IMG/VR virus record: IMGVR_UViG_3300043409_000928 | Coordinates: 124,001 to 188,000 of that record | Direction: 5' to 3' (one strand) | Length of the DNA stretch: 64,000 nucleotides | In this document: positions 1 through 64,000 of the stretch, one piece after another | Numbering within the stretch: position 1 is the stretch's first letter | How the letters are laid out: each line of letters opens with the position of its first letter | Program-made: the position numbers and the translations under genes | Notes under the pieces: generated by a model | What the model was told of the DNA's origin: nothing | The model's input: the letters and a program-made list of their open reading frames with translations, nothing else | Database searches by the model: none

Positions 1-166
1 CGTTAACAATGGTGGTCTTACCTACACCGTTTCTAGCACCGTCGCCGCCTAAGTCTAAGTTATGCCCTAACACAAGAGTCAATCCATACTGATCCAGTAG
101 AAGGGCCTGGGTAACATTACCCACGCTCATGAAGTTTTTGATTGTTATATTTTTAAACTTGATCAA
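1..166 (-). CDS. 46: Recombination ATPase gp46 (Rad50/SbcC-like), N-terminal part; runs off the window
   Basis: Not in ORF track. TTG at 166 overlaps the gp47 stop (TTGA); manual translation MIKFKNITIKNFMSVGNVTQ...NGVGKTTIVN with Walker A. Confidence 0.9.
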   Translation of the reverse strand, partial: MIKFKNITIKNFMSVGNVTQALLLDQYGLTLVLGHNLDLGGDGARNGVGKTTIVN

Positions 167-1185
167 TGTGTAAGTCCTTGATAGATATGTGCCAGTATTT
201 GCTTATCAATTTGAGCAGAGTCAATTGCTTGTATCTGATTTAATACAATAGCATCAACTGATTCAAACTGTAGTTCGCCACCCTTCCATTCAGTTGAGTG
301 TTCTTCTTTCTTGGTTGGCATTAGACTAAGCTCTCGCATTCCATATTCGTTGACCCATTTTTCTTTAATATAGGTTGCTTCTTCAAACGAAATATCAACA
401 TCAATTGTAACACGGGCAAAAGTATGTTCATCAAACAAACTCTCATGTTTATCAATTGCATCTGTTAGTGTTAGTGTTCTAAATTTTGGGGCACTGGGCC
501 AGTTTTGGAATTCTGGTTGACCACCATATTCTAAAAACATGCAACCACGCTCGTCATCCCACGCATCGGCGTAGTTGTGCGGGAAACAATTTCCCATGTA
601 TACAACATTACCTCGCTTTTGTCGTTTATGAAAGTGTCCAGAAAATACAAGCTCTTGGTTGGGAAAGTGTCCTTCGTTCAATCCGCCATGGTCTGGCATT
701 TCTACCATGGCATTCATTTTAAAATGTGGAAGTTCAAAGTGTCCAAATACATAACGACTCTTTAACTTTTTCATGTTCTCCCATTCACTGCCAACAAGCC
801 AAGGAACAATTGTCATATCACCGATGGTTGTAATCTCATCAATCAAGTTAACATTGCTCAAGTGTCTAGCAAACGGGAGTGAGTTGATTTCACGCTTCTC
901 TCTATATGCCAAATCATGGTTACCCATAATAATGTATACCTGCTCAAAGTTTTCTGAAAGGTACTTGACATTTGAAGTAGTGTAGTTGAGTGTGCTCACA
1001 TTCACAGTGGATCTGTTGTTGTGCCAATCGCCAAGGAAGATGCAAGTTTCAGCACCTGCTCGTTTGGCTTCTTGGGTCATCCATTTTATAAAGTTCTCAC
1101 AATCATCATTGTGAGCTCTACTGTTGTTTCTTAAGCCAAAATGAATATCTGTAAAGCACACAGCTTTTTTAAAAGGTTGAGTCAT
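163..1185 (-). CDS. 47: Recombination nuclease gp47 (Mre11/SbcD metallophosphoesterase)
   Basis: Motifs FTDIHFG, LGDWH, GNHD, GHFE, SGHFH; adjacent to gp46. Confidence 0.92.
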   Translation of the reverse strand: MTQPFKKAVCFTDIHFGLRNNSRAHNDDCENFIKWMTQEAKRAGAETCIFLGDWHNNRSTVNVSTLNYTTSNVKYLSENFEQVYIIMGNHDLAYREKREINSLPFARHLSNVNLIDEITTIGDMTIVPWLVGSEWENMKKLKSRYVFGHFELPHFKMNAMVEMPDHGGLNEGHFPNQELVFSGHFHKRQKRGNVVYMGNCFPHNYADAWDDERGCMFLEYGGQPEFQNWPSAPKFRTLTLTDAIDKHESLFDEHTFARVTIDVDISFEEATYIKEKWVNEYGMRELSLMPTKKEEHSTEWKGGELQFESVDAIVLNQIQAIDSAQIDKQILAHIYQGLTH

Positions 1186-1190
1186 CAGTA

Positions 1191-1219
1191 ATTATAGCAT
1201 TTCTATTGTTGTAGGACAA
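1191..1219 (-). promoter_or_regulatory. sigma70-type promoter; -10 lies 5 nt from the gp47 ATG
   Basis: TTGTCC-17nt-TATAAT with TG extended -10. Confidence 0.65.
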
Positions 1220-1234
1220 TGACATATCTGCCCG

Positions 1235-1918
1235 TCATTGGTTTGATCCATAGTTGTATATACTCATTGTATATGTAGGATCTCTAAAAATTGCATTGGA
1301 GACTCTGATCTCCAATCTTGTCTTACCAGAATAAGCTTTAACTTGTGCAAATTTGGGATCAATAACAGATAGTACTTTCATTGACTTTTTTGTAAAAATA
1401 CAATCAGACTCTGTAAAATTTACTTGATCGCCGCCAACTTTAAAACCGGCCAACGAACAATTGAGTGCATTGTCTCGAAAAATTGTCAGCATGTAGTATT
1501 CTTTGACTGTGGATACTTTTTTGAACCATCCATCAACAAATAAATTCCATAAGGCCTGTTTATCTTTATTACCAAAGTCAACAGTTGATTTTTCTTGCAA
1601 TGCCAATGGTTGATACATGCTTGCTTCTGTGGTGTAGTTGCCAATAATTTGCATACTTTTGACATCACACTTGATGTTGTCACTCAAGCTGACATCAGCA
1701 ATACCTTTGCCGGCGCCACACCAAGTGGCATTGGCAATACTGTCAGCCACAGCGTATTCCCACAGTTCTTTTCCCATACTAAGCGGTCTGCCAATGGCAA
1801 CATTTTTTCTATAAGGTTGCAAGTATAAATCCATTTCAGACTGAAACGTATTAATAAATGCTGTACCTATTAGTTGTTGCAATTCAGTTACAGCCAATGG
1901 GGTTAAGTAATACGCCAT
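1235..1918 (-). CDS. PD-(D/E)xK nuclease, restriction endonuclease-like
   Basis: ELWE helix followed by IADV-x6-CDVKS, a D...DxK catalytic pattern. Confidence 0.5.
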   Translation of the reverse strand: MAYYLTPLAVTELQQLIGTAFINTFQSEMDLYLQPYRKNVAIGRPLSMGKELWEYAVADSIANATWCGAGKGIADVSLSDNIKCDVKSMQIIGNYTTEASMYQPLALQEKSTVDFGNKDKQALWNLFVDGWFKKVSTVKEYYMLTIFRDNALNCSLAGFKVGGDQVNFTESDCIFTKKSMKVLSVIDPKFAQVKAYSGKTRLEIRVSNAIFRDPTYTMSIYNYGSNQ

Positions 1919-1924
1919 CTACTG

Positions 1925-2119
1925 TTAGATCATTTCTGCTAACGTGATACGACAGCGAGATAGTTCATCTTTGACAAATAACTTTTTCTTCTTAAGAGTA
2001 CGTGCAACAGGAGTATCATTTTGATGATGCTGTTCTAAAATTGATAGCTGTCTCTCAAGGTTGACGTGAAAGTCTTCCAAGTGATCAATATGTTTTTTTA
2101 AACTGTCTGGATGATGCAT
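1925..2119 (-). CDS. DUF465/YdcH-like small coiled-coil protein
   Basis: C-terminal LKKKKLFVKDEL motif. Confidence 0.6.
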   Translation of the reverse strand: MHHPDSLKKHIDHLEDFHVNLERQLSILEQHHQNDTPVARTLKKKKLFVKDELSRCRITLAEMI

Positions 2120-2121
2120 TG

Positions 2122-2493
2122 TTACTCCTTCTTTAAAAATGATGTAAGATTAGGAGGTACCCAGCCTAGTGGCTTAAGGACCTTACCGTCTTCACGCTTA
2201 CGAACTTTACCAGTCTCTCGATCAATCTTGGCAAAGTTTGTGCTCATAACTTCTTTCCATGCCCCTTCACTATCAGCACCAAAACTATGAATGGCACCTA
2301 TTGTTACAACCAGAATGTCTATAAGTGCATCCAATTGTTCTACACGGTCATCTGATAATGTAGCTTCCAATAATTCCTGATGTTCTTCGTCAATGAGTTT
2401 AACATACATTGCATACTGTAGTTCATTAAATGAGTCTACAGTTTGATCACAGGCTCGCATAAACTTTTCTTGATCACGAAACGGGTTTGTCAT
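2122..2493 (-). CDS. MazG-like NTP pyrophosphohydrolase
   Basis: EEHQEL...DALIDILVV acidic motif; C-terminal KREDGKVLKP. Confidence 0.8.
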   Translation of the reverse strand: MTNPFRDQEKFMRACDQTVDSFNELQYAMYVKLIDEEHQELLEATLSDDRVEQLDALIDILVVTIGAIHSFGADSEGAWKEVMSTNFAKIDRETGKVRKREDGKVLKPLGWVPPNLTSFLKKE

Positions 2494-3479
2494 TATACTT
2501 CTTCCTTATCCTCTAAAACAATTTCAGTAAGTTCAATATCTGCATCTGGATCAATTTCTAGATCCTTGTTGGCTTCTGCCAAAGCCTCTTCAACTTTAAG
2601 AGCATTAAGTCTTTCAACTTCAGCATGATGATGCTGTGAACTTTCCATTTGTCTTGTCCAACTTGGCATCTGTCCTGAATCTTGTAGCATGTCGTCTCGA
2701 ATGTCTCGTTGACGCTTTTCTACATTAAGCACACGGGTAAAGCTATTGGTCACAGCGGCAGTATAATAAGCAAACGGATTTTGACTTTTACCTTCATCAA
2801 ACTGTAGTGCAATTTGTGTCAGCTGAATCAATGCCTGTCCACGCATTTCATCTACATAGCTATATCCGCGCCAGTTGCTTCGTAAACTATAACGCTCACA
2901 CAGCTTTAGAAACATTGCGCCAAGACGATTTGTAATTTGTCCGTGGTCAACACTGAACTCTCCAGTTTGTAAGTCTCCCTTCCAATGACTACGCAACACT
3001 TCACGCCATGTACCATCTTCATCAATGACAAAATGTTTAAATGGAGGAAAGTTTACTTTACTGCGATGATCAGCAAGACTCTTAGGATTATTTTTGCGGC
3101 CTGGTGCCAGCGGGATATGGTCAAAAGTCATTAACCGTACTACAAGATCAGCAGTGGGAATCTTTTTAGCTAAAATTTCAGACTCGTCTGCTTTTGGCTT
3201 AATACTGGCTTTGCCGCCTGCGGCTTCCCAAGCGGCCAATGCCGCTTTGTGTGCTTCTGAGGAAAGTCTATTTGCTCTAGCCGCTTTGGCCAGATTAACA
3301 GCACCTTCAGGACAGGCCTTAGTTTTTCTATTATGAAAACTTTTCAATTCGTATAGAATGTAATCGTATTGCTGATATTCCGGACTGGCAATCCAGCAAT
3401 ATTTCATTTTACTACGATGTATTTCTGCTAAAATGTCTTTATTTTTAAGATAAACAACTTTTACTTTTTCTTCTGTCAC
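2493..3479 (-). CDS. 55: Late-transcription sigma factor, T4 gp55-like
   Basis: NWRGYSYVDEM...FDEGKSQNPFAYYT motifs typical of gp55; GTG start with AGGAG RBS. Confidence 0.85.
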   Translation of the reverse strand: MTEEKVKVVYLKNKDILAEIHRSKMKYCWIASPEYQQYDYILYELKSFHNRKTKACPEGAVNLAKAARANRLSSEAHKAALAAWEAAGGKASIKPKADESEILAKKIPTADLVVRLMTFDHIPLAPGRKNNPKSLADHRSKVNFPPFKHFVIDEDGTWREVLRSHWKGDLQTGEFSVDHGQITNRLGAMFLKLCERYSLRSNWRGYSYVDEMRGQALIQLTQIALQFDEGKSQNPFAYYTAAVTNSFTRVLNVEKRQRDIRDDMLQDSGQMPSWTRQMESSQHHHAEVERLNALKVEEALAEANKDLEIDPDADIELTEIVLEDKEEV

Positions 3480-3498
3480 AGGTAGCTCCTTATTAGTA

Positions 3499-3527
3499 AG
3501 TATAGCAGATTCAGTTCACCTTGTCAA
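3499..3527 (-). promoter_or_regulatory. sigma70 promoter for gp55
   Basis: TTGACA-17nt-TATACT with TG extended -10. Confidence 0.85.
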
Positions 3528-3555
3528 TGGTAAAGTACCTAGATAATTCAAACGG

Positions 3556-3561
3556 TAAATA
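3556..3561 (+). promoter_or_regulatory. Late promoter motif TAAATA, 5 nt before ATG 3567
   Basis: Core of the T4 late promoter TATAAATA at the head of the structural operon. Confidence 0.7.
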
Positions 3562-3566
3562 GGTGT

Positions 3567-4214
3567 ATGAAGATTACTGATCTAGCACCCCGTATCATTG
3601 CCGTATATGCTGGCCGCTTTCACCCATTTCACCATGGACATGCGGAAGTTTTTCGCGAACTTGCAAGTAAGTTTGGCATTAACAATACTTACATCACCAC
3701 TAGCGGCAAGGTAGACCCGAATAAGAGTCCGTTTTCATTTGATGAAAAGAAAATAATGATGCAGGCCGCTGGCGTACCAGCAGGCAATGTTGTTGAAGAA
3801 ATTGTTCCGTATGCGCCAGTTAATCTTCCACAAAAATTGACAGCAGATCCCAATAGAGATATCATGGTATTTGGTGTAGGGCAAAAGGACATGGCCGAAG
3901 ATCCTAGATTTGCATTTACCCCACTAAAAGATGGAACAGCCAGTTTCTTTCAAAAGTACACAGGTAAAAACATGATGCCGTTCAGCAATAAGAAAAATGA
4001 TGATGGTACCCGAGCCGGCCACGGATATGTAATACCTGTGGCCGATGTTGAATTCAGCATTGCTGGTAAAAAGATAAACAGCGCAAGTCAAATTAGAGAG
4101 TTGTATAAGTCTGCTGATGTGGAGCAACGATTGCAAATTTTAAATGAGCTATACCCCAACGGTGGCGCAAAAGTTAATAGTATCAAACGTATCTTTGATG
4201 CTAAACTAGGATAA
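3567..4214 (+). CDS. HIGH-motif nucleotidyltransferase (cytidylyltransferase-like)
   Basis: YAGRFHPFHHGH and SASQIR motifs. Confidence 0.75.
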   Translation: MKITDLAPRIIAVYAGRFHPFHHGHAEVFRELASKFGINNTYITTSGKVDPNKSPFSFDEKKIMMQAAGVPAGNVVEEIVPYAPVNLPQKLTADPNRDIMVFGVGQKDMAEDPRFAFTPLKDGTASFFQKYTGKNMMPFSNKKNDDGTRAGHGYVIPVADVEFSIAGKKINSASQIRELYKSADVEQRLQILNELYPNGGAKVNSIKRIFDAKLG

Positions 4215-4218
4215 CGCC

Positions 4219-4851
4219 GTGGCAAAATTAGGCTCTCAAGTTACACTTGAATTCAAAGCATTTGCAGATATGGGCACAAGAGATGCCAGTGGTCGAATGA
4301 CTGGTGAAAACGACGAACGATCACCCACTTACAAAAAAAATGAAAAGCACATTCTGACATGGCCAAGTACACCTAAGATTGCACAGTCAATTGAAGTTAA
4401 TTACAGTACTTGGGAATTACAACATACCAACTACCAGCCAAGCGCATTTGGTAATCGTTCAACACCTATTGTTACCATCAGTGGGCAGTGGTTCAGCCGA
4501 GACATAGCCGAGGCAACAGCAACATTACAGGCTATTCATTTACTGCGCTCAGCAACAAGTATGTTCTATGGTCGCGAAGATCCTAAGAAAGGAACTCCTC
4601 CCCCAATTGGAAGATTAAATGCTCACGGACTGTATAATAACACCCCGGTGGTGATAAAAACATTTCAATATGATTTTCCAAACGATGTTGATTATATCAC
4701 AGTACCTATGTTTAGTAGTAACCAAAGTGTTCCTGTGCTATTTGAAATGAGTATAAGCTTGATTGTGCAAATTAACAGTATTGATACTGTTAAAAATTAT
4801 ACACTTGAAAAATTTGTTAAAGGTGATTTACTTGGCGAAGGGTACATTTAA
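4219..4851 (+). CDS. Putative baseplate/tail-tube initiator protein
   Basis: GTG start; position directly before gp53; beta-rich sequence. Confidence 0.45.
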   Translation: MAKLGSQVTLEFKAFADMGTRDASGRMTGENDERSPTYKKNEKHILTWPSTPKIAQSIEVNYSTWELQHTNYQPSAFGNRSTPIVTISGQWFSRDIAEATATLQAIHLLRSATSMFYGREDPKKGTPPPIGRLNAHGLYNNTPVVIKTFQYDFPNDVDYITVPMFSSNQSVPVLFEMSISLIVQINSIDTVKNYTLEKFVKGDLLGEGYI

Positions 4852-4857
4852 AATATT

Positions 4858-5157
4858 ATGGCAACCACAGGATTAAACCAATACTCGGATACCCGCATTA
4901 CAGATTTTTATTTAAATCTTGCAAAATTGCCAACAGCCGATGATTTGCTTGCTGGCAAGACTGCACAATTTATAACAGTTGAGCCTAGGTTTCAACACAG
5001 ATTAGATTTACTAAGTCACTCCATATACGGTACCAGCGCATACTGGTGGGTAATTGCATTGTTAAACAGAAACCAGTTACAAGATCCCATTAGAGATTTG
5101 AAAACAGGCATGGTACTAAGAGTATTGTCATCGAGTGATATCAAAGGGGCTATTTAA
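4858..5157 (+). CDS. 53: Baseplate wedge protein gp53-like (LysM-like)
   Basis: RLDLLSHSIYGTSAYWWVIALLN...G.VLRV. Confidence 0.75.
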   Translation: MATTGLNQYSDTRITDFYLNLAKLPTADDLLAGKTAQFITVEPRFQHRLDLLSHSIYGTSAYWWVIALLNRNQLQDPIRDLKTGMVLRVLSSSDIKGAI

Positions 5158-7496
5158 TGGCCGCACCAAAACCAACATACAATGATGATATTGGTTTACC
5201 AGACATTCATTACAACCCTTTACAAAATTATCGTAATGTAACCTATAACACCAGGTTAACAATGATGCCGGCCAAAGAAGCCACACTTGAAAGACCATTA
5301 CGCTCGTATGATTTCAAGAAAGGAATCATCATGTGGGAAACTGGTGGAGCAGGCACAGTATTCTTAGAAGAACTGCAGGTTGAAACAGTTGGCACAGGCT
5401 CAGCAACCGGAGCATACGCTTCGCAACAGTTCCATAATTTTAGTGGTAAACTAGTTGAGCCAATTGGTGGAAGATTTATAGAAGCATTAAGTTTAGGAGC
5501 ACTGACATTAGGCTATGCAAATAACTCTGGTGCAGTCTATTTGTTTGAAATATACTTTAGCGGATATAATCCTGATTCAGACATGCCCGAACAATGTAAA
5601 GGTTGGGATGGTGAGGAACTGATATTCCGATGGTATGTAACACTTAAAGAACTCAAAATGAAACTGGACTACAAAGGTAGTACCTATGACTTTACTATGT
5701 TCGTGTCTACAGCAGAGGCAGGCCTAAGTGACCACACCCACTTAGAACAAGGTTTTAAAATGGAAGGTAGTCCCAACACCATTGGCGAATTTTGTACAAA
5801 ACTTGAAAAAGCATTGAATGACAGAGAAAAAGAAAAGGTCAAGTCTCAACAAAGATGTCACGCACATGTCTATAAAATTTCAGCACATAAAGAAATTGCA
5901 AACTTAAAATATGACTATGGTCTATTTTCGTTGAATACATTGTCCTTTGGAATGTACAAGGGACAAATACAAGTTCCGTCTGGCACCACAATACAAAGTT
6001 TTGTATTAAGTTCTATGCCAAACAGCAAAGATATTTTAAAATTTTTGCATAAGGTTCCTGAGAAAAAAGATTTCAACAGCACAAATACTAAAAAAGATAC
6101 AATGCATCTGATTGCAAAAAACTTTAGTATCATCTCTGGTTCAAAGGACCTTGAAAAGGGAGGCAATCCTTTATTTGACAATAGGATTGGCACAACCGCC
6201 AAAGAAGTACACTATTTCATAACAACCAAAGAAGATGCAAAAAATGTTATTGGTCCACAAGAATACGAAGATGCATGGGAAACTACCAACAGAGACAAGC
6301 GAGTTGATAATTGGATTAAAAAAGGTCTTCTAAGAAAAGTATACAAGTGGATTTACACAGGTGAAAACACAGAAGTTATCAATTGTGATATCAAACTAGA
6401 CTACCTATGGAGAACAGTTCGACCACTGTGGCTGGACAAAGATGGCAATCCGGTATCGGCACAAGCTCAACAGCCGGCAGCAAAAGCATCTAAAGGCGGC
6501 TCCCCTGCACCAGTGGCATGTATAGATGCAAGATCGGTACAAGCATTTAACGACGGCAAATCGCAGTTGTATGTTGAAGACATGCCGTACAAAGAAGGGC
6601 AAGATTTGGATATTAATCCTAAAAAAGGTTGGTATCCACACATGCCACAAACTTCGATTGTTAACACCACTGTCCAAGAAGGTAGTGGACAAGGTGCTCT
6701 GTCACCACAGAGCGCCACGGAATATAGTGTGTTTAGGCAACTTGGTAATGGTCAAGCAACCGGTGTTGAAGACATGTTTCAAATAACCCTGGAGGTAGTT
6801 GGTGATCCGTATTGGCTATTTCAAATACCAGGAAAGCCAGGAGCCGCACCCTGGGAAGAAGATGTGTGGGAATACGAAAAAGAACAGTTAACTGAAGATA
6901 TGATGGCAGAGAAAAGAAAGAAAACTGCCAGCCATAACTGGTTGCCTTTTATCTACTTTCAAGCACAGGCACCTTCTGCTGATTTAACAGCAGACGACCT
7001 AATGAATCTTCGCAAAGCAGATGCAATTACTGGAATATTTTCAGCTAAGAAAGTAACAAATAAATTTGTAAAAGGTAAATTCACAACCACACTAGAGTGC
7101 TTTAGAGATCAGTTGTCAAATCCTTGGGGTAAAACAAGTAAGAAATCAACTAGTAGTTCGTTTACACCAAAGTCCGGCGCCGGCGAAGCATCAGCAACTG
7201 GCCCAACTAATGCCAGTCCGCCCAACCCAAGTGGTACATATGATCCAAACAGAAATGATGGTGGCACCGCTTACCAACCAGGCGAACGGGAGTATGCACA
7301 ACAGTCGGCCGCGGCCGGTAATTTAAGAGAAGCAGAACGAGTTCGATCGGGTGCCACCACTACAGTAATAGGGCAGGTACCTGTAGAGCAAGTACCTGCA
7401 GGAAGCCCAGTCACTGGCAATCAAAATCCGGGGGTTCCTGCAACTAGAACTGCACCGCCCACTGAAGCTGAAATCCGGCGCAGATACGGAAACTAA
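5157..7496 (+). CDS. Putative baseplate hub/tail protein
   Basis: Lies between gp53 and gp5; LEVVGDPYWL and KGKFTTTL hub-like motifs; low-complexity C-terminus. Confidence 0.55.
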   Translation: MAAPKPTYNDDIGLPDIHYNPLQNYRNVTYNTRLTMMPAKEATLERPLRSYDFKKGIIMWETGGAGTVFLEELQVETVGTGSATGAYASQQFHNFSGKLVEPIGGRFIEALSLGALTLGYANNSGAVYLFEIYFSGYNPDSDMPEQCKGWDGEELIFRWYVTLKELKMKLDYKGSTYDFTMFVSTAEAGLSDHTHLEQGFKMEGSPNTIGEFCTKLEKALNDREKEKVKSQQRCHAHVYKISAHKEIANLKYDYGLFSLNTLSFGMYKGQIQVPSGTTIQSFVLSSMPNSKDILKFLHKVPEKKDFNSTNTKKDTMHLIAKNFSIISGSKDLEKGGNPLFDNRIGTTAKEVHYFITTKEDAKNVIGPQEYEDAWETTNRDKRVDNWIKKGLLRKVYKWIYTGENTEVINCDIKLDYLWRTVRPLWLDKDGNPVSAQAQQPAAKASKGGSPAPVACIDARSVQAFNDGKSQLYVEDMPYKEGQDLDINPKKGWYPHMPQTSIVNTTVQEGSGQGALSPQSATEYSVFRQLGNGQATGVEDMFQITLEVVGDPYWLFQIPGKPGAAPWEEDVWEYEKEQLTEDMMAEKRKKTASHNWLPFIYFQAQAPSADLTADDLMNLRKADAITGIFSAKKVTNKFVKGKFTTTLECFRDQLSNPWGKTSKKSTSSSFTPKSGAGEASATGPTNASPPNPSGTYDPNRNDGGTAYQPGEREYAQQSAAAGNLREAERVRSGATTTVIGQVPVEQVPAGSPVTGNQNPGVPATRTAPPTEAEIRRRYGN

Positions 7497-7499
7497 CAA

Positions 7500-9677
7500 A
7501 TGGCAAGAGCAACCTCATCCGGCAATAAATTAAGCCATCAAAATTCATCAAGTGCAGGTGCTGGAAATAAACAGCACGGCATTTTTGTTGGCAAGGTTAA
7601 AGAAAACATAGATCCCAAAGGCCTTGGGCGTTTGCAAGTATGGATTCCGCAACTTAGTGCAGTTGGCGAAGCAGATAAAACTGGTTGGTTTACTGTTCGT
7701 TATTGTCCTCCAATGGCCGGCGCCGGTGACGAAGGCGGTGAAGCAAAGGCCAACGATGCAACAAAGTACAAGCAAACAAATCAAAGTTATGGAATGTGGA
7801 TGGTTCCACCTGACAAGAATGTACAGGTAATTTGTGGATTTTTAAATGGTGATATACACCAAGGTATATGGTGGGCATGTATGCCGCCAGACGGACATAC
7901 CCATGCATTGCCTGGTATTGCATCAGGCAGTACACACGAAGGTGCAGTATTACCTGTAGCCGAGCGTAATAGATATAATAATGCAGATCCGCAAAATGAA
8001 AATCGTCCGGAGCATATTGTTAGCAATGTTATTAAAGGACAAGGTCTAGAAAAAGATAGACAGCGTGGCCATACTAATGCAGGCCCGTTTAGAAATGCCG
8101 CAAAGCACACAGGCAAAGCCTATGGAGTACTAACACCTGGACAGCACCAGTTTGTTATGGATGATGGGCCAGATGGTCACAGCGGTCAAATTAGATTGCG
8201 TACACAAAGCGGTAACAGTATTATCATGGATAACAACTGTGGCTTCATTTATGTTATTAATGCCAATGGTAGTGCATGGTTGCAACTGGATAAAAAAGGT
8301 AACATTGACTTTTACGCGGCCGGCGACTTTAGTGTCAATGCAGAAGGCAGTATTAACCTAAGAGCAAGTGAAAATATTAACCTAGATGCCGGTATCAACA
8401 TTAATGCTGGCGCGGTTAAGAATTTCAACCTGGAAGCATGTGAAATTTTTAATGCAACTGGCACAACTGGAATGCGTTTGAGTACAGCACAAAACATGAA
8501 CATATATGCAGATAGCCAGGTTAAAGTAACGGGACAACGAATTGATTTGAATGGCCCAATTGCAGATCGTGCCACTCTTCCAACGCCAAATGCATTGATA
8601 ACAAATAGTACAGTGGGCAAGAGCATAGCTGGCCGTGTTCCAGAAGCAGAGCCGTACGGAGGACACGACTGTCGAAATCAAGGTGAACAGCCAACCGCCG
8701 CACCCGGAAGCGCAGGTGTACCAGATTCCGTGATTGAACCAGCAAAGGAAAGTTATGAAGACACGCCTGCACCAACAGAAACAAATGCAATTGATTGTGT
8801 ACCTGAACCTACACAGTCAAGACTAAGCGATGATGGATTTAAGATTCTAAAAAGCCGTGAAGCCTATCGAGGAATGATGTATAGCGATGTACAAGGACAA
8901 AGTATTGGTTACGGCATACGCTTGGATATTTTTGGTCCAAATGGTGGCGGCAAAATTGATTCTGATTTAAAACAAGCCCTAGGCGCAGGCCCGAGCGAAG
9001 CCGAAGCAAGACTGGCCAGCCGTCAGATTCTTGATAGAGAAAACACACCAAGGGTAATGCGAGCAATAGAAAAAGCCAAAGCCGGTAAAAATGCTTGTTT
9101 AACACAATCACAAATTGATGCTCTGATCATGGCATCATATGGCAGTCCAGTAAATGCAGATAAGATGGCGTTGGCACTAGTAGATGCGGCCGCCAGTCGA
9201 CCAGATGGCAAAGCCACCAACGAAGACATTGCTAAAATTTGGGCAAATACCCCATATAATAACGATAGCAAAACTAGAAATAGTGATGCAAAATATGCAA
9301 TGACTGGCAAGCCAAATCCAGATACAGTAATTAAGGAACCTGAAAAACTTCGAAATGAAGGAACTTCAATTGATCAACGAAATTACAAGAGCAACAAATG
9401 TCAGTTGCCAGCAGATACAAGTGCATGGAAAACTCCATACGGTAACGGTGGCGCATGGGCGGCCAGCACTGGCAACGCATATGGTCCACCTTCAACCGTA
9501 CACCAAGGCCAATTTGAGCGCAGTCAATATCTAAATACAGGCAATGTACCATACGGTTCTAGCTTGACAGTACAGCAATTGCGGGACAAGTACGGAGCAC
9601 CACACCTAGGGGGTAACTATCCACCAGGTGCAAATACAAAAGTAGCAGGTAATGCATCCAACAGCAATGTTGGTTAA
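7500..9677 (+). CDS. 5: gp5/VgrG-like baseplate spike with C-terminal lysozyme-like domain
   Basis: OB fold GIFVGKVKENIDPKGLGRLQVWIP; beta-helix repeats; REAYRGMMYSDVQGQSIGYG GH24-like motif. Confidence 0.8.
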   Translation: MARATSSGNKLSHQNSSSAGAGNKQHGIFVGKVKENIDPKGLGRLQVWIPQLSAVGEADKTGWFTVRYCPPMAGAGDEGGEAKANDATKYKQTNQSYGMWMVPPDKNVQVICGFLNGDIHQGIWWACMPPDGHTHALPGIASGSTHEGAVLPVAERNRYNNADPQNENRPEHIVSNVIKGQGLEKDRQRGHTNAGPFRNAAKHTGKAYGVLTPGQHQFVMDDGPDGHSGQIRLRTQSGNSIIMDNNCGFIYVINANGSAWLQLDKKGNIDFYAAGDFSVNAEGSINLRASENINLDAGININAGAVKNFNLEACEIFNATGTTGMRLSTAQNMNIYADSQVKVTGQRIDLNGPIADRATLPTPNALITNSTVGKSIAGRVPEAEPYGGHDCRNQGEQPTAAPGSAGVPDSVIEPAKESYEDTPAPTETNAIDCVPEPTQSRLSDDGFKILKSREAYRGMMYSDVQGQSIGYGIRLDIFGPNGGGKIDSDLKQALGAGPSEAEARLASRQILDRENTPRVMRAIEKAKAGKNACLTQSQIDALIMASYGSPVNADKMALALVDAAASRPDGKATNEDIAKIWANTPYNNDSKTRNSDAKYAMTGKPNPDTVIKEPEKLRNEGTSIDQRNYKSNKCQLPADTSAWKTPYGNGGAWAASTGNAYGPPSTVHQGQFERSQYLNTGNVPYGSSLTVQQLRDKYGAPHLGGNYPPGANTKVAGNASNSNVG

Positions 9678-9705
9678 CGATAAAACCCAGCTTTATTGAT
9701 ATTGG

Positions 9706-9711
9706 TAAATA
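9706..9711 (+). promoter_or_regulatory. Late promoter motif TAAATA, 5 nt before ATG 9717
   Basis: ggTAAATAggcttATG. Confidence 0.65.
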
Positions 9712-9716
9712 GGCTT

Positions 9717-10097
9717 ATGCCAATATTCACATCAAAATTTAGGGGTTATAGCTCAGTTGGGACTAGTTTTCTTAGTCCAACTCGATATGACATGGACCTA
9801 GCAAAACAAGACTTAATGAATCATTTTAACACTCGTAAGGGCGAGCGTGTGATGATGCCTGAGTTTGGTAGTATAATTTGGGATCTGTTATTTGAACCGT
9901 TGGATGATCAAACTAAAAAATTAATTGATGAAGATGTTCGTCAAGTTATCAAAAATGACCCACGCTGGCAACTAATTTCAGTAACAATATCTGAAGCACC
10001 CAATGCACTTAACCTTGAAGTTATAATGACATATTTGCCAGCAGATGAGACAGTACAATTACCCCTGATCTATAACAAAGGAACTAATACAGTATGA
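9717..10097 (+). CDS. 25: Baseplate wedge gp25-like
   Basis: TRKGERVMMPEFGS..WDLLFEP; start moved to ATG 9717. Confidence 0.9.
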   Translation: MPIFTSKFRGYSSVGTSFLSPTRYDMDLAKQDLMNHFNTRKGERVMMPEFGSIIWDLLFEPLDDQTKKLIDEDVRQVIKNDPRWQLISVTISEAPNALNLEVIMTYLPADETVQLPLIYNKGTNTV

Positions 10098-13000
10098 GCC
10101 AATCTCGACGCCTTGGTCAACTAAACGCCGCTGAAAGTTGGCTGAATAATTACCGATACTTAACAAATGCAAACTTTAAGGCCTACGACTTTGATAGTCT
10201 TAGAGCCGCATTGTTATTGCATATACAAACAAATTACCCAGAAGATTTTAACGACTTTATTAACTCAAGTGAATATGTTGGTTTAATTGATCTAATGGCA
10301 TTTATTGGACAAAACTTAGCATTCAGAAGTGATTTGAATCTTCGCGAAACTTTTCTTGAAACTGCTGAAGTACGAGGCAATGTATTAAGTATTGCCCGTC
10401 AACTTGGCTATAAGCCATTCCGCAATGGCGGTGCTTCAGGATTCTTAAGACTTAAGGCAATTAATACCACACAAAATATCTATGATAGCAAAGGAAACAA
10501 CTTGGCTGGGCAGACCATTGTTTGGGGTGATCCTCTAAATTATGATTTTAGCGAACAGTTTATTACAATTATCAATCAGGTGTTGAATAAATCCAATCCA
10601 GTTGGACGCCCTATCAGTAGCATTGTTGACAACGGCACAATTCGTCAATTGTATCAAGTTGACCAGCTGGAAAACAGAACAATGGTCGAAACATTAGGCC
10701 TACCATCAAGAAATAACACAACCTATCCATGTGAAATTATTCCAGTAAACATTGACGTAGACACACAGCTTTCAATTGAAAGCGAACCAAATCCCTACGG
10801 TTATCTGTCAATGTTGTTCAACAACGACGGTACTGGATATGCAAATACTGGCAATGGATGGTTCTTTATGTTCAAGCAAGGTAGTTTGAAATTTGAGGAT
10901 TATGTAATTACCGACTTGGTTGAAAATCGTGTGATTGACATTCAAACAGATAATATCAACGAAACAGATATCTGGGTACAAAGTATTGACGGCGATGGCC
11001 GCATATTGAGTACATGGACACCAGTTCCAAGTACCGTAGGTAAAAATATTATATTCAACGGTGTTGATAAAGACAACAGAAACCTTTATGAAGTAATTAC
11101 TAGAGAAAACGATTCCGTATCTATTAAATTTGGAGACGGTACATTTTCAAATATACCAACAGGTAACATTCGTGTTTGGTTCCGTCAAAGTGCAAACGAG
11201 TCTGTAATATTCAGCCCATTGGATGTAGCCGGAACACAAATTGCATTACGCTACCTTGACAGCACAGGAGCTTCACAAGATCTAATTTGTACATTAGAGT
11301 TAACAGATATTTCAGCCAGCACTCCAACCGAAACGCTATCACAAATTAAAAATCGTGCAAGTCGTACAGCAGCCAGTCAAGAACGAATGATCACTGCAAG
11401 TGATTATAATGTGTATCCTGAAGGAAAAGTAGGTGGCATAGACAAAATTAAAGCGGTCAATAGAACACATGCTGGTCAAAGCTTGTTTACAGACTTTCAA
11501 GATCCAACTGGAACCTATCGTCCTGTGATTTCACTTGCTGATGATGCATTTATATACTCAACTGAAATTATTCAACAATACACAGTCAATGGAGATATGG
11601 GCAAAGAAGAAGTGTTTTCGTGGATGGAGAATCTCTTGCTAGAAAGAGGAATTCACCAGTTATACTACAGAAAATATCAAACGGTTATGCCTATAGACAT
11701 AGTATATTGGATGAATACAGATTCTGCAAATAGCGCAAGCCACGGATATTTTACACTGGACGACGGCACAGGTTTGCCATTGAGAATTGGCAAAGGTAAC
11801 CCAGACCTGCTGTATAGAACTATCAAGAAAAATACTCTTATTAAGACAATTGATGGCAAATGGTCTAAGATTTTAGATGTTTATAGAGAAGGGTTTGGCC
11901 TTACCGACAACACAGGAACTAATACAGGACTTCGTGCAAACGGTCAAGGCGCGATATTTTTAAATACTATCATTGACGCAGACGCACCGTTGCGAGTAAC
12001 TGAATGGTTCCCGTCGTTACGTAGCATTTTTGCACCAACAGAAAAAATAGAAATTTTAAGAGAGTTAGAAAGTTTTCGTTCATTTGGACTGCGATACGAT
12101 CAAACTTTTGATCGCTGGCGCATAATTCGTGCAGACAATATTGATACTAGCAACAACTTTAGTTTAACTCGTGCAGGGGACAATACAAATCAATCACTTG
12201 ATGCCAGTTGGCTAATCCGTATGGATTATGATACTTTAACAGGTATTTGGAATGCAACTACTCGTAAAGATCAAACGGTACTTGGAAGTGTTAACCAACT
12301 TGCATTTTATAATCAGCGATTTGGCAAAGGCATTGATCAAAGTGCTAGAAAAATTATTACCGACCATATTAAGATTTTAAAAATCAATGAAGATATCACT
12401 GAAGAGCTTGAGCTAGACATTGCAGATTATTTTAAATTAGACGATGGCCGTTACGATTCAAACAGAGTTATATTGTGGATGCCTGGTATGGCCCACGGGC
12501 TAGTCCCCAATGATCCTTATATAATTAATAAACTCCTTGGCACCCGAACCCTTATGTTGGAACGATTGCCTTACCTGGATGCAGTTGGACAGTATACACT
12601 GAAACCAGTTGCTGGCGAAACTACAAATACTAAAGTTGGACCGTTGTCTGGCAGACAAGGCATTAAGATTCAATACAACCATGTGCCATTGAGAGATACA
12701 CGAGTAAATGCAACAACAACAAATATCATGGACATGTTTGTTCTAACTAGTGAATATAACGCTACCTTTAGAACATGGGTTGCTGGTGGCGCTCGGACCC
12801 GACAGGAACCTCTGGCATTAGATTCTTACAGCCTTGGTGTGTTAATGGCAGATATTATTCCTTATAAAAGTGTAAGCGATACAATCATTTTCCACCCTGT
12901 TAAGTATAAGATTATTTTTGGGCCAACTAGTACTTTAAGAAACCAAGTAAAAATTCGTGTAACCAAAACAGATGGAACAAAGATCAGCGATGCTGAAATA

Positions 13001-13273
13001 CGCTCGCGTGTCATTCAATCAATCAATGATTACTTTAGTGTTGACAACTGGGATTTTGGAGAATCATTCTTCTTCACCGATATGGCATCCTGGGTGCATA
13101 CACAGTTAAATGGTATGATTACAAGCATTGCATTAATACCTCGACAAAACGGTCTAACACCAAACGACATGTTTCAAATTCGTTGCGAAGACGATGAGCT
13201 TTTAATTAGTAGCGCCACAGTAAGTGATGTCGAAGTTATTAACAGCACTATGTCTATTACAACAAGCGTTTAA
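10094..13273 (+). CDS. 6: Baseplate wedge gp6-like
   Basis: DFDSLR...DFNDF...LETA...ARQLGYKP; FGDG; TASDY motifs. Confidence 0.88.
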   Translation: MSQSRRLGQLNAAESWLNNYRYLTNANFKAYDFDSLRAALLLHIQTNYPEDFNDFINSSEYVGLIDLMAFIGQNLAFRSDLNLRETFLETAEVRGNVLSIARQLGYKPFRNGGASGFLRLKAINTTQNIYDSKGNNLAGQTIVWGDPLNYDFSEQFITIINQVLNKSNPVGRPISSIVDNGTIRQLYQVDQLENRTMVETLGLPSRNNTTYPCEIIPVNIDVDTQLSIESEPNPYGYLSMLFNNDGTGYANTGNGWFFMFKQGSLKFEDYVITDLVENRVIDIQTDNINETDIWVQSIDGDGRILSTWTPVPSTVGKNIIFNGVDKDNRNLYEVITRENDSVSIKFGDGTFSNIPTGNIRVWFRQSANESVIFSPLDVAGTQIALRYLDSTGASQDLICTLELTDISASTPTETLSQIKNRASRTAASQERMITASDYNVYPEGKVGGIDKIKAVNRTHAGQSLFTDFQDPTGTYRPVISLADDAFIYSTEIIQQYTVNGDMGKEEVFSWMENLLLERGIHQLYYRKYQTVMPIDIVYWMNTDSANSASHGYFTLDDGTGLPLRIGKGNPDLLYRTIKKNTLIKTIDGKWSKILDVYREGFGLTDNTGTNTGLRANGQGAIFLNTIIDADAPLRVTEWFPSLRSIFAPTEKIEILRELESFRSFGLRYDQTFDRWRIIRADNIDTSNNFSLTRAGDNTNQSLDASWLIRMDYDTLTGIWNATTRKDQTVLGSVNQLAFYNQRFGKGIDQSARKIITDHIKILKINEDITEELELDIADYFKLDDGRYDSNRVILWMPGMAHGLVPNDPYIINKLLGTRTLMLERLPYLDAVGQYTLKPVAGETTNTKVGPLSGRQGIKIQYNHVPLRDTRVNATTTNIMDMFVLTSEYNATFRTWVAGGARTRQEPLALDSYSLGVLMADIIPYKSVSDTIIFHPVKYKIIFGPTSTLRNQVKIRVTKTDGTKISDAEIRSRVIQSINDYFSVDNWDFGESFFFTDMASWVHTQLNGMITSIALIPRQNGLTPNDMFQIRCEDDELLISSATVSDVEVINSTMSITTSV

Positions 13274-13281
13274 GGTAACAA

Positions 13282-16200
13282 ATGGCTAAGAATCCTAAAA
13301 AATTAAATCCAATTGATCCATTGATTAAAACATGGCCAGGCCAATCGTTAAACACGGGAGTTGTTCCTGCCACAACTGATCTACTTCCTGGCATTTTTAG
13401 AACTGACACCAATAAGAAAGTTATTAGTGCAATCATGGAAGACTTATTTCAACCTGCGTCTTTAGAAACACTAAACTTTTTAGTTGGAAGAAATACATCC
13501 AGAAGCAAAGACAATAACTTTTTACCACATCCAACTGCCCGTCGCCAATTAGAAGCTGGTCTTGTTGTATTCACCAATGATGGTGTTGAGACTTTAAGTG
13601 CTGACGATGTTGCTAGAGGTTGGGAATTTAACAACAGAGAAAATGAATTACCTGTTCCATTGGGAGTATTAAATTTACCTATTGATCCAGATAAATTTGT
13701 GAACTGGTCTGATTATTATTGGATTGAAGAAGGCATGCCTTCTGTTAACGTAACAGGCGGCACCCAAGAACAATACTACGACATCAGTAGAGACATTGTT
13801 GGCAGCAGATATTATACACTTCCTATACAGCGCAACGGCCGCGCACTAGAATTAAAAAATGGCATGCGTTTGATTTTCCAACAGCATCCATTCCAAACAG
13901 GTATTGCCGCAGACGAACGCATTGCCTATGTTTCAACTGGTGCAATGGCTGACTCATTGCATTTTGAATTACTAGGATACGATAAACAACTTATTAGCAT
14001 TAGTGTCACTACTGACAGTATTGACGAAGTTACAAACTTACCAATCAGGAAAACCATCCAGCAAGTACAAGGCACGGACTATAGTATCTATGGCAATGAA
14101 ATACAATGGATTGTTAGACCAACAGTAGGCGACAATATCCATGTATTTCTATTAGATTACTATCTGACCAGAGATGACTACAAGCAAATGCGTGTCTGGC
14201 AAGTAGAAGGCGTTGGATCAGAAAAAGGTATTCGATTATTAGGCCGCTCTCACCAAATAACAAATACTGTTTATAGTAAAATAACACAAGGCCTTTGGGA
14301 TCAAACTGCAATACCATGGGACCGCATTGAATGGGATGGCAACATCTTGGGTATCAATGCAAAACATTATGTACTACAAAAAGTAGGTGCAGAAAATAGA
14401 AACGCACACAGCCGAGTTAATGTATGGTATCACAAGGATACCATACAGACTTTAGCAACCTTCTTAGACATCCCGTTTAATGACATTGCTAAGCCATCCA
14501 GCAAGGGTCTTCGCCCAATCTTGGAATTTGATCACAGACTGGAATTATGGAATCATGGAAAGACATATCGTCCATGGGTCAACAGTGTTGAGTCTAGTAA
14601 GTCGTCTCCAAACACGTATGTGGGAATGCCTTTAAAAGAATTTAGCATTGAACAAAAGATTGCAAATGAAGATACACTTGACTATCAATTGAATACCGCT
14701 CCACGAATCTTATGGTTAACAACAAATAGTACTGTTGTTAACAAAATTATCAATTTTATTTCAGAAGACGGTGTTATTACTGGCTATTTTGTCGAGACTG
14801 CAAATGCAGATGATGCAGTGGTTGTGGCTAATCCTTTTTATGTCAGCGGCCTTTCGTACACTGAATACTATTGGTTACCAACTGGCGAAGCAAGATTGGC
14901 CAACTACAGAAAAACTAGAACCACTCATCCTCTGTTTGAATTATACAGTAGAGATGGTATAAAATTAAGTGATCCTGCCAGCACTACTACAGGAACTCGA
15001 CCAGGAGTTGTTAACAGTACAATTATACAATTAGCATCAAATGGAGATACAGTAGATAACGAATCAGGTTATAAATTGAAATTTTTAACTAGTCAATTCA
15101 ATCAACTAAGCGAAGGCAACATTGCTAAAAATGCAATGTATGATATCTCATATGAATTTACTCAACAGGTTTATGCTGTATATTTTGAAGCGGGTGCGGC
15201 CAAGACCGTGCCAGGCCCGTATTCGTATAGAATTATACAAGGTAAGCCGCTTGAATACGAACTTAGTAACGGTTGGAAAAGGGCATGGTTTAGATTAAAG
15301 TCATGGGCAATTCGACGCATTGATATAACAGGCGATACTGTTATCCCACTTGATACCACAATGTGGCCAACATATAACTGGGGAATTTCTCCAATTGCCG
15401 GAGAAGCAAAATTTATTCATCTGGACGACTTTAAACCGGTGGTTGAAAATTGTGCAGTTGTTGCTCGCGGCGAGTTGGCCATATTTGATATGTACTTCCC
15501 GCTGGTCTCGTCTGTAATTGTTAACTTTGGCTCGGCTGAAATTGAACTCGATGTAGTCAACGGCAAACTCGAATTTGTAGTGCCATCAACAGCTAGCGAT
15601 ATATGTACAATCAGCTGGCTCAATAATAAATTAACTTTCAGAGTAATTGAAACCTATCAAGATCCGAGAAATGTAAAAGTCAAATTGAACGGCCTTCCAG
15701 CAGAGTATGAGTTTAATGTAGTAAGAGCAGGCACTGACATATTATCTGTGTCGCTGGTTATGACCGGCACAGGCACAATAGATATAATGCATCAGGGCAA
15801 CAGAGTAGAAACTGATATTTTAACAGCCATTCCAGGATTTGATCTTAATGCAGACCAGCTGACGGGTTTTGGCAATGTTGCATTGTCTACTTCTTCACTT
15901 TCTGTTGGTCGACTAGTTGGTGGGCTACAAGCAGAAATTGAAGCAACCAAAAGAAAAGGTCAGTCATGGATTGATTGTATGGCAGTTGGAGCAATGAGTG
16001 GCATATTGATGGCACAACACAGTTCTATCCGTGCCGCCTGGGCTACTTTTAAATTAAACCCGTCGTTGGACAAATTACTAATTGCAAGATCAATGGCATC
16101 ATGGCGCTGGTATCGTCGATTTATCAACAAGCTAGAAGAAAGTTTAACAATTTTAGATTTAGACAACACAACTACTGCATCTGCGCTAGATAGGATACTA

Positions 16201-19200
16201 GAAGAATTACTACTGGGAACCAATTACAGTTCAACTGATGCAGTCACTGGCATGGCATTTACTACCAACGGAATGCTACCAACGGAATATAATGTTACTG
16301 TGTTGCAGTCACGCTTTGCACTGGCATCACTGCTAGAGACTGGTATAAATGGAAACGACCATGTATATTTTTACTTGAATGGCCAACTATTAAAGAACAG
16401 AGTTGATTACACATTTGATACTGTATCAAATGAAGTAGTTTTAAAACTGCCTGCATCCGTTGGAAGCACAGTTACAATATTTCAGGCCAATGAAGCAGAT
16501 GTGTTTACCGCTATTCCAGCAAGCCCTGCCAAGTTAGGTCTTTCTGGAGTATACGAGCCTAAGATTGTTGTTGAAGCATGGGGAGATGAAACTAGAACAT
16601 TAATACAAAGACACGATGGTTCTAGGATAACAGCATATACACCGCCAGATGAATCAACAGTTGAAAATTATATTCTTAATAAGATTATTCTTGAATTTGA
16701 AACACGGGTATTCAATGGTATTATAAAAACAGTAGGCGACATTGGCGTACAACTTCAAGTCAACAATTTTAACAATAAAGATCCGTTAGAAGCACTGGCA
16801 AGGGCACAACTTGAATGGTATTCTACTAACAGTATTAATTTTAGAGATCGTTCAGATTTTAAACTGACAGATCCATGGACATGGAACTATAGTGGATACA
16901 GTTGGAGAGGCATGTACATTAACTATTTTGGAACATACAATCTAAATACAGCACCGTGGGAATCGCTAGGTTATAGTATTATGCCAGCATGGTGGGATAG
17001 TCATTATTCGTGGACTGACGCAGGCAAGCGAGCTAGCTTAGAATTTGCATTGCAAAATGGTATTACAAGCAGTCCTGCAGATGCATTAACAATTAACCCT
17101 GCGTTTGTTCGCAATGTTGATTCTTTCCCAGTTGGCACAGATGGAAAGTTATTGGATCCAGTAATCTGGGGAATTGATGCACCAACAGCAGACGAAGCCG
17201 AACAGCCTTGGGAAATTGGTTCTTGGGGAACTGCTGAAACAGCATGGAGAAGAAGCATTGCCGGAGCATGGGCCGGTGTGCTATATGCTGTCAATGACTA
17301 CGCATACCTGAGCGAGTTTTTTGACAGCTCAGTTGATCCGTTCTCTATGCAATTGCAATTTGATAATGATAGTGTTAAACCTAAAAGCTTTAATTCTATG
17401 AGTCCAAGTCAATTCTTTCAAGACCGCCCAACAGTTGGCATAGGTGCAGTGATATTTGAAGCTTATAGAGAATTTAATTTAATTGGCGAAACTCCACTAA
17501 TTGATCTGATGTCAATTAACATTCGTGTCGGATTTGGCATAGGTGGATTTAGCGACAATGATTTCACATTAAAAATGCCATTTGCTAAATTTCAAATTGG
17601 TAGTTATGTACCGGACGAAGATGTATTAATGACTCTAAGCGAAGGCGTAGCATTGCCAGCATTACGATACACTGCGGTTCGCATTGAAAAAGACAATGAA
17701 GGTTTCAGAGTCTATGGATTTGATCCAGGCCAACGCTACTTTACTATTTTTCAGCCATCTACTCGTAGTAGCACTGGCAATTTTCCAAGTACACGACAAC
17801 AACTGGTAACAAGCTATGGTACTTTTATAGAATACTTAGAATGGGACCAAGCTGGGACTGTGGTACCGTATGGACAGCTTGTTTCAAACAAACAGGACCT
17901 GTTGACATTCTTACTGGGCCTAGGGGAATTTCAAGCCAGCAAGGGACTGATGCTGGATCAAATTAACGATCGAGGAACAGTTACCACATGGAAGCAGGCT
18001 GCAATTGACGCATTTGCATGGATTGAAGAAAATTGGGGTGACCGTCACTACTGTGTGGTTGGTGTTGCAACCAATGATGGTTTAAAGTTTTATCACGAAA
18101 GAGGTATGCTAGACAGGCTTGACAGTGAAGTAGGACAAAGCGGTAAAATTTTATTCAACTCGGGCAGATCGGCTCTTGCAAATGAAATTCTAATCACACG
18201 CGAGTATGAGCCTAATGTGGATAAAATTTCTCCGGCAAGCGATGAACAAATTGTGTTTGCTGATATTAGATTGCGCGAATATGAACATGTAGTTTATATC
18301 AATAGAAGAACTAAGTTCAGCGATACCATTGTTGACTTCTTAACAGGAGCAAGACTTGATAGTTTAAAATTCTCTGGTCGTAGGTCATACGCTTGGACAG
18401 GCCGCCCCAACGCCCGAGGCCTAATTCCAAATGAAACCGGAATTGTGCCCAGTTTTGATGCAATAGTATCTGACATCATTGAAAGTCATAAACCTGAATC
18501 AAGCGCATTTGATGGGTTCAAGAGTCGTGTGTCGCGAGCAAACTCAGTGCCGTCTAAGGACACAGTTGTATTTGATATTATACAAGATCCCAATGCGGCA
18601 TTTTTATATAGACAAGGTTTACAAACAGCATCTGGTACCAACTTGGCAATTGATGCATTATTTAGAAATGTAAATTTTGATATTCCAGGTCGTCTACAAG
18701 ATGTAAGTGTTAACGAACAGTGGATGTTTGATACAGGCAACTATGGTCGCCTTGGTGAACAAAAAATTTGGGAAATTGAATTACGCAAAGAAGATTTTAC
18801 TGGCAATAGACAAATTATTCGATTTAAAGAAGTTAATACAGCAGTAGACTTGCAAGGCGACAATATTATTGATATCATTGGCGTAAATGATCCGCGCTGG
18901 GTTACACGGCCAACCAACTCGGTTGACTTCAGAACCATCTCTCGTAATAACATAACGCTCGAGTATAGCAAACAAAACGGATGGTTACCAAGTGCTGGTA
19001 TTGCCGAGTTAACAGATACCAATATACAAATAGTCACTTTAGATGACCTAAACTATAGTGATTTGCTAGGACTAACAGACATTGCAAATAATGTAACCAA
19101 TACATTAACTACAGGTAAACTATTTGCAATCAGGTCATTCAGCAAATACGGTGATTATGAAGTTGGCGACTATACATGGTATACTGGTATTTTATATCAA

Positions 19201-21888
19201 TCAATTGAAAAATATCGTGGCTCTGTTACAGGAGCATTTGATTCCACAATGTGGGAAAGTGTCCCAGTAACTGGCAATTTGCTTCCATCTGCATGGATCA
19301 GTGATTACAATGGCAACGGCTGGAATGTATTACAAGTGCTTGCCCCTATGTACGTTGAAGAAGTTTGTCCCAATGCACTAGAGCAGTCGTTAAACGAAAG
19401 CAAGGCTACATTTGCTAGCCCACACGGACTGATTGTTGGAGAAAAAATCATCTTAGGCGGAAGCGGAGACGGGGCATATGATAGTGTACATGTAGTAAAA
19501 GAAGTAGTTGACGATTATAACATTTTAATTCCAGCCAGAAGTACCAGTGGCGAAATTGTTTACGATATGGTAGCCTATCGCTTGGTTGAAGTTAAATTTA
19601 ATTCTGAAGCAGAATGGCAACAATCTGGTATTAATTTTTCAGCCGGAATGAAAGCGTATATTGACTATGGTGATACAGAAGGTACATGGAAAATTGTATC
19701 TTATGTGGCTGATGGTACAAGCACTCCTGCCATTGTAACAGAGTACAGCGGGCCAATGGTGGCCAGCGGAGATATTACAACAGTACAGCTTACTGATTAT
19801 TATACACAAACTGTAGTTTCTGACGTAGAAGTATTTGATCCTTATAAAGGATTAACAATTGACCAAGTGGCTATACATTTAGATTATAAAGGAATTGTAG
19901 ATCCTGCAACTTATAATGTAACAGACTTGGGAACAACAGATGAATATGCAGTTGAAAGCTGGGGTGCAGATGAAGTTGGTAAACTGTGGTGGGACTTGAC
20001 TAAACTTCGTTACATTGAATACGAACAAACAGATGATATACAATATCGTGCAAGCCATTGGGGAGAGAAGTTTGCAAATACAAAGGCTGTGGTATATGAA
20101 TGGACAGGCACTGACAGCCTGCCTAATACCACAGATTACCCATTTGCCAGATTGGATACAAGTAGTGGACCACAAGGCCAAATTCGTTACAGTGAAAACG
20201 ACGAAACTGATTTTGACACTAGTGGAACAACTACACGCTACTATTTCTGGAATGGCAATGTTGACACAGTACCAGTAGGAATAGACCGGCCGGCCGCAAA
20301 TGCAATTGAATCAATCTTAAATGATCCAGATGCAAACGGTGTAGCTTGGATGTCGCCAATTGATACTAATGCATTTGTTATTTCAAATATCAATGACTTC
20401 TTCAATAACACTGACCGACTTGTATTAAGAATAGAACAAAATACAAATGTTGATCAAATTTACAACTTTAGTAAAATTGTTACTGAAGGATTTGCTGGCG
20501 ATGTAATTGACGACTATTTTTATAATCGATTAGAATCATCAGTTGCTGGGCGAGACAACTACAGAGAGTTGTACATCATCAAGCCATATGTGGGCGGCCA
20601 GTCTTATACCAAAGGCGACTACATTGTTAACTTTAACAATGGATATTTTAAAGCAGTGACAACACCAGGTGCGTACGGCACTAACGAGTTTCCATTGCTG
20701 ACAGGAATATCAGATCGCAGAGAAGATATCAAACGAGTATGGACAGCAAAGCCCGGGCTCGACCATAAAATTTTTATAGCGGCAAAAAACTTTGTGGCCA
20801 ATGGAACTGTTGCAGTTGATCGCGCCAGCAGAGTTATGGTGCGTAGTGCGGCAACAGCACTGATTACAAATATTTTAGAATCATTGTCACCAGAGTATTA
20901 TGCTGTGGTAAACAATCGACGAGCAGTACCAAGTAAGAAACTGCATCCGTTACGCAGATATGGCAATAAGTATTTTCCATATCCACAAAGTTGGTTTAGT
21001 AATTTGACCAATGCTCGACGAACTCTTGTTGTTGCGGCAAATGATTCTTTATTAAAGATTGATACAGTTAGTAAGGCCAATTGGGACTTCTATCTAAGAA
21101 CATACCGACCATTGTACGGAACGTACTCAAGAGACCTTAGTAAATTTTGGAAATATGTTGACTATGCAGTTGATGGATATATTCCAGGCAGCGAAGCCAA
21201 CCGGTTGACTTCATTTATACAAGTCCAAGACTTGGATAGTACAGCAACTAATTTTGCAATTGTTGACAATGCTAACAATACCATCGAAGCATACAATCGT
21301 GATGGCACAACCATTGAATTGGTATACAGAAAAAATGGTACCATACAGTTCTTGGACACAGTATGGAACGGAAGTTTAGGTGATGCATGGGACAGGAGTA
21401 GATGGGATAGAACTCCGTGGGATGACGATGGCAGTGAAATTATTGAAAGTATTTTACGAGCTCTGCGACTCAACATCTTCACAGCAACAGATGAAGGATA
21501 CTTCAATCTGCTATTCTTTGCAATGATAAAAGAAAGCCTGGTTCAAATTCCGTTTGCCAATTGGGTAAGCAAAACTACCTACCTGGATGTGGCACAAACC
21601 AGTTCAAATTCGTTGCTTAAAGTTGGCACATTCTTCAACAAGAATGACTCTACGATCAAGAAGTATTTGAATGAGGTTAAACCTTACCACAGTAAAATTG
21701 TTGACACCAATCAATACAGCAAGTCTTCATTTGCATTTGATGTTAAATTAGACGAAATCATTGCGTTAAACATTACAACTGTAACGCTTATTACAACAGA
21801 AGGTGAAGATATACTTCAAACTGAATCAAATCAGGGCATTGCTTACAAGTTTGATACTGTAACGCAGAGCCTTACAGAAGAAGGATAA
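13282..21888 (+). CDS. Very large virion structural protein (2868 aa), baseplate/tail associated
   Basis: Uninterrupted ORF after gp6; C-terminal YLNEVKPYHSKI; Trp/Asp motifs. Confidence 0.65.
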   Translation: MAKNPKKLNPIDPLIKTWPGQSLNTGVVPATTDLLPGIFRTDTNKKVISAIMEDLFQPASLETLNFLVGRNTSRSKDNNFLPHPTARRQLEAGLVVFTNDGVETLSADDVARGWEFNNRENELPVPLGVLNLPIDPDKFVNWSDYYWIEEGMPSVNVTGGTQEQYYDISRDIVGSRYYTLPIQRNGRALELKNGMRLIFQQHPFQTGIAADERIAYVSTGAMADSLHFELLGYDKQLISISVTTDSIDEVTNLPIRKTIQQVQGTDYSIYGNEIQWIVRPTVGDNIHVFLLDYYLTRDDYKQMRVWQVEGVGSEKGIRLLGRSHQITNTVYSKITQGLWDQTAIPWDRIEWDGNILGINAKHYVLQKVGAENRNAHSRVNVWYHKDTIQTLATFLDIPFNDIAKPSSKGLRPILEFDHRLELWNHGKTYRPWVNSVESSKSSPNTYVGMPLKEFSIEQKIANEDTLDYQLNTAPRILWLTTNSTVVNKIINFISEDGVITGYFVETANADDAVVVANPFYVSGLSYTEYYWLPTGEARLANYRKTRTTHPLFELYSRDGIKLSDPASTTTGTRPGVVNSTIIQLASNGDTVDNESGYKLKFLTSQFNQLSEGNIAKNAMYDISYEFTQQVYAVYFEAGAAKTVPGPYSYRIIQGKPLEYELSNGWKRAWFRLKSWAIRRIDITGDTVIPLDTTMWPTYNWGISPIAGEAKFIHLDDFKPVVENCAVVARGELAIFDMYFPLVSSVIVNFGSAEIELDVVNGKLEFVVPSTASDICTISWLNNKLTFRVIETYQDPRNVKVKLNGLPAEYEFNVVRAGTDILSVSLVMTGTGTIDIMHQGNRVETDILTAIPGFDLNADQLTGFGNVALSTSSLSVGRLVGGLQAEIEATKRKGQSWIDCMAVGAMSGILMAQHSSIRAAWATFKLNPSLDKLLIARSMASWRWYRRFINKLEESLTILDLDNTTTASALDRILEELLLGTNYSSTDAVTGMAFTTNGMLPTEYNVTVLQSRFALASLLETGINGNDHVYFYLNGQLLKNRVDYTFDTVSNEVVLKLPASVGSTVTIFQANEADVFTAIPASPAKLGLSGVYEPKIVVEAWGDETRTLIQRHDGSRITAYTPPDESTVENYILNKIILEFETRVFNGIIKTVGDIGVQLQVNNFNNKDPLEALARAQLEWYSTNSINFRDRSDFKLTDPWTWNYSGYSWRGMYINYFGTYNLNTAPWESLGYSIMPAWWDSHYSWTDAGKRASLEFALQNGITSSPADALTINPAFVRNVDSFPVGTDGKLLDPVIWGIDAPTADEAEQPWEIGSWGTAETAWRRSIAGAWAGVLYAVNDYAYLSEFFDSSVDPFSMQLQFDNDSVKPKSFNSMSPSQFFQDRPTVGIGAVIFEAYREFNLIGETPLIDLMSINIRVGFGIGGFSDNDFTLKMPFAKFQIGSYVPDEDVLMTLSEGVALPALRYTAVRIEKDNEGFRVYGFDPGQRYFTIFQPSTRSSTGNFPSTRQQLVTSYGTFIEYLEWDQAGTVVPYGQLVSNKQDLLTFLLGLGEFQASKGLMLDQINDRGTVTTWKQAAIDAFAWIEENWGDRHYCVVGVATNDGLKFYHERGMLDRLDSEVGQSGKILFNSGRSALANEILITREYEPNVDKISPASDEQIVFADIRLREYEHVVYINRRTKFSDTIVDFLTGARLDSLKFSGRRSYAWTGRPNARGLIPNETGIVPSFDAIVSDIIESHKPESSAFDGFKSRVSRANSVPSKDTVVFDIIQDPNAAFLYRQGLQTASGTNLAIDALFRNVNFDIPGRLQDVSVNEQWMFDTGNYGRLGEQKIWEIELRKEDFTGNRQIIRFKEVNTAVDLQGDNIIDIIGVNDPRWVTRPTNSVDFRTISRNNITLEYSKQNGWLPSAGIAELTDTNIQIVTLDDLNYSDLLGLTDIANNVTNTLTTGKLFAIRSFSKYGDYEVGDYTWYTGILYQSIEKYRGSVTGAFDSTMWESVPVTGNLLPSAWISDYNGNGWNVLQVLAPMYVEEVCPNALEQSLNESKATFASPHGLIVGEKIILGGSGDGAYDSVHVVKEVVDDYNILIPARSTSGEIVYDMVAYRLVEVKFNSEAEWQQSGINFSAGMKAYIDYGDTEGTWKIVSYVADGTSTPAIVTEYSGPMVASGDITTVQLTDYYTQTVVSDVEVFDPYKGLTIDQVAIHLDYKGIVDPATYNVTDLGTTDEYAVESWGADEVGKLWWDLTKLRYIEYEQTDDIQYRASHWGEKFANTKAVVYEWTGTDSLPNTTDYPFARLDTSSGPQGQIRYSENDETDFDTSGTTTRYYFWNGNVDTVPVGIDRPAANAIESILNDPDANGVAWMSPIDTNAFVISNINDFFNNTDRLVLRIEQNTNVDQIYNFSKIVTEGFAGDVIDDYFYNRLESSVAGRDNYRELYIIKPYVGGQSYTKGDYIVNFNNGYFKAVTTPGAYGTNEFPLLTGISDRREDIKRVWTAKPGLDHKIFIAAKNFVANGTVAVDRASRVMVRSAATALITNILESLSPEYYAVVNNRRAVPSKKLHPLRRYGNKYFPYPQSWFSNLTNARRTLVVAANDSLLKIDTVSKANWDFYLRTYRPLYGTYSRDLSKFWKYVDYAVDGYIPGSEANRLTSFIQVQDLDSTATNFAIVDNANNTIEAYNRDGTTIELVYRKNGTIQFLDTVWNGSLGDAWDRSRWDRTPWDDDGSEIIESILRALRLNIFTATDEGYFNLLFFAMIKESLVQIPFANWVSKTTYLDVAQTSSNSLLKVGTFFNKNDSTIKKYLNEVKPYHSKIVDTNQYSKSSFAFDVKLDEIIALNITTVTLITTEGEDILQTESNQGIAYKFDTVTQSLTEEG

Positions 21889-21909
21889 AGTGGGTTATTT
21901 CAAGTAAAC

Positions 21910-21915
21910 TAAATA
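21910..21915 (+). promoter_or_regulatory. Late promoter motif TAAATA, 5 nt before ATG 21921
   Basis: cTAAATAtgcttATG. Confidence 0.65.
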
Positions 21916-21920
21916 TGCTT

Positions 21921-22547
21921 ATGAACAAGATTCAATTACCAGTCAGTATCGAAACATTTATTGTCATCAAAGATGCCGATACCGGAGAAATATTGCGTGA
22001 AGGCTCCAATGCCATTCACCAGGAAAACATGAGCACCGCCATTGCAACGGGACTGTCCCGTGGTAATAATCACTTTATCAGTGAAATACACTTTGGCATT
22101 GGTGCAAGTATTACAGGCATTGACGGAGTAATTACATACCGCAAGCCCAATGTAACTGGCATTGACGCCAACTTACACAAAGCAACATATTTTAGGGTAG
22201 TCGACGACGAAGACCTAAACAATCCAGACGCAGAAGCAAACAATGTGACTGTGACACATACAACAGGCACAACCTATGCAGATACTATTGTGACCGCAAC
22301 AATTGATTATAGTGATCCGTTGGTAAACGACAGCACATATAACATTGTTAACGGTACACAACAAAGCTTAGATGCCACAACCAGTGTTGACGGTGAGGTT
22401 GTGTTTGATGAAATTGGATTAAAAACCAAAGGGACAACTGGGGTCAATACAGGTAATTTGCTCACGCATTTTATATTCCACCCAGTTGAAAAGCAAATTA
22501 ATCAGCGTATACAAATTATATACACACTGAGAGTGCAGACCGGTTAA
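21921..22547 (+). CDS. Putative virion structural protein
   Basis: Structural operon context; FDEIGL...LLTHFIFHPVEK..N..I.I.YTLR C-terminus; start reassigned to 21921. Confidence 0.55.
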   Translation: MNKIQLPVSIETFIVIKDADTGEILREGSNAIHQENMSTAIATGLSRGNNHFISEIHFGIGASITGIDGVITYRKPNVTGIDANLHKATYFRVVDDEDLNNPDAEANNVTVTHTTGTTYADTIVTATIDYSDPLVNDSTYNIVNGTQQSLDATTSVDGEVVFDEIGLKTKGTTGVNTGNLLTHFIFHPVEKQINQRIQIIYTLRVQTG

Positions 22548-22560
22548 AACGGGTATCCGC

Positions 22561-22566
22561 TAAATA
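22561..22566 (+). promoter_or_regulatory. Late promoter motif TAAATA upstream of fibre gene
   Basis: Intergenic TAAATA followed by a 33-nt leader. Confidence 0.5.
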
Positions 22567-22599
22567 TACAAAGGCAATAAGCCAAAAGGACATGAGAAA

Positions 22600-23667
22600 A
22601 TGGCATACGAAGTAAACAAAAGCAACGGTGATATATTAGTTAACTTGATTGATGGTGAAGTTGACAATACTACTACGCCCTTAAATTTACTAGGTAAAAA
22701 CTACCTGGGATATGGCGAACTAATCGCTGAAAACTTTGTTCACATGCTTGAAAATTTTTCAAGCAGTTCAGAGCCTGTGAGCCCTATTACCGGTCAGCTA
22801 TGGTTCAACACCGGTGAGAACAGATTGGCAGTACAAGATACTGATGAACATTGGAAAACGCTGGCCCATTTGGTGAGTCGTCAGAATAGACCAACTGATA
22901 CTGCTCGCTTAGGCGACTTTTGGTGGGATACAACAAACAAAGCATTGAAGATTTATGTTGGAACAACAAGTGCAGATCAAGTACTTCCGGGCTACAATTC
23001 TGGTTGGGTAAATGCCAGTGCGTTCCAAGGCAACAGCGGTATCAGCTTTGCAGACTTACTAGATACAAACGGAACCACACACAGGGTAGTTCGTTTTAAT
23101 GTAAATGGAATCTGCGTTGTAATTCTTAGCACTGATGCAGAGTTCACAATTGCACAGTCACATGCTGTTAATGGATTTCTTAGAATTGGTAAAGGTATTA
23201 ACATGAATACCACAGGCAACGACACACAGGCATTTAATCCAAATGCGTTTAAGTTGCGCGGTATTAGTATGGAAGCTGAATTTGCTGACGTGGCTGAAAT
23301 TTATGTTGGCGATGCTACATATGAGCCAGGTACATTGGTAAGCTTGGGTGGAGTAGCAGAAGTAACACAAACAGTTGGTGTAGCAGATCAAAATATCTTT
23401 GGTATTGTTTCTACTAGACCAGCTTACTTGATGAATGCACGACAAAAGCACGAAATAAATGCAATGCCAATTGCTGTTGCAGGACGAATCCCAGTCAAGG
23501 TCACTGGCATCGTAAACAAAGGCGACAGATTAGTTGCAAGCGATATCCCTGGAGTAGCACAATCTGCCACAGTTGATGTTCCAGCCTGGAGCATTATTGG
23601 TCGTAGCTTACAAAATTTCAGCGGAGAAGGCGTCGGTAAAGTCGAAGCTACAGTTGGAGTTAGGTAA
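22600..23667 (+). CDS. Tail fibre/baseplate appendage protein with C-terminal chaperone-like domain
   Basis: N-terminal LLGKNYLGYGE..AENF..MLENF; C-terminal ADVAEIY...YEPGTLV...GRIPVKV.G...GD.LV. Confidence 0.6.
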   Translation: MAYEVNKSNGDILVNLIDGEVDNTTTPLNLLGKNYLGYGELIAENFVHMLENFSSSSEPVSPITGQLWFNTGENRLAVQDTDEHWKTLAHLVSRQNRPTDTARLGDFWWDTTNKALKIYVGTTSADQVLPGYNSGWVNASAFQGNSGISFADLLDTNGTTHRVVRFNVNGICVVILSTDAEFTIAQSHAVNGFLRIGKGINMNTTGNDTQAFNPNAFKLRGISMEAEFADVAEIYVGDATYEPGTLVSLGGVAEVTQTVGVADQNIFGIVSTRPAYLMNARQKHEINAMPIAVAGRIPVKVTGIVNKGDRLVASDIPGVAQSATVDVPAWSIIGRSLQNFSGEGVGKVEATVGVR

Positions 23668-23672
23668 GCACA

Positions 23673-26600
23673 ATGTCTACCAAACGCTATATTGTTGCTG
23701 TCAATAAAGATGTAGTCGATCTGAATCTATTTTGGAATCAGGTTGAGTCTGCCACTGCTGGCATTGCAAACATTCCTGACCGCCCAGTTGCAATAGCAAA
23801 CAATCGAAGTGCGTTTACACGAATTTGCGAATATGAGTTAACTGAAGCTGAAGCTGAACAGTTACGCAATGATCCTAGGGTGTATTCGGTTGGGCGACCT
23901 TATGAAGATTTACCTTGGATTACAATAGCACCAAACTCTATTACTCAATCTGATAATTTTACAAAACCGGCCAATGGTAACAGTAGTAACAGCTTTGTAA
24001 ATTGGGGAATGCCTCGACACAGTAGTACTAGCAATGTTTATGCAACTAATTCAAATCCACCATACATTTATGATCTAGATGGAACTGGTGTTGATGTTAT
24101 TATTTCAGACTCTGGCATACAAGCAGACCATCCTGAATTTACAGATGCTAATGGCAACACCAGAGTCTACAATCCAAATTGGGATAACATTGCTAGTCAA
24201 ATTGGTGCATCTGCTACAAGTGGATGGGATACAGCAAGTTATATCTATGGTAACACATCAAGTGTTGCAGGCCACGGTACCCATGTAGCTGGTACAGTAG
24301 CAGGAAAAACATACGGTTGGGCAAAGAATTCAAGAATACTATCATTAAGATCAACTGGGGAATTACCAGGTGACATAGCTGATGTATTTTCTATGATAAA
24401 ACATTGGCATCAAAATAAGGGCAGTAATAGACCAACCGTAGTTAATATGAGCTGGGGTACATCAATTAGTGCTAATGATCTGGGACTAACAGATCCAAGT
24501 CAAACTTCGTTGGTAAAACAGATCATTGATTCTGTAACATATCGAGGTACCACATATACTACAAATGGTTCAATTGAATCAGATAACTTCTATCAGTCTA
24601 AGGGGCTACTAGTAGGTTCTGACAATTTTGCATGGGCATCTTTGCTTAATGGTTTACCAATCCATGATACAACATATGACACTTTTATTAGTGAAATGCT
24701 AAGTGCTGGAATAGTCCTGACACATTCAGCTGGTAATAGTAGCTATAAAATTGATATACCCACTGGGCTAGATTATAATAATAATTTTTTAATAAACATT
24801 GATGCTATTTTTCCAGGATATGGAACACTTACAGTTTATTATAATCGAGGTAGCAATCCATCAGTTCCTATTACTGTAGGTAGCTTAGATAGTGTTACAT
24901 CTGGATTAACTGATCAAGCCGCAACATATTCAATGAAAGGCCCAGGCGTCGATATATGGGCCGCTGGTACTAATATTATGAGTGCCTGGGCAAACAATGA
25001 TGGTAGTAGCGTAGCGTATTTTAAAAATTCTAGCTTTAAACAAAAAAACAATACAGGTACTAGTATGGCTAGTCCTAATATTGCTGGTATAGCCGCATTG
25101 TACCTGCAACAAAATCCAACAGCAACACCTGCACAAGTTAAAGCGGCTTTATTGGCTAACGCCACCAACACAATTTTAAACACTGGAACCACAACTGATT
25201 ATACCAATGGCAGATCATTGCTAGGCAGTAGTCCTAAGGTTGCCTATATTAATACAGTAACAACTACACCACCACCAACAACCTACACATTAACTGTAAT
25301 CAAGACTGGCTCTGGCGACGGAACAATAACAAGTTTACCAGCAGGTATTACAGGTCCAGGTACAGCAACATTTGCCGCAGGCACAGTTGTTACCTTAACC
25401 GGAGCACCACAAGCAAATAGTTCTTTTGCTGGGTGGTCTGGAGCCGCAACAGGTACTGCTCCTGCAAGCATTGCAATGAATGCTAACAAAACAGTTACAG
25501 CAACATTCAATGCAATCAATGTTCCTTCTTATACAATTACAACAGCACCTACGCAACTCAGTGAAGGCGCTACAGCACCATTTGTTGTTACAACAACCAA
25601 TGTTCCAAACAATGCAACATTGTATTGGAGAATTGTCAACGGTGCCAGCAACTTTACGCAAGCAAGTGGTTCATTTACTATCGCTTCCAACAGCGGAACA
25701 TTTACAGTAACGCCTAATACAAATACCATAGTTGATGGCAATAGAACATTCGTTGTTGAAATTAAAACAGTTTCAACCAACGGGGTAACAGTTGCTACCA
25801 GCAATCCCGTTACCATTGTGGATATGAACTCATACCCAGTGGCCGGAACAGAACTATCAACATTCTGCAGAGACTATGATCAATGGGCAATGATTGCAGA
25901 TGGCGCAGGTGGGCAAACTGAACAACTTAAACAAGCAGACAGCACAAACTGCGGATATGATCCAACATGGCCAGCCAAGGACTCTATCATAAGTGAAGGC
26001 TGTGTCCCAGGTACATATACCTATAGAGTTACTCGAGCAAACGGATACAATGGAACATACAACGAAAACGAAATCAACAGTATCCGTTGTGGTTACCAGG
26101 CAACTGGCACACCAATGGGCGAACCTTATTGCCTGGGTCTTGATCGATACCAGGACTATGCAGACGGTTATGGTGGAAGATACAACCTGGTAATTGAAAG
26201 GAATAGCACACTATGCGGATATGTACCACGAATAAGACCAGCCGAAACAAAACCACAACCAGAAAAGAAGATAACAGAGCACTGGTACAATACACTAACA
26301 ACAGAAGTGAATGAGTTGTTTGGGGATATACATGCTGGCAAAGGACCTAGTGCGGATGTGACTGTGCAAGAAAGTGCAATCAAATGGGGCTGGGGCGGAG
26401 AGAATGTTGCCCAAGTTGGAGTCTCTGAAAAGATAACAGCGGTTCATACCAATAAACTTGTAAATCGTGTTAACTTGAGTACATTAAGAACTGGCAGTAG
26501 TGATCAAGAATTGGTCATTGTTTCTAAAGGTGGCAGGCTAACTGATGAGTTTTTCAAAACTGTAACAGATTTACTAGATACTGCCAGGGAAATAAAGAAC

Positions 26601-27389
26601 ACTGTTGAACCAAGTATGACCGAATTAAGCGTACTTGGATCATACAACAGCACTGAAAATTGGACCAACATTTTACAAACAGAAGTTCAATTGGACTTTG
26701 GCACTTACGAAGATGCTCGACATTTCTTTAACGCAGGCGGTGATATCAGACTTAGTTTTAGCACACAAGATGGTTACGGTCCAGGTTACCATAATTGGCG
26801 CTGTATCTTTTTTGATCAAGGAACATTAAAATTAAATGTTGATAGTCTACTCAGCTTGAACTCCCGTGGTATTACACAGGATAAAGGCTTTGCCCAGATC
26901 ATTGAAGAAGAACAATTGCTATACACTAGTCCTAGTGCCAGCGGTGGTAGTGGAGGCTATGGAGGCTATGGAGGCTATGGCGGCTATGGAGGCTATGGAG
27001 GCTATGGCGGATATGGAGGCTATGGAGGCTATGATAATTGCCACACTGGCGGATATGGAGGCTATGGAGGCTATGGAGGCTATGGAGGCTATGGAGGCTA
27101 CGGCCACCAGCATCATGACCACAGCGGATATGGCGGCTATGGCGGATATGGCGGATATGGAGGCTACGGTGGTTACGCATCCAGCCGCTTAAAAGTATAT
27201 GGTTCAATTGTCAACGATAAACTAATTTTAAGAGTAATCCTTGATAATTCTGGACTTGGAGTAAGAATTCGAGGCATAATGAAAATGGCAGTTTCTGTGA
27301 CTCATCCTTCAACTGTGACCGAAAACAATGTCACATTAACATTGCCAGTTCCTACTATAGAACTGACACAAGGCTGGACTGAAATCTAA
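23673..27389 (+). CDS. Subtilisin (S8) serine protease fused to Ig-like/repeat domains and a virion-type C-terminal domain
   Basis: Triad DVIISDSGI, GHGTHVAG, GTSMASP; oxyanion SAGN; InlB-B-like repeat YTLTVIKTGSGDGTI...FAGWSGA. Confidence 0.88.
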   Translation: MSTKRYIVAVNKDVVDLNLFWNQVESATAGIANIPDRPVAIANNRSAFTRICEYELTEAEAEQLRNDPRVYSVGRPYEDLPWITIAPNSITQSDNFTKPANGNSSNSFVNWGMPRHSSTSNVYATNSNPPYIYDLDGTGVDVIISDSGIQADHPEFTDANGNTRVYNPNWDNIASQIGASATSGWDTASYIYGNTSSVAGHGTHVAGTVAGKTYGWAKNSRILSLRSTGELPGDIADVFSMIKHWHQNKGSNRPTVVNMSWGTSISANDLGLTDPSQTSLVKQIIDSVTYRGTTYTTNGSIESDNFYQSKGLLVGSDNFAWASLLNGLPIHDTTYDTFISEMLSAGIVLTHSAGNSSYKIDIPTGLDYNNNFLINIDAIFPGYGTLTVYYNRGSNPSVPITVGSLDSVTSGLTDQAATYSMKGPGVDIWAAGTNIMSAWANNDGSSVAYFKNSSFKQKNNTGTSMASPNIAGIAALYLQQNPTATPAQVKAALLANATNTILNTGTTTDYTNGRSLLGSSPKVAYINTVTTTPPPTTYTLTVIKTGSGDGTITSLPAGITGPGTATFAAGTVVTLTGAPQANSSFAGWSGAATGTAPASIAMNANKTVTATFNAINVPSYTITTAPTQLSEGATAPFVVTTTNVPNNATLYWRIVNGASNFTQASGSFTIASNSGTFTVTPNTNTIVDGNRTFVVEIKTVSTNGVTVATSNPVTIVDMNSYPVAGTELSTFCRDYDQWAMIADGAGGQTEQLKQADSTNCGYDPTWPAKDSIISEGCVPGTYTYRVTRANGYNGTYNENEINSIRCGYQATGTPMGEPYCLGLDRYQDYADGYGGRYNLVIERNSTLCGYVPRIRPAETKPQPEKKITEHWYNTLTTEVNELFGDIHAGKGPSADVTVQESAIKWGWGGENVAQVGVSEKITAVHTNKLVNRVNLSTLRTGSSDQELVIVSKGGRLTDEFFKTVTDLLDTAREIKNTVEPSMTELSVLGSYNSTENWTNILQTEVQLDFGTYEDARHFFNAGGDIRLSFSTQDGYGPGYHNWRCIFFDQGTLKLNVDSLLSLNSRGITQDKGFAQIIEEEQLLYTSPSASGGSGGYGGYGGYGGYGGYGGYGGYGGYGGYDNCHTGGYGGYGGYGGYGGYGGYGHQHHDHSGYGGYGGYGGYGGYGGYASSRLKVYGSIVNDKLILRVILDNSGLGVRIRGIMKMAVSVTHPSTVTENNVTLTLPVPTIELTQGWTEI
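25833..26222 (+). repeat. Three 42-46 aa Cys-containing protein repeats ending in CGY
   Basis: C...A(D/N)G.(G/N)G.......S..CGY three times. Confidence 0.8.
26952..27176 (+). repeat. 9-bp tandem repeat (GGAGGCTAT and variants) encoding GGY x20 in blocks of 9, 6 and 5
   Basis: Directly visible; spacers DNCHT and GHQHHDHSGY. Confidence 0.97.
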
Positions 27390-27416
27390 TTGGACATTCC
27401 ACATTATATACGCTGA

Positions 27417-27422
27417 TAAATA
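27417..27422 (+). promoter_or_regulatory. Late promoter motif TAAATA heading the glycosyltransferase operon
   Basis: gaTAAATAac in the 27390-27447 gap. Confidence 0.55.
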
Positions 27423-27447
27423 ACAACGTATATAATATTGGAATTAA

Positions 27448-27792
27448 ATGGACAGTAAAATCACAGATGCACTTGCATTTGCCAATTATAGATTAACCCT
27501 ACAAGTACAGCGCCAAAATATTGAAGCGCGAGTCCAAACGGCCCTATTGTTGTCTTATCAAAGTGCAATTTTTAAAACTACACAAGAACTAATTTCTTTT
27601 GTTGATACAAAATTGCGACTTGGTGGCAACCTTTTTGTTCAAGACCAAACCAATAATGTAATTTCCATTCTTAATCCAGCTGAATTTTTAAGCTGTTTAA
27701 TTACAACATATGATTCAGCAATGGAAATGAAGCAAACCGAGCAACATAAATTAAAGTCAGCAAGAAGCACAGCTAAAATTGTAGGACTCTAA
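27448..27792 (+). CDS. Hypothetical protein, possibly fibre assembly chaperone
   Basis: Follows the fibre/protease genes; helical. Confidence 0.4.
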   Translation: MDSKITDALAFANYRLTLQVQRQNIEARVQTALLLSYQSAIFKTTQELISFVDTKLRLGGNLFVQDQTNNVISILNPAEFLSCLITTYDSAMEMKQTEQHKLKSARSTAKIVGL

Positions 27793-27793
27793 A

Positions 27794-28672
27794 ATGAGTA
27801 CCAAAGGCTTTATGATGTTTGCTTACAATAACGAACAATTGGATTACACCCAACTGGCGTTAGTAGCGGCATACGCTGTAAAAAAACACATGCCAGACTA
27901 TCCAGTTGTGCTAGTCACGAATCAAGCCAGTCTGGAACATTGTAAAAATACACATGGCCCTGCAATAATGAATGCCGCATGGGATGATATCATATTAACT
28001 GATCCAGGCTATGAAAAGAATATGCGACTGCACCACGATGGCGCATATTATAGCTTTAATGCACAGTTTACAAATACAAACAAGCATGACATTTATAATC
28101 TAAGTCCGTTTGACGAAACTATTTTAATTGACACAGACTACTTGTGCGGCAATGCCAACTTGTCAATGCTGTTTGACAGCCAATATGATGTTGCCATGTA
28201 TAGAGATGCTCGCAATCTTCGTTATGAAGAACCCTACACAACTGAACGATGGTTACACTATGCAGGTATTCGCATGTGGTGGAGTACTGTGGTATATTGG
28301 CGCAAGAGCGAAGAAGCCAAACACTTCTTTAATATTTGGGCCGAAGTTAAAAAGAACTGGGAATATTATCGCTTCTTGTATAAGTTTCCTGGTACATTAT
28401 ATCGCACAGACTATTCAGCCAGCATTGCCGCGCACATGTGTGATGGTTGGCAAGATGGTGGCTTCATTGGCCAAATTCCTAACTTCATGCGTTACCAAGA
28501 TCAGCGCGATGATATAGTTGAAGTAAAGGGTCCTAATAGTTGGGTAATGTTAAGCAATTTACCCGACGAATGGAAGAACATGGTAGTTGAAATAGCCGGG
28601 GAAGATGTACACTTGATGAATAAAAAAAGCATACTTCGCAACTATGATCAAATTATGGAACTGTTGGCATGA
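27794..28672 (+). CDS. GT-A fold nucleotide-diphospho-sugar transferase
   Basis: SPFDETILIDTDY DxD motif; N-terminal GFMMFAYN. Confidence 0.7.
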   Translation: MSTKGFMMFAYNNEQLDYTQLALVAAYAVKKHMPDYPVVLVTNQASLEHCKNTHGPAIMNAAWDDIILTDPGYEKNMRLHHDGAYYSFNAQFTNTNKHDIYNLSPFDETILIDTDYLCGNANLSMLFDSQYDVAMYRDARNLRYEEPYTTERWLHYAGIRMWWSTVVYWRKSEEAKHFFNIWAEVKKNWEYYRFLYKFPGTLYRTDYSASIAAHMCDGWQDGGFIGQIPNFMRYQDQRDDIVEVKGPNSWVMLSNLPDEWKNMVVEIAGEDVHLMNKKSILRNYDQIMELLA

Positions 28673-29373
28673 CAACCATACATGTATTGGTATACGAAGG
28701 CCAGGCCGACTTATATAAAGTGACCGAGCAAGACGCTAAACAAGTAGACACACTCAATCAGTACAATCAAATAAATTTATTTGGATCATATGTTGATCAA
28801 CTAAAAACGCTAGCGCAGGTAGAATATCAACCAGGAGATGTTATTTGTTTTGCAGGTGCCTGCATACGACAATTTACTCAGCACATTGGCAACATTGCTA
28901 GAAATTCTAAATTAAATTATATGCCTGGACATGGAGTGGATCATAGAGGGCAACCAATACCATTTGCCAGGATTAGTCGACGAATTCCAATTGATAAAAA
29001 TTTCTATGAAGTATGGCCGTCATTGATGGTCATTGGTTGTCCTGAATCTGCTCGGTTAAGTTTTGAGACTCTGGCACAAATTGACAGCAGTCTATGCTGG
29101 CCTCACTATGAGCCAGAAAATCCAACACTAGAACATTATCTTGCAGTATTGCCATATGCGTTTGATAGTTGGATTGCGCCACACTGGTTTAAAATTGTTG
29201 ATATGAGTGTACGAGATTTAGAAGTAGTTCCAGTCATGTATGCAACGCATCGTTGGCACGATTGGATTTCTTTTTATCCTGCCAATAAAAATTTCAAGTT
29301 AGAAAATCATACACAACTCTATCCAGTTTGGCTAGCAGGAAGTAGCAAGCCATTGGAGTATTGGAATGACTGA
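28669..29373 (+). CDS. Hypothetical protein (possibly degenerate glycosyltransferase)
   Basis: Translationally coupled ORF; no clear catalytic motif. Confidence 0.4.
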   Translation: MTTIHVLVYEGQADLYKVTEQDAKQVDTLNQYNQINLFGSYVDQLKTLAQVEYQPGDVICFAGACIRQFTQHIGNIARNSKLNYMPGHGVDHRGQPIPFARISRRIPIDKNFYEVWPSLMVIGCPESARLSFETLAQIDSSLCWPHYEPENPTLEHYLAVLPYAFDSWIAPHWFKIVDMSVRDLEVVPVMYATHRWHDWISFYPANKNFKLENHTQLYPVWLAGSSKPLEYWND

Positions 29374-30346
29374 TGAAATTCAGTTTGTATTACGGACTAG
29401 GAAAAAAACTCAAGCAGAAATCTGGTCCGTAGGGTTTGACTCTAATACTGGTAATATCTTAGAAATTGTACCGGGTAATGCCAGTAAAGAAAGGGCAACA
29501 ATACAAGTTTCGTACGCTTCTGTTAAAGCAATACTTGCTGGCACAAAAAATCAAAACGACTATCGCGTAGTTTTTAATGAATCAATCGGGGCATTAGATC
29601 TGGTAGATATAAAACTGCCTACAAAAATTAAAAGAAAACACATTAACACCGGTTGGCTAAGCAACGGGGAGTATCAAGGCGAGTTAGATAGTGATATAAG
29701 AACTATACTTTTCAACGACTCGGGGATGATACGAGTTGAAGCCACAAGACAGTGGTCTACACACATTAAAGAACGCATGGAAACAAATTCACTAGAAGAA
29801 ACAATTCCGTTTTTTATCACTGACATTGAAGATCCTCATCAGCTATTTGGTAAAGGCGACATACGCCTAATAGATATAGTTGAGCGTGGATTCTGGGAAA
29901 GCCGGCTATGGGCATTTATGGATCATGATGTAGTACAAAAAATATTATACCACGGACAAAAAGTTAGGATTAATTTGCCGCCAATTGCAAAATCATTATT
30001 CTTTACAAGGCTTGGAGAATATTCACAGTTTAGTGGAGTAGTCGATGATCAGACTGTAATGAGTCATATTGGCCCAGGCAAGCACATTTCTATATTTGTC
30101 AAGGATGGCATATTATGGGCACAAAGTCATTATCAGCCCGGATCACCAATTGACAATCTGACAGGAAATTTAAAATTAGCAGTATTAAAATCAAACGACA
30201 CCGAATCCTTTGTACAATGGACACAGTTACCAGCCCTACTGCTAAGACAACATGCACCATTTGAAATTTCAAGTAAATGGCCATACAAAGGACACCCATA
30301 CATGTTATATAAAGCAAACAACCTAGATATTGGAGTACTAAATTGA
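29366..30346 (+). CDS. Hypothetical protein
   Basis: 326-aa coupled ORF. Confidence 0.5.
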   Translation: MTDEIQFVLRTRKKTQAEIWSVGFDSNTGNILEIVPGNASKERATIQVSYASVKAILAGTKNQNDYRVVFNESIGALDLVDIKLPTKIKRKHINTGWLSNGEYQGELDSDIRTILFNDSGMIRVEATRQWSTHIKERMETNSLEETIPFFITDIEDPHQLFGKGDIRLIDIVERGFWESRLWAFMDHDVVQKILYHGQKVRINLPPIAKSLFFTRLGEYSQFSGVVDDQTVMSHIGPGKHISIFVKDGILWAQSHYQPGSPIDNLTGNLKLAVLKSNDTESFVQWTQLPALLLRQHAPFEISSKWPYKGHPYMLYKANNLDIGVLN

Positions 30347-31314
30347 AAACCCCTATTACAGAATTTGATGTAGTATTCATCAGCTATGATGAACCAAATG
30401 CTGATGAGAACTATGCAGACCTATTAGAAAAATGCCCTTGGGCCAAGCGCAGTCATGGTGTGTATGGTAGCGATGCTTGCCATAAGGCAGCGGCCAAGCT
30501 GGCAGAAACAGAACGCTTTATCACAATTGATGCAGATAACAAAGTGCGAGCAGACTTCTTTGAAATGGAACTGGATTTGACCAAGTTTGATCGCAGTGAT
30601 GTACTAAGCTGGTCAGGCAAGAACGTGGTCAATGGTTTAGTTTATGGCAATGGCGGTGTTAAGCTGTGGCCCAAGAAAGTTGTTGAACAGATGCGTACAC
30701 ACGAAGCAGTTGATTCAGGCGCTGGCGCTGTGGATTTTTGTTGGGATATACATTACCATCAGTTAAACAACATCTATTCAGATGTGTACAACAATGCAAC
30801 ACCATATCAAGCATATCGTGCAGGTTTTAGAGAAGGTGTTAAACTAGCATTACATGATGGTCGTCCAATGGACTGGCGTCAAATTGCAGATAGAAATAAT
30901 TTTAAAAATCATCGTAGACTACTGGTCTGGATGAGTGTTGGCGACGATATTGACAACGGTTTGTGGGCCATGTATGGTGCCCGCTTGGGTTGTTATCTAA
31001 CCAACTTGCGAAAAGATTGGGACTACAGGCTAGTAGCCGATTTTGAATGGCACAATGCATACTGGCAAGAAGATGTTATGCCGCAGTTTGCTGGTGACGA
31101 AATTGTATGTCCAAAGTCAAAATATGCTTGGAGTAAAACAAAATTAATGGCCGAAACAATTAAGTTGGGTAAAGCATTGCATCAAGACCTGCGCCTAGAC
31201 ATTGCCACGTTAGATGCCGCTGGCAGTAAATTCTTCAAGGCAAGTTATTTCAATCCTCATCGCCTTGGCCCAACTGTCAAGGAAAGCGATGTTGAACAAT
31301 TTATTGCGGAGTAA
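30343..31314 (+). CDS. GT-A/GT2-like glycosyltransferase, paralogue 1
   Basis: DVVFISYDEPNAD...HKAAA...ITIDADN; YGNGG; GFREG. Confidence 0.65.
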   Translation: MKTPITEFDVVFISYDEPNADENYADLLEKCPWAKRSHGVYGSDACHKAAAKLAETERFITIDADNKVRADFFEMELDLTKFDRSDVLSWSGKNVVNGLVYGNGGVKLWPKKVVEQMRTHEAVDSGAGAVDFCWDIHYHQLNNIYSDVYNNATPYQAYRAGFREGVKLALHDGRPMDWRQIADRNNFKNHRRLLVWMSVGDDIDNGLWAMYGARLGCYLTNLRKDWDYRLVADFEWHNAYWQEDVMPQFAGDEIVCPKSKYAWSKTKLMAETIKLGKALHQDLRLDIATLDAAGSKFFKASYFNPHRLGPTVKESDVEQFIAE

Positions 31315-31317
31315 AGT

Positions 31318-32190
31318 TTGTTAGACGTTTTCTTTATCAGTATTGGCGAACAAGAGGCAGAAGAAAACTTTGCACGACTGCAAGAATTTGTTCCAAATGC
31401 CAAGCGTATAACAAATGTCACAGGCATTTATAATGTGCATAAGGCATGTGCTGAATTAAGTGCCACAGAAAACTTTTGGGTAGTTGATGCTGATGCATGG
31501 ATTGTGGACGGATTCGACTTTGATTGGGAACCTGATATATCTGTAATACACTGGGGTGTACCTGAAACTGAATGTGTGGCTATTTGGCCAAGTGTCAATC
31601 CAGTTAATTATTTACAGTATGGATACGGTGCAGTAAAAGTGTTCCCACGCAAACCCTTTATTGAAAACAGGCCATGGCATATTGATATGACTTCGTCCAT
31701 TGCAAATATTATTATCAATAAAGGAATTGTCAGTTGCGAAACACGATTCAACGCAACTCCTGAAAGTGCCTGGATTGGGGCATTTAGAGAATGTGCAAAA
31801 CTTGCTTCACTTTCAATGATCAAGACTCGTGTCAACAAAGCAAAAGCCGCTGAAAAGGCCGAATTGGAAGAGGTAGTAAGGTACTCTGTTGAACAAGACT
31901 GGGATTACGACAAGAAACACAACTATCGCAGAAGCAGGGCCTTGCTGGTTAAAGACAGGTATAAAAGAGAAAAGGATATCTTCACCTATTGGGATGAAAT
32001 GGTCACGGGCGGCCAAAATAAACTAGTATGGTGTACCAAAGGATGGGATAATAAAAACGGCAAGTATGCAATACTTGGCGCACAGGCAGGATCTAAATTT
32101 GGACTGATCAACAGTGACAATTTAGAAGTGCTTGATTTGATCAATGATTGGAATTGGTTAAGAAAGGAATTTAAAAATGTCAATGTTTAA
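31318..32190 (+). CDS. GT-A/GT2-like glycosyltransferase, paralogue 2
   Basis: DVFFISIGE...HKACA...WVVDADA; YGYGAVK; AFRECAKL; TTG start. Confidence 0.65.
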   Translation: MLDVFFISIGEQEAEENFARLQEFVPNAKRITNVTGIYNVHKACAELSATENFWVVDADAWIVDGFDFDWEPDISVIHWGVPETECVAIWPSVNPVNYLQYGYGAVKVFPRKPFIENRPWHIDMTSSIANIIINKGIVSCETRFNATPESAWIGAFRECAKLASLSMIKTRVNKAKAAEKAELEEVVRYSVEQDWDYDKKHNYRRSRALLVKDRYKREKDIFTYWDEMVTGGQNKLVWCTKGWDNKNGKYAILGAQAGSKFGLINSDNLEVLDLINDWNWLRKEFKNVNV

Positions 32191-33157
32191 TATTAAAACG
32201 ACAACTGGTGATTCATCAATTGCTAATTCATCAATAGTCAATATTCCGGTAGTGTTTCTTAGCTTTGATGAGCCAAATGCCGACCTGCATTGGGAAAATT
32301 TACAGTCAATTGTACCACACAAGAAAATTGCCAGGGTACATGGGGTAGTGGGATTTGATACTGCACACAAAGCCGCCGCCGCAGAGTTTCCAACAAGCAA
32401 ATACATCATCACAGTTGACGCAGATAATATTGTTGATCCTAAATTTTTTAAATTGACTATTCCTGGAAAGGCAGATGGCCAAGTCAGTTACACCTGGGGC
32501 GGCAGACAATATACAAATGGCCTAATGTACGGAAACGGTGGTTTAAAAATGTGGAGCACAGAACATCTTGCCAACATGAAAAGCCATGAGCTGGCAGATG
32601 ACCAACGTGATGCTGTAGATTTTTGTTGGGACTTTGAACGCTACAAAGACTTACCAGGTTGCTATTCTAATGTATACACAAATGCCAGTGCTTACCAAGC
32701 ATTCCGTGTGGGCTTCCGCGAAGGTGTAAAGCTGTCAATGGAACAAGGTCGTGTGCTGGCATTTGACGAATGGATAACTACAATGCATGCCGCAAACTAC
32801 CAACGATTAATAACTTGGATGACAGTGGGTGCTGATGTTGAGCATGGCATGTGGAGTGTGTACGGAGCACGACTTGCAGTGAAATTTTTGCAATATGATG
32901 ATTTTGACTTTGTAAACATACGCGACTACGCATGGTTCAATGAGTTCTTCAAACAACATGGGACAGTTGATCCAGTTAAAGGTAGTAAAGTACTGGGCAA
33001 ACAAATTAGTGAGGGTCTGGGTTGGATACTACCTGATTTTGATAGTGAACAAAGTTCGTTTATTAAACAAATACAATTGCATCCAGCCAAAGCACTCACA
33101 CACGAAGATGTTGTATGGCGTACCAATTTAAGTTTATATGGATGGTTCCGTGGATAG
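32177..33157 (+). CDS. GT-A/GT2-like glycosyltransferase, paralogue 3
   Basis: VVFLSFDEPNAD...HKAAA...ITVDADN; YGNGG; GFREG. Confidence 0.65.
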   Translation: MSMFNIKTTTGDSSIANSSIVNIPVVFLSFDEPNADLHWENLQSIVPHKKIARVHGVVGFDTAHKAAAAEFPTSKYIITVDADNIVDPKFFKLTIPGKADGQVSYTWGGRQYTNGLMYGNGGLKMWSTEHLANMKSHELADDQRDAVDFCWDFERYKDLPGCYSNVYTNASAYQAFRVGFREGVKLSMEQGRVLAFDEWITTMHAANYQRLITWMTVGADVEHGMWSVYGARLAVKFLQYDDFDFVNIRDYAWFNEFFKQHGTVDPVKGSKVLGKQISEGLGWILPDFDSEQSSFIKQIQLHPAKALTHEDVVWRTNLSLYGWFRG

Positions 33158-34319
33158 AAATACAGAATTGAGAAATGCCCTGCTGTTCTTTACAGATGAA
33201 GCATTGGGGTTTCGTAAAAGCCTGCACCATTTACACAGATGGTTTGAGTCTGGAGAGCAACACGATCTAGAATTACTAATAGCCGAAGTGGGGATAGAAC
33301 ATCATATTAATTTTTGGCCACTGATACACTATGCAAACGGCCAGTCAGAATTAAACGATCAAGATGTAAAGACATTATTTTTAAAGAATTTACATGTGCC
33401 ATTGGAATGGAATCCAGACGGTTGTATACTTTCACCGTTTACTCCTTTTGCATTTTCAAGCCCATCATTACCTATCATTGACAGAGTTGACAATTTTTGG
33501 AAAATTAAACAGTGGATCGAAGATAATCCACACTTTGAAAACCCCATGACAATGGTAGCTCACTGCCTGCAAACGATACAAGAGTCCAGACAAGACTTTA
33601 CAAAATTAGTTGACATTCTTAACATGTTACTTGGTCCAACAATTGTTTCTTGTGTTAAAAATAACGACATTAACTTTTTAAGTGAGATGGTTGCAAACTA
33701 CTATTCCAATGCACCAGCATTTGTTAAAAATCTAGGAGCAGTTGTCAATGACACTCCGGATTTAAATTGGACAGATGCACTCAGCAGGAATCAAATACAA
33801 AGTAAAGTATGGCTCTTGGAAAAATTAAAAGAATCGGGCGTATTATCTAAATCTCGACCAGTAACAGAGAAACCTGCAACAACTATCATTGTTGGCGGAT
33901 GGGTGGGCATGTTACCCATGCTGGCGGCCATGCATAAGATACACTTAGGCGATGTTATCAATGTTGATTCTGATAAATCTGTGCATAGTGCTTCTATGAA
34001 CTTGAATATAGCACATAACAAATCTTATAAAAGTGTTGATAAGGATATCAAACAGTATCCATTTAACAAGCACAAGGAACTGTTGGTCATCGACACTATA
34101 GTTGAACATTTTGAAAATCACGGCGAATGGATTAAAACATTGCCCAAAGGAACCACCGTGGTGCTACAGGGCAATGATATGTTTAATCTACCTGATCATG
34201 TAAACTGCCATCGATCGTTAGAAGAGTTTTTATCCGACTGTGGCTTAAATACTATTCTATGGGCCGGCGAACTTAATTTATATAAGTGCAACAGGTTCAT
34301 GGCAATAGGAAAAGTTTAA
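33138..34319 (+). CDS. Class I SAM-dependent methyltransferase-like protein with unknown N-terminal domain
   Basis: DALSRNQIQSKVWL; IIVGGWVG motif I; VINVDSD; IDTIVEH. Confidence 0.6.
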   Translation: MDGSVDRNTELRNALLFFTDEALGFRKSLHHLHRWFESGEQHDLELLIAEVGIEHHINFWPLIHYANGQSELNDQDVKTLFLKNLHVPLEWNPDGCILSPFTPFAFSSPSLPIIDRVDNFWKIKQWIEDNPHFENPMTMVAHCLQTIQESRQDFTKLVDILNMLLGPTIVSCVKNNDINFLSEMVANYYSNAPAFVKNLGAVVNDTPDLNWTDALSRNQIQSKVWLLEKLKESGVLSKSRPVTEKPATTIIVGGWVGMLPMLAAMHKIHLGDVINVDSDKSVHSASMNLNIAHNKSYKSVDKDIKQYPFNKHKELLVIDTIVEHFENHGEWIKTLPKGTTVVLQGNDMFNLPDHVNCHRSLEEFLSDCGLNTILWAGELNLYKCNRFMAIGKV

Positions 34320-34837
34320 TGTCAGCTGACTCAAGGTTTAAAAAGTACAACTTTCAAATTGATTTAGAGCGTTTAAAAGAAGAAACTGAACGGCTTCTTT
34401 TTGATTCTTCTACGGGCAAATATCGTACACAAATGTCCCTGCAAACAAACGGAACAACTGATTGGGATTCTAGCACAGGTACAAGAGAAGGTGATGATGA
34501 AGCACAGTGGGATCAAATACATCCTGAATTGGCAGGCACCTGGTGGGATGATTTCTTAAAAGGATTTCCATTTAAACTGTATCGCGCTCGACTAATGACA
34601 ATGCATCCACGTACCTGTTATAGTATACATACTGATATGAATCCCAGGATACACATTGCCATCAAAACCCATCGGCAGGCCCGTTTTATCTTTACAGCAC
34701 CACCGTCAAACACACACCTTCCAGCCGACGGGAGTGTATGGTGGATCGATACCACAAAAGAACATTCAGCAATGAACGGTAGCATGGAAGATCGCATTCA
34801 TTTAGTTGCTTGCTTGGTAAACACAGCAGAAGAATAA
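34319..34837 (+). CDS. Asp/Asn beta-hydroxylase family 2OG-Fe(II) dioxygenase
   Basis: RARLM..HP...YSIHTD...RIHIAI...EHSAMN...RIHLV; start at TAATG overlap. Confidence 0.8.
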   Translation: MSADSRFKKYNFQIDLERLKEETERLLFDSSTGKYRTQMSLQTNGTTDWDSSTGTREGDDEAQWDQIHPELAGTWWDDFLKGFPFKLYRARLMTMHPRTCYSIHTDMNPRIHIAIKTHRQARFIFTAPPSNTHLPADGSVWWIDTTKEHSAMNGSMEDRIHLVACLVNTAEE

Positions 34838-34841
34838 TGTA

Positions 34842-34847
34842 TACATA
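34842..34847 (+). promoter_or_regulatory. Late promoter variant TACATA, 5 nt before ATG 34853
   Basis: One mismatch, same N5-ATG spacing. Confidence 0.35.
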
Positions 34848-34852
34848 TAGAC

Positions 34853-35470
34853 ATGCACCTGTCTGTAATAAGTACCCACTCTGACAACTTTACAAAACAC
34901 GAAGAAAAGTATGACCAATTTTTACAGTTGGTCGAAAGCAGTGACAGTCCAGCGGCAATCAATATGGGCCATGTGCCACCGGCTGGATTGGTATATCTTT
35001 TAAAAGGCAAGCATCGTTGGAATAAGGGCTCTGGCGAAGTTGCACTATTGCACAACGATACTACAAACAGTATAGTAGGTGTCAGTGCAGTAGAGCATAG
35101 CACCTTGTTACCCAAACTTGGATCAGGCGGCAATCGCTGTTGGCTATTGCCCGAGTACCGAAAACACAATGAAGTAACTAGATTTCTTTTAAAGAGGAAT
35201 CTAGAATGGTGTGTAGAACAAGATAAAAAAGGAATGTTGTTGAGTTTTAACAACTATAATAAACTATTATACGATGCAGTGGTTAAAATTAACAAAGGCA
35301 AGGCCGCGGCAATTGGAACTGTATGGAGCAATTGGTGGAAGGATTGTATTCCATTGCCAAGGCAAATTATGTTGTTCAATACCCCACAATGGGCAGTACT
35401 CAAACCACTGGACAATGAAGACGAAATGTTTAAGTTGGTTGAACAATTGGATAGTATCCATGGAATTTAA
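34853..35470 (+). CDS. GNAT-like acyltransferase
   Basis: IVGVSAV...RCWLLPEYRK resembles GNAT motif A. Confidence 0.4.
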   Translation: MHLSVISTHSDNFTKHEEKYDQFLQLVESSDSPAAINMGHVPPAGLVYLLKGKHRWNKGSGEVALLHNDTTNSIVGVSAVEHSTLLPKLGSGGNRCWLLPEYRKHNEVTRFLLKRNLEWCVEQDKKGMLLSFNNYNKLLYDAVVKINKGKAAAIGTVWSNWWKDCIPLPRQIMLFNTPQWAVLKPLDNEDEMFKLVEQLDSIHGI

Positions 35471-36418
35471 ATGATTATTAATACCGAAAACAATCACCTT
35501 CATTATTGGTTTAACAGTGACCGCTCTCAAATTTGGAGGCACAGTAACTTTGATACCACAGCAATGAGTGTTGGCGGATGTTTAAGACCAACAATGTCAT
35601 TGCGAGCAGAACTTATTAGAAATGCCCGTTCGATATATAGAAATTATCCCGACCTTACACTTTTTATGAGCGGCGGACTGGACAGCGAAATGGCACTACG
35701 CAGTTTTATGTCAGCTGGAATTATCCCAAAGCTTGCAACAATTAGATTTCCAAACGATAACAATATGTACGATATTGGCCCAATGATTCGAATGGTAGAA
35801 CAACTTAAATTAAAGATTACTGTTATCGACTTTGATCCAAACAAGTTTGTACAATCAGGCGAGTACAAGGATGTTGGATTGCGCTACCAGGCATACACAC
35901 TTTACCAACAGATGCTGTTGCGTGTAGCAGAAGACTATGCGGCTCCAATGATTACCATTGATGAGGTTGAGGTTGAAAAAAATCCATCTATTGACTTTGA
36001 TACTGGAAAAGTCACCAATGAGTGGATCTTTTTAAAAAAGGAAGATCAAGATGGTGTATGGCGGCGTTTCAATGACAAAACTGGGATTCCGGCCTTGAAC
36101 AATTTTTACACATATTCTCCGGAAACAATCCTGGCTTTCTTACAAAATCCCACCGTTGATGATTTAATAAATGATCGTATGCATGGAAAGCTTGGATGGA
36201 CATCTAGTAAAATGAAAATTTATTCTAGCCTGGGATATGAGTTTAGAAAACGACCAAAATGGCATGGAATAGAGAACTATATACACTTGTGGGACGCTGT
36301 CAGATACAGCATGTCAGATTCTGGACTTATTTTCAATTCCAGGGCGTACTCGGTGCCTGCAAACTTGCTCAAAGAGAATCTTATAAATGGAGTTGAAACA
36401 TTATGTCAGGTAGCTTAG
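35471..36418 (+). CDS. PP-loop adenine nucleotide alpha hydrolase (asparagine synthase-like ATPase domain)
   Basis: LFMSGGLDSE. Confidence 0.65.
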   Translation: MIINTENNHLHYWFNSDRSQIWRHSNFDTTAMSVGGCLRPTMSLRAELIRNARSIYRNYPDLTLFMSGGLDSEMALRSFMSAGIIPKLATIRFPNDNNMYDIGPMIRMVEQLKLKITVIDFDPNKFVQSGEYKDVGLRYQAYTLYQQMLLRVAEDYAAPMITIDEVEVEKNPSIDFDTGKVTNEWIFLKKEDQDGVWRRFNDKTGIPALNNFYTYSPETILAFLQNPTVDDLINDRMHGKLGWTSSKMKIYSSLGYEFRKRPKWHGIENYIHLWDAVRYSMSDSGLIFNSRAYSVPANLLKENLINGVETLCQVA

Positions 36419-37047
36419 TACCGTTAACTGTTGAGCACTTGCCAGCATTGCTGGAATTTGCCGCTCACATCTATGAAAATACTGAGCCAGACAAGTATCC
36501 AGATTTTCGTGTATCTGCCGATGTAGATGATGCAAGTAAGAATAGCAAGTTTTTTAGTGCATTTTTGCTACCTGGCGAGTTTAATAATTCCAATATACGG
36601 CAAGCCTATGCACTCATGGATTCCAACGGAGTTTATCAAGCGGCAGTTGGAGTAAAAAGATTTTCACATTTACCAAGTTGGTCAGTGGCCTGGTTGTTGA
36701 GTCCAAGACAAGGCATTTATTTTATTACAGCTTTTAGGCAAACAATGAAGTTGTTGTTTGAACTGCATGAAAATGCAGGCATGTATGAGTTTTATGTGAG
36801 TTATCCCAGCACCAGAGAAGCCGCATACAGTAAAATTATGCTGCCATTTAGAGAACGCTATTATAGTTTTGTTGAATGTACTATTCCAGCCAACACAAGG
36901 AGCCCTTACGGATTTATACACGAACTTATGGGTCATAGTCTGCACCCGCATGATATGAACTTAAGAAGATATATACTAAGGAGACCTAACACAGAAGCAC
37001 CTTCAGAAGGTGGTAAAGTTACTAGATTAGGTATTGAAAAAGAATGA
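36403..37047 (+). CDS. Hypothetical protein, possible GNAT fold
   Basis: Beta-strand pattern AYALMDSNGVYQAAVGV; weak. Confidence 0.3.
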   Translation: MSGSLVPLTVEHLPALLEFAAHIYENTEPDKYPDFRVSADVDDASKNSKFFSAFLLPGEFNNSNIRQAYALMDSNGVYQAAVGVKRFSHLPSWSVAWLLSPRQGIYFITAFRQTMKLLFELHENAGMYEFYVSYPSTREAAYSKIMLPFRERYYSFVECTIPANTRSPYGFIHELMGHSLHPHDMNLRRYILRRPNTEAPSEGGKVTRLGIEKE

Positions 37048-37949
37048 CATCAGAATTAAACAACTGGCTAACAACTCAGGTTAGCCTTTATAAGAAAACC
37101 AAACAAATTCCTTTTATTGTAGCAATATGGTTTCCTTATCATCTTGCGGCAATAATTGCAATCGTATATGCTGTAACAACTGCATGGTCGTGGTGGTTGC
37201 CTGTTACAGCCATATGTGGCTGGATACTACTGGATGGTGTTGGCAACAACCTAACACTACATCGTTGGTTGAGTCATAAGAGTTGGACTCCTAGAAGGTG
37301 GATGGAACCGTTCTTATTATGGGCCGCTACAATGGTTGGCGAAGGCAGTCCACTATGGTGGGCGGCACTACATCGAGGGCACCATCATCGTGTAAGTGAC
37401 CAGCCAGGTAAAGATATTCATACTCCAGTAGAAAACGGATGGTTACACAGTTATATGGGTTGGCAATTTGGCATTACACAAGATAGTGTGAAATTTAGAC
37501 ATGCAGTTGATTTGCTCAGAGATAAACGAATTACATTCATACATGAAAATTACAACAAGATTATCTATGCCACACTATTGTTAAGCTGGCTATTGTTTGG
37601 ATTAACATTCACCGTTTGGTTTTTTGTAATAGGTAGCTTGATGAGTTTGCATGCCGATGGACTGGTCAACACATTTGGACATGTTCCAGCCGCCGGCTAT
37701 CGAAACTTTGATAATAAAGATGCCAGTACCAATGTATGGTGGATTGGATACTTTCATTGGGGTTCAGGCTGGCACAACAACCATCATAAGAAAGCAAGTA
37801 GCTTTGACTTTGGCACCAGTGTCAGTGGTCGCCCTCACGAGTTTGATCCTTGCATGTTGTTAGTATTGCCGTTTGCTTCATTTAGCGAAATAAAAAGATT
37901 GTGGAGCATCAGAAAAGATGCTATAATTGATAGAAAGGAACTTACATGA
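37044..37949 (+). CDS. Delta-9 type membrane fatty acid desaturase
   Basis: His boxes HRWLSH, HRGHHH, HNNHH; GEGSPLWW; transmembrane stretches. Confidence 0.9.
   Translation: MTSELNNWLTTQVSLYKKTKQIPFIVAIWFPYHLAAIIAIVYAVTTAWSWWLPVTAICGWILLDGVGNNLTLHRWLSHKSWTPRRWMEPFLLWAATMVGEGSPLWWAALHRGHHHRVSDQPGKDIHTPVENGWLHSYMGWQFGITQDSVKFRHAVDLLRDKRITFIHENYNKIIYATLLLSWLLFGLTFTVWFFVIGSLMSLHADGLVNTFGHVPAAGYRNFDNKDASTNVWWIGYFHWGSGWHNNHHKKASSFDFGTSVSGRPHEFDPCMLLVLPFASFSEIKRLWSIRKDAIIDRKELT
37899..37927 (+). promoter_or_regulatory. Internal sigma70 promoter for thyX
   Basis: TTGTGG-17nt-TATAAT with TG extended -10, inside the desaturase 3' end. Confidence 0.5.
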
Positions 37950-38611
37950 ATGTACGACTACTCAGCTACTCAAACCCAACTGAAGAATTTGCAAATTTGG
38001 GCATCACGGATGCACAGGAACTCATTGCGTATTGCGCCCGTGTGTCCAATCCTGCCAACCAACTTAACACTGAGACATCAGAAAAGCTTATCCGATACCT
38101 TATCAAACACAGTCATTGGAGCCCACTCGAAATGGTCAGTGCCTGTATTGAAATCACAACTACTCGAGACATTGCCCGACAAATCTTGCGACACAGAAGT
38201 TTCAGCTTCCAAGAGTTCAGTCAGCGATATGCTGATCCTACTAAAGACCTGTCATTTGTACTTAGAGAAGCACGGTTACAAGATCCCAAAAATAGACAAA
38301 ACAGTATTGACGCTGTAGAGCACGAAACACAAATGGTTTGGCTTGATAAACAACAAACAGTCATTGACGCGGCCACTAATGCATATGATTGGGCCATTGC
38401 TAATGGCATTGCTAAAGAACAAGCAAGGGCGGTGCTACCAGAAGGTAATACAGTTAGTCGCTTATATATGAACGGCACATTGCGCTCATGGATTCACTTT
38501 ATTGAACTACGCTCTGCAAATGGCACACAGAAAGAGCATCAGGAAGTGGCACGGGCCTGTGCCCAAGTAATTGCTGAAATCTTTCCAATGGCAACTGACT
38601 TAGTCGTCTAA
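37946..38611 (+). CDS. thyX: FAD-dependent thymidylate synthase
   Basis: HWSPLE; RHRSFSFQEFSQRY ThyX motif. Confidence 0.95.
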   Translation: MNVRLLSYSNPTEEFANLGITDAQELIAYCARVSNPANQLNTETSEKLIRYLIKHSHWSPLEMVSACIEITTTRDIARQILRHRSFSFQEFSQRYADPTKDLSFVLREARLQDPKNRQNSIDAVEHETQMVWLDKQQTVIDAATNAYDWAIANGIAKEQARAVLPEGNTVSRLYMNGTLRSWIHFIELRSANGTQKEHQEVARACAQVIAEIFPMATDLVV

Positions 38612-39664
38612 TTCCTTTGTGGCAGTCAATGAACCATCTTCATTCTGCCACAAAAATCCCCAAGCATTGTTGTAACGAGTAATACTTGGCAAACTTGGCC
38701 ATTTGGTTTTATAGTTGAAGTATTGTTCGTTTGCCCATACATCATTAATAATTTGTTTAGCAGGTAGCTTGTAAGTATTCCACTTGCCACCTACCTTGGG
38801 CTCATTTGTATATAATGCCCATTGCTGATAAGCTTCACTATCAAAGAAGTTTACAACATTGCTGGCCATGTATACTGCCTGTTCAGCAGTGGGGCTATGC
38901 ATACTCATACGATACTTAACAGCTTGCCACTTCATTGAGTAGTTCAGCCACCAAAGAAAATCGTGGTTTGTATTGATAGGAACAGGACACGCAGTCACAA
39001 GATCCCATAACATTGATTCTCGTTCATCTCTATAATTGTCACACTTGTCTAAAAGCCACGGTAAGCTTTCTGTTCTATAATCACCATGTATGGAATCAAA
39101 TTTGCCTGTATTATCCATGTAACCTTTTAAGGTTAAACTGCCAAACAAGTTGTCGGCACATTCACCAGTGATGCATACATTGCGTGTGTCGTTGATAATA
39201 CCATAGAAGTTATTACTTGGTAGTAGGCGTTGTCCAAAGTTTGGCAATATGATTTGATCAAAGAATTTTTGATTTTCAAGTTGACTATCTTCGTTTACAG
39301 CACACCATACATTCTTCTTAATAACTTCCCAGTCTGGATGACTAATCAGCAATGTTACAATTAGTGTACTATCAATTCCACCACTAAAAAATATTACTAA
39401 TCGTTCCCTGCCCGGATCGTTTAGTTTGGCAATGCATTCGTCAATGCGTGTATAACTAGCGGCGCTAAAGCTATGCATAATTTCTGGCCTTGGCGGAATA
39501 GGGCTATTATTGTAAATTTCAATGCCCGGGATATCAAGTGTACCAGTTCTATCATTTAAACTGATCCACGGGTTAAACATTTCAACAAACTCTTTGGTAA
39601 CGGGATCAATATTTCTATCACTACGATAGAGTCTATGTGGAATATAATATAATAATTTTTTCAT
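38600..39664 (-). CDS. Asparagine synthetase-like PP-loop ATP-dependent amide ligase
   Basis: IFFSGGIDST and ITGECADNLFG. Confidence 0.7.
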   Translation of the reverse strand: MKKLLYYIPHRLYRSDRNIDPVTKEFVEMFNPWISLNDRTGTLDIPGIEIYNNSPIPPRPEIMHSFSAASYTRIDECIAKLNDPGRERLVIFFSGGIDSTLIVTLLISHPDWEVIKKNVWCAVNEDSQLENQKFFDQIILPNFGQRLLPSNNFYGIINDTRNVCITGECADNLFGSLTLKGYMDNTGKFDSIHGDYRTESLPWLLDKCDNYRDERESMLWDLVTACPVPINTNHDFLWWLNYSMKWQAVKYRMSMHSPTAEQAVYMASNVVNFFDSEAYQQWALYTNEPKVGGKWNTYKLPAKQIINDVWANEQYFNYKTKWPSLPSITRYNNAWGFLWQNEDGSLTATKELDD

Positions 39665-39666
39665 AG

Positions 39667-40287
39667 TTACATCATCATTGTTAAAAAGGAATCTTCTTCC
39701 ATTGCTGTTCTACATTTGGCAATGTCGTCTTTATTCTTGGCATTGCGAATAGCAATTTGGTGCCGTGCTCGTAATCTTTCAAGTTTACGTATTAAAAATT
39801 TTCTGTTTTGGTATTTGTTTACAATAATGCCAGCGGCAACATTAATAGTCAAGCCGCTTTCTTCTGCATAGTCACTGACCATATTGGATTCTCCTACACC
39901 ACTTTCAATCACAGTCATGGCCTGCTTATATTTTTCTTCGTATGCTTCTATTTGCCATTGATTTTGTATTTCAAATCTTTTAAAGCCATGGGCCAAGCGA
40001 TGTTGAAGCTCAACCAGTAATCCTACTTTAGTTTGCAGATTGTGACTTAGTGCTACAAGTTCTAGGTCTTTACGATGCGGCACAAACGTGGTAACCTTAG
40101 GACCTTTAAATTGAATTCTAAAGTCTAAATTAAAATTTCGTAGTTGTTGCGCCGGTAAATCATCAACGCTGTATATTCTAGAAATGGCTCTAAATTCATT
40201 TTGACAAGCACTTTCCAGAACTGATAAATTTTCACACCAAGCGAGTACTTCATTTTCCGCCGTGCAAGCAATTGCTAACCATTGCAT
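39667..40287 (-). CDS. Hypothetical protein, C-terminus resembles phage tail-fibre assembly helical domain
   Basis: Y..K...A......YAEE.G.T....A..I..K......LE..R pattern; GGAG RBS. Confidence 0.3.
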   Translation of the reverse strand: MQWLAIACTAENEVLAWCENLSVLESACQNEFRAISRIYSVDDLPAQQLRNFNLDFRIQFKGPKVTTFVPHRKDLELVALSHNLQTKVGLLVELQHRLAHGFKRFEIQNQWQIEAYEEKYKQAMTVIESGVGESNMVSDYAEESGLTINVAAGIIVNKYQNRKFLIRKLERLRARHQIAIRNAKNKDDIAKCRTAMEEDSFLTMMM

Positions 40288-40333
40288 AGTGGTCTCCTAT
40301 ATACTGTTATATACCTATATAATTTAGTTGATG

Positions 40334-40858
40334 TTAACCAATAGAAATATCTGGTGAAAACCGAACACTAAGCATGAGTCTTCTTTTGTCACTGTGATTA
40401 ATAACCTGGTGAGGAACATCTATTTTAACAATTGTGGGCTTATCAACAATGATTGATTGTTGTATTTGTTTTTCTTCGTCCCAGTTAAGTTCTAAATATT
40501 TTAGGCCTTGCGTATTTGCAGTTTCGCTTAGATGAAATTTACCAGAGTACCAAATCATCTCACCAGCATCACAATTGGCAATTGGAATATTCAATGCACA
40601 GTTACTTGCACCCCTACGGTCGACATCATAGCCATCAACATGTATTGCTTGTGTGCTAGTTGGACCTTGCCCAAATACTATTGCACTTTTGAGTTTTAAC
40701 GTACTTCCCAGTGTTGATTCTAATATGTCTGCTAACCAAATGTTATCTTCCTGAGTACAAATATAGCTCTGTTGTGTAGCAACATCGGGCATAAGCCCTT
40801 GGAAACGCTCAACAATGGCTGTACAATTGGCCAGCTCAATGTGTTTATATAATTGCAT
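40334..40858 (-). CDS. 2OG-Fe(II) dioxygenase-like protein
   Basis: IHVDG...ALNIPI...PHQVIN...RLMLSVRF. Confidence 0.65.
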   Translation of the reverse strand: MQLYKHIELANCTAIVERFQGLMPDVATQQSYICTQEDNIWLADILESTLGSTLKLKSAIVFGQGPTSTQAIHVDGYDVDRRGASNCALNIPIANCDAGEMIWYSGKFHLSETANTQGLKYLELNWDEEKQIQQSIIVDKPTIVKIDVPHQVINHSDKRRLMLSVRFSPDISIG

Positions 40859-40862
40859 ATTC

Positions 40863-40904
40863 TATTTATCTTGGCGTAAACAACAAATCTATTATCTATA
40901 AATA
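40863..40904. promoter_or_regulatory. Back-to-back late promoter motifs (TAAATA minus 40863-40868; TATAAATA plus 40897-40904)
   Basis: Each lies 4-5 nt before a divergent ATG. Confidence 0.7.
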
Positions 40905-40909
40905 GCAGT

Positions 40910-41362
40910 ATGGAATACATTATAACTTTTTTGGTCTGGACTCTCTACTTGTATGTGATTCATCGCGTAATACATGGGGTAGGATTAAAGTTCTTTCCTG
41001 TTGCGTTCAAGGCACACGCTGATCACCACAAATATATTAATACCCACGAGCAAACCAAATGGCACTGGAACAACTTGTTCTTGTTCAACGATACTTGGAC
41101 AAGTACATTGGATCTTTGGATTACAGAAGTCATTCCAACTTTGGTTTTTAGTTGGATAACAGGTTACTGGTGGATCAGCGTATTTTATTATCTATGGGCG
41201 GCACTGGTGCAAGAAACAATTGAACACAATCCAAAATTCAACGTCTATCCGTACCTTACAAGTGGAAAGTGGCACCTAATTCACCATCGAGATACCACTG
41301 CTAATTATGGATTGTTTATTCCGCTGTGGGATAAACTATTTGGCACACTTACTCGTGCCTAG
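40910..41362 (+). CDS. Fatty acid hydroxylase/sterol desaturase family membrane protein
   Basis: HRVIH, HADHH, HLIHH...NYG....WDKLFGT. Confidence 0.85.
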   Translation: MEYIITFLVWTLYLYVIHRVIHGVGLKFFPVAFKAHADHHKYINTHEQTKWHWNNLFLFNDTWTSTLDLWITEVIPTLVFSWITGYWWISVFYYLWAALVQETIEHNPKFNVYPYLTSGKWHLIHHRDTTANYGLFIPLWDKLFGTLTRA

Positions 41363-42063
41363 GCAAATTGAAACTTTTTAGTTGGCCCAAATCTTTCTGC
41401 CCAGTCGTGGTATGCAAACAGTGTCTGATCGGGTGCTTCAACTTCGCGCTGTAATATTACATTCCATATGTCCATGAAATGTCTTTTAATAAGGCGTTGT
41501 GTATGCATGTCATCAACCGGATATGTTCTAATTGAAACACCGTCACCTGTGTCAATGAAAATTTGTGCAGGCCCGTTTCTAATGCCCATGTCATCTAGTG
41601 CTTTAAATGCATACTCAACTTTATTTACAAACTCTTGAGCTGATTGGTTTTCGAACAATGTCCATTTTCCTTCTTTAAAAGATAAACAGCAATTTAGTAC
41701 GTGCTGGCCTTTGTAAGAAACAGTTTCAAATAAAAATGTCCCTTCTTGTTCACTGCCATTGTACCAATTTTCCAATCGTGCAGTAGCCTTGTCTTTAAGA
41801 TTTGAAAGTAGTATCCTATCTTCTTGCGTTAGCCTTTCAACTAATCGTTGTCCAGCAAGATTACAGCCGATTGCACTTTTGAATGTTGCATCATCACTGA
41901 ATGGCGGGCCAGTATTGTGATTATAAAGAAATTTACTATCAATGCTATAAGAAACTAACTGCCCAGCGGTTACAACAATGTTATAAGTGATGCCTTTTTC
42001 TTTAAAGAAGTCCAGAAAGTTATAGTGATTTTGTGTAGGGTTGACCAACAATATATCAATCAT
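41359..42063 (-). CDS. Hypothetical protein with degenerate ATP-grasp-like C-terminus
   Basis: ALDDMGIRNGPAQIFI resembles the ATP-grasp LG...G..H.E segment; catalytic residues not clear. Confidence 0.3.
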   Translation of the reverse strand: MIDILLVNPTQNHYNFLDFFKEKGITYNIVVTAGQLVSYSIDSKFLYNHNTGPPFSDDATFKSAIGCNLAGQRLVERLTQEDRILLSNLKDKATARLENWYNGSEQEGTFLFETVSYKGQHVLNCCLSFKEGKWTLFENQSAQEFVNKVEYAFKALDDMGIRNGPAQIFIDTGDGVSIRTYPVDDMHTQRLIKRHFMDIWNVILQREVEAPDQTLFAYHDWAERFGPTKKFQFA

Positions 42064-42067
42064 TGTA

Positions 42068-42370
42068 TTATTCCTGATTAAAGTGAGTGGCCAATAGTGC
42101 TCCAACAAATCTTGTCACTTTTGATTTGATCAGCTCACTGTTCATCATTACTTCAAAGTCTACAATTTGGTCTAAGTATTGCTCTAATTGTTTGATCCCA
42201 AGTACTTCTTTACTTGTTTTAATATCGCTTAGGTCTTTTTGTTTGAAGATAATTTCTGTGCCATCTGCAAGATATACTTTGATCCAATCTATATATTCAA
42301 CAGGCACTTCTTCAACATGAACTTCTCTAAGCATGTCTTCAAAACTACGATCTTTCTTGCGGATGCTCAT
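42068..42370 (-). CDS. Hypothetical protein
   Basis: 100-aa acidic ORF. Confidence 0.5.
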   Translation of the reverse strand: MSIRKKDRSFEDMLREVHVEEVPVEYIDWIKVYLADGTEIIFKQKDLSDIKTSKEVLGIKQLEQYLDQIVDFEVMMNSELIKSKVTRFVGALLATHFNQE

Positions 42371-42413
42371 TTATTATTCCAAAAAGATTTAATACGGCCA
42401 AGTAACGATGGAT

Positions 42414-43040
42414 TTATGCCACCATCTTTACCTTTGTTGGTCTGCCACGGCCCCTCTTGTTTTCGGTCGCTGTCAATGAGGCTTGATTTTCTTGGACGAC
42501 CGCGACCGCGCCTTTTGGGTCCAGTTTCTCAGCCTCCTCACGCAGGCGTCTTACTTCGACTTCAAATGTATTTGCTTGTTGACGAAACTTTGCCGCTAGA
42601 GATTCATCTGTAATAACTCCTGTGGAGTTGCTTGGCAAATTTTGTGCAATGTCAGCAGACCTAGTTCCAGTTGCTGCCTGAGTGTTTGCAATACCTTTAA
42701 GCTGTTTGTTCAGTTCAACAAGATTAATTTCAACACCGGACTGTGGCGTCATCATAATACTCTTAGTTGGAACCTTAACCATCCATCCGCGTTGATGAAT
42801 GGTATTCAGCATATTTGTACCATCGGTAAACTGTTGCCTAAACAACCAGTCACTCGGGTCTAGCATATCTTGACAACCAGATGTTTCAATAGCTCTAATT
42901 AAGTCATCGTGGTATAACGCAGTCAGCATTCCAGTTGGAACTACCAATGCATGTTCTGGATCTCCAGGAACTTCACGAAATACAACTACAACTTTGTTAC
43001 CTTGTCCATTGATTCCGACATGTTTAATAAATTTTGCCAT
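42414..43040 (-). CDS. Hypothetical protein
   Basis: Start reassigned to MAKFIKHVG after GGAG RBS. Confidence 0.55.
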   Translation of the reverse strand: MAKFIKHVGINGQGNKVVVVFREVPGDPEHALVVPTGMLTALYHDDLIRAIETSGCQDMLDPSDWLFRQQFTDGTNMLNTIHQRGWMVKVPTKSIMMTPQSGVEINLVELNKQLKGIANTQAATGTRSADIAQNLPSNSTGVITDESLAAKFRQQANTFEVEVRRLREEAEKLDPKGAVAVVQENQASLTATENKRGRGRPTKVKMVA

Positions 43041-43062
43041 CTTAGCAACTCCTTTAATGTTG

Positions 43063-43329
43063 TTACTCGGTAACTTCTGCAGGTACCTCTTCTCCAGCTG
43101 GTGCTGGTGTACTCTCTGGTGTTGCAACCATTGGTTCATTTGTTTTTAAGAAATTCGCCAACTTGTTATAAGTGGCCCCAATAATTTCCATTTCATTTGC
43201 ACGGAATGCTCCACGCTGTGCGCCCAACTCTACTGCACCTGCAAGAACTTTCATATCTTGTAAAGTCAGTGTAACTGGTGCTGGTTGTGCTTCTTGTGCA
43301 ACTTCTTGTGTATCTTGTACTTGTTCCAT
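43063..43329 (-). CDS. Hypothetical small phage protein
   Basis: AGGAG RBS; RGAFRANE motif. Confidence 0.55.
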   Translation of the reverse strand: MEQVQDTQEVAQEAQPAPVTLTLQDMKVLAGAVELGAQRGAFRANEMEIIGATYNKLANFLKTNEPMVATPESTPAPAGEEVPAEVTE

Positions 43330-43405
43330 TTAAAATCTCCTAGGTTAGAACGGAATATCCATCACGAATACTTATAGTGCTATTCTACCTAGATTTAACC
43401 AAAAA

Positions 43406-44284
43406 TTAGGCGCTAACAATTCTTATTTTCCTACGATCCTTTTCACTTCTACACTGATTCATTGTGCAGGCAAATGGTTGTGTAGGTGGACACCATGCAG
43501 GATCAAACGCATTGAAGTGCTCGTTTCTGCCACCACATTGACTGTATGATACAAATCCTTTGGGGTTTATATATAACCAATCAACCCCTGCATAGCAAGG
43601 CATTCCTGTATACACAGGATCTGTGTCATTGACTATTCGTAAATCAATGTACCTAGGATCTGGCAAGTTTAGATCAACAATAACGGGCTCTGATATATAA
43701 TCATCAGGTCTGCCAAAAATTCTGTTTTCATCAATTGTACTGTATCCGCTGTACAGCTCGCCATTTTCGTTATACAATATTTGTTCACAGCAGTGGTACC
43801 CTAAGTTTTTAAAGTACTCTACTTTTTGTCTAAACTCAAAAACACGACCCGGAACTAACGGAACTTCAATTGATACTTCTATGTTTTTTTCTTGACATTG
43901 CTCCAATATAAATCCAACCACATCATCGTTTTGCCATTCGTGGTAAGTGAGTTTAAGTCTATCAATTAAATTTAACACCCCGTACAGTGCAAAATACGTA
44001 TCATCACCACTGGTATCTAATCTTATAATACAAGGCTGTTCTCTCATTTTTTTTAGCAATGTACTCAGGTCAGGGAAGTTCAGTGGTTCACCGCCACCTA
44101 TCTTCCAAAGTATTTTAGAGTGATGTTGTAGTCTTGTATTTTGTAATTTTTCAATGACAGAGAGATACTGGTCAACGGGCCTGTCTAAATTTCCAGTTCT
44201 AAATTGTGGCTGGCAATAAGAACATTGTAGTTTGCAATGAGCATTTAAAAGCCAAGTTACCTCTGCATGGTCTAGTTCTATCAT
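43406..44284 (-). CDS. Radical SAM enzyme with Cys-rich (twitch/SPASM-like) C-terminus
   Basis: CKLQCSYC; GGGEP; PCYAG...QCG...C....AC..NQC. Confidence 0.85.
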   Translation of the reverse strand: MIELDHAEVTWLLNAHCKLQCSYCQPQFRTGNLDRPVDQYLSVIEKLQNTRLQHHSKILWKIGGGEPLNFPDLSTLLKKMREQPCIIRLDTSGDDTYFALYGVLNLIDRLKLTYHEWQNDDVVGFILEQCQEKNIEVSIEVPLVPGRVFEFRQKVEYFKNLGYHCCEQILYNENGELYSGYSTIDENRIFGRPDDYISEPVIVDLNLPDPRYIDLRIVNDTDPVYTGMPCYAGVDWLYINPKGFVSYSQCGGRNEHFNAFDPAWCPPTQPFACTMNQCRSEKDRRKIRIVSA

Positions 44285-44289
44285 GTGTA

Positions 44290-44295
44290 TATTTA
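44290..44295 (-). promoter_or_regulatory. Late promoter motif TAAATA, 5 nt before the radical SAM ATG
   Basis: tTAAATAtacacATG. Confidence 0.65.
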
Positions 44296-44303
44296 ACTAA
44301 GCC

Positions 44304-44331
44304 AAAAAAAAACGCACTCCAAGAGTGCGTT
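44304..44331 (-). terminator. Rho-independent terminator after the VWA gene
   Basis: 9-bp stem AACGCACTC/GAGTGCGTT, 3-nt loop, U-tract on minus strand. Confidence 0.85.
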
Positions 44332-44347
44332 AAAGGAGCTCAGCAAA

Positions 44348-45556
44348 TTAATGCTTGGGTGGCACGTAATTGGCAGTGATACCAAACGGTGCAGTGATAT
44401 CTTTGCTACCATGCACAACAAACAGCGTGTCGCAGTAGTCTGGGTCTCCCCATGAACCGAACGGGTAGCCGTCTGTAAAGAATACCAATTGGTGCGGCTG
44501 AACTTCGTTGTCTTTCATCCATTGCCATACACAAGCAAAGTCTGTACCGCCCCCACCTTTAATACTGTATTCAGCCATGCTTCGACCATCGTCGCCGGTA
44601 AACGTGTCTTCGTTGTAAACGTCTGTGTCAAAGGTAACTACCTGCACCTTGTAACTTGTAAACTGATCCAAGCTACCTTGTACCATACCTAAGAAGTCAC
44701 GCAACATGCCTTCATCAATGGAACCGGATGCATCTAGTGCCACTACAATGTCAAGTTCCTCACCAGGTAACTGTCCTGGAAGTACTGCACCGGTGTGCCA
44801 GCCCTTGCGGTTGGGACGCATCCAAGTGTAATCGCTTTTTACTGATCCACTAAACTGAATACGCAACAGATCTTTAAGATCCATTACAGGTGCAGTAATA
44901 TCTTTAACCAGTCTTTCAATATCCATTGGGACATTGCCAGCGCCTGCATTTTTCGTTGCCTGTATAACTGCTTCACGCCATTCATCGCGCAAGGCTTTCT
45001 GTTCTTCTTCGCTTAACTTCTTAAACTTTGGCCTGCCCTTGCCAGGAATAGGATTGCCATTGGCATCAGTTTCGCCATCGCCTTCTTCGCCATCGCCTTC
45101 CATGTCTAAGTGATCATCTAGCGTCATTTGGATTTTGACAGCGTTTTTCATTAAGTCATCATATACTTCGTCGGCAGTCTTGCCTTCATACTTACGATCT
45201 TCTAAGATTGGGACGGCAGTAATGCGAGTTCCAACGCTTTCACGGATCAGCATGTTGTTGATAACATAGTCACCTGCCATGTTCCAAATCTGTGGTTCCC
45301 GACTACCACGGCGTGTCATGTGATCAAAAATAATGTGTCCAAGCTCGTGTCCAAATCCAAAAATTAACTCGCCATCTGACAGCTTCTGGACAAACTCTTT
45401 ATTGTAGTAGAACTTGCGGCCGTCTGTTGCAATAGTTTTGCACCATTCTACTTCTTCTAATTTTAGGCGAGCGGCCAACGGTCCCCAAAATGGATACTTT
45501 AAGAGCATGGCAACACGGCTCTTAATTAAACGATCTCTTGCAGGCATTTTAGACAT
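44348..45556 (-). CDS. Putative metallopeptidase (HExxH) plus VWA domain protein, DUF2201-like
   Basis: TIATDG; HELGH; VALDASGS MIDAS; GGGTDF; FTDG. Confidence 0.85.
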   Translation of the reverse strand: MSKMPARDRLIKSRVAMLLKYPFWGPLAARLKLEEVEWCKTIATDGRKFYYNKEFVQKLSDGELIFGFGHELGHIIFDHMTRRGSREPQIWNMAGDYVINNMLIRESVGTRITAVPILEDRKYEGKTADEVYDDLMKNAVKIQMTLDDHLDMEGDGEEGDGETDANGNPIPGKGRPKFKKLSEEEQKALRDEWREAVIQATKNAGAGNVPMDIERLVKDITAPVMDLKDLLRIQFSGSVKSDYTWMRPNRKGWHTGAVLPGQLPGEELDIVVALDASGSIDEGMLRDFLGMVQGSLDQFTSYKVQVVTFDTDVYNEDTFTGDDGRSMAEYSIKGGGGTDFACVWQWMKDNEVQPHQLVFFTDGYPFGSWGDPDYCDTLFVVHGSKDITAPFGITANYVPPKH

Positions 45557-45584
45557 ATAATGGCTCCATTTACTTTATGTATAT

Positions 45585-45613
45585 ATTATACTGTTATTTA
45601 GGCTTTTGGTCAA
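45585..45613 (-). promoter_or_regulatory. sigma70 promoter
   Basis: TTGACC-17nt-TATAAT preceded by AAAAAATCAGG. Confidence 0.75.
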
Positions 45614-45938
45614 CCTGATTTTTTATCAAATCTGGACCTGACAAGTCCCAAATCATAGCCACTTGTGGATCCCTGAACCAAATAGATTGCTTTGGTATAA
45701 AATCCCAATCCAGTCGCTTCAATCCTTGTTCTCTGGCCCATTTGGTAACTTCATTAATTGTGGCATTGGTTGGGTAAGATCGGACGGACCAGCTCTTCCT
45801 TTGTTCGCGGAGCCACTCGCTAACATCAGATGGGGCAGGGGGCTGATCCGCCCAAACTTGGCGGGCTTCTGAGCCATACATTATTTCAAGTACGGCCCAG
45901 TTCCGTTGTCTCTTACTCGTCTGTGAGTAAGTTGGCAT
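45594..45938 (-). CDS. Hypothetical protein
   Basis: ORF between MoxR and VWA; true start uncertain (possibly 45881). Confidence 0.45.
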   Translation of the reverse strand: MPTYSQTSKRQRNWAVLEIMYGSEARQVWADQPPAPSDVSEWLREQRKSWSVRSYPTNATINEVTKWAREQGLKRLDWDFIPKQSIWFRDPQVAMIWDLSGPDLIKNQVDQKPK

Positions 45939-47013
45939 AGCGTTTGAAGAAGTCAGGGAAGTTAGTCATCTTCTTACGATCAAACACCACCTTGTAAGAC
46001 TTCAATACAGTATGGGCACCCATGATAACCATTTCTGGTTCAAAGTTCGCCATCATAAAGCCCAGCCAGTTGTCTGCACTCTTGTTGAACTCGTCTAACT
46101 TGCCAGACCGCTTGCCTGCTTCGTAACGTGTACGAAGTTCGTAGCTCAGGCTGGTGACCATTGCATAAGCGGCACTTACCTCTTTGCTCTTAAAAGTGGT
46201 AACTTTACCTGACAGCACATCTTCTGGAGCAGGCAAGTCCGCGGCATGTTTACGATGGCTCATAAACTTAATTGCCATTCCTTCACCAACCAAGCCAGAT
46301 ACCATATCTGTGTTGGCACTGGCCGGCATGTCGTCGTCCAGCATCTCGCTGACAAAACTCCAGGTGCGAGGAGTAGCAAAGGCACGGTCGTGTTGCGTAG
46401 GATCAAAGTTGTATAGGTCGCCTTTGAACTGCTTCAAGAAGCCAACCACGTGCGGATGGACTTCGTGCATGATGGCCCATTGTTCCCAGTCTTCAAAGTC
46501 CACTCGGATTTCCAAGTGCATGAAACGGTTGGCTAGTGGGCTAGGCATACGATAGGTAACACCCTTATCGCCCATTCGGTTACCTGCGGCAATTAGAACC
46601 ACATTGTCGGGCAATTTGTATTGTCCAACCTTGCGGTTAAGGATAAGTTGGTAAGCCGCGGCTTGTACAGCAGGAGGAGCACTGTTAAGCTCATCTAAGA
46701 ACAAGAACACAATGTCGTATTCTTTTGCAAATTCCTCAGTAGGCAATTCTGAAGGGGTAGCCCACTTCATAGTATTGTCACCTGCACTATAATAAGGGAC
46801 ACCCTTAATATCTGTAGGATCCATTAGGGCCATACGCAAGTCCACGACTGCGGAGTTGGGCCATTCTGCGGCAACTTGGTTCACCATATCCGACTTGCCT
46901 ACTCCGGGAGGTCCCCAGACAAAGACAGGTCGGCGTTTTGCAACGGCTCGGCGTAGAATTGGTTTGCACTCGCTAATTTTTACGGTGCGGGTTTCGACTG
47001 TATTAGATCCCAT
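45913..47013 (-). CDS. MoxR-family AAA+ ATPase
   Basis: GPPGVGKS Walker A; LFLDELN Walker B; AAGN; LANRF. Confidence 0.9.
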   Translation of the reverse strand: MGSNTVETRTVKISECKPILRRAVAKRRPVFVWGPPGVGKSDMVNQVAAEWPNSAVVDLRMALMDPTDIKGVPYYSAGDNTMKWATPSELPTEEFAKEYDIVFLFLDELNSAPPAVQAAAYQLILNRKVGQYKLPDNVVLIAAGNRMGDKGVTYRMPSPLANRFMHLEIRVDFEDWEQWAIMHEVHPHVVGFLKQFKGDLYNFDPTQHDRAFATPRTWSFVSEMLDDDMPASANTDMVSGLVGEGMAIKFMSHRKHAADLPAPEDVLSGKVTTFKSKEVSAAYAMVTSLSYELRTRYEAGKRSGKLDEFNKSADNWLGFMMANFEPEMVIMGAHTVLKSYKVVFDRKKMTNFPDFFKRYANLLTDE

Positions 47014-47051
47014 TTGGTGGCTCCAGCTTAGGGTTTGTTGAACATGTATTT

Positions 47052-47080
47052 ATTATAGCAAACACAGGGGTTGTTGTCAA
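47052..47080 (-). promoter_or_regulatory. Perfect consensus sigma70 promoter
   Basis: TTGACA-17nt-TATAAT. Confidence 0.9.
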
Positions 47081-47087
47081 CCCCTGT
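47064..47087. repeat. Perfect 10-bp inverted repeat overlapping the -35 box (terminator or operator)
   Basis: ACAGGGGTTG-TTGT-CAACCCCTGT. Confidence 0.85.
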
Positions 47088-47092
47088 TGTTA

Positions 47093-47449
47093 TCACGCAA
47101 CTGCTTCTGCAGAAACTACAGGACTAACTTGTGCAACAAACTCAGAAGCATCAATAGCTTCTTTGGTCATTGCAAAAGGCAACTCCACAAACTTAACATC
47201 GGTGCAACCTGCACGGACCAAAGTGCGAGTCCGGCGCTTGTCGTTTGTGTAACGAACTGCACCTTTACCATTTTTGCTGACAGCATATCCAACATGGGTA
47301 AAAGTCTCACCATTGGTAACTGCTTCAATTGCGGCAGTGACAACAGCAGGTGCAACTGGGGCAACAACAGCAGATGCCATAATTTTGGCACGGGCACGAG
47401 CTTCACGCTTGCGGATTGCAGTAGGGGTCTGCGAAAGAACTTTAGACAT
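47093..47449 (-). CDS. Hypothetical protein with basic/Ala-rich N-terminus
   Basis: Start reassigned to MSKVL after AGGAG RBS. Confidence 0.6.
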   Translation of the reverse strand: MSKVLSQTPTAIRKREARARAKIMASAVVAPVAPAVVTAAIEAVTNGETFTHVGYAVSKNGKGAVRYTNDKRRTRTLVRAGCTDVKFVELPFAMTKEAIDASEFVAQVSPVVSAEAVA

Positions 47450-47504
47450 AAAAATACTCCTGTGTGTGTTTAAAAACATTGCAGAACCGTTCCGCAATAT
47501 GTAT

Positions 47505-47533
47505 ACTATACTACAGACCCAGATCCTTGTCAA
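47505..47533 (-). promoter_or_regulatory. sigma70 promoter
   Basis: TTGACA-17nt-TATAGT preceded by AAAAACAGG. Confidence 0.8.
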
Positions 47534-47675
47534 CCTGTTTTTGGTTCTTAGCGGTTCTTTTGTAGACTTTTTTGCTGTCCACAACTTTGGCCCTAAAAGG
47601 ACTGTCAGCATGGTACAGCTCAATAGCTCTACGCTTTGGCGCTTTAAACTTTAAAGTAAGGATCGTCCGTTTCAT
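47511..47675 (-). CDS. Small basic protein, ArfA-like (alternative ribosome rescue factor)
   Basis: AIELYHADSPFRAKVVDSKKVYKRTAK aligns by eye with ArfA [30 protein letters not shown]. Confidence 0.45.
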   Translation of the reverse strand: MKRTILTLKFKAPKRRAIELYHADSPFRAKVVDSKKVYKRTAKNQKQVDKDLGL

Positions 47676-47684
47676 AGTGTTACT

Positions 47685-47713
47685 ATTATATGGCAACTAG
47701 AGCCAAGAGTCAA
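47685..47713 (-). promoter_or_regulatory. sigma70 promoter for the ArfA-like gene
   Basis: TTGACT-17nt-TATAAT preceded by AAAAAACAGG; 9 nt to ATG. Confidence 0.8.
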
Positions 47714-47756
47714 CCTGTTTTTTGACTATTTTTGTTGTATTTTTACAACAAACTGC

Positions 47757-48191
47757 CTAATTCTGACGAAATTTTAGGTTTTTTACTTGCCTTAGCACCC
47801 GGCTCATAAACTTAAAGTTAGCACTCACTAACTCCAATAGTTCATCGGCAGGATTGGTACTGGTGCTGGCCATACCAAATGCTATCTCACCTACATCAGA
47901 AAAGTATTGTAAGGTGGGCCAGCGTCTTTGCTTTATTTCCCATGCATCAATAAACAAACATTCTTCACCAATACCACGCATAATTGGTTGCCGCTGTCTT
48001 CCTGGCAAGTTCTGTGCCGACAGCATTTTAATTGCAATCGGCTGTTCCCATAGGTCAGTGCGTTCAAATGTTCTGGCCACAGTATGTACCAAGAAGGCTT
48101 CTACATCAGGCTCCAAATAAGTCTGACTGACACCTTGGGCTTCAACTACCAACTCCCACCCAGCTTTTACATATGGTTGCCAATTCTGCAT
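47757..48191 (-). CDS. Hypothetical protein
   Basis: Start reassigned to MQNWQ, preceded by TAAATA-N5 (48197-48202). Confidence 0.55.
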   Translation of the reverse strand: MQNWQPYVKAGWELVVEAQGVSQTYLEPDVEAFLVHTVARTFERTDLWEQPIAIKMLSAQNLPGRQRQPIMRGIGEECLFIDAWEIKQRRWPTLQYFSDVGEIAFGMASTSTNPADELLELVSANFKFMSRVLRQVKNLKFRQN

Positions 48192-48226
48192 AGAAATATT
48201 TATGCAGTATTTGGAAGTTACCGGAG

Positions 48227-48610
48227 TTAACCTTTTCCCTGCGCTCGTCTGCTTAGTCCGTCCAGCCAAAGAATGATGTCATCATTTACCAAACGAATTT
48301 CCATAGCATCATTTTCACCAAATATACGAAAGTAGCCGGCGCCGTGGTAGTAAGGCCAATCCAGGTGTTTCTCTAAACCTATTAGATGACCAGGTTTTGG
48401 ACTCCAGCCAACAGGACACTGATAAGACCAATACCTAAAATGAGGTCGCATCAGTTCCCAACCAAATGCAGTTAAACGAAGTCCTTTTTGTTTTTTTGGT
48501 TGGTAATTTTTAAACACCGTGTAAGGCGTTATCTTAGTGCTTTCCCAAATGTGTGGGATAGGATATTGAGCAAGATACTCAGTTATCCTTGTAGCTATTT
48601 CCTGCTTCAT
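48227..48610 (-). CDS. Hypothetical protein
   Basis: 127-aa aromatic-rich ORF. Confidence 0.5.
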   Translation of the reverse strand: MKQEIATRITEYLAQYPIPHIWESTKITPYTVFKNYQPKKQKGLRLTAFGWELMRPHFRYWSYQCPVGWSPKPGHLIGLEKHLDWPYYHGAGYFRIFGENDAMEIRLVNDDIILWLDGLSRRAQGKG

Positions 48611-48890
48611 TGATACGCCGCCCTTGCTTTAATTCTACCACACTAAAGTCTTCAGCTTTAAATAAATTATTCAAACGATCAGCTAGATTAAAAGCATGTC
48701 CAGGATTAGAAAAGCTGACTTTTTTGTATTTAGGACCTGGATAGCTTACCAGGCTGTTTAGTGTACGAAGATTAATAGGCTTATCTTTGTAGAATACAGC
48801 ATAGATAGCGTCAGCCGCCAGCACTTCCTCGCTTTTGTAAGTGCGAGGGTTTGTATTGGTAAGGAGGATAGTTGGCTTGGGTCTGGACAT
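48579..48890 (-). CDS. Hypothetical phage protein
   Basis: Start MSRPKP preceded by TAAATA-N5 (48896-48901). Confidence 0.6.
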   Translation of the reverse strand: MSRPKPTILLTNTNPRTYKSEEVLAADAIYAVFYKDKPINLRTLNSLVSYPGPKYKKVSFSNPGHAFNLADRLNNLFKAEDFSVVELKQGRRINEAGNSYKDN

Positions 48891-48938
48891 GCAGTTATTT
48901 ATCAAAACAGCATATTTAATGACTGGATAAACTACCGC

Positions 48939-49301
48939 TTAAATGAATGTTTTAGCTTTAAAAGATCTTAAATTTTTACCAGTTAATACCACACAACTTA
49001 AACTGGTTTTACTATCATCAGTTGACATACCGGATGCAACTATAGTCCAATTACCTGTAGATCTACTTGCCCATACAGTCATTAATAAATCTAGTGAATC
49101 AACTTCACCGGTAATAATAAGCTCTTCACCAACACTGGCCAGTCCACCTACAACTTCTTCACTGGTGGCACAGGTCAATGTGATATTACTTTGAAATACC
49201 GCGGCCAGAGCAGGCAAGCACAATGACAATGTCAGTGCTATTATTAAAATTTTAGTTGTAGCTGGCCGCCAGCCATTCTGTATGTTGTTGAGCATTGTCA
49301 C
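48939..49301 (-). CDS. Hypothetical exported/membrane protein
   Basis: Signal-peptide-like ILIIALTLSLCLPALAA; start uncertain. Confidence 0.45.
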   Translation of the reverse strand: MTMLNNIQNGWRPATTKILIIALTLSLCLPALAAVFQSNITLTCATSEEVVGGLASVGEELIITGEVDSLDLLMTVWASRSTGNWTIVASGMSTDDSKTSLSCVVLTGKNLRSFKAKTFI

Positions 49302-50235
49302 TTGCCTTCTGTAACTGATACTTACCGCAGAACTTCATAAAATGAGGTCCTACGCCGGTATTTCGTTGTCGCTGTACAGAGGTAGCAATAGTCTCGTTCA
49401 ATACTTCTTTGATATTATCAGGCTGTGCTGATAAATCAATGATGTCTCGGTTGCGTTCGTAGTCATCCCGCACCAAGTGTTCAACATCATTATGGTCGGT
49501 CCAGCGTTGCAACATTAGATTGTTCCACAGGAATCCTTTGTTATGACGATCAGCAAAGGCTTCCTCGAGACCAACCTTATTTTTACTCCCTTTTGTGCGT
49601 ACTCCCGGATAAGCTGAAAATATGTTGTCAGATGTATCACCTCGCATACATTTTTCAAACAGGAGCCACTCTGGATTTGGTGCGGCTTTAATAGCCTTAG
49701 TTTTTTTATCAACAATTGATTTACCTTTGTCATCATAATACCCTTCGTGAGTAGTAAGAACGCCAGCAATGCCATTGTATAACTGAACATTGGGTGCAAT
49801 GAGTTGTTCAAAGTCTCCATCGCTTGAAACAATGGTATGATTGTCACTTGGGTGCAGTTGTATCCAACGAGCAATAAAATCGTCAGCTTCGCATACCGGA
49901 TTACGCAATACTGTTACATTGGTACGAGTGCTAATGTATTCATAAAAATTATCAAAGCTTTCCCAGAACAGCTTTTCTTCCTCAGCTTCCTTGACTGTGT
50001 GTTTGGCACGGGCATCTGAACGCTGTGCCTTATAAGGTTTATAAACATCCTTACGCCAGCTTCGTCCTTCGAAGCAGAACACAACATGCTGACCCTGGCG
50101 CTCTTTCCATTGTTTAAGAACAGCAGAAAGAATAATATGATAACTCATAGCAACCCGTTCCTCAGGATCACCAGAACGGATCACATGACGGGCACGGAAG
50201 AAAAGATTAGCGGCATCGACGATTAAGTAGCTCAT
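49252..50235 (-). CDS. rnh: T4 RNase H-like 5'-3' exonuclease
   Basis: LIVDAANL; CEADDFIA; SSDGDF; GDTSDNI. Confidence 0.9.
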   Translation of the reverse strand: MSYLIVDAANLFFRARHVIRSGDPEERVAMSYHIILSAVLKQWKERQGQHVVFCFEGRSWRKDVYKPYKAQRSDARAKHTVKEAEEEKLFWESFDNFYEYISTRTNVTVLRNPVCEADDFIARWIQLHPSDNHTIVSSDGDFEQLIAPNVQLYNGIAGVLTTHEGYYDDKGKSIVDKKTKAIKAAPNPEWLLFEKCMRGDTSDNIFSAYPGVRTKGSKNKVGLEEAFADRHNKGFLWNNLMLQRWTDHNDVEHLVRDDYERNRDIIDLSAQPDNIKEVLNETIATSVQRQRNTGVGPHFMKFCGKYQLQKASDNAQQHTEWLAASYN

Positions 50236-50241
50236 GTAATT

Positions 50242-50270
50242 AGTATAACATTAAAAAAAAAGTTTGTCAA
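50242..50270 (-). promoter_or_regulatory. sigma70 promoter; -10 lies 6 nt from the rnh ATG
   Basis: TTGACA-17nt-TATACT, TG extended -10, no RBS. Confidence 0.85.
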
Positions 50271-50274
50271 CTAC

Positions 50275-50970
50275 TCAATATCTGACAGTAGGATCAAAAT
50301 TAAGATCTGGCACTGGCAATATAGTAGGATCAGTTAGATTATGCAGTTGAAATTTTCCGCTGGACCAGTGATATAATGAAAGTGCCATAGGTTCGTTAGG
50401 TTCAATTATTTCAATTATGTCACCAACTTTGACAATGCCAGACTGTATTACCTGTGTAGCAAGTCCTATCTTTGTCTGGTCAAATTTGTTGTAATCAATG
50501 CTTGTGAAGTTGCCGTTTCCACAAAATGGTGAAATAAATCCACCACACAAAGATCTACGGCCCACAACTTGTAAAAGAACTTCATCGCCTATTTTTAGTA
50601 TTGTGTTTAAAGATAGGTAGTTGATATTGGTGCCGTTGACTAATATATTTTCTCCAACTGCACCGCCAAGTACATCAGTACCAAATTTTTCATTTAGACT
50701 GTCAAGCTCTTCTTTACTAAAAATATTAACCTCATTGATTCGTCGACGCATGTAGTCTAGGCCATTTTTCTTTACAGGCATGGGCGGGAAATAATAAAAA
50801 TCATTTAATATACCACCAAGCATTACTGTTATCCAAGTGTGTTCTCGTCTTGTGGTAGGAGGATAGTTGTGCTGACTTAGTTTCACTCCGGGCGTACTTG
50901 CTATCTTACCTAAAGTGTATAATTGTGGTGATTTATCTTTGGTATATACACCCAATACTTTCAAAGTCAT
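50275..50970 (-). CDS. MOSC domain protein (YiiM-like)
   Basis: GAVGENILV...LKIG..VLLQV...R..C...G....VI..G.VKVGD.I. Confidence 0.7.
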   Translation of the reverse strand: MTLKVLGVYTKDKSPQLYTLGKIASTPGVKLSQHNYPPTTRREHTWITVMLGGILNDFYYFPPMPVKKNGLDYMRRRINEVNIFSKEELDSLNEKFGTDVLGGAVGENILVNGTNINYLSLNTILKIGDEVLLQVVGRRSLCGGFISPFCGNGNFTSIDYNKFDQTKIGLATQVIQSGIVKVGDIIEIIEPNEPMALSLYHWSSGKFQLHNLTDPTILPVPDLNFDPTVRY

Positions 50971-51293
50971 TTTTGATTTTTAGTTTTTGCGTTTGTAGCA
51001 ATACGACCGCCATCAGCAATGAATGAGCCATCAGCCATGCCGTCCATGCCCACATTACGGCAAAGGTCAGTAAACCATTGGTCTACAATTTCTTCGGGAC
51101 TTGGACCTGTGTAACCATTTGAAATTAGAAACATTACAAATGCAGGATTCCATTCGAGTTCAAAGTATCCTTGTTTAGGATTAGAAGGATCTACATGAGC
51201 CTTGACAACATTAACCCAGGGCTCCAGGCTATCTTTCATTGACTTTGCAGTCGGCTTTCTCTTAAAGAGAGTTTTAATTGATTCAAACATCAT
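50967..51293 (-). CDS. Hypothetical phage protein
   Basis: GYFELEWNPAFV..L...GY.G...EEIVDQWF. Confidence 0.55.
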   Translation of the reverse strand: MMFESIKTLFKRKPTAKSMKDSLEPWVNVVKAHVDPSNPKQGYFELEWNPAFVMFLISNGYTGPSPEEIVDQWFTDLCRNVGMDGMADGSFIADGGRIATNAKTKNQK

Positions 51294-51502
51294 TCATCTC
51301 CAAATGCAAGGTCTTCTCGCTTTTTAAGTTCAAGTAATACATTTTCTCTCCATTCTGTTGTTTCGCTGTACCATAACATGCGCTCTTCATCAGAACGAAA
51401 GCACCCAATGCAACGCCCTTTGTCATCATTTGAACAAATACCAATACAAGGGTTAGTGGTATTTGCATGTTTATCCAGTTCTGTCACGAAATTCTGCTTC
51501 AT
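51290..51502 (-). CDS. DUF1289-like small Cys-rich (Fe-S) protein
   Basis: NPCIGIC......CIGCFRS..E...W. Confidence 0.8.
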   Translation of the reverse strand: MKQNFVTELDKHANTTNPCIGICSNDDKGRCIGCFRSDEERMLWYSETTEWRENVLLELKKREDLAFGDE

Positions 51503-51731
51503 ATTCTTCGGTTAATGTTTTAGTTTTTATCGGCCGGAACAGCGCCGCAATTTTATTTCTACTACGTTCAATAAACGAATACTCTGGCTCTGCGGTTACC
51601 AAGTAACCACCATGCCGCAAAGAATGTACTGTGCTGTTGATATGACAAAACTCACAGATTCTGTTGTATTCAAGAAGCAGATATGTTCCAGAGTGTGAGC
51701 AATGATGTGTCCAGGTTTCGTTTTTCTGCAT
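51471..51731 (-). CDS. Hypothetical protein, possible zinc ribbon
   Basis: HHC...CEFC. Confidence 0.4.
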   Translation of the reverse strand: MQKNETWTHHCSHSGTYLLLEYNRICEFCHINSTVHSLRHGGYLVTAEPEYSFIERSRNKIAALFRPIKTKTLTEEYEAEFRDRTG

Positions 51732-51748
51732 AGTATCTTATATAGCTG

Positions 51749-52108
51749 TTAATTAGTAAGTTTGTTATTCATACGGAATGTTCTAACATCTTTGATTGCA
51801 GTCTTCAAAGTCTCTGCATAATTAAGAGCCTGCTGTTCTTTCATGATAATTGTGGCCTCATATTCAATGTATCCTCGAGTCAGTAAAGTCCATATCTTTT
51901 GCCAACGATTCAATGCCCACCACTTGCTTTTTTGTTGTGTGTATGTTGTTACAGTAACGCCTGTATCATCAGCTTCAATCCATACATTATGATCGTGATT
52001 ATCATCGCCACATTCGCATACCACTTGATAGGTCATGGCGTCGCCCCAATCGCTTCTCTTCAATATACCTTCTGCTGGTACTTGCGCTTTTAATGTGTTA
52101 GTAGCCAT
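51749..52108 (-). CDS. Hypothetical protein
   Basis: CECG.D.H motif. Confidence 0.5.
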   Translation of the reverse strand: MATNTLKAQVPAEGILKRSDWGDAMTYQVVCECGDDNHDHNVWIEADDTGVTVTTYTQQKSKWWALNRWQKIWTLLTRGYIEYEATIIMKEQQALNYAETLKTAIKDVRTFRMNNKLTN

Positions 52109-52314
52109 ATCAAATGTTCCTTTTTATCATGATAACGGAATTCAACAACTGCTTCTTTTGTGCCAGCCCATATAACTACACCTTCCACTGCATATCTCAA
52201 CCACAGCAACTTTCCTGTTAGTTCACATCTGCGTGGCTTCCAAAGAAATCTTGATTTCCAAAATGCTTTATCGTGAAAGGAAGACATCTGCGTACGACTG
52301 TAATAAAACGGCAA
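52090..52314 (-). CDS. Hypothetical protein
   Basis: Short Trp-rich ORF. Confidence 0.4.
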   Translation of the reverse strand: MPFYYSRTQMSSFHDKAFWKSRFLWKPRRCELTGKLLWLRYAVEGVVIWAGTKEAVVEFRYHDKKEHLIWLLTH

Positions 52315-53184
52315 TCACTTGCCCCAACCATTGGACCAAATGTCAACATGCAACCTGGGACTATAACGATAGCCTCTGGCCAGTGCTTCATCAGCAATGT
52401 GTCTTGTGTTAGAAAAGTATGCTTTGTCTGTGCCGCCTACCGGCATCACATAAACTTGTCCACCAAAGCCTGCGGCACGGTATTCACTTACTGCTTGGTC
52501 TACTTCTTTAAAGTCCATGATGTTATCAATTACAAATTTTAAATAGGTGTAACCAAGAGTTTGGTATTCAACAACTACACCTGGCTTAATGGCATCTGAC
52601 CACTTCTCACCACTGGAAGTCAGCTTGGGGCTAACACTGAATGTAAGATAGTCTCGGTCTCGGCCAAACCTTGTCCATTCTTCAAACAGATAGGTATGAA
52701 AGTCATCATGCAACTTCTGAGTACCATTTGTTTCAAATGTCAAATTGGCCAAGTCACTCATACGGCTATTGCTTAACAATGCAGGATACAATTGTTGCCA
52801 GCCCAGCAAGGGCTCACCGCCTGTGATGACCAAATGTACATCATTGCCATTGTTCTGTTCCCAGTGATTGTTGGGAGTTAGATCCAGCATAGCATCAACA
52901 CTTTGTTCAACACTGTAGTTAGGACTTAGATGTTTGAATGCAGGATGCCAACTGGCGTAACTGTCACAACCGGTATTGGCCAGTGGTAGATCATTAAAGG
53001 TTGGATATAGGTGTACTACCTTGCCAATGTCATCTGGCTCTGTGGTCTTTTCACCTGTGGGCAATCCAAAGCCTGCACACTTAAAGTTACAACCAAATGT
53101 TCTAAAGAACACACTGGGTACGCCAACAAAGCGACCTTCGCCTTGTGCGCTGTAGAATACTTCGCTTACTTTAAATTCATTCAT
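52315..53184 (-). CDS. queE: 7-carboxy-7-deazaguanine synthase (radical SAM)
   Basis: VSEVFYSAQGEG..VG.PSVF.R.FGCN..C; GCDS; VITGGEP; FETNGT; SVSPK; SPRLHVDIW. Confidence 0.9.
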   Translation of the reverse strand: MNEFKVSEVFYSAQGEGRFVGVPSVFFRTFGCNFKCAGFGLPTGEKTTEPDDIGKVVHLYPTFNDLPLANTGCDSYASWHPAFKHLSPNYSVEQSVDAMLDLTPNNHWEQNNGNDVHLVITGGEPLLGWQQLYPALLSNSRMSDLANLTFETNGTQKLHDDFHTYLFEEWTRFGRDRDYLTFSVSPKLTSSGEKWSDAIKPGVVVEYQTLGYTYLKFVIDNIMDFKEVDQAVSEYRAAGFGGQVYVMPVGGTDKAYFSNTRHIADEALARGYRYSPRLHVDIWSNGWGK

Positions 53185-53449
53185 ATATACTAGACCATTT
53201 CTTTAGTTTCTCAAACTTGGCTTGCTTTGCGGCTTCCATGCCTTCAACTGTTACTACATTTAACGATTGTAACAGGTCTACCATGGCAAGTAAATCACCA
53301 ATTTCACCTTCTAAGTGCTGTGCATTAGTTAGCGGCTTGCCTGGCTTCATATTGTCCAAGCCAAAACGATTGCATTTGCTAACGGCCTGAATCACCTCAG
53401 CACATTCTTCACTTAGAATGTTCATTACTTCGTATAGTTTATTGTCCAT
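53177..53449 (-). CDS. MazG-like NTP pyrophosphohydrolase
   Basis: EECAEV...LEGEIGDL. Confidence 0.75.
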   Translation of the reverse strand: MDNKLYEVMNILSEECAEVIQAVSKCNRFGLDNMKPGKPLTNAQHLEGEIGDLLAMVDLLQSLNVVTVEGMEAAKQAKFEKLKKWSSIYE

Positions 53450-54339
53450 TATACCTCCAATACTATGTTAGGGTTCCAGCCTGTGTCTTCGCTGTAACCA
53501 TTATGATGATAGCCTCGTGGGTTACATACCACCCTTGTCTCACCAATCTCATAATCAAACGGATGATGAGTATGTCCATGTGTCCACAATTTAATTTGCG
53601 GGTGATCCAAGATAAACTCACTCAACTCACTGTGGTAGCCACCGTTCATCAATTTATCGTTTCCATACATTGGATGACAACTTTGAAAACTTGGAGTATG
53701 ATGTCCAACTACCACAACCTTTTTGTCCTTGTGTTCTTGCACAATGTGTTTGATATAGCCCAGTGTCTTATCGTGACGAATAGCAACATCCAACGCACTC
53801 ATGGTGGCAAAACTTCTTTTATCGTTACGGATGATACGAAAGTCGTTCATCATACCTTCAATGGCATGCATGGTCAGCGGATCACGCCGGTTCATATCAG
53901 TCCATAAGGTACCACCTACAAACACTACATCAGAGACTTCACCAGTTTTGCGATTTCTATCTTGAATAATTTTTGTATCGTTTTCTAACATATAGATGTT
54001 AGGGTACCGGGCTAGTTCCTCACGCATATAGTCAATGCCCGCAAAGAACTTACCGTTGTAAAATTCGTGATTACCCATAATATAAATCACATGGGGGAAC
54101 TGAAAACTGCAACGCTTGAAAAAATCTCTAAAACGCTGTGCGGCCTGCTGTCTGCGACCCAGTCCAGTACTGTTGGCAATGGCCGCTTGATCCGTAGTAT
54201 TAGCAGGCTCGGGGTGGTCGTGCAGGTCCTGGGCGATACAAATGTCGCCACCTAAGATTAGAACATCACAGTTGTCATCGTTATTAATATAAACATCTGA
54301 GAATTCTAAATGTAAATCACTAACCAGCTTTATCTTCAT
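53449..54339 (-). CDS. Calcineurin-like metallophosphoesterase
   Basis: SDLHLE; GGDI; GNHE; GHHTP; HGHTH. Confidence 0.9.
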   Translation of the reverse strand: MKIKLVSDLHLEFSDVYINNDDNCDVLILGGDICIAQDLHDHPEPANTTDQAAIANSTGLGRRQQAAQRFRDFFKRCSFQFPHVIYIMGNHEFYNGKFFAGIDYMREELARYPNIYMLENDTKIIQDRNRKTGEVSDVVFVGGTLWTDMNRRDPLTMHAIEGMMNDFRIIRNDKRSFATMSALDVAIRHDKTLGYIKHIVQEHKDKKVVVVGHHTPSFQSCHPMYGNDKLMNGGYHSELSEFILDHPQIKLWTHGHTHHPFDYEIGETRVVCNPRGYHHNGYSEDTGWNPNIVLEV

Positions 54340-54613
54340 TGTCGTCTTCTAGTTTTGCTATTGAATTAAGACCGCTTACTGGAATACCATCCTCATCAAC
54401 AATCGCAAAGCCATCAAATATAAAACCAGCGCCTTTGCAGAAATCTGAAAACGCTTGTAAAATTTCTTCAAGATTCTCGTGACTGTGATCTAAGATAAGT
54501 TTTCTAGTACCATCATTGTAGCATATTAACCATTGTGTGTCAAGCGAATGTTTCTCAATATCGTTCATAGAACGCAATGCTTTTTTAATTGAGTCCCAGT
54601 CGTTAGTTGCCAT
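54320..54613 (-). CDS. Hypothetical protein
   Basis: 97-aa acidic ORF. Confidence 0.45.
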   Translation of the reverse strand: MATNDWDSIKKALRSMNDIEKHSLDTQWLICYNDGTRKLILDHSHENLEEILQAFSDFCKGAGFIFDGFAIVDEDGIPVSGLNSIAKLEDDNEDKAG

Positions 54614-55400
54614 CGGGTCTTATTTCTGCATTAAGATTCAATACTGCGCGGGCCAAATCAACATGAACTCCAGCTTTGACCAATGCAGTTTCAAAAGTCT
54701 GCATGTCTTTGGGAAAACACTTGCCACCAAATCCTGCTTGTCCATCTGGACCGGGACTTTGCCAATGACTTGCACCTAATCGGCCTTCATTAGCAAGCAA
54801 CTGACTAACGACATCATACGAAATATTATATTTTTCGCACAACATTCTAACTTGATTTGCAAAAATAACCTTGGTTGACAAGAAAGCGTTGGTGCTAAGT
54901 TTTGCAACCATTGCTTCAACTGGATCAGTAATAACAAGCTTGCCTGTATAGGTTGATTCAAACAAAGAAGAAAATTCTTCAGCACGATCGCCACCAAGTA
55001 CAACCATTGGTGGAGCAATACTATCTGCTTGCCAGGTCGCTTCTCGAATATACTCTGGCCACATAATAAGATTTTCACCTAGTTGTGTTAACAGCATAAT
55101 TGCACTTTCAACGCCAATGGTACTGCGAACCACTACCGGTCCAGTATATCCTTTGCCAAATGCATAGTTAATAGCGTTATCAAGATTTGCAGTATCGTTT
55201 TCTGGCAGATCTAAAGAAGTATTTAGATTGGAATTAACACATACAACAACATAGTCAACACCAAGCCACTGACTATCTTCTAACACAAGGTCCTTGTACG
55301 GATCGTTAAACAAGATTTCAAGATCTTGGTTGTGATGTTTAAGAAACATCTCGGTGGACTGTCCAACTGTTCCTTTTCCTAAAATTACAATTTTGGTCAT
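54603..55400 (-). CDS. ugd: UDP-glucose/GDP-mannose 6-dehydrogenase, short form lacking the C-terminal domain
   Basis: GKGTVG; RST; PEY.RE; KLSTNAFL..K..FAN; GFGGKCFPKD. Confidence 0.85.
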   Translation of the reverse strand: MTKIVILGKGTVGQSTEMFLKHHNQDLEILFNDPYKDLVLEDSQWLGVDYVVVCVNSNLNTSLDLPENDTANLDNAINYAFGKGYTGPVVVRSTIGVESAIMLLTQLGENLIMWPEYIREATWQADSIAPPMVVLGGDRAEEFSSLFESTYTGKLVITDPVEAMVAKLSTNAFLSTKVIFANQVRMLCEKYNISYDVVSQLLANEGRLGASHWQSPGPDGQAGFGGKCFPKDMQTFETALVKAGVHVDLARAVLNLNAEIRPDGN

Positions 55401-56161
55401 TTTTCTCTCAATACATAGTTGGGGTATTTTACCATACTGGCATCTAATAATGCTTCAAGCCTATCAATATCAACCCAACCCTTTACCACTACCAGAATCT
55501 TTCTGTATTTTGGATCAAAGTCGGCACCATGCAAAAAGTTTTCGTTATTCCATGCAAATGCATTTGTATCACTTGGCAGTTTTACATACATTCTTCCATC
55601 CAGTGGCACAGGCACTTTAGAATTTGGTTGATATTTTTCTTTAGAGCACAACCAAAATGTTTCTGTTGGATTTTTGTCATCTAACATAATTCTAATTTCG
55701 GTGGGGAAAAACATTTTCTTATCTAAGAATGTTGGCATGTTTCCATCAAAATGAGGAGGAATATTAATGTGAGCACTCCAACATCTAATAGATCTAATTT
55801 TGGCAAACGGCATCAACTCAAAAATTGATTTTACATAGTTAGGTTGCGAGTCGGCTAACTCTTGGCAAACTTTAGTCCTCCATGCCGCATTATCTAATAA
55901 TGTTTCGTCTTCATACATTGCCAGCCCATCCCAGTGTGTTGTATGCATTTTAGGTTCTGACACACCAACTGCACCACGATCAATATGCTGGCGATCTACT
56001 CTAACCAATTCTTGATTCCAGACATGCCAAAATGCATCCGGCGAATCTAATTCAAATTTTGGCATTGCCAATGGCAGTCCTGCAATATCCTTATACTTTT
56101 CATTTAGTCTTGGACATTCGGATAATTTTATTAATTTTATTAAATCATTTTCATTATACAT
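55397..56161 (-). CDS. 2OG-Fe(II) dioxygenase-like protein
   Basis: IPPHFDG...FAWNNENFLHGA...RKILV. Confidence 0.5.
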   Translation of the reverse strand: MYNENDLIKLIKLSECPRLNEKYKDIAGLPLAMPKFELDSPDAFWHVWNQELVRVDRQHIDRGAVGVSEPKMHTTHWDGLAMYEDETLLDNAAWRTKVCQELADSQPNYVKSIFELMPFAKIRSIRCWSAHINIPPHFDGNMPTFLDKKMFFPTEIRIMLDDKNPTETFWLCSKEKYQPNSKVPVPLDGRMYVKLPSDTNAFAWNNENFLHGADFDPKYRKILVVVKGWVDIDRLEALLDASMVKYPNYVLREK

Positions 56162-56484
56162 TATCTTTCCAACAAGTGGCCTTTGTTTTTAACATCTTTA
56201 AATTCTTCAGCAGTATCAAGTGGCGCCTTACTTCTAGTAATAACAGGCCAAATTTTGCTAAGTTCAATGTTGATTGGTAGCCAGGGTTTTTGTTCTTCTG
56301 TCATGTCTCGATCTGCAACAATAGCATCCACTGGACATTCAGGAATACAAACGCCACAGTCAATACATTCGTCAGGATCTATAACAAGAAAGTTTGGCCC
56401 TTCTTTAAAACAATCAACAGGGCATACTTCAACACAATCAGTATACTTGCATTTAACACAACTTTCAGTCACGACATAAGTCAT
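56161..56484 (-). CDS. fdxA: 7Fe ferredoxin (FdxA/FdI type)
   Basis: [18 protein letters not shown]...[20 protein letters not shown]. Confidence 0.95.
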
Positions 56485-56485
56485 T

Positions 56486-56899
56486 TTATATCTTCCAATT
56501 CTGTTCTATGCGTTCTTTGTTGTTGGGTCTGTTACCAGTTAACCCCAACATACCTCTATATGTCTGCCAAGCTTCCTGTACCATTGGATCTTCATGTCCG
56601 CCGGTAGGAAACAAATCAGCCCATACAGCATTTTCTGGCATCATATTTCTATATGTGCCAAAGTTACGAGGTTGGTGTATCTTCCCTTCTCGGAACAGCA
56701 CACTGGCCACACCTTGACACGCTGTCTCGTCTAATCCTTCTAAGTATCCAGTGCGATACATATATTCATTCACAATTGGAACCAGTTGTTCCTGTGTTTC
56801 AAATCGTGTGCCAGATACAATAACTACAACATCGTTGATATCAACAACATCTGTAACAATGTCACGAATACAACGGCCTAGGCTAAATCCCACTTTCAT
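56486..56899 (-). CDS. Hypothetical protein
   Basis: Start reassigned to [10 protein letters not shown] after AGGAG. Confidence 0.55.
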
Positions 56900-57401
56900 A
56901 TGTGCTCCTTGTCCACCAAGACTCCCACGGGAAGTCGATCCATACATCTTTTTCAACTTTGTTAACACTCATACCACAATAGTCAGTATACTGGTCGCTA
57001 GCCTCATTGTCAACCAAAACGGCTAAACGAACTGATTTATGCCAATATTTATCAATAAAATCTGGCTCTACGCCAGCTACAGCACCGGCCCAATCTTCCA
57101 TGAGCCATGCTTGAGTTGCTCCTGAATCATTGATGTCATCAACTAATAAAATATTCTTACCAGCAAGCACTTCTTCTGGTGCCCATAACAACGACTCAGT
57201 ATCTTTGAAATCTCTAAGCGAGACTTTAACTGTGGCATGTGGAATCTCCAGGTACTGACTGAGCATGTTACTGAGAATTAATCCACCACGATCAATGCCA
57301 ATGATAAGATCTGGTCGCCAACCACTTACATTGATATCACGAATAATAGTATGGGCCAGATATTCTATATCGCCCCAGGACAATGAACATTTTTTTAACA
57401 T
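56883..57401 (-). CDS. Type I phosphoribosyltransferase (xanthine/guanine PRT-like)
   Basis: IIGIDRGGL; LLVDDINDSGAT; WIDFPWE. Confidence 0.88.
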   Translation of the reverse strand: MLKKCSLSWGDIEYLAHTIIRDINVSGWRPDLIIGIDRGGLILSNMLSQYLEIPHATVKVSLRDFKDTESLLWAPEEVLAGKNILLVDDINDSGATQAWLMEDWAGAVAGVEPDFIDKYWHKSVRLAVLVDNEASDQYTDYCGMSVNKVEKDVWIDFPWESWWTRSTYESGI

Positions 57402-57934
57402 TATTTTTCTTCCGACGAATCTGGGCCGCCTAATAGTTTTTCCATTGCTTTATACTCGTTGTACATTTCCTTGAGCATGGGATACTTTTCATGCATTTCA
57501 AAGTTTGGTGTAATGATTAGTAAACGCTTCTTTAATGTAGTCATCATATCAGCCAGCTCGTCAATATCAATTTCGCTCTTGGCTGTCTTGATAGTGTTCT
57601 TACCATACATGGTAGTGTCTGCAGAAAGAATTGAAGCACTGGTATTGTAACTGATGTTGCCAGTCAATGATGATCCTATAGGACCTATAGTATATGCCCC
57701 GCCCATAGTATTTCCAGCACTTCCACTGCCAGTAATTGTAAGGCCAGTACTGAGTCCGATATTAGTTAGGTCAATACTGTCCATGCCAATATCGCATAGG
57801 TCTCCGGTAAAAGTAATGGCAGAAACATCCTGTGCAATGACGCCAACAGTTGTATTGGTCTCGTCCCATTTAAACTCAACAGGATCTATAGTAGACAGCA
57901 CATCTTTCAATTTGTTTTTAGTATCATCGTTCAT
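57401..57934 (-). CDS. Hypothetical protein with low-complexity G/T/S middle
   Basis: 177-aa ORF. Confidence 0.5.
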   Translation of the reverse strand: MNDDTKNKLKDVLSTIDPVEFKWDETNTTVGVIAQDVSAITFTGDLCDIGMDSIDLTNIGLSTGLTITGSGSAGNTMGGAYTIGPIGSSLTGNISYNTSASILSADTTMYGKNTIKTAKSEIDIDELADMMTTLKKRLLIITPNFEMHEKYPMLKEMYNEYKAMEKLLGGPDSSEEK

Positions 57935-57937
57935 AGT

Positions 57938-58816
57938 TCACCGTGGAGCAAATTCTTGTTGCATTTTAATGTTATCAAAGAATTCTTTCTTTGTACCTGC
58001 ATCGTCCTTGAACGAACCTTTGAGTACAGTGGTCTGTGTTAAACTACTGTGTGCCATAATGCCACGATTCTCACAGCATCCATGCGTGGCCTGAATGTAC
58101 ACGCCTAAATTTTCTGCTCCGGTGGCTTTTTGTATTTCCCTAGCAATGTCATTACAAAGTTCCTCTTGTAAAGTACCACGCCTAGCACACCACTGAGCAA
58201 TGCGAGTATACTTAGATAAACCAATGAGCTTGTTGGCAGCGATGATTCCAATATAAGCCACGCCTGTAACAGGCTGGTGATGATGACTGCACATACTGCG
58301 AAGTTCACTACGTACAACCAACATGCCTTCATAACGGTCCTTTGTATCATTTGGAAATGCTGTTGCGTCTGGTGCAGTAACATATCGTCCTTCCATTACT
58401 TCGTTAAAATACATCTTAGCCAATCGCTTGGCTGTGCCTTTGCTATTAGGATCGTTCTCACGATCAATCAGCAGTCGATCCAACACTAGTTCAAATGCTT
58501 CTGCGGCTTCGTTGATCAGTTGTTCTTTATTTTCTTCGGTGACGTATTCGCTAATATTGTCGCCTGCCCAAAATCTCTTACCTTCACGTTTCATTTTGAA
58601 ACGTAGATGATCGCCTAGGTAGGCTTCTTTGTAATCTTTGTCGTCATCACCCTGCTGTTCTGCACCAGCAAGTGCGTTTCTTATTTCTTGATCTCTTTTC
58701 AAGAGTTCAGGTGGTGTTGGATTTCCCATATTATTCTCCGCAGGATGTAAAATTGGATCTGGTTTAAATGTTCTATCTACTTTGTCTGCGTGAATAGGAA
58801 CGAATTTGTTTTGCAA
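57938..58816 (-). CDS. folE: GTP cyclohydrolase I with N-terminal extension
   Basis: SMCSHH; IGLSK..RI; LQE.L; HGCCENRG. Confidence 0.93.
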   Translation of the reverse strand: MQNKFVPIHADKVDRTFKPDPILHPAENNMGNPTPPELLKRDQEIRNALAGAEQQGDDDKDYKEAYLGDHLRFKMKREGKRFWAGDNISEYVTEENKEQLINEAAEAFELVLDRLLIDRENDPNSKGTAKRLAKMYFNEVMEGRYVTAPDATAFPNDTKDRYEGMLVVRSELRSMCSHHHQPVTGVAYIGIIAANKLIGLSKYTRIAQWCARRGTLQEELCNDIAREIQKATGAENLGVYIQATHGCCENRGIMAHSSLTQTTVLKGSFKDDAGTKKEFFDNIKMQQEFAPR

Positions 58817-58857
58817 TGTTTTTTCTCCGAGTTACTGTCGTGGATGACACTTTGTTT

Positions 58858-58886
58858 ATTGTAACAGATAGTTAGTCATTAAGCAA
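58858..58886 (-). promoter_or_regulatory. sigma70 promoter for folE
   Basis: TTGCTT-17nt-TACAAT with TG extended -10. Confidence 0.55.
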
Positions 58887-59192
58887 TACCTCGCTTGGCC
58901 AACTTAGAAGATAAAGCATAAGGTCCTCTGATCTTTTAAAATGTACTATAATGGTAATGTTCATTTCTGCCAAGTATTGCTGTTGCCAACTATCTACCTT
59001 TCCCAACTTACGCCAATTAAAACTATAACCTTTGTAGTCAGTTGCTGACCAACGATTGTTACAATTATCAACTAGCCACCGCCTAATTTCTTTAAGTGTG
59101 TTTACAGCAACTACTGTTTTCGCCCCATATTGATTAGCCACCAATGTGTCGAGCATACAACTCACTTTTACGCAGATCGTCCCAGCCACCAA
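58872..59192 (-). CDS. Hypothetical protein
   Basis: Trp-rich ORF; start uncertain. Confidence 0.4.
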   Translation of the reverse strand: MVAGTICVKVSCMLDTLVANQYGAKTVVAVNTLKEIRRWLVDNCNNRWSATDYKGYSFNWRKLGKVDSWQQQYLAEMNITIIVHFKRSEDLMLYLLSWPSEVLLND

Positions 59193-59382
59193 TTAACGCA
59201 CCATCAATGATGATTTGCGGAACTGTTCTGGCAGTTGGTACTGCTTCTAATAAATTTTCACGAGTAAAGCCATTATGGCCTACTCGGTGCTCAGTAAAGG
59301 ACAAGCCTTTACTGTTCAACCAGGCCTTGGCCTGATCGCAATAGGGGCAATGGTCCTTGCTATAAACTACAATTGTTGTCAT
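59134..59382 (-). CDS. Glutaredoxin
   Basis: CPYC; TVPQI; IGG. Confidence 0.92.
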   Translation of the reverse strand: MTTIVVYSKDHCPYCDQAKAWLNSKGLSFTEHRVGHNGFTRENLLEAVPTARTVPQIIIDGALIGGWDDLRKSELYARHIGG

Positions 59383-59543
59383 ACTCCTGATCCGTCTTCA
59401 AATAAATTCTTTTCGTATTCGTCTAGTGCTGTTTGGTACTGCTCTTCTGTTAGGCCATGCCAGCCACAGCACTTGCCATCTGGACTACGACCGCAACCAC
59501 ATCTACCAAATTCTTCTGGATTCTCTCTTACTCTGATTTGCAT
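59379..59543 (-). CDS. CDGSH-like iron-sulfur protein
   Basis: CGCGRSPDGKCCGWH; start reassigned to MQIRV. Confidence 0.65.
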   Translation of the reverse strand: MQIRVRENPEEFGRCGCGRSPDGKCCGWHGLTEEQYQTALDEYEKNLFEDGSGV

Positions 59544-59544
59544 A

Positions 59545-59973
59545 TTATGCCTTAGATATATCGTAGGTCTGTGCAAAGATGTCTTTCTTCACTGCACCGT
59601 AATCGCCGGTACCGTGACGCACAATGTAATCATTGCCTGTGGTATAGTTTAAGTCGCCCCAACTGGTATGGATAACACCATCATGGTCAGCAAGTTTGGC
59701 CGTCTTAGGAATCTTCTTAGGAGTAGCAATGCCGTTACCTTGATCATCTTTGAGTGTGTTAAACTTCTCAGCAGTAATAGGATACTGCTCACCTTTGGGA
59801 CCAGTCATGATATAATGGCCTGCTTCATATTGAACAGGACCTTCAAGAGTCTGTACAGTTCCAGCTTGCTGTGCAACTTCATACTTTTCTTGTGCAGGCT
59901 TTTTGAATGTATCAAAGCCACCTTGCTTGAACCAAGTATCGTTGATGCCGTTTTCTAATTCATTGATTTTCAT
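59545..59973 (-). CDS. PGDYG-like protein with internal duplication
   Basis: TLEG.....G.YI..G..GE.YP, then TSWG......DYIV..G.GDYG. Confidence 0.55.
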   Translation of the reverse strand: MKINELENGINDTWFKQGGFDTFKKPAQEKYEVAQQAGTVQTLEGPVQYEAGHYIMTGPKGEQYPITAEKFNTLKDDQGNGIATPKKIPKTAKLADHDGVIHTSWGDLNYTTGNDYIVRHGTGDYGAVKKDIFAQTYDISKA

Positions 59974-60392
59974 TTTTTTTCCTTTTCTGCTTCATAAACT
60001 CTTTTACGAAGGCTACTGGATGAGAAACTATGGGCGCGACCGTTAAAGTATAAATCAATGTTTCGCTTGTGACAAATTTCGCGGCCGGTAAACTCTTTAC
60101 CCTCATATTCCACACCTAAAATGCGTACATTAAGTGGTAGTGTTAAAAGTAAATCTTCTAGATCTTTTTCTGTATTGTAGACCCAAATTTCATCAACATA
60201 CTTATTCCCACGCAGTTGCATTTGACGTTCAATGATTGTTTGTACAGGTTTATTTTTTGTTGTTCTGTCCAGAGTTGGATCATTTTGTAATCCAACAATT
60301 AGATAATCACATTGCGTCTTTGCTTCTTGTAACATGGCCACATGCCCTGCATGAAGTAAGTCAAAGGTCGAACAAGTAAAACCTATTTTCAT
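59970..60392 (-). CDS. Glycerol-3-phosphate cytidylyltransferase-like (TagD/RfaE-II)
   Basis: FDLLHAGH; YLIVGL; SSS.LR; start reassigned. Confidence 0.85.
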   Translation of the reverse strand: MKIGFTCSTFDLLHAGHVAMLQEAKTQCDYLIVGLQNDPTLDRTTKNKPVQTIIERQMQLRGNKYVDEIWVYNTEKDLEDLLLTLPLNVRILGVEYEGKEFTGREICHKRNIDLYFNGRAHSFSSSSLRKRVYEAEKEKK

Positions 60393-61384
60393 GCCCGATC
60401 CTGATACAATGACGAGTTGTACCAGTCCCATGCGGTCTTAACAATGTTATCAACTCCACTTGCTTCTGGTTTCCATTTTGTGGTTTTTGTAAAGCTATAT
60501 GCGCTTGCTACCAAGGTAGCAGGATCACCTTCTCTGCGTGGTCCAGTATGTATTAATGGAACTTCTCCTGTGATCTTTTCGACACTAGAAATAATTTCTC
60601 TAATACTAATTCCTTTACCAGTGCCAAGGTTAAACTCTTTACTGGTACCCTTATCTAAACCAGATCCATACAAGCTTCCTAGGTAATGTGCATTTGCAAT
60701 GTCTTCTACGTGTAGATAATCACGCACACATGTTCCATCATGTGTATCATAATCAATGCCATTTAAAGTGAATACGTCCTTGTTAATTATACTTTCAATA
60801 ACCCGAGCAATCAGGTGTGTGGCCTGTTTTAATTGTCCATGTCTTACTTGGCTATCGGCACCAGAAGCATTGAAGTATCTAAATGATATAGTGTTAATAT
60901 TATATGCTTTTGCACAATCACGCAACAGTTGTTCTACCATTAACTTGCTATGTCCGTACGGGCTAATTGGTAAAGTTGGACTATTTTCTTTTAGTAAACT
61001 TTCTGAGGGGTTACCGTATACTGCGGCACTACCAGAAAATATGAAAGTGCCTTCCCATTTAATGCCAGCAAGCTGTACCATAAACCTAGCAGTCTGTCCA
61101 ACATTATTCATATAATAGACAGCCGGATTTGTAACACTTGGACCTACTAAACTTGTGCCAGCACAATGTACAATTGTAGCTGGCTTTAGGTCTAAGATTT
61201 GGTGCAGGAACATTGCATTTGTAAAATCACCAGGGATATATGAATCACAAATATCTCTAATCCAAGAAGATGTATTACTACGATCGCACCCAAGGACTGA
61301 ATATCCCATGTCTTTAAATTTTAATACTGTTTGTCCACCAATGTATCCACCGGCTCCAGTAACAGCAACCCATTTTTCAGCCAT
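60389..61384 (-). CDS. galE: UDP-glucose 4-epimerase
   Basis: GAGGYIG; YG.SK; RYFNA.GA; GTCVRDYLHV.DIA.AH; FNLGTG.G; start reassigned. Confidence 0.88.
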   Translation of the reverse strand: MAEKWVAVTGAGGYIGGQTVLKFKDMGYSVLGCDRSNTSSWIRDICDSYIPGDFTNAMFLHQILDLKPATIVHCAGTSLVGPSVTNPAVYYMNNVGQTARFMVQLAGIKWEGTFIFSGSAAVYGNPSESLLKENSPTLPISPYGHSKLMVEQLLRDCAKAYNINTISFRYFNASGADSQVRHGQLKQATHLIARVIESIINKDVFTLNGIDYDTHDGTCVRDYLHVEDIANAHYLGSLYGSGLDKGTSKEFNLGTGKGISIREIISSVEKITGEVPLIHTGPRREGDPATLVASAYSFTKTTKWKPEASGVDNIVKTAWDWYNSSLYQDRA

Positions 61385-62595
61385 TAATACTTTGCTCCAG
61401 CAACATGATCTCGATAGCGGTTGCCTGAACGATTCCATTGTGCGGCCTTACATTCCATGCCGCCTTCAGCAACGGTGCCAGCAGTTTCCATAATGTCGCA
61501 GATGCGATCAATCGTTCCATTGTTCCAGTCACTGATCTTACCTTGACGAATATGAGCTCCGGACAATTGTATACGAAGCTTTTGCATTGCATCTTCTATG
61601 CTCCATGGCACATACATTCTTGTGTGATCATTTGCAAATGTCTCAGGAAAGCTACGATAAGCAGGATACAGCACATTACAACCCAATGCATCAGCTTCAC
61701 TTACAGTATTGCTAACCCAGTCTTGTAACGCACAGTTAAACAGCACACGGCTGTCATTTACAATGTTATAGTAGTCGTTCTTTTGCAAATCTTTATAAAT
61801 CTTTAACTTGCCGTCTGCTTCCATCTGCCAAGCACGTTCAATATATTTAGGATTGTTGCTACGCAACGGTCCACCACTTAGTACTGCAAACTCAACTGGA
61901 TAGTCTGCATGTTGCTTGTGCCAAGCCTCGATCAAGTCCATAAAGAAGTCTGGTTGCTTCTCTTGGTCAAACCTTGCGGCAAATACAACACGATTGGCTC
62001 GCTCCGGCCAAGATTTTAGTTTGTTATCAACGCGACCAAGTACTTCTTCTTTACCAAATGCCAATCCTGAAATATTATAGATAGGAGCACTCCAACCTGC
62101 AATACGCATGTGGGCTACCATCTCTTCATTTGTGGCCAGTACACCTGTAACAAATTGATTGACCATTTGTTCATACAATCCCATCCACTTACTCATGCCC
62201 CATACATGAACAAAGTCATCTGGGTCAATTGCTTGTGCAAGACAACGAACAAAAATTCTTGGACGTAAGTTATGTGGAACCTGATTGAGAATGTAAGGCA
62301 AACTTTCAATACCTGGTTGGAACATGTCTTCAAAGTAGATGACATCTTCATTTGTAACATCACCACTACGCATCATCTGCACCAGGTTCATCATTTGACT
62401 CATACCAAAGTAGCTTCGACCATGTGCGTCTAACACTTGGCCTACACTGATTGCTCGGGTATTGTCAATTGTGCTACCAGGCACAATAACATAATTAATG
62501 TTGCGGCGTTTGAATACTGCTTCATTCCAATCTTGGAGTTGAAGAGTATACCGACCTTCATAGGGTTCTAGACCCATGTAGTAAAGCTTACGCAT
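61384..62595 (-). CDS. GT-B fold glycosyltransferase
   Basis: VFAARFDQEKQP; EADALGCNVLYP. Confidence 0.7.
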   Translation of the reverse strand: MRKLYYMGLEPYEGRYTLQLQDWNEAVFKRRNINYVIVPGSTIDNTRAISVGQVLDAHGRSYFGMSQMMNLVQMMRSGDVTNEDVIYFEDMFQPGIESLPYILNQVPHNLRPRIFVRCLAQAIDPDDFVHVWGMSKWMGLYEQMVNQFVTGVLATNEEMVAHMRIAGWSAPIYNISGLAFGKEEVLGRVDNKLKSWPERANRVVFAARFDQEKQPDFFMDLIEAWHKQHADYPVEFAVLSGGPLRSNNPKYIERAWQMEADGKLKIYKDLQKNDYYNIVNDSRVLFNCALQDWVSNTVSEADALGCNVLYPAYRSFPETFANDHTRMYVPWSIEDAMQKLRIQLSGAHIRQGKISDWNNGTIDRICDIMETAGTVAEGGMECKAAQWNRSGNRYRDHVAGAKY

Positions 62596-63056
62596 TACTG
62601 CTCCTGGCGGTCTAAACGATTAGGCATACAACACATGCCATCTGCACTATGCATGGTCTCAGAACACCATGCGCTCTTGTAAAAGCCCACATGGATCTTG
62701 AGTGCCTTGCTAGCACGATCCTCTGCACTTTGGATATTGACCGTATATGTAAAGCTACGGTCACCACTTGCCTCGTGAATACGAGATTCTGGCATATTGA
62801 TGGTATAACCATAAATGTAGTTGCCACGCACCAAGTCCATTAGGTACTTGTTGTAAAAGTCCAAAGGCAAGTGCCCAAGGTCTTCTGTTAATACACCGTC
62901 ATATAACTCACTAATTTTTAGCAAGTCAAACTTGATGTGGTTAAGGTTAAGACCAGTCCGACGTGGCTGGAATTGTGGATTATAGTTTCCACGATCTTTA
63001 CGTTCAAAACGAACACGAGTATTAAGAGTACTGTTTAAGGCATCCATTTTCGCCAT
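62595..63056 (-). CDS. Hypothetical protein
   Basis: Likely start MAKMDAL; lies between queD-like and GT-B genes. Confidence 0.5.
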   Translation of the reverse strand: MAKMDALNSTLNTRVRFERKDRGNYNPQFQPRRTGLNLNHIKFDLLKISELYDGVLTEDLGHLPLDFYNKYLMDLVRGNYIYGYTINMPESRIHEASGDRSFTYTVNIQSAEDRASKALKIHVGFYKSAWCSETMHSADGMCCMPNRLDRQEQ

Positions 63057-63399
63057 CCTCTGAAATGTCAATCCAAACTTTACGATCTGTGTACTTTGAT
63101 GAAATTTGACCATATAGATCATCTGCCATCATTTCGCAGGACTTGTGATTCAATTCTAGTGTTCCTTGGGTATATAAATTTTCCAACCAACGCTTGAACT
63201 GAATAAACTCAACATCTCGATCGTCATGAAAGATTTCGAGATACACTTTAAAGTGGAACATGTGTCGATGAGGATGTCCTAAAAAAGAAACATCATACTC
63301 GTCACCTGTTGCCAACTTGGGATCCGTAAGTGCCGCCGGATACCTGTGGATTCCTTCCTTGCGAAAGGTAACCCAAATCATGTCTTGTGACATAACCAT
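63022..63399 (-). CDS. queD: QueD/6-pyruvoyl-tetrahydropterin synthase-like T-fold protein
   Basis: EGIH, GHPHRH.F, SCEMMA, V.ISEDG; folE and queE nearby. Confidence 0.6.
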   Translation of the reverse strand: MVMSQDMIWVTFRKEGIHRYPAALTDPKLATGDEYDVSFLGHPHRHMFHFKVYLEIFHDDRDVEFIQFKRWLENLYTQGTLELNHKSCEMMADDLYGQISSKYTDRKVWIDISEDGENGCLKQYS

Positions 63400-63402
63400 T
63401 CC

Positions 63403-63579
63403 TTATTTAATAATACCATCTTTTTTTGCGTAAGCCCACAACTTGTAATCAATGTCTTTTGACAATTTTACCAAATCTTCTAAATTTTTATTGATCTGTT
63501 TTAAAAGATGTATAACAACTTCTGATTCAGACTTTGCAGGCTCAACAGCAAGTAAATTTTTAGCAGTAGGCTTGTTCAT
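63403..63579 (-). CDS. 58-aa protein missed by ORF track; paralogue of the upstream gene
   Basis: MNKPTAK...LEDLVKLSKDIDYKLWAYAKKDGIIK. Confidence 0.65.
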   Translation of the reverse strand: MNKPTAKNLLAVEPAKSESEVVIHLLKQINKNLEDLVKLSKDIDYKLWAYAKKDGIIK

Positions 63580-63587
63580 ATACGCAA

Positions 63588-63800
63588 TTAATCAATGTAG
63601 TTGTTAGCTTTTAAATAAACCCAAATCTTCCAATCAATTGCCTGGAGATGCTTTACTACTGCATCTAACTTTGCATTTAATTCAGCATTGCTAGGAGAAG
63701 CAGAACTCTCCTGTGCGGCATCATCAGCTACAACTGATTTAGGAGTTGGACGCTTGTTTGGTTTGTTAAAATTACCAACTTTAACTTCTTCTTCGCTCAT
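63588..63800 (-). CDS. Small protein with C-terminal IDWKIW motif
   Basis: AGGAA RBS; LDAVVKHLQAIDWKIWVYLK. Confidence 0.6.
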   Translation of the reverse strand: MSEEEVKVGNFNKPNKRPTPKSVVADDAAQESSASPSNAELNAKLDAVVKHLQAIDWKIWVYLKANNYID

Positions 63801-63813
63801 TTTATTTCCTTAG

Positions 63814-64000
63814 TTAATTAACAGGGTTGTCGCCTTGGTAGGCACTCCAGGGTGTAAATACTTCTCGGTCCATAAGTTTATGTAACGAGTGGCACCACAC
63901 ACCAGGATTGGTTTGATTGAAGCCTTTGTCATCAATCTTAATCGTTGTATTATAGTTAAGCAGTTTAGTATAGGGTAGTTTGACCGAAACCATTGGAATT
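63814..64000 (-). CDS. C-terminal part of a hypothetical protein entering the window
   Basis: Manual translation IPMVSVKLPY...TNPGVWCHSLH...FTPWSAYQGDNPVN*. Confidence 0.6.
   Translation of the reverse strand, partial: IPMVSVKLPYTKLLNYNTTIKIDDKGFNQTNPGVWCHSLHKLMDREVFTPWSAYQGDNPVN

What the first reader, a model, noticed from the sequence alone, without database searches (positions are those of the whole stretch)
3556..48901. TAAATA-N5-ATG: late promoters predicting leaderless mRNAs
Seen: TAAATA lies exactly 5 nt before an ATG, mostly without a Shine-Dalgarno, at 3556, 9706, 21910, 40899 (plus) and 44295, 48202, 48901 (minus); N4 variants at 40868 and 63409; TACATA-N5 at 34842. The rule also picks better starts than the ORF track (9717, 21921, 48191, 48890). 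Established: T4 late transcription starts about 5-6 nt downstream of TATAAATA. Inference: +1 falls on the A of ATG, so many late genes are translated as leaderless mRNAs, possibly to bypass or outcompete host SD-led initiation.
Basis: partly seen in the sequence, partly recalled or inferred. Interest (0 to 1): 0.65.

Follow-up and report, generated by a model that had tools for sequence, protein, structure and literature searches.

The report
Late promoters fused to start codons
In this uncultured 285-kb T4-related jumbo phage and over a hundred of its environmental relatives, about 30 genes per genome (several of them virion genes) have a T4-type late promoter box exactly five bases before an ATG and no ribosome-binding site, so they are most likely expressed as leaderless late mRNAs. 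T4 itself and the named cultured relatives tested do not show this layout.

Summary
TAAATA-N5-ATG occurs 7 times in the window (1.75 expected). Across the whole 285-kb phage record the box is TAA[A/G]TA, and its distance to ATG peaks sharply at N5: 31 sites against about 5 at other spacings, 23 of them opening ORFs of 60 aa or more.

- The 31 genes with a box 4-6 nt before the ATG have no Shine-Dalgarno (0/31, against 63% of other genes).
- The enrichment is for ATG only, and 24/31 have a pyrimidine at -1.
- No chosen gene start lies 8-14 nt from a box.
- Box, spacing and ATG are conserved at orthologous genes in the related IMG/VR loci (up to 80 per gene) while the flanks diverge.
- One orthologue set switches between N5-ATG and box-GGAG-ATG.

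The window encodes a gp55-type late sigma factor. T4's box spans -13 to -6, so N5 puts +1 on the A of ATG. T4 and Atu_ph07 have leaders of about 15-28 nt; RaK2 and XaC1 show no N5 excess.

No transcription start data could be obtained, so "leaderless" remains an inference. The idea that it outcompetes host SD-led initiation has no support, because most phage genes keep an SD. I rate it a new variant of a known kind.

The parts
2493..3479 (-). gp55-type late sigma factor (328 aa, with a roughly 170-aa N-terminal extension relative to T4 gp55)
   Evidence: phrog_12791 'sigma factor for late transcription' E=5e-90. phrog_234 'late sigma transcription factor' E=3.8e-24 over residues 177-290. T4 gp55 matches window 2709-2939(-) at E=1.6e-5.
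3556..3569 (+). TAAATA-N5-ATG. It heads the baseplate gene block, and the ATG at 3567 starts a 215-aa cytidylyltransferase-like gene (3567-4214).
   Evidence: Of 36 orthologous loci, 10 keep N5-ATG and 26 have the same box followed by GGAG and an ATG 17-19 nt downstream.
9706..9719 (+). TAAATA-N5-ATG. The ATG at 9717 starts the gp25-like baseplate wedge gene (9717-10097).
   Evidence: phrog_43 E=1e-18; PF04965 and an identical 126-aa gene call on public contigs. In 79 of 80 related loci the box lies 4-7 nt before the ATG, mostly at N5. No SD.
21910..21923 (+). TAAATA-N5-ATG. The ATG at 21921 starts a 208-aa gene (21921-22547) just after the 2868-aa virion protein gene.
   Evidence: The box is at N5 or N6 in all 25 orthologous loci. 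phrog_11259.
22561..22602 (+). Contrast case: TAAATA box with a predicted leader of about 28 nt carrying AAAGGA, then ATG 22600 (355-aa gene).
   Evidence: Sequence. The same layout is conserved in 23 orthologous loci.
40856..40868 (-). TAAATA-N4-ATG. The ATG at 40858 starts a 174-aa gene (40334-40858). It is one half of a back-to-back promoter pair.
   Evidence: Most of the 20 orthologous loci have ATAAATA-N5-ATG here.
40899..40912 (+). TAAATA-N5-ATG. The ATG at 40910 starts a 150-aa fatty-acid-hydroxylase-like gene (40910-41362), divergent from the previous part across 51 nt.
   Evidence: Orthologues mostly carry ATAAGTA-N5-ATG.
44282..44295 (-). TAAATA-N5-ATG. The ATG at 44284 starts a 292-aa radical-SAM gene (43406-44284). 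A hairpin plus T-run terminator lies just upstream.
   Evidence: Box-N5-ATG is present in 16 of 17 orthologous loci.
48189..48202 (-). TAAATA-N5-ATG. The ATG at 48191 starts a 144-aa gene (47757-48191).
   Evidence: The layout is conserved in 38 of 39 orthologous loci although the upstream sequences differ strongly.
48888..48901 (-). TAAATA-N5-ATG. The ATG at 48890 starts a 103-aa gene (48579-48890).
   Evidence: Of 55 orthologous loci, 42 have N5, 12 have N8 and 1 has the box 23 nt before the ATG.
63397..63409 (-). TAAATA-N4-ATG before a 125-aa gene (63022-63399). Ambiguous: the spacer is AGGA and a second in-frame ATG follows two codons later.
34842..34855 (+). TACATA-N5-ATG (gene 34853-35470). 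Not supported as a member of the class.
   Evidence: The sequence is present, but TACATA shows no N5 excess genome-wide. No relatives were examined here.

Best explanation
TAA[A/G]TA (extended G-R-TAARTA) is the -10-type box of this phage's late promoters. It is read by host RNA polymerase carrying the phage's gp55-type sigma factor, which is encoded at window 2493-3479.

At about 30 genes per genome the box sits exactly five bases before an ATG. With T4 geometry (box at -13 to -6), transcription then starts on the A of the start codon. The first cistron of that late transcript is therefore a leaderless mRNA. It would be translated without a Shine-Dalgarno by ribosomes that recognise a 5'-terminal AUG. 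Downstream cistrons of the same transcript, and other box-preceded genes, keep ordinary SD sites.

What is shown: the motif, its spacing statistics, the absence of SD, the ATG specificity, conservation in relatives, the sigma factor gene, and the contrast with T4 and Atu_ph07.

What is inferred: that the box is a promoter, that +1 is the A of ATG, and the mode of translation.

A likely consequence, also inferred, is that these genes can be translated only from transcripts that start at their own late promoter. On read-through transcripts the ATG is internal and has no SD. That would tie translation to late timing, as T4 does by a different route for genes e, soc, 49 and I-TevI.
For: 1. Spacing. 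TAARTA-to-ATG is 31 at N5, against about 5 at other spacings and 9.4 +/- 3.0 in Markov genomes. In unique upstream variants from relatives the counts are N5:N4:N6 = 148:10:5.
2. No SD. 0/31 genes with a box 4-6 nt before the ATG reach -5 kcal/mol against the anti-SD, compared with 63% of other genes and 10% of random ATGs.
3. ATG only. GTG and TTG show no N5 excess (4 and 0 sites), while SD-led genes use 17.5% GTG/TTG.
4. A pyrimidine at -1 in 24/31, against 46% in SD-led genes. From established knowledge, bacterial RNA polymerase prefers a pyrimidine at -1 and a purine at +1 at start sites.
5. Bimodal box-to-start distance: 31 genes at 4-6 nt, 1 at 7, 0 at 8-14, and from 15 nt upward mostly with an SD.
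6. Conservation. At the orthologues of 9717, 21921, 44284, 48191, 48890 and the 40858/40910 pair, box, spacing and ATG are kept while the spacer and flanks vary.
7. Natural switch. The 3567 orthologues have either N5-ATG or box-N4/5-GGAGA-N6-9-ATG, so the box is separable from the ATG and behaves as a promoter.
8. A gp55 homologue is encoded, and no -35 signal is seen.
9. T4 box numbering is -13 to -6 (PMC2988020).
10. The box is half as frequent as expected genome-wide, and 44% of copies lie in the 11.7% of the genome that is non-coding.
11. Functions found among these genes are portal, baseplate hub, gp25-like wedge and two virion structural proteins.
12. The N5 peak fits gp55 geometry (box ends at -6) rather than sigma70 geometry (hexamer ends at -7, which would give N6).
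13. In the same window, sigma70-type promoters (TTGACA-N17-TATAAT) have leaders of about 35 nt with an SD.
Against: - Promoter activity and the exact +1 are therefore unproven.
- The gp55 homologue is distant from T4's (E=1.6e-5) and carries a long N-terminal extension, so start-site spacing could differ by a base or two.
- The core is only six bases with one degenerate position. There are 257 copies in the genome and most cannot be promoters, so something else must add specificity.
- No gp45 homologue was found with the T4 protein (a weak negative). gp33 was not tested.
- Several genes with a box 4-6 nt before the ATG (three radical-SAM enzymes, a cytidylyltransferase-like and a hydroxylase-like protein) are not obviously late.
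- The one host hint points to Betaproteobacteria. From general knowledge, leaderless mRNAs are rare and poorly translated in Proteobacteria.
- About 12 of 55 orthologues of 48890 have N8 rather than N5, which implies short leaders rather than none.
Confidence: 0.72

Rival explanations
1. The box is a promoter and the mRNAs are leaderless, but the box is read by the host's primary sigma factor as a degenerate -10 element. This is how leaderless genes work in Deinococcus-Thermus, mycobacteria and Thermus phage phiYS40. Under this reading the gp55 homologue is not involved.
For: Host-sigma -10 elements directly before ORFs are the usual source of leaderless mRNAs (PMC12340547). phiYS40 middle/late mRNAs are leaderless (PMC3594737). 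Which sigma factor reads the box was not tested here.
Against: TAARTA ends in A where sigma70 -10 elements have their most conserved T. The spacing peak is N5, not the N6-N7 expected for a sigma70 hexamer. The same window has canonical TTGACA-N17-TATAAT promoters with long leaders at other genes. The box matches the T4-family late consensus, and a gp55 homologue is encoded.
Confidence: 0.1
2. TAARTA at -11 to -6 is not a promoter. It is an SD-independent translation signal inside polycistronic mRNAs, for example an A/U-rich ribosome or S1 landing site at a fixed distance from the AUG.
For: There is a fixed distance to the ATG and no SD. Many of the sites lie 3-80 nt after a co-oriented upstream gene with no obvious terminator.
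Against: - The same box occurs 15-40 nt upstream of SD-led starts at conserved positions: 22561 before 22600, and the 3567 orthologues.
- Boxes sit after terminators, and back to back in a 51-nt divergent intergenic region where two promoters are required.
- The box equals the T4-family late promoter core.
- The word is avoided on both strands genome-wide.
- The gp25-like gene of Atu_ph07 and SCTP-2 has the box at the same place but with a leader and an SD.
Confidence: 0.08
3. The box is a late promoter, but in this lineage transcription starts elsewhere. A start farther downstream would mean the conserved ATG is not the start codon used. A start from an upstream promoter would mean the mRNAs are not leaderless.
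For: The gp55 homologue is divergent, and the start-site distance is unmeasured.
Against: - Orthologous proteins align from residue 1 at these ATGs, and independent gene calls agree.
- The first 30 nt after the ATG are unstructured, as at real starts (-1.1 against -3.8 kcal/mol for internal windows).
- A sharp N5 peak, with a pyrimidine at -1 and an A at the start position, is hard to explain unless the ATG sits at or within 1-3 nt of +1.
- There is no alternative SD-ATG nearby.
Confidence: 0.07
4. It is a chance or compositional pattern, or a side effect of stop codons (the TAA of the box ending the upstream gene).
For: The genome is AT-rich, and the box contains TAA.
Against: 0 of 100 shuffles reach the window count. 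The genome count is 31 against 9.4 +/- 3.0 simulated. Only 1 of 31 boxes supplies the stop codon of an upstream gene. The layout is conserved at up to 80 related loci per gene.
Confidence: 0.02

Closest known systems
T4 late promoters (TATAAATA, gp55/gp33/gp45-dependent)
   Same: The box core TAAATA is the same and sits in the -11 to -6 register. There is no -35 element. A gp55-family sigma factor is encoded. The box lies before virion genes.
   Different: Positions -13/-12 are G/R rather than T/A, and -8 may be G. In T4 the box lies 23-29 nt before the ATG and the leaders carry an SD; no T4 TATAAATA-N5-ATG opens an ORF of 60 aa or more. Here about 30 promoters abut the ATG. No gp45 homologue was found with the T4 protein.
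Predicted ATAAATA late promoters of Rak2-like jumbo phages (CBB, GAP32; PMC5259590)
   Same: They belong to the same wider phage group (baseplate wedge 29-35% identical). They have a gp55-like sigma, and an ATAAATA motif was found upstream of structural genes by MEME.
   Different: That paper does not mention a fixed spacing to the ATG or leaderless mRNAs. RaK2 and XaC1 show no N5 excess (5 and 2 sites against 17 and 11 for the reversed control). Atu_ph07 peaks at 20 and 31-33 nt.
Thermus phage phiYS40 middle/late leaderless mRNAs
   Same: It is a large myovirus in which most middle/late transcripts lack a leader. The same rationale of favouring phage translation has been proposed (PMC3594737).
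   Different: From my own knowledge, the phiYS40 promoters are read by the host primary sigma factor, and Thermus is a host in which leaderless genes are common (PMC12340547). In phiYS40, IF2 goes up and IF3 goes down. Here the box is gp55-type, only some box-preceded genes have no leader, and the one host hint is betaproteobacterial.
T4 genes e, soc, 49 and I-TevI: translation only from late-promoter transcripts
   Same: Translation competence is tied to the promoter that made the transcript (PMC3014915). The leaderless layout would have the same effect.
   Different: T4 does it with an RNA hairpin that hides the SD on longer transcripts. Here there is no SD at all, and the 5' end itself would be the signal.
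Leaderless genes with a -10 element next to the ORF (Deinococcus-Thermus, mycobacteria, lambda cI)
   Same: A promoter box lies at a fixed short distance before the start codon, there is no SD, and the start is AUG-dominated (PMC12340547, PMC4633059).
   Different: Those use the host primary sigma factor with a TANNNT-type hexamer. Here it is a phage late-sigma box, restricted to one temporal class of a virus.

Membership tests
T4-type (gp55-dependent) late promoter | A/T-rich box matching TATAAATA at -13 to -6 | tested here: inconclusive
   The six 3' positions match (TAAATA, or TAAGTA with G at -8). Positions -13/-12 are G (13/20) and A/G instead of T/A. T4-family phages are known to vary at -13/-12 (PMC2988020).
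T4-type (gp55-dependent) late promoter | No conserved -35 element | tested here: met
   No position between -51 and -14 exceeds 0.4 bits in 20 N5 sites.
T4-type (gp55-dependent) late promoter | Phage encodes a gp55-family sigma factor | tested here: met
   Window 2493-3479(-): phrog_12791 5e-90, phrog_234 3.8e-24; T4 gp55 E=1.6e-5.
T4-type (gp55-dependent) late promoter | Sliding clamp gp45 and co-activator gp33 present | tested here: inconclusive
   T4 gp45 as query found nothing, and the tool warns that a blank shows nothing. gp33 was not searched. The CBB paper also reports no gp33/gp45 homologues in a Rak2-like phage.
T4-type (gp55-dependent) late promoter | Drives late (virion) genes | tested here: met
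   Portal, baseplate hub, gp25-like wedge and two virion structural proteins are among the genes with a box 4-6 nt before the ATG. Timing itself is untested.
T4-type (gp55-dependent) late promoter | Transcription starts 6 nt after the box and depends on gp55 | not testable with these tools
   No RNA data were available. This needs in vitro transcription or start-site mapping.
Leaderless mRNA | The 5' end of the primary transcript coincides with the start codon (leader of 0 to a few nt) | not testable with these tools
   Inferred only, from T4 geometry and the N5 peak.
Leaderless mRNA | No Shine-Dalgarno upstream | tested here: met
   0/31 at or below -5 kcal/mol, mean -1.25, no stronger than random ATGs at -1.71.
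Leaderless mRNA | AUG strongly preferred as start codon | tested here: met
   At N5: ATG 31, GTG 4, TTG 0. SD-led genes use 17.5% GTG/TTG.
Leaderless mRNA | Promoter -10 box at a fixed short distance before the start codon | tested here: met
   Sharp N5 peak in the genome and in relatives.
phiYS40-type programme (leaderless late mRNAs plus a shift in initiation factors) | Infection changes the IF2/IF3 balance to favour leaderless mRNAs | not testable with these tools
   Only gene content could be checked. The phage encodes IF1 but no IF3 C-terminal domain and no S21. No link to leaderless translation is shown.

The most novel reading that the evidence does not exclude
The leaderless layout is a promoter-coupled translational gate. 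About 30 genes, including the portal and baseplate proteins, can be translated only from transcripts that begin at their own gp55-type promoter, and are silent on early or read-through transcripts. The phage also tunes the host's initiation machinery late in infection to make 5'-terminal AUGs competitive in a proteobacterial host that normally translates them poorly. It carries its own IF1 and two initiator-like tRNAs with the C1xA72 mismatch.
Probability: 0.25. Interest if true: 0.75.

Novelty: new variant of a known kind. Interest (0 to 1): 0.55.

Why it matters
- T4 late transcription is a textbook system, yet its promoters are described with leaders and SD sites. A whole environmental clade in which the same kind of box is fused to the start codon would show that gp55-type promoters can specify both the transcription start and the translation start with one 14-nt element.
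- It gives a simple, checkable rule for annotating starts in these phages. The rule corrects at least four ORF-track starts in this window.
- It offers a natural test bed for leaderless translation in what is probably a proteobacterial host.
- The orthologue sets that switch between N5-ATG and box-GGAG-ATG are ready-made matched pairs for experiments.
- If the gate idea holds, it is a second, simpler solution to the problem that T4 solves with RNA hairpins at genes e, soc, 49 and I-TevI.

Tried and rejected
- Megablast of 20 kb of the window against named phages found nothing. Relatives came from protein-level searches instead.
- Atu_ph07 first looked enriched at N5 (8 of 57 forward-strand hits). 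With the whole genome and an ORF filter this vanished: 2 ORF-opening sites at N5, with peaks at 20 and 31-33 nt.
- The TACATA variant at 34842 has no genome-wide support.
- Phage IF1: its TAAGTA-N6-GTG looked like a further case. In relatives the 'box' is just the coding end of the upstream gene and is not conserved, and the start is coupled to that gene's stop codon. Rejected.
- IF3_C and S21 searches were blank. T4 gp45 was blank.
- The stop-codon side-effect idea is rejected: 1 of 31 boxes supplies an upstream gene's stop codon.
- An upstream promoter element was sought and not found at the 20 N5 sites. A conserved ATAAA-N6/7-TTAT element upstream of 9706 and 21910 remains unexplained.
- The primary phiYS40 paper (PMC1885378) is not held, so that precedent rests on a review.
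- The large protein searches, structure prediction and complex prediction were not needed and not used.
Full report
**What the window is.** The window is bases 124,001-188,000 of a 285,304-bp IMG/VR virus record (86% complete, 41.5% GC). Its baseplate wedge protein is 29-35% identical to those of the Rak2-like/Atu_ph07/SCTP-2 group of T4-superfamily jumbo phages. The plus-strand block from 3.5 to 38.6 kb holds baseplate and other virion genes. At least 140 related contig loci (52-98% protein identity) exist in IMG/VR.

**The observation.**
- All seven TAAATA-N5-ATG sites are present, against 1.75 expected; 0 of 100 shuffles reach 7.
- In the whole genome, the TAAATA-to-ATG distance is 16 at N5, 8 at N4 and 6 at N6, against about 3 at other spacings.
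- A scan of one-base variants showed that TAAGTA behaves the same way (15 at N5), so the box is TAA[A/G]TA.
- Combined, N5 = 31 of 257 boxes, and 23 of these open ORFs of 60 aa or more. GTG, TTG and control triplets show nothing at N5.
- Second-order Markov genomes give 9.4 +/- 3.0 (maximum 19).
- The box is half as frequent as expected (134 observed against 222-274 expected for TAAATA), while TAAATT, TAAATG and TAAATC are not depleted.
- 44% of boxes lie in the 11.7% of the genome that is non-coding.

**Are the ATGs real starts without an SD?** A simple gene model gave 31 genes with a box 4-6 nt before an ATG.
- None has an anti-SD duplex of -5 kcal/mol or better. The figures are 63% for other genes and 10% for random ATGs, although the genome clearly uses AAGGAG-type SDs.
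- The base before the ATG is a pyrimidine in 24/31, against 46% in SD-led genes.
- The first 30 nt of these ORFs are unstructured, like true starts.
- Orthologous proteins align from residue 1 at 9717, 21921, 44284, 48191, 48890, 40858 and 40910.
- Public gene calls give the identical 126-aa product from 9717.
- Only 1 of 31 boxes doubles as the upstream gene's stop codon.

**Is the box a promoter?** The evidence is indirect but consistent.
- The window encodes a gp55-type late sigma factor at 2493-3479.
- The box equals the last six bases of T4's TATAAATA, and no -35 signal exists.
- Rak2-like phages were already predicted to use ATAAATA before structural genes (PMC5259590).
- Boxes follow terminators.
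- Two boxes lie back to back in the 51-nt divergent region at 40858/40910.
- Annotated genes with a box 4-6 nt before the ATG include the portal, baseplate hub, gp25-like wedge and two virion structural proteins.
- The box can be separated from the ATG. At 22561 it precedes a leader of about 28 nt with AAAGGA. Among 36 orthologues of 3567, 10 have N5-ATG and 26 have the box, then GGAG(A), then the ATG 17-19 nt from the box.
- In the genome, box-to-start distances are 4-6 nt (31 genes) or 15 nt and more (mostly with an SD), with none at 8-14. Relatives give N5:N4:N6 = 148:10:5 unique variants.

**Geometry.** The T4 review places the box at -13 to -6 (PMC2988020). Five bases after the final A therefore comes +1, which is the A of ATG. 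A sigma70 hexamer ends at -7 and would predict N6, so the N5 peak fits gp55 geometry. In the SD-led orthologues the same rule puts +1 at or next to the GGAG, giving a minimal 12-14-nt leader.

**Comparison with relatives.**
- T4's TATAAATA lies 23-29 nt before ORF-opening ATGs. Atu_ph07's boxes peak at 20 and 31-33 nt.
- RaK2 and XaC1 show no N5 excess. SCTP-2 gave 24 sites against 19 for the reversed control, which is not a clear excess.
- The gp25-like gene shows the history. Atu_ph07 has TATAAATA, a 33-nt leader, an SD and a GTG start. SCTP-2 has TAAATA-N16-ATG with an SD. This clade has the box at N5 with no SD. The leaderless state is therefore derived.
- Early/middle-type genes in the same window have canonical TTGACA-N17-TATAAT promoters with leaders of about 35 nt and GGAGCCACC.

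**Interpretation.** The best reading (confidence 0.72) is that these are gp55-type late promoters fused to start codons, which give leaderless first cistrons. Because these ATGs have no SD, they should be silent on read-through transcripts. That ties translation to late-promoter use, the effect T4 obtains with RNA hairpins at e, soc, 49 and I-TevI (PMC3014915). This last step is inference.

**What is known.**
- Leaderless late phage mRNAs have a precedent in Thermus phage phiYS40 (PMC3594737).
- A -10 box next to the ORF is common in Deinococcus-Thermus (PMC12340547).
- phiKZ early transcripts include none that are leaderless (PMC8244752), and AR9 5' UTRs are 26-491 nt (PMC5312081).
- Full-text searches found no paper linking gp55-type promoters with leaderless mRNAs.
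- I therefore rate this a new variant of a known kind.

**Limits.** The sigma factor is divergent. The six-base core is too short to define promoters alone. The timing of the non-structural genes with a box 4-6 nt before the ATG is unknown. Counts from the related loci are not independent events, because the loci are homologous.

Noticed in passing
G000:260354-260575 (-), outside the window (L207:1489-1710): The phage encodes a full-length translation initiation factor IF-1 (TIGR00008 infA, 100 bits; PF01176, 77 bits) with a GTG start. Homologues at 67-82% identity occur on other large IMG/VR contigs. IF1 is absent from T4, Atu_ph07, RaK2, SCTP-2 and XaC1. Its apparent TAAGTA-N6-GTG is not conserved: it is the coding end of the upstream gene, and the start is coupled to that gene's stop codon.
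   Followed up: partly
G000:43002-43400 (-), outside the window (L205): There is a permuted (two-piece) tmRNA gene with tag ANDSQFALAA. Rfam calls it beta_tmRNA (RF01850, 132 bits). This is the only hint to the host and points to Betaproteobacteria.
   Followed up: partly
G000:16821-33681 (-), outside the window: There are 29 tRNA genes. Two tRNA-CAT genes (31062-31136 and 32465-32540) have the C1xA72 acceptor mismatch typical of bacterial initiator tRNA, but lack the three G:C pairs in the anticodon stem.
   Followed up: no
window 47011-47080 (-) and 45554-45613 (-): Canonical sigma70-type promoters (TTGACA/TTGACC-N17-TATAAT) are followed by a leader and an SD, then the ATG (GGAGCCACC before 47013, GGAGCCA before 45556). 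They lie before the ATPase (45913-47013) and the HNH-like gene (44348-45556). The GGAGCCACC leader motif is conserved in dozens of relatives.
   Followed up: partly
window 9678-9705 and 21889-21909 (+): A conserved intergenic element of the form ATAAA-N6/7-TTAT (ATAAAACCCAGCTTTAT before 9706, ATAAAGTGGGTTAT before 21910) lies 10-15 nt upstream of the two boxes. It is kept in relatives while neighbouring bases vary. It is not seen at other sites with a box 4-6 nt before the ATG, and its function is unknown.
   Followed up: no
window 13282-21888 (+): A 2868-aa ORF follows the baseplate wedge gene. The Atu_ph07 counterpart at the same position is annotated as a virion structural protein of about 4450 aa.
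   Followed up: no
G000:2609-3709 (-), G000:22472-23617 (-), window 43406-44284 (-): Three different radical-SAM proteins are among the genes with a late-type box fused to the ATG. A cytidylyltransferase-like gene (3567) and a fatty-acid-hydroxylase-like gene (40910) are too. This is an enzyme set apparently co-expressed with virion genes.
   Followed up: no
L028-L035 and similar loci, upstream of the 3567 orthologue; three loci at the 40910 orthologue: In the SD-led variants the sequence after the box reads ATG-GAG..., so an in-frame upstream ATG (N3 or N5) overlaps the GGAG. These orthologues might start leaderless four or five codons earlier rather than at the SD-led ATG.
   Followed up: no

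What the first reader, a model, noticed from the sequence alone, without database searches (positions are those of the whole stretch)
23673..27389. Intact subtilisin protease at the N-terminus of a probable virion protein
Seen: propeptide-like N-terminus, full Asp/His/Ser triad and oxyanion Asn, then InlB-B-like and Ig-like spacers, Cys repeats and a structural-type C-terminal domain, at the end of the late operon. No signal peptide is visible. The protease part looks more AT-rich than its flanks (visual impression only). Inference: a virion-displayed protease that could cut S-layer, biofilm or other surface proteins, or mature fibres.
Basis: partly seen in the sequence, partly recalled or inferred. 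Interest (0 to 1): 0.6.

Follow-up and report, generated by a model that had tools for sequence, protein, structure and literature searches.

The report
Swappable protease head on phage baseplate protein
A giant uncultured lake phage has put an intact subtilisin-type protease on the front of a small conserved protein encoded next to its baseplate genes, and a near-identical phage carries an unrelated protease in exactly the same place, so the protease looks like an exchangeable tool, probably for cutting host surface proteins.

Summary
The ORF at 23673-27389 (+) is real and encodes 1238 aa. Residues 1-89 look like an I9-type propeptide. Residues 90-530 are a proteinase-K-type S8 domain with D146/H201/N355/S464 intact. 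An InlB-B repeat, an Ig-like module and three two-Cys repeats follow. Residues 867-1238 are a conserved domain with an 84-aa Gly/Tyr loop.

That C-terminal domain is a stand-alone 300-400 aa protein in the same gene slot in most relatives. The slot lies just after gp25, gp6, the giant gp7-like gene and two small conserved genes. The protease is therefore an add-on.

The closest relative (88-94% nt identity in the flanks) has a kumamolisin-like S53 sedolisin replacing codons 4-533, with sharp breakpoints. S8 and S53 heads recur on this anchor in other lineages, and S8 fusions arose at least three times.

A distant S8-headed cyanophage protein (S-SCSM1 ORF228) carries a virion-protein note in GenBank; the paper found 45 virion proteins by mass spectrometry.

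Corrections: the ORF is not at the operon end, and the AT-richness is weak (38.5% vs 41.5% GC).

Best reading: a virion-borne, baseplate-proximal protease cassette acting on host surface proteins. Virion location, activity and substrate are all untested.

The parts
23673..27389 (+). Whole ORF, 1238 aa (P0001): protease head, stalk and anchor
23673..23939 (+). I9-like propeptide plus linker (residues 1-89). The model is low-confidence at residues 86-88, where the mature domain begins.
   Evidence: AF2 topology; mature proteinase-K-type enzymes align from about residue 90; sub-threshold I9 and prodomain matches
23940..25262 (+). S8 (proteinase-K-type) catalytic domain, residues 90-530. D146 = 24108-24110, H201 = 24273-24275, oxyanion N355 = 24735-24737, S464 = 25062-25064. 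About 165 residues of family-specific insertions.
23682..25271 (+). Exchangeable head cassette (codons 4-533). It has no nucleotide similarity to the closest relative L009, which carries an S53 sedolisin head here (L009:10010-11122).
25296..25517 (+). InlB B-repeat (Flg_new_2), residues 542-615. Its start (PPTTYTLTV) is the right-hand breakpoint of the cassette.
25530..25838 (+). Ig-like beta module, residues about 620-722. The same module occurs in P0039-P0042 and at the C-terminus of P0010.
   Evidence: sequence support is weak
25851..26228 (+). Three repeats of about 40 aa with two Cys each (C732/C760, C777/C806, C820/C848). Motif: C..ADG.GG..NS.CGY. No Pfam match.
26271..27386 (+). Conserved anchor domain, residues 867-1238: a helical part followed by a beta-sandwich. 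It is a stand-alone protein in the same slot in most relatives.
26934..27185 (+). Gly/Tyr-rich loop of 84 aa (44 G, 21 Y, 5 H) inside the beta-sandwich. Made of 9-bp DNA repeats, disordered in the model, and expanded compared with about 10-30 aa in relatives.
   Evidence: the Logan contig breaks here
21915..23667 (+). Two conserved genes between the gp7-like gene and the slot (210 aa and 355 aa). They are homologues of Atu_ph07 gp177 and gp176. The 355-aa protein matches virion-structural and tail-fibre PHROGs.
7500..21888 (+). Baseplate block upstream: gp5-like hub (7500-9677), gp25 (9696-10097), gp6-like wedge (10094-13273) and a giant gp7-like protein of 2868 aa (13282-21888).

Best explanation
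The gene encodes a baseplate-proximal virion accessory protein built in three parts.

(1) Anchor. The C-terminal 372 aa is a conserved protein of this uncultured jumbo-myovirus clade, a helical part followed by a beta-sandwich with a Gly/Tyr loop. I infer that it attaches the protein to the tail or baseplate.

(2) Stalk. An InlB-B repeat, an Ig-like module and three Cys repeats form the middle.

(3) Head. The N-terminus is a proteinase-K-type S8 zymogen. It probably clips its own I9-like propeptide near residue 89 and stays tethered through its C-terminus.

The head is an exchangeable cassette. Recombination between the conserved upstream gene end plus the first three codons and the start of the InlB-B repeat replaces it with another protease family (S53) or removes it.

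Inferred function: a virion-carried protein depolymerase that cuts proteinaceous host surface structures (S-layer, pili, giant adhesins or envelope proteins) so that the baseplate can reach its receptor. The head type would contribute to host range.

Shown: architecture, intact catalytic residues, fold, synteny, cassette swap, recurrence of the fusion.
Inferred: virion location, autoprocessing, activity, substrate.
For: Intact enzyme:
- S8 domain with an invariant triad and oxyanion Asn.
- Confident model, Z 35.7 to proteinase-K-type enzymes, with a propeptide-like N-terminus.

Location and anchor:
- The gene lies three genes after gp6 in the baseplate block. That block, through the 355-aa gene just upstream, is shared with Atu_ph07.
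- The anchor stands alone in the same slot in L004-L008.
- The anchor has an N-terminal extension of 26 aa or less in 66 of 86 loci.

Cassette behaviour:
- L009 is fully syntenic, with 88-94% nt identity in the flanks. Its head is kumamolisin-like (E 8e-49) with the Glu/Asp/Ser residues and the oxyanion Asp conserved.
- The breakpoints are sharp, at codon 3/4 and at PPTTYTLTV.
- Further S8 heads: L013, L015, L022, L051, P0041, P0042. A further S53 head: L024. Other cargo: P0040, P0043, L016 with BP74_N, L010, L071.
- A tree of heads needs at least 3 gains or losses of fusion.

Indirect support for virion location:
- The distant S8-headed S-SCSM1 ORF228 carries a virion-protein note in GenBank, from a study that identified virion proteins by mass spectrometry.
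- Cyanophage homologues sit among tail-fibre and baseplate genes.

Other:
- There is no signal peptide, so the protein can only leave the cell with the virion or at lysis.
- The fusion is seen in independent assemblies and in other lakes.
Against: - There is no direct evidence that this protein or the anchor family is in virions.
- The anchor has no match in 50,697 cultured-phage records.
- The anchor has no confident PDB fold match: Foldseek E > 0.2, best VIA Z 6.4.
- The anchor has no PHROG annotation.
- Conserved anchors of tail fibres and spikes are usually N-terminal, whereas this one is C-terminal.
- The genome has a second, stand-alone S8 paralogue, and relatives with a bare anchor also carry stand-alone S8 genes. 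The protease family may therefore have a general phage-internal role.
- The S53 head lacks a prodomain. Sedolisins are typically acid-active (established knowledge), which is odd for lake water.
- The host and the substrate are unknown.
Confidence: 0.55

Rival explanations
1. Morphogenetic protease. The head processes the phage's own tail, fibre or baseplate proteins (for example the giant gp7-like protein or fibres) during assembly, and does not act on the host.
For:
- S8 genes are widespread as stand-alone genes in these phages and lie next to structural genes.
- The own-genome paralogue sits beside a gene that matches tail-spike PHROGs.
Against: - A dedicated maturation enzyme should co-evolve with its substrates. 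Here a different protease family replaces it while neighbouring structural genes stay 88-98% identical.
- Most relatives have no head on the anchor at all.
- A long stalk of extracellular-type modules is not needed for an assembly enzyme.
Confidence: 0.15
2. Not a virion component. The protease is released at lysis and acts as a soluble or matrix-bound enzyme (digesting biofilm or debris, helping lysis, or degrading envelope proteins from within). The C-terminal domain would be a binding module, not a virion anchor.
For: - There is no direct virion evidence.
- The closest stand-alone homologues (67-69% identity) sit next to a weak GH19-like gene in other phage contigs.
- The anchor family has no annotated structural relatives.
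Against: - The slot is fixed immediately after the conserved baseplate block, in a co-oriented late gene string.
- The distant S8-headed S-SCSM1 ORF228 carries a virion-protein note.
- In more distant relatives the anchor's first half opens proteins of 800-2000 aa, as attachment domains of fibres do. Those long proteins are themselves unannotated.
Confidence: 0.12
3. A binding module rather than an enzyme. The subtilase fold, with its propeptide permanently bound, serves as an adhesin or receptor-binding domain. PCSK9 and the CspA/CspC pseudoproteases work this way.
For: - PCSK9 and Csp proteins are among the structural matches.
- Propeptide retention is known in those families (established knowledge).
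Against: - All four catalytic residues are invariant across 72 homologues.
- The alternative S53 head also keeps its catalytic residues.
- Pseudoproteases typically lose catalytic residues.
Confidence: 0.08
4. Assembly chimera or mis-called fusion of two adjacent genes.
For: - The window is a metagenome-derived IMG/VR record.
- The Gly/Tyr repeat breaks contigs.
Against: - One Logan contig covers 22400-27083 with no differences.
- Contigs from another lake bridge 23681 and 25272.
- L099 reproduces the 5' junction.
- The same architecture occurs in at least 6 other contigs.
- There is no stop codon in the frame.
Confidence: 0.02

Closest known systems
Subtilisin-like proteins of T4-like cyanomyoviruses (S-H38 QPB07966, P-SSM2 PSSM2_297, S-SCSM1 ORF228/gp144; PHROG 9158)
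   Same: - Same phage-specific S8 subfamily, 26-34% identity over residues 1-490, including the propeptide-like N-terminus and the insertions.
- Encoded among baseplate and tail-fibre genes.
- S-SCSM1 ORF228 is also an N-terminal S8 head on a long protein, and it carries a virion-protein note.
   Different: - Those proteins are mostly stand-alone at about 550-610 aa.
- S-SCSM1 fuses the head to LamG-type domains, not to this anchor.
- None has the InlB-B, Ig-like and Cys-repeat stalk or the Gly/Tyr anchor.
- No S8 to S53 allelic exchange has been described.
- The present phage is not a cyanophage: it has no psbA, and its baseplate is closest to Atu_ph07 and SCTP-2.
Proteinase-K subfamily of subtilases (ProteinT 8c4z, Meiothermus keratinase 5wsl, aqualysin I 4dzt, proteinase K)
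   Same: - Same fold: Z 33-36, rmsd about 2 A, 30-36% identity.
- Same D-H-S triad and oxyanion Asn.
- N-terminal I9-type prodomain.
   Different: - No signal peptide.
- About 165 extra residues of insertions.
- Followed by about 700 aa of stalk and anchor.
- Encoded by a phage.
Kumamolisin / sedolisin (S53), the head of the closest relative P0039
   Same: Occupies exactly the same position on the same chassis. The catalytic Glu/Asp/Ser and the oxyanion Asp are conserved.
   Different: - A different peptidase family, with no nucleotide or protein similarity to the S8 head.
- Lacks the roughly 190-aa prodomain of kumamolisin.
Tailspike and tail-fibre depolymerases with horizontally exchanged catalytic modules (for example capsule depolymerases of Klebsiella phages, K1F endosialidase). 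From established knowledge, not tested here.
   Same: The logic is the same: a conserved virion-attachment part, an exchangeable enzymatic part, sharp recombination boundaries, and different enzymes in near-identical genomes.
   Different: - Those enzymes cut polysaccharides, are usually trimeric beta-helices, and have N-terminal anchors.
- Here the enzymes are serine proteases at the N-terminus and the conserved part is C-terminal.
Virion-associated peptidases that cut peptidoglycan (phi29 gp13 M23 domain, T5 Pb2, CHAP-domain tail lysins) and the S74 intramolecular-chaperone peptidase of tail spikes. From established knowledge.
   Same: Peptidase domains carried on tail proteins.
   Different: - Those are peptidoglycan endopeptidases, or self-cleaving C-terminal chaperones.
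- No such Pfam family matched here.
- This head is a broad-type subtilase zymogen.

Membership tests
Peptidase S8 (subtilase), proteinase-K subfamily | Match to the family profile above the curated threshold | tested here: met
   PF00082, 98.2 bits against a 21.8-bit cut-off, residues 137-502
Peptidase S8 (subtilase), proteinase-K subfamily | Catalytic triad in the order Asp-His-Ser, plus the oxyanion Asn | tested here: met
   D146, H201, S464 and N355 sit in the canonical motifs and are invariant in 72 sequences
Peptidase S8 (subtilase), proteinase-K subfamily | Subtilisin alpha/beta fold | tested here: met
   AF2 model with pLDDT 92.1; Z 35.7, rmsd 2.1 A, 274 of 282 residues against 8c4z_B
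Peptidase S8 (subtilase), proteinase-K subfamily | N-terminal I9 propeptide (intramolecular chaperone and inhibitor) | tested here: inconclusive
   The model shows beta-alpha-beta-beta-alpha-beta at residues 4-74. Inhibitor_I9 scores E 0.18 (13 bits against a 21.2-bit cut-off). The prodomain chains of 8c4z and 8c4x are the top hits of a profile search, but only at E about 1.
Peptidase S8 (subtilase), proteinase-K subfamily | Proteolytic activity and autoprocessing | not testable with these tools
   Needs expression and an assay
Virion-associated depolymerase / enzymatic tail protein | Present in the virion | not testable with these tools
   Only indirect: the virion-protein note on the distant S8-headed homologue S-SCSM1 ORF228, from a study that used virion mass spectrometry
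Virion-associated depolymerase / enzymatic tail protein | Encoded in the tail or baseplate module | tested here: met
   The gene order is gp5-like, gp25, gp6, gp7-like, 210 aa, 355 aa, then this gene. The block is shared with Atu_ph07.
Virion-associated depolymerase / enzymatic tail protein | Catalytic module exchanged between close relatives on a conserved attachment part | tested here: met
   S8 against S53 in genomes 88-94% identical, with sharp breakpoints. Other relatives carry bare anchors or other cargo.
Virion-associated depolymerase / enzymatic tail protein | Trimeric beta-helix or fibre architecture | not tested
   No beta-helix appears in either model.
Peptidase S74 intramolecular chaperone of tail spikes | C-terminal self-cleaving S74 domain | tested here: not met
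   No such Pfam match at E <= 0.1. The protease is N-terminal and belongs to family S8.
T4 baseplate and short-fibre proteins gp8-gp12 (for the C-terminal domain) | Sequence or fold similarity to a known baseplate or fibre protein | tested here: not met
   - No Pfam or PHROG match.
- No cultured-phage match.
- Foldseek against the PDB gives E > 0.2, and the best VIA score is Z 6.4, to a generic jelly-roll.
- Only uncharacterised viral clusters match.

The most novel reading that the evidence does not exclude
Tailed phages of this clade use serine proteases as receptor-clearing enzymes, the protein counterpart of capsule depolymerases. The proteases are mounted as interchangeable heads (S8, S53, possibly more) on a conserved baseplate-proximal anchor of an undescribed fold. 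Head exchange at two fixed recombination points would retarget the phage to hosts with different proteinaceous surface layers.
Probability: 0.3. Interest if true: 0.8.

Novelty: new variant of a known kind. Interest (0 to 1): 0.6.

Why it matters
Enzymatic tail proteins studied so far mostly cut sugars. Subtilisin-like genes in marine T4-like phages are annotated but have not been studied functionally, and I found no paper on them in seven full-text searches (one further query was rejected).

This locus gives a natural experiment. The same chassis occurs with no head, with an S8 head and with an S53 head, in genomes that are otherwise almost identical. That argues that proteolysis itself is the selected function, and that the head behaves like a host-range module.

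If confirmed, it would add a protease class to phage depolymerases. It would define a new anchor domain and a natural splice point (the InlB-B repeat) for modular tail proteins. It would also suggest that abundant aquatic jumbo phages contend with proteinaceous cell coats.

Tried and rejected
Searches that found nothing:
- Megablast of the ORF against cultured phages: no match.
- tblastn of the anchor against cultured phages: no match.
- Foldseek (PDB) and VIA-wide on the anchor model: only generic beta-sandwich matches, best Z 6.4 to the CspB jelly-roll. I treat these as uninformative.
- BFVD and the ESM Atlas: only uncharacterised viral proteins.
- Pfam and PHROGs on the Cys repeats, the downstream genes and the long distant anchor-bearing proteins: nothing useful.
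- Anchor HMM against the Atu_ph07 genes after gp7: no hit. Only the two small upstream genes are shared.
- psbA in the genome: absent, so I dropped the idea that this is a cyanophage.
- Literature searches for virion or tail subtilisin or sedolisin in phages: nothing relevant. One query was rejected for a term that was too short.

Partly compromised:
- The profile for the representative search picked up head columns from the long rows of alignment A4. Its hit list therefore mixes S8-only and anchor hits, and I used only the anchor positions.

Rejected idea:
- AT-richness as a sign of recent foreign origin. The head is only 1.35 sd below the genome mean.

Dead end:
- A third junction variant seen as a loose end in run X7 could not be traced by exact-pattern scans.

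- A homotrimer test of the anchor (complex prediction daily limit).
- Foldseek against the PDB for the head model.


Full report
**1. What is in the sequence**

The ORF at 23673-27389 (+) is open and encodes 1238 aa.

- Pfam finds Peptidase_S8 at residues 137-502 (7e-28) and a divergent InlB B-repeat (Flg_new_2) at residues 542-615.
- PHROG 9158 (unknown function) covers residues 3-646 at 1e-66.
- The catalytic residues sit in their canonical motifs: D146 (DSG), H201 (HGTH), N355 (AGN) and S464 (GTSMA). All four are invariant in a 72-sequence alignment of homologues.
- An AlphaFold2 model of residues 1-533 has mean pLDDT 92.1. It superposes on proteinase-K-type subtilases with Z 33-36 and rmsd about 2 A (8c4z_B, 5wsl, 4dzt, proteinase K). 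Their mature N-termini align to about residue 90.
- Residues 4-74 form a beta-alpha-beta-beta-alpha-beta unit, as I9 prodomains do. Sequence support is below threshold but in register: Inhibitor_I9 at E 0.18, and the prodomain chains of 8c4z and 8c4x as the top hits of a profile search at E about 1.
- There is no hydrophobic signal sequence. The chain starts with the first prodomain strand.

After the head come four further elements:

- the InlB-B repeat;
- an Ig-like module, with only a weak Ig_3 hit;
- three repeats of about 40 aa with two cysteines each (C732/C760, C777/C806, C820/C848);
- a 372-aa C-terminal domain.

The model of the C-terminal domain is above pLDDT 90 except for an 84-aa Gly/Tyr loop (44 G, 21 Y, 5 H). 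That loop is encoded by 9-bp DNA repeats.

**2.

- The gene is not at the end of the operon. Tightly packed, co-oriented genes run on to 38611, and no + strand terminator-like site follows the ORF.
- The AT-richness is real but modest. The head is 38.5% GC against a genome mean of 41.5% (8th percentile). GC3 is 0.23 against about 0.31.

**3. Genome and gene context**

- The window is part of a 285-kb IMG/VR virus record, estimated 86% complete.
- It is found in freshwater and lake metagenomes.
- It has no psbA.
- Its gp6-like wedge protein is closest to the jumbo phages Atu_ph07 and SCTP-2 and to Rak2-like phages.
- Upstream lie a gp5-like hub, gp25, gp6 and a 2868-aa gp7-like protein, then genes of 210 aa and 355 aa. 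The last two are homologues of Atu_ph07 gp177 and gp176, which also follow its giant gp7-like gene.
- The ORF is the next gene after that block.
- A second, stand-alone S8 paralogue (516 aa, 37% identity) lies outside the window at G000:C1:244635-246125. Its neighbour matches tail-spike PHROGs.

**4. The C-terminal domain is the conserved part and the protease is an add-on**

- Searched alone, residues 860-1238 find stand-alone proteins of 314-450 aa at E down to 1e-108.
- In L004-L008 these proteins occupy exactly the same slot. The gene order there is a gp7-like gene of about 3000 aa, then genes of 207, 330-370, [319-333], 114-117 and 286-291 aa.
- In a survey of IMG/VR plus those loci, 66 of 86 anchors have an N-terminal extension of 26 aa or less.
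- Among longer proteins that carry the anchor:
  - S8 heads occur in P0041, P0042, L013, L015, L022 and L051;
  - S53 heads occur in P0039 (L009) and L024;
  - other cargo is an InlB-B repeat with an unknown N-terminus (P0040), a BP74_N domain (L016), unknown extensions (L010, L017, L071), and a C-terminal Big_13 plus fn3 extension (P0043).
- All relatives have a short Gly/Tyr loop. The loop is expanded in this protein.

**5. The cassette swap**

- L009 has the same gene order and the same gene sizes as the window.
- blastn identity between the two is 87.9% over 13634-23681, 85.3% over 25272-27004 and 93.9% over 27124-37389. There is no similarity at all over 23682-25271.
- At the left edge, the 60 nt upstream and ATG-TCT-ACC are identical, and then the sequences diverge completely. 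They resume at the codons for PPTTYTLTV, the start of the InlB-B repeat.
- L009's replacement segment encodes a kumamolisin-like sedolisin (1t1g, E 8e-49). Its catalytic Glu, Asp and Ser and its oxyanion Asp are conserved, and it has no prodomain.
- Identity is raised next to the cassette: 94-98% for 750 nt upstream, against 84-89% further away. This fits recent recombination.
- A tree of heads places the fused heads in three separate, well-supported positions among stand-alone enzymes. The fusion state therefore changed at least three times.
- The nearest stand-alone enzymes (67-69% identity, about 578 aa) lie in other phage contigs.
- Relatives with a bare anchor still carry a stand-alone S8 elsewhere in the genome.

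**6. The fusion is not an artefact**

- A Logan contig from run X1 covers 22400-27083 without a difference. X1 may be the source sample, so this is an independent assembly rather than independent data. The contig stops in the Gly/Tyr repeat.
- Contigs from another lake run (X2) bridge both breakpoints.
- Metatranscriptome run X10 has pieces along the ORF, including one across the 5' junction. DNA carry-over cannot be excluded.
- JGI contig L099 reproduces the junction between the upstream gene and the S8 head.

**7. Evidence on virion location**

- None is direct.
- The cyanophage homologues lie among baseplate and tail-fibre genes.
- S-SCSM1 ORF228 (1411 aa) has an intact S8 head followed by LamG-type domains. 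It carries a '(virion protein)' note in GenBank, and the paper reports 45 virion proteins found by mass spectrometry of CsCl-purified particles.
- In more distant relatives the first half of the anchor opens proteins of 800-2000 aa. Attachment domains of fibres behave this way, but those proteins are unannotated.
- The anchor has no confident structural relative and no match in cultured phages.

**8. Interpretation**

The best-supported reading is a baseplate-proximal virion protein. Its conserved C-terminal domain would anchor it, and its N-terminal protease would be held out on a stalk of extracellular-type modules as an exchangeable tool.

Two unrelated protease families alternate on the same chassis, and the neighbouring structural genes barely change. 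Selection therefore appears to act on proteolysis of an external, variable target. That points to host surface proteins rather than a fixed phage substrate.

This is an inference. The rivals, with my confidence in each, are:

- a morphogenetic protease (0.15);
- a lysis-released, non-virion enzyme (0.12);
- a non-catalytic binding module (0.08);
- an assembly artefact (0.02).

**9. Novelty**

- Already known: subtilisin-like genes in T4-like cyanophages are annotated, and one S8-headed protein has been flagged as a virion protein without comment.
- New here: the modular head-stalk-anchor architecture on an undescribed anchor family; the allelic S8 to S53 exchange with defined breakpoints; and the repeated, independent recruitment of protease heads.
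- I rate it a new variant of a known kind (enzymatic tail proteins with exchangeable catalytic modules), with interest 0.6.

**10. Limits**

- I could not test oligomerisation.
- I could not run Foldseek on the head model.
- The host is unknown.

Noticed in passing
G000:C1:244635-246125 (-), outside the window; L003:1441-2991: A second, stand-alone S8 paralogue (516 aa, 37% identity to the head, triad intact). It lies next to a 274-aa gene that matches tail-spike and virion-structural PHROGs. Orthologous stand-alone copies occur in relatives whose anchor is bare.
   Followed up: partly
window 26934-27185: The Gly/Tyr/His-rich loop is 84 aa here against about 10-30 aa in relatives. It is built of 16 + 4 copies of 9-bp units. 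Logan contigs break here, and one run shows a 318-nt skip (27084 to 27403). It may vary in length within populations. Its function is unknown.
   Followed up: partly
window 23661 (run X7): A contig follows the window up to 23661 and then continues with a different ORF start (M-S-T-L-P-E-Y-P...). This matches neither the S8 nor the S53 allele and may be a third head type in the same slot. Exact-pattern scans of two collections found nothing.
   Followed up: partly
window 34286-34837 (+); also L009:19993-20511: An aspartyl/asparaginyl beta-hydroxylase gene is conserved a few genes downstream. In eukaryotes such enzymes modify Cys-rich EGF-like modules, so it might modify the Cys repeats of the stalk. 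This is pure speculation.
   Followed up: no
window 30343-33157 (+): Three adjacent paralogous genes (323, 290 and 326 aa; 23-36% identity to one another) with no Pfam or PHROG match. They are conserved in all syntenic relatives.
   Followed up: partly
window 37044-38611 (+) and 3567-4214 (+): Metabolic genes sit in the same co-oriented string or nearby: a fatty-acid desaturase, ThyX, and a cytidylyltransferase-like gene.
   Followed up: no
window 13282-21888 (+): A giant gp7-like baseplate protein of 2868 aa. It is 2853-3566 aa in relatives and 4449 aa in Atu_ph07.
   Followed up: no
window 22929-23681 and 25272-26021, compared with L009: Nucleotide identity to L009 is higher right next to the swapped cassette (94-98% upstream, 88-94% downstream) than further away (84-89% and 76-79%). 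This mosaic pattern is typical of recent recombination.
   Followed up: yes
L093:6271-6906 and L094:6725-7360: In the contigs that hold the closest stand-alone S8 homologues, the next gene is a 211-aa protein with a weak GH19 (lysozyme/chitinase-type) match. This hints that some stand-alone copies sit beside envelope-degrading enzymes.
   Followed up: no

What the first reader, a model, noticed from the sequence alone, without database searches (positions are those of the whole stretch)
26952..27176. (GGY)20 tract with His/Cys spacers inserted in a virion-type domain
Seen: a 9-bp unit repeated 9+6+5 times, separated by DNCHT and GHQHHDHSGY, with synonymous variation (GGA/GGC/GGT, TAT/TAC) that suggests selection on the peptide and not only recent slippage. 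It sits inside an otherwise ordinary domain of the last structural gene before the tailoring cluster. Established: Gly/Tyr-rich repeats act as adhesives, crosslinkers (DOPA, dityrosine) or self-assembling stickers, and His clusters bind metals. Inference: the roughly 21 Tyr may be the substrate of the adjacent enzymes, giving a phage adhesion element; copy number may vary.
Basis: partly seen in the sequence, partly recalled or inferred. Interest (0 to 1): 0.65.

Follow-up and report, generated by a model that had tools for sequence, protein, structure and literature searches.

The report
Expandable Gly-Tyr loop, phage tail protein
A run of twenty Gly-Gly-Tyr units in a tail-region gene of an uncultured lake jumbo phage is real, and it is the longest known version of a selected, length-variable Gly/Tyr loop shared by a whole undescribed family of phage proteins; what the loop does is still unknown.

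Summary
Window 26952-27176 encodes (GGY)9-DNCHT-(GGY)6-GHQHHDHSGY-(GGY)5 inside ORF 23673-27389 (1238 aa). That protein has an S8 protease, Ig-like domains, Cys repeats and a 373-aa C-terminal domain.

The tract is not a one-off insertion. The C-terminal domain belongs to a phage-only family with no Pfam, PHROG or PDB match (751 representatives). A confident model shows a helical part plus a beta-sandwich. The tract is an unmodelled loop between two sandwich strands.

In 77 related loci this same loop is 42% Gly and 23% Tyr. Its length runs from 6 to 83 residues and its Tyr count from 0 to 22; the window's loop is the longest.

The peptide is under purifying selection. Two pairs of relatives keep identical 51- and 57-residue loops despite 18-20% synonymous DNA differences.

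Copy number changes fast. A relative with 85-94% DNA identity has 5 units, and a lake strain lacks the DNCHT spacer.

Weakly GT8-like and GT2-like genes follow the gene in nearly every locus, whatever the Tyr count. Coupling of the long tract to these enzymes is therefore unsupported, though Tyr modification is not excluded.

Best reading: a slippage-tunable, Tyr-presenting contact loop on a tail-module protein. This is a new variant of a known kind.

The parts
23673..27389 (+). Gene for the 1238-aa multidomain protein (P0001) that carries the tract
   Evidence: ORF list and translation. It is syntenic with homologues in L002 and 80 IMG/VR loci.
24081..25178 (+). Subtilisin-like S8 protease domain (aa 137-502)
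   Evidence: Pfam PF00082, E 7e-28. The motifs DSG, HGTH and GTSMASP are visible in the translation. An unrelated N-terminal module replaces it in L002, L025 and L015.
25296..25517 (+). Ig-like 'divergent InlB B-repeat' domain (aa 542-615), followed by a second Ig-like stretch
   Evidence: Pfam PF18998, E 9.5e-8.
25848..26267 (+). Three Cys-bounded repeats of about 45 residues, each ending in CGY
   Evidence: Read directly from the translation. Also present in relatives.
26268..27386 (+). Conserved C-terminal domain (aa 866-1238) of an unnamed phage-only family: a helical part plus a beta-sandwich
   Evidence: Profile search: 751 representatives at E<1e-3. No Pfam, PHROG or PDB sequence match. 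AF2 model: pLDDT 85.7, pTM 0.82. Only generic beta-sandwich matches, best Z 6.0. Structural matches in BFVD and the Atlas are phage proteins only.
26952..27032 (+). Block 1, (GGY)9
27033..27047 (+). Spacer DNCHT. It is one example of a recurrent single-Cys spacer near the middle of long tracts.
   Evidence: Analogues: EDCN, NCSP, ADCG, HCDS and CGY in L010, L015, L019, L018 and L013. Absent from the strain in run X2.
27048..27101 (+). Block 2, (GGY)6
   Evidence: Logan unitigs of the probable source run break here.
27102..27131 (+). His-rich spacer GHQHHDHSGY
   Evidence: Among 77 loci only the window has more than 1 His in the loop. The spacer is kept in run X2, with a synonymous change and one extra His.
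27132..27176 (+). Block 3, (GGY)5. Its last Tyr is nearly invariant in the family, at the point where the chain re-enters the sandwich.
   Evidence: (Y303 of the domain is at least 90% conserved).
27396..27444 (+). Conserved intergenic hairpin between this gene and the next
   Evidence: -15.4 kcal/mol, z -4.7. 89 of 91 bases are identical in L002.
21915..23667 (+). Two conserved upstream neighbours (210 aa and 355 aa). The second has tail-fibre-like PHROG matches.
   Evidence: PHROGs. Found at -1.7 and -1.0 kb in nearly all loci.
27448..27792 (+). Conserved 114-aa downstream neighbour, function unknown
   Evidence: Present directly downstream in nearly all loci. No family match.
27794..28672 (+). 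292-aa GT-A/GT8-like (glycogenin-like) candidate glycosyltransferase; a weak assignment
   Evidence: Atlas feature score 0.95 to GT8 clusters. A profile search of the PDB hits only glycogenin-1, at E 0.5, with the invariant DxD aligned. No Pfam hit. Present in 68 of 69 loci.
30343..33157 (+). Three tandem paralogues (323, 290 and 326 aa) of a GT-A/GT2-like candidate with an invariant DAD motif; a weak assignment
   Evidence: Atlas cluster name and a 0.87 score to PF00535. 2 of 29 members reach PF00535 at E 0.037. Present in 63 of 63 loci.
34286..34837 (+).
   Evidence: Pfam PF05118, E 2.5e-8. Found only in the closer relatives, including ones with short tracts.

Best explanation
The tract is the most expanded known form of a family-wide Gly/Tyr loop. 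The loop leaves and re-enters the beta-sandwich of a conserved roughly 320-residue domain. That domain is encoded at a fixed place in the baseplate/tail block of a clade of aquatic jumbo myophages.

Shown:
- where the loop sits in the fold;
- its Gly/Tyr composition across the family;
- its extreme length variation, in steps of 9 bp that keep the frame;
- strong purifying selection on the peptide.

Inferred:
- Replication slippage on the 9-bp unit changes the number of units.
- The loop is exposed and presents a row of about 21 tyrosines per subunit on a glycine backbone.
- It acts as a multivalent, low-specificity contact surface for the host envelope or a polysaccharide, or possibly for a partner protein in the virion.
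- Unit number sets its reach and valency.
- The mid-tract Cys spacer, and in this phage the His cluster, serve as turn, disulfide or metal points.
- The N-terminal protease and Ig-like modules are swappable cargo carried by this conserved domain.
For: Position and family:
- Upstream lie a baseplate hub, gp25- and gp6-like wedge proteins, a giant virion protein and a tail-fibre-like 355-aa protein.
- The order 210 aa, 355 aa, member, 114 aa holds in about 80 loci.
- 70 of 86 members are stand-alone proteins of at most 450 aa. The N-terminal modules differ among the rest.

Fold:
- The AF2 model is confident outside the tract. The tract lies between strands 216-220 and 307-315 and has pLDDT below 50.
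- The sandwich resembles jelly-roll, galectin and phage-fibre sandwiches only generically.

Loop:
- Gly 42%, Tyr 23%, Ser 9%; length 6-83 residues; Tyr 0-22. Distant members show the same bias.
- Repeat types differ between lineages (GGY, GY, SGGY, GSY), so expansions arose more than once.

Selection:
- All 15 unit variants in the window are at third codon positions.
- 323 GGY units in 20 loci use all four Gly codons and both Tyr codons.
- Identical loops persist despite 18-20% nucleotide differences.

Lability:
- 5 versus 20 units between genomes that are 85-94% identical in the flanks.
- The variant in run X2 lacks the DNCHT spacer.

Precedent:
- Gly-rich motifs frame the receptor-contact loops of gp38 adhesins (PMC12032242).
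- An in-frame deletion in the repeats of a collagen-like virophage gene was the candidate determinant of an expanded host range (PMC7242381).
Against: - No experiment or proteome shows that the protein is in the virion, or that the loop faces outward.
- Receptor-contact loops usually vary in sequence. Here, in the close clade, only the length varies and the GGY peptide is kept letter-perfect. That fits a regular structure or an enzyme acceptor motif better than a loose sticker.
- AF2 gives no structure for the tract.
- The trimer test gave no verdict.
- A conserved C-terminal domain with variable N-terminal cargo is the reverse of the usual fibre layout, so the domain may be an anchor rather than a tip.
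Confidence: 0.4

Rival explanations
1. The tyrosines are acceptor sites for a phage-encoded modification, most plausibly O-glycosylation. The syntenic GT8-like (glycogenin-like) enzyme would start it and the GT2-like paralogues would extend it, so the loop would carry a glycan brush.
For: - The GT8-like gene lies 1.0-1.9 kb beyond the end of the member's gene in 68 of 69 loci with enough flank. A GT2-like gene is present in 63 of 63.
- The only PDB matches of the GT8-like profile are glycogenin-1, the enzyme that glucosylates its own tyrosine (from my own knowledge). The invariant DxD motif is aligned.
- Atlas features point to GT8.
- Letter-perfect conservation of GGY fits an acceptor motif.
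- Virion glycosylation by adjacent phage glycosyltransferases is known in mycobacteriophages (Freeman et al. 2023, as cited in PMC12619734).
Against: - The glycosyltransferase assignments are below significance: E 0.5 against the PDB, and no Pfam hit among 26 members.
- All loci come from one phage clade with conserved gene order, so the co-occurrence is not independent evidence.
- The genes persist unchanged where the loop has only 1-2 Tyr (L028, L029, L069, L080, L088). The Tyr count varies 20-fold with the same gene set.
- Such genes could equally act on DNA or on host glycans (PMC12619734).
- A conserved hairpin separates the gene from the cluster.
Confidence: 0.22
2. The tract is an ordered structural element and not a binding surface. 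For example, it could be a hairpin or small sheet of polyglycine-II / 3-1 helices with Tyr on one face, or an elastic spacer. It would set a distance, or lock neighbouring subunits together through Tyr stacking, a disulfide or a metal site.
For: - A period of exactly three residues matches three residues per turn of a polyglycine-II helix (established structural knowledge).
- Strict conservation of GGY and of tract length in two pairs of relatives.
- A single Cys-bearing spacer recurs near the middle of long tracts and splits them into arms of similar length: 9/10, 11/9 and 7/9 units.
- The DNCHT region is the only part of the tract with pLDDT of 50 or more.
- Polyglycine-II sandwiches exist in phage adhesins.
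Against: - AF2 gives low confidence for the tract.
- Uninterrupted tracts of 13-18 units exist without any spacer (L051, L025, L017, L052).
- Distant members have period-2 (GY)n or mixed loops that cannot form the same helix.
- Length varies 5 to 20 units between near-identical phages, which is hard to reconcile with a fixed structural distance.
Confidence: 0.2
3. The tract is functionally neutral low-complexity sequence produced by slippage and merely tolerated in a surface loop.
For: - 11 of 20 units are the identical 9-mer.
- Length differs between close relatives.
- AF2 sees no structure.
Against: - No non-synonymous change in 60 codons, against 15 synonymous ones.
- Identical peptides persist across 18-20% nucleotide divergence, while the flanks change in amino acids.
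- The Gly/Tyr bias is kept across a family that shares only 20-30% identity.
Confidence: 0.04
4. The repeat works at the nucleic-acid level: as a VIPR-type GGY/NN guide array, a G-quadruplex, or Shine-Dalgarno-like pause sites.
For: - The tract holds 13 GGAGG words.
- Phage arrays of GGY/NN motifs have recently been described (bioRxiv 10.64898/2026.04.26.720920, abstract).
Against: - The period is 9, not 5. No GGYNN array occurs anywhere in the window.
- Relatives encode the same peptide with other Gly codons that lack GGAGG.
- The tract lies in frame inside a conserved ORF.
Confidence: 0.01

Closest known systems
Glycine-rich motifs and hypervariable segments of T-even gp38 tail-fibre adhesins (polyglycine-II sandwich; Dunne et al. 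2018, as summarised in PMC12032242)
   Same: It is a Gly-rich repeated element at the end of a myophage tail module, interrupted by short variable segments. It has been proposed both as a structural core and as a recombination hotspot.
   Different: There is no sequence or fold relation. gp38 has five fixed motifs and four 4-residue loops. Here a single loop holds 0-22 Tyr-bearing units and varies in length. AF2 predicts no sandwich.
Collagen-like (G-X-Y)n repeats in phage antireceptors and in the Guarani/Sputnik virophage ORF8
   Same: Tandem 9- or 27-nt in-frame repeats in a virus gene. In the virophage, an in-frame repeat deletion was the candidate genetic determinant of an expanded host range (PMC7242381).
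   Different: There is no proline. Family members with (GY)n, SYS or AY repeats do not keep Gly at every third place. The tract is a loop inside a globular domain, not a fibre shaft.
Eukaryotic Gly/Tyr low-complexity sequences: FUS-type [G/S]Y[G/S] domains, plant class-I glycine-rich proteins, spidroin GGX, tick cement GRPs (from my own knowledge; PMC2901319 was listed)
   Same: The composition is the same and so, in part, is the motif (GGY, SYG, GYG). Tyr acts as a sticker or cross-link site on a flexible glycine backbone.
   Different: They are unrelated in descent. Here the sequence is a bounded loop of a folded phage domain. No evidence exists here for phase separation or dityrosine formation.
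Glycogenin (GT8) tyrosine self-glucosylation, and mycobacteriophage virion glycosylation (Freeman et al. 2023)
   Same: A GT-A enzyme with a DxD motif is encoded beside a Tyr-rich candidate acceptor. In mycobacteriophages, phage glycosyltransferases encoded next to structural genes modify virion proteins.
   Different: Similarity to glycogenin is sub-significant (E 0.5). Mycobacteriophage glycans sit at the C-termini of the capsid and tail-tube subunits (PMC12619734), not in a Tyr-rich internal loop. No modification has been shown here.
Minimalist Tyr/Ser/Gly antibody binding loops (synthetic CDR libraries; from my own knowledge)
   Same: A loop made almost only of Tyr, Gly and Ser on a beta-sandwich scaffold is enough for protein and glycan recognition.
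   Different: The loop is natural, repetitive and far longer. Its sequence is not diversified; only its length is.

Membership tests
Peptidase S8 (subtilase), N-terminal domain of the same protein | Pfam PF00082 match above the curated cut-off | tested here: met
   98.2 bits against a cut-off of 21.8, E 7e-28, residues 137-502.
Peptidase S8 (subtilase), N-terminal domain of the same protein | Asp-His-Ser catalytic motifs | tested here: met
   DSG, HGTH and GTSMASP are present in the translation. Activity was not tested.
Unnamed phage family of the C-terminal domain (defined here by alignments A2/A3) | Full-length profile match and the nearly invariant residues (GWG, N62, N69, W132, Y147, R-x-FFN-x-G, W177, G207) | tested here: met
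   751 representatives at E<1e-3. Conserved columns are listed.
Unnamed phage family of the C-terminal domain (defined here by alignments A2/A3) | Gly/Tyr-rich loop between the 'LLYTS' strand and the 'SSRLK' strand | tested here: met
   Present in nearly all of 77 loci. The window has the longest loop, at 83 residues.
Unnamed phage family of the C-terminal domain (defined here by alignments A2/A3) | Fixed gene order: giant protein, ~210 aa, ~310-355 aa, member, ~114 aa, GT8-like gene | tested here: met
gp38-type polyglycine-II sandwich adhesin | Sequence or fold similarity to S16/T2-type gp38; five Gly-rich motifs alternating with four hypervariable segments | tested here: not met
   No PDB match by sequence, by Foldseek or by VIA-align, where gp38 is not among the rows. 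The layout is one loop, not 5+4.
Collagen-like triple helix | Gly at every third residue throughout, usually with Pro, in a trimeric shaft | tested here: not met
   The window's units do keep Gly at every third place. Relatives with (GY)n, SYSGYS or AYAYVY do not, and there is no Pro. The trimer test gave no verdict.
Glycosyltransferase family 8 (ORF 27794-28672) | Pfam PF01501 match, or a significant match to a solved GT8 | tested here: inconclusive
   No Pfam hit for the window protein or for any of 26 homologues. The profile hits only glycogenin-1, at E 0.5-0.9. Atlas score 0.95 with 167 shared features.
Glycosyltransferase family 8 (ORF 27794-28672) | DxD metal/nucleotide-sugar motif | tested here: met
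   D113 and D115 are invariant in 26 sequences and align with the DAD of glycogenin.
Glycosyltransferase family 2 (ORFs 30343-33157) | Pfam PF00535 match | tested here: inconclusive
   2 of 29 members at E 0.037. Invariant D63-A64-D65. The Atlas evidence is only a cluster name and a 0.87 score. No PDB match.
VIPR guide-RNA array (GGY/NN repeats) | Alternating GGY and NN segments (period 5) outside a coding frame | tested here: not met
   Zero matches to four consecutive GGYNN units in the window. The repeat has period 9 and is coding.
'Moraphage' lineage of aquatic jumbo phages (PMC12619734) | Shared core genes such as lysine-tRNA ligase, PhoH and several glycosyltransferases | tested here: inconclusive
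   PhoH is present. No class-II aaRS domain was found in the 86%-complete record. No marker phylogeny was made.

The most novel reading that the evidence does not exclude
The (GGY)n loop is the acceptor of a phage-encoded, glycogenin-like tyrosine O-glycosylation system. The GT8-like gene would prime and the GT2-like paralogues would extend. Slippage in the tract would then set how many glycan chains each tail protein carries. This would be a length-programmable glycan brush on a virion, and the first tyrosine-linked glycosylation described in a phage.
Probability: 0.15. Interest if true: 0.85.

Novelty: new variant of a known kind. Interest (0 to 1): 0.55.

Why it matters
Repeat-length changes in virion proteins are a known route to altered host range. 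Gly-rich elements are known in phage adhesins.

What is new is a large, entirely uncharacterised family: 751 representatives, no Pfam, PHROG or PDB relative, and so far found only in uncultured aquatic jumbo phages. Its hallmark is a tyrosine-periodic loop that can grow from a few to more than 80 residues. The peptide stays letter-perfect under strong selection.

This gives a clean natural system for asking what a pure Gly/Tyr repeat does on a virus particle. The options are adhesion, ordered polyglycine-type structure, or a carrier of modifications. It also allows a test of whether slippage serves as a tuning knob for phage-host contact.

The invariable neighbourhood of GT-A-like genes turns the modification idea into one concrete mass-spectrometry experiment.

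Tried and rejected
- Nucleotide and protein searches of 50,697 GenBank phage records found nothing. The queries were the whole gene, the C-terminal domain and two distant family members. No cultured phage is known to carry the family at BLAST sensitivity.
- Agrobacterium phage Atu_ph07 has the nearest gp6-like wedge protein (35% identity). It has no family member beside its giant structural protein.
- The first IMG/VR scan with the single protein found nothing. The scan with the alignment found 247 relatives.
- The first AF2 run, with 6 sequences, was unusable (pLDDT 45).
- Foldseek against the PDB gave no match at E<=0.001. VIA-align gave only generic beta-sandwich rows, with Z at most 6.
- Pfam, PHROGs and NCBIfam gave nothing for eight of the ten genes downstream.
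- Complex prediction with three copies of the domain (L002 version) returned 'no answer' (score 0.00). This counts neither for nor against a trimer.
- Copy-number variation inside the source sample could not be read. Only Logan contigs are kept for these runs, and they break within the repeat.
- A VIPR-type array was rejected.
- A role for the GGAGG words or for the (MEA)n alternative frame was rejected, because relatives use other codons.
- The link to the 'moraphage' lineage is unresolved.
- The weak 'cement protein' Pfam hit of the 355-aa neighbour (E 0.008, below the cut-off) was disregarded.
Full report
**Observation**

There are nine, six and five GGY units, separated by DNCHT (27033-27047) and GHQHHDHSGY (27102-27131). 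They lie in frame in ORF 23673-27389 (+, 1238 aa, P0001), at residues 1094-1168.

Tandem Repeats Finder reports the period-9 array. The 285-kb virus record that holds the window has no other Gly/Tyr tract.

The 20 units use five different 9-mers. All 15 departures from GGAGGCTAT are at third codon positions, and none are at the 120 first and second positions. The other ORFs listed over the tract are alternative frames of the repeat.

**The protein and its setting**

The protein has these parts:
- an S8 subtilase domain (residues 137-502, PF00082, E 7e-28) with DSG, HGTH and GTSMASP motifs;
- a divergent InlB B-repeat Ig-like domain (542-615) and a second Ig-like stretch;
- three Cys-bounded repeats (about 726-865);
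- a 373-residue C-terminal domain with no Pfam or PHROG match.

Upstream lie a baseplate hub/spike protein, a gp25-like and a gp6-like wedge protein, a 2868-aa virion protein, a 210-aa protein, and a 355-aa protein with tail-fibre-like PHROG hits.

The gp6-like protein is 29-35% identical to those of Atu_ph07, SCTP-2, XaC1 and the large Escherichia jumbo phages. The genome is therefore a distant jumbo myophage. The runs that hold this DNA are lake and freshwater metagenomes.

**The domain family**

A word-index search with the C-terminal part found five relatives. All of them have a short Gly/Tyr stretch at the same place.

An exhaustive profile search found 751 cluster representatives at E<1e-3. 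Many are stand-alone proteins of 300-350 residues. None has a Pfam, PHROG or PDB sequence match.

With a 63-sequence alignment, AlphaFold2 gives a confident model (mean pLDDT 85.7, pTM 0.82). It has helices in residues 1-117 and a beta-sandwich in 118-373. The tract (domain residues 228-302) is a low-confidence loop between strand 216-220 (LLYTS) and strand 307-315 (RLKVYGSI).

Foldseek finds nothing in the PDB. VIA-align finds only generic sandwiches, with Z at most 6: the CspB jelly roll, galectins and phage-fibre sandwiches. BFVD and the ESM Atlas hold only uncharacterised phage proteins with this fold.

**The loop is a family trait**

Among 62 representatives, and then among 77 loci from IMG/VR and other assemblies, the segment between the two strands is 42% Gly, 23% Tyr and 9% Ser. 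Its length is 6-83 residues (median 34) and it holds 0-22 Tyr (median 9). The window's loop is the longest.

The closer relatives (identity of the best-matching segment 41-59%; the one exception is L051, 33%) carry pure (GGY)n of 5 to 22 units. More distant ones carry (GY)n, SGGY, GSY, EYG or AY repeats, so similar loops expanded more than once.

Long tracts often hold one Cys-bearing spacer near the middle. Examples are DNCHT here, EDCN, NCSP, ADCG, HCDS, or a single CGY. Others run uninterrupted for 13-18 units. The His cluster is peculiar to this phage and its lake strains.

**Selection**

- Across 20 loci, 323 GGY units use all four Gly codons and both Tyr codons.
- L021 and L023 have identical 51-residue loops but differ at 28 of 153 nucleotides.
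- L025 and L022 have identical 57-residue loops but differ at 34 of 171 nucleotides.
- In both pairs, the 150 residues upstream differ at 2 and 7 amino acids.

The peptide is therefore under purifying selection, and in these pairs so is its length.

**Lability**

The closest relative is L002, a 92-kb ENA contig. Its DNA is 94% identical downstream, 88% upstream and 85% in the C-terminal half of the gene. It has only GGYGGYGGHGGYGGYGGY at this place. Its N-terminal protease module is replaced by an unrelated one.

A 2,065-nt contig from another lake study (run X2, 2.7% different) spans the tract. It lacks the 15 nt of the DNCHT spacer, keeps the His cluster with one more His, and has a 9-nt insertion in block 3. 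Twelve of its 14 substitutions in the tract are at third codon positions.

Contigs of the probable source run break inside block 2. The unit number there therefore rests on the original assembly. Variation within that sample could not be read.

**The neighbouring genes**

The order 210 aa, 355 aa, member, 114 aa, 292 aa holds in practically every locus.

The 292-aa protein has no Pfam, PHROG or NCBIfam hit. However:
- its profile hits only glycogenin-1 in the PDB, at E 0.5, with the invariant DxD aligned;
- Atlas features point to GT8.

The 323-aa protein and its two tandem paralogues have an invariant DAD motif and weak GT2 leads.

With profiles, the GT8-like gene is present in 68 of 69 loci with enough flank, and a GT2-like gene in 63 of 63. 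The single exception, L050, shares only the first 218 or so residues of the domain and has no Gly/Tyr loop. That is one case and no more than a hint.

Only the Asp/Arg-hydroxylase-like gene, the fatty-acid desaturase and ThyX reach Pfam thresholds.

The gene set is the same whether the loop has 1-2 Tyr (L028, L029, L069, L080, L088), 5-7 (L002, L024, L026, L020) or about 20. All loci belong to one clade with conserved gene order, so the co-occurrence is not independent evidence of coupling.

A conserved hairpin (27396-27444, z -4.7) separates the gene from the cluster.

**Interpretation**

The descriptive part is well supported. The tract is a selected, slippage-expandable Gly/Tyr loop of a conserved tail-module domain. 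Function is inferred.

I rank first an exposed, multivalent tyrosine contact surface whose reach and valency are set by unit number (0.40). The reasons are the tail-module position, the lectin-like sandwich, the Ig-like and protease cargo typical of host-surface-acting virion proteins, and the precedents of gp38 and of repeat-length host-range change.

The letter-perfect conservation of GGY fits this reading only moderately. It keeps two rivals alive:
- tyrosine modification by the neighbouring GT-A-like enzymes (0.22);
- an ordered polyglycine-II-type hairpin or inter-subunit lock (0.20), suggested by the three-residue period and by the mid-tract Cys spacers that split tracts into arms of similar length.

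Neutral repeat (0.04) and nucleic-acid-level functions (0.01) are disfavoured.

**Novelty**

Gly-rich and repeat-length-variable elements in virus attachment proteins are known. This family, its tyrosine-periodic loop and the scale of its length variation are not described in Pfam, PHROGs, the PDB or the papers searched. I rate it a new variant of a known kind, with interest 0.55.

Noticed in passing
window 23673-25270, compared with L002 10001-11120: An unrelated N-terminal module replaces the S8 protease module in the closest relative, and also in L025 and L015. The DNA on both sides is 85-94% identical. This is a recent swap of enzymatic 'cargo' on a conserved C-terminal domain.
   Followed up: partly
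window 27396-27444: A strong intergenic hairpin (-15.4 kcal/mol, z -4.7, no T-run) lies between the tract-bearing gene and the 114-aa gene. 89 of 91 bases are identical in L002. It may be a transcript boundary or a processing site.
   Followed up: partly
window 25848-26267: Three repeats of about 45 residues, each bounded by Cys and ending in CGY, lie between the Ig-like domains and the conserved domain. Relatives have one to three copies. No family match.
   Followed up: no
window 30343-33157: Three tandem paralogues (34-38% identical) of a GT-A-like gene with an invariant DAD motif. More distant relatives have a single copy.
   Followed up: partly
window 35471-36418 (+) and 38600-39664 (-): Two genes have a PP-loop (SGGxDS) motif typical of ATP pyrophosphatases. 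One has a weak Asn_synthase hit. They flank an unassigned 214-aa gene, a fatty-acid desaturase gene and thyX.
   Followed up: no
L050 9974-11791: This family member shares only the first 218 or so residues of the domain, has no Gly/Tyr loop, and is the only locus without the GT8-like gene downstream. It is a single case.
   Followed up: partly
L003 13053-16058 (same contig as L036): In a distant relative, two radical SAM genes directly follow the conserved block, where the window has extra GT-like paralogues. Atu_ph07 also has a radical SAM gene about 5 kb past its giant structural gene.
   Followed up: no
window 26952-27176: The tract holds 13 GGAGG (Shine-Dalgarno-like) words and an (MEA)n alternative frame (ORF 26866-27192). 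Relatives encode the same peptide with other Gly codons, so neither is conserved.
   Followed up: yes
window 13282-21888: A giant 2868-aa virion protein follows the gp6-like wedge protein. Its counterparts in relatives have 2826-3841 residues (4449 in Atu_ph07), with faint chitin-binding (CBM_5_12) hits.
   Followed up: no
window 3567-4214: A cytidylyltransferase-like gene (PF01467) sits just upstream of the baseplate block. It may be relevant to nucleotide-sugar or polyol activation if the GT-like genes do modify the virion.
   Followed up: no
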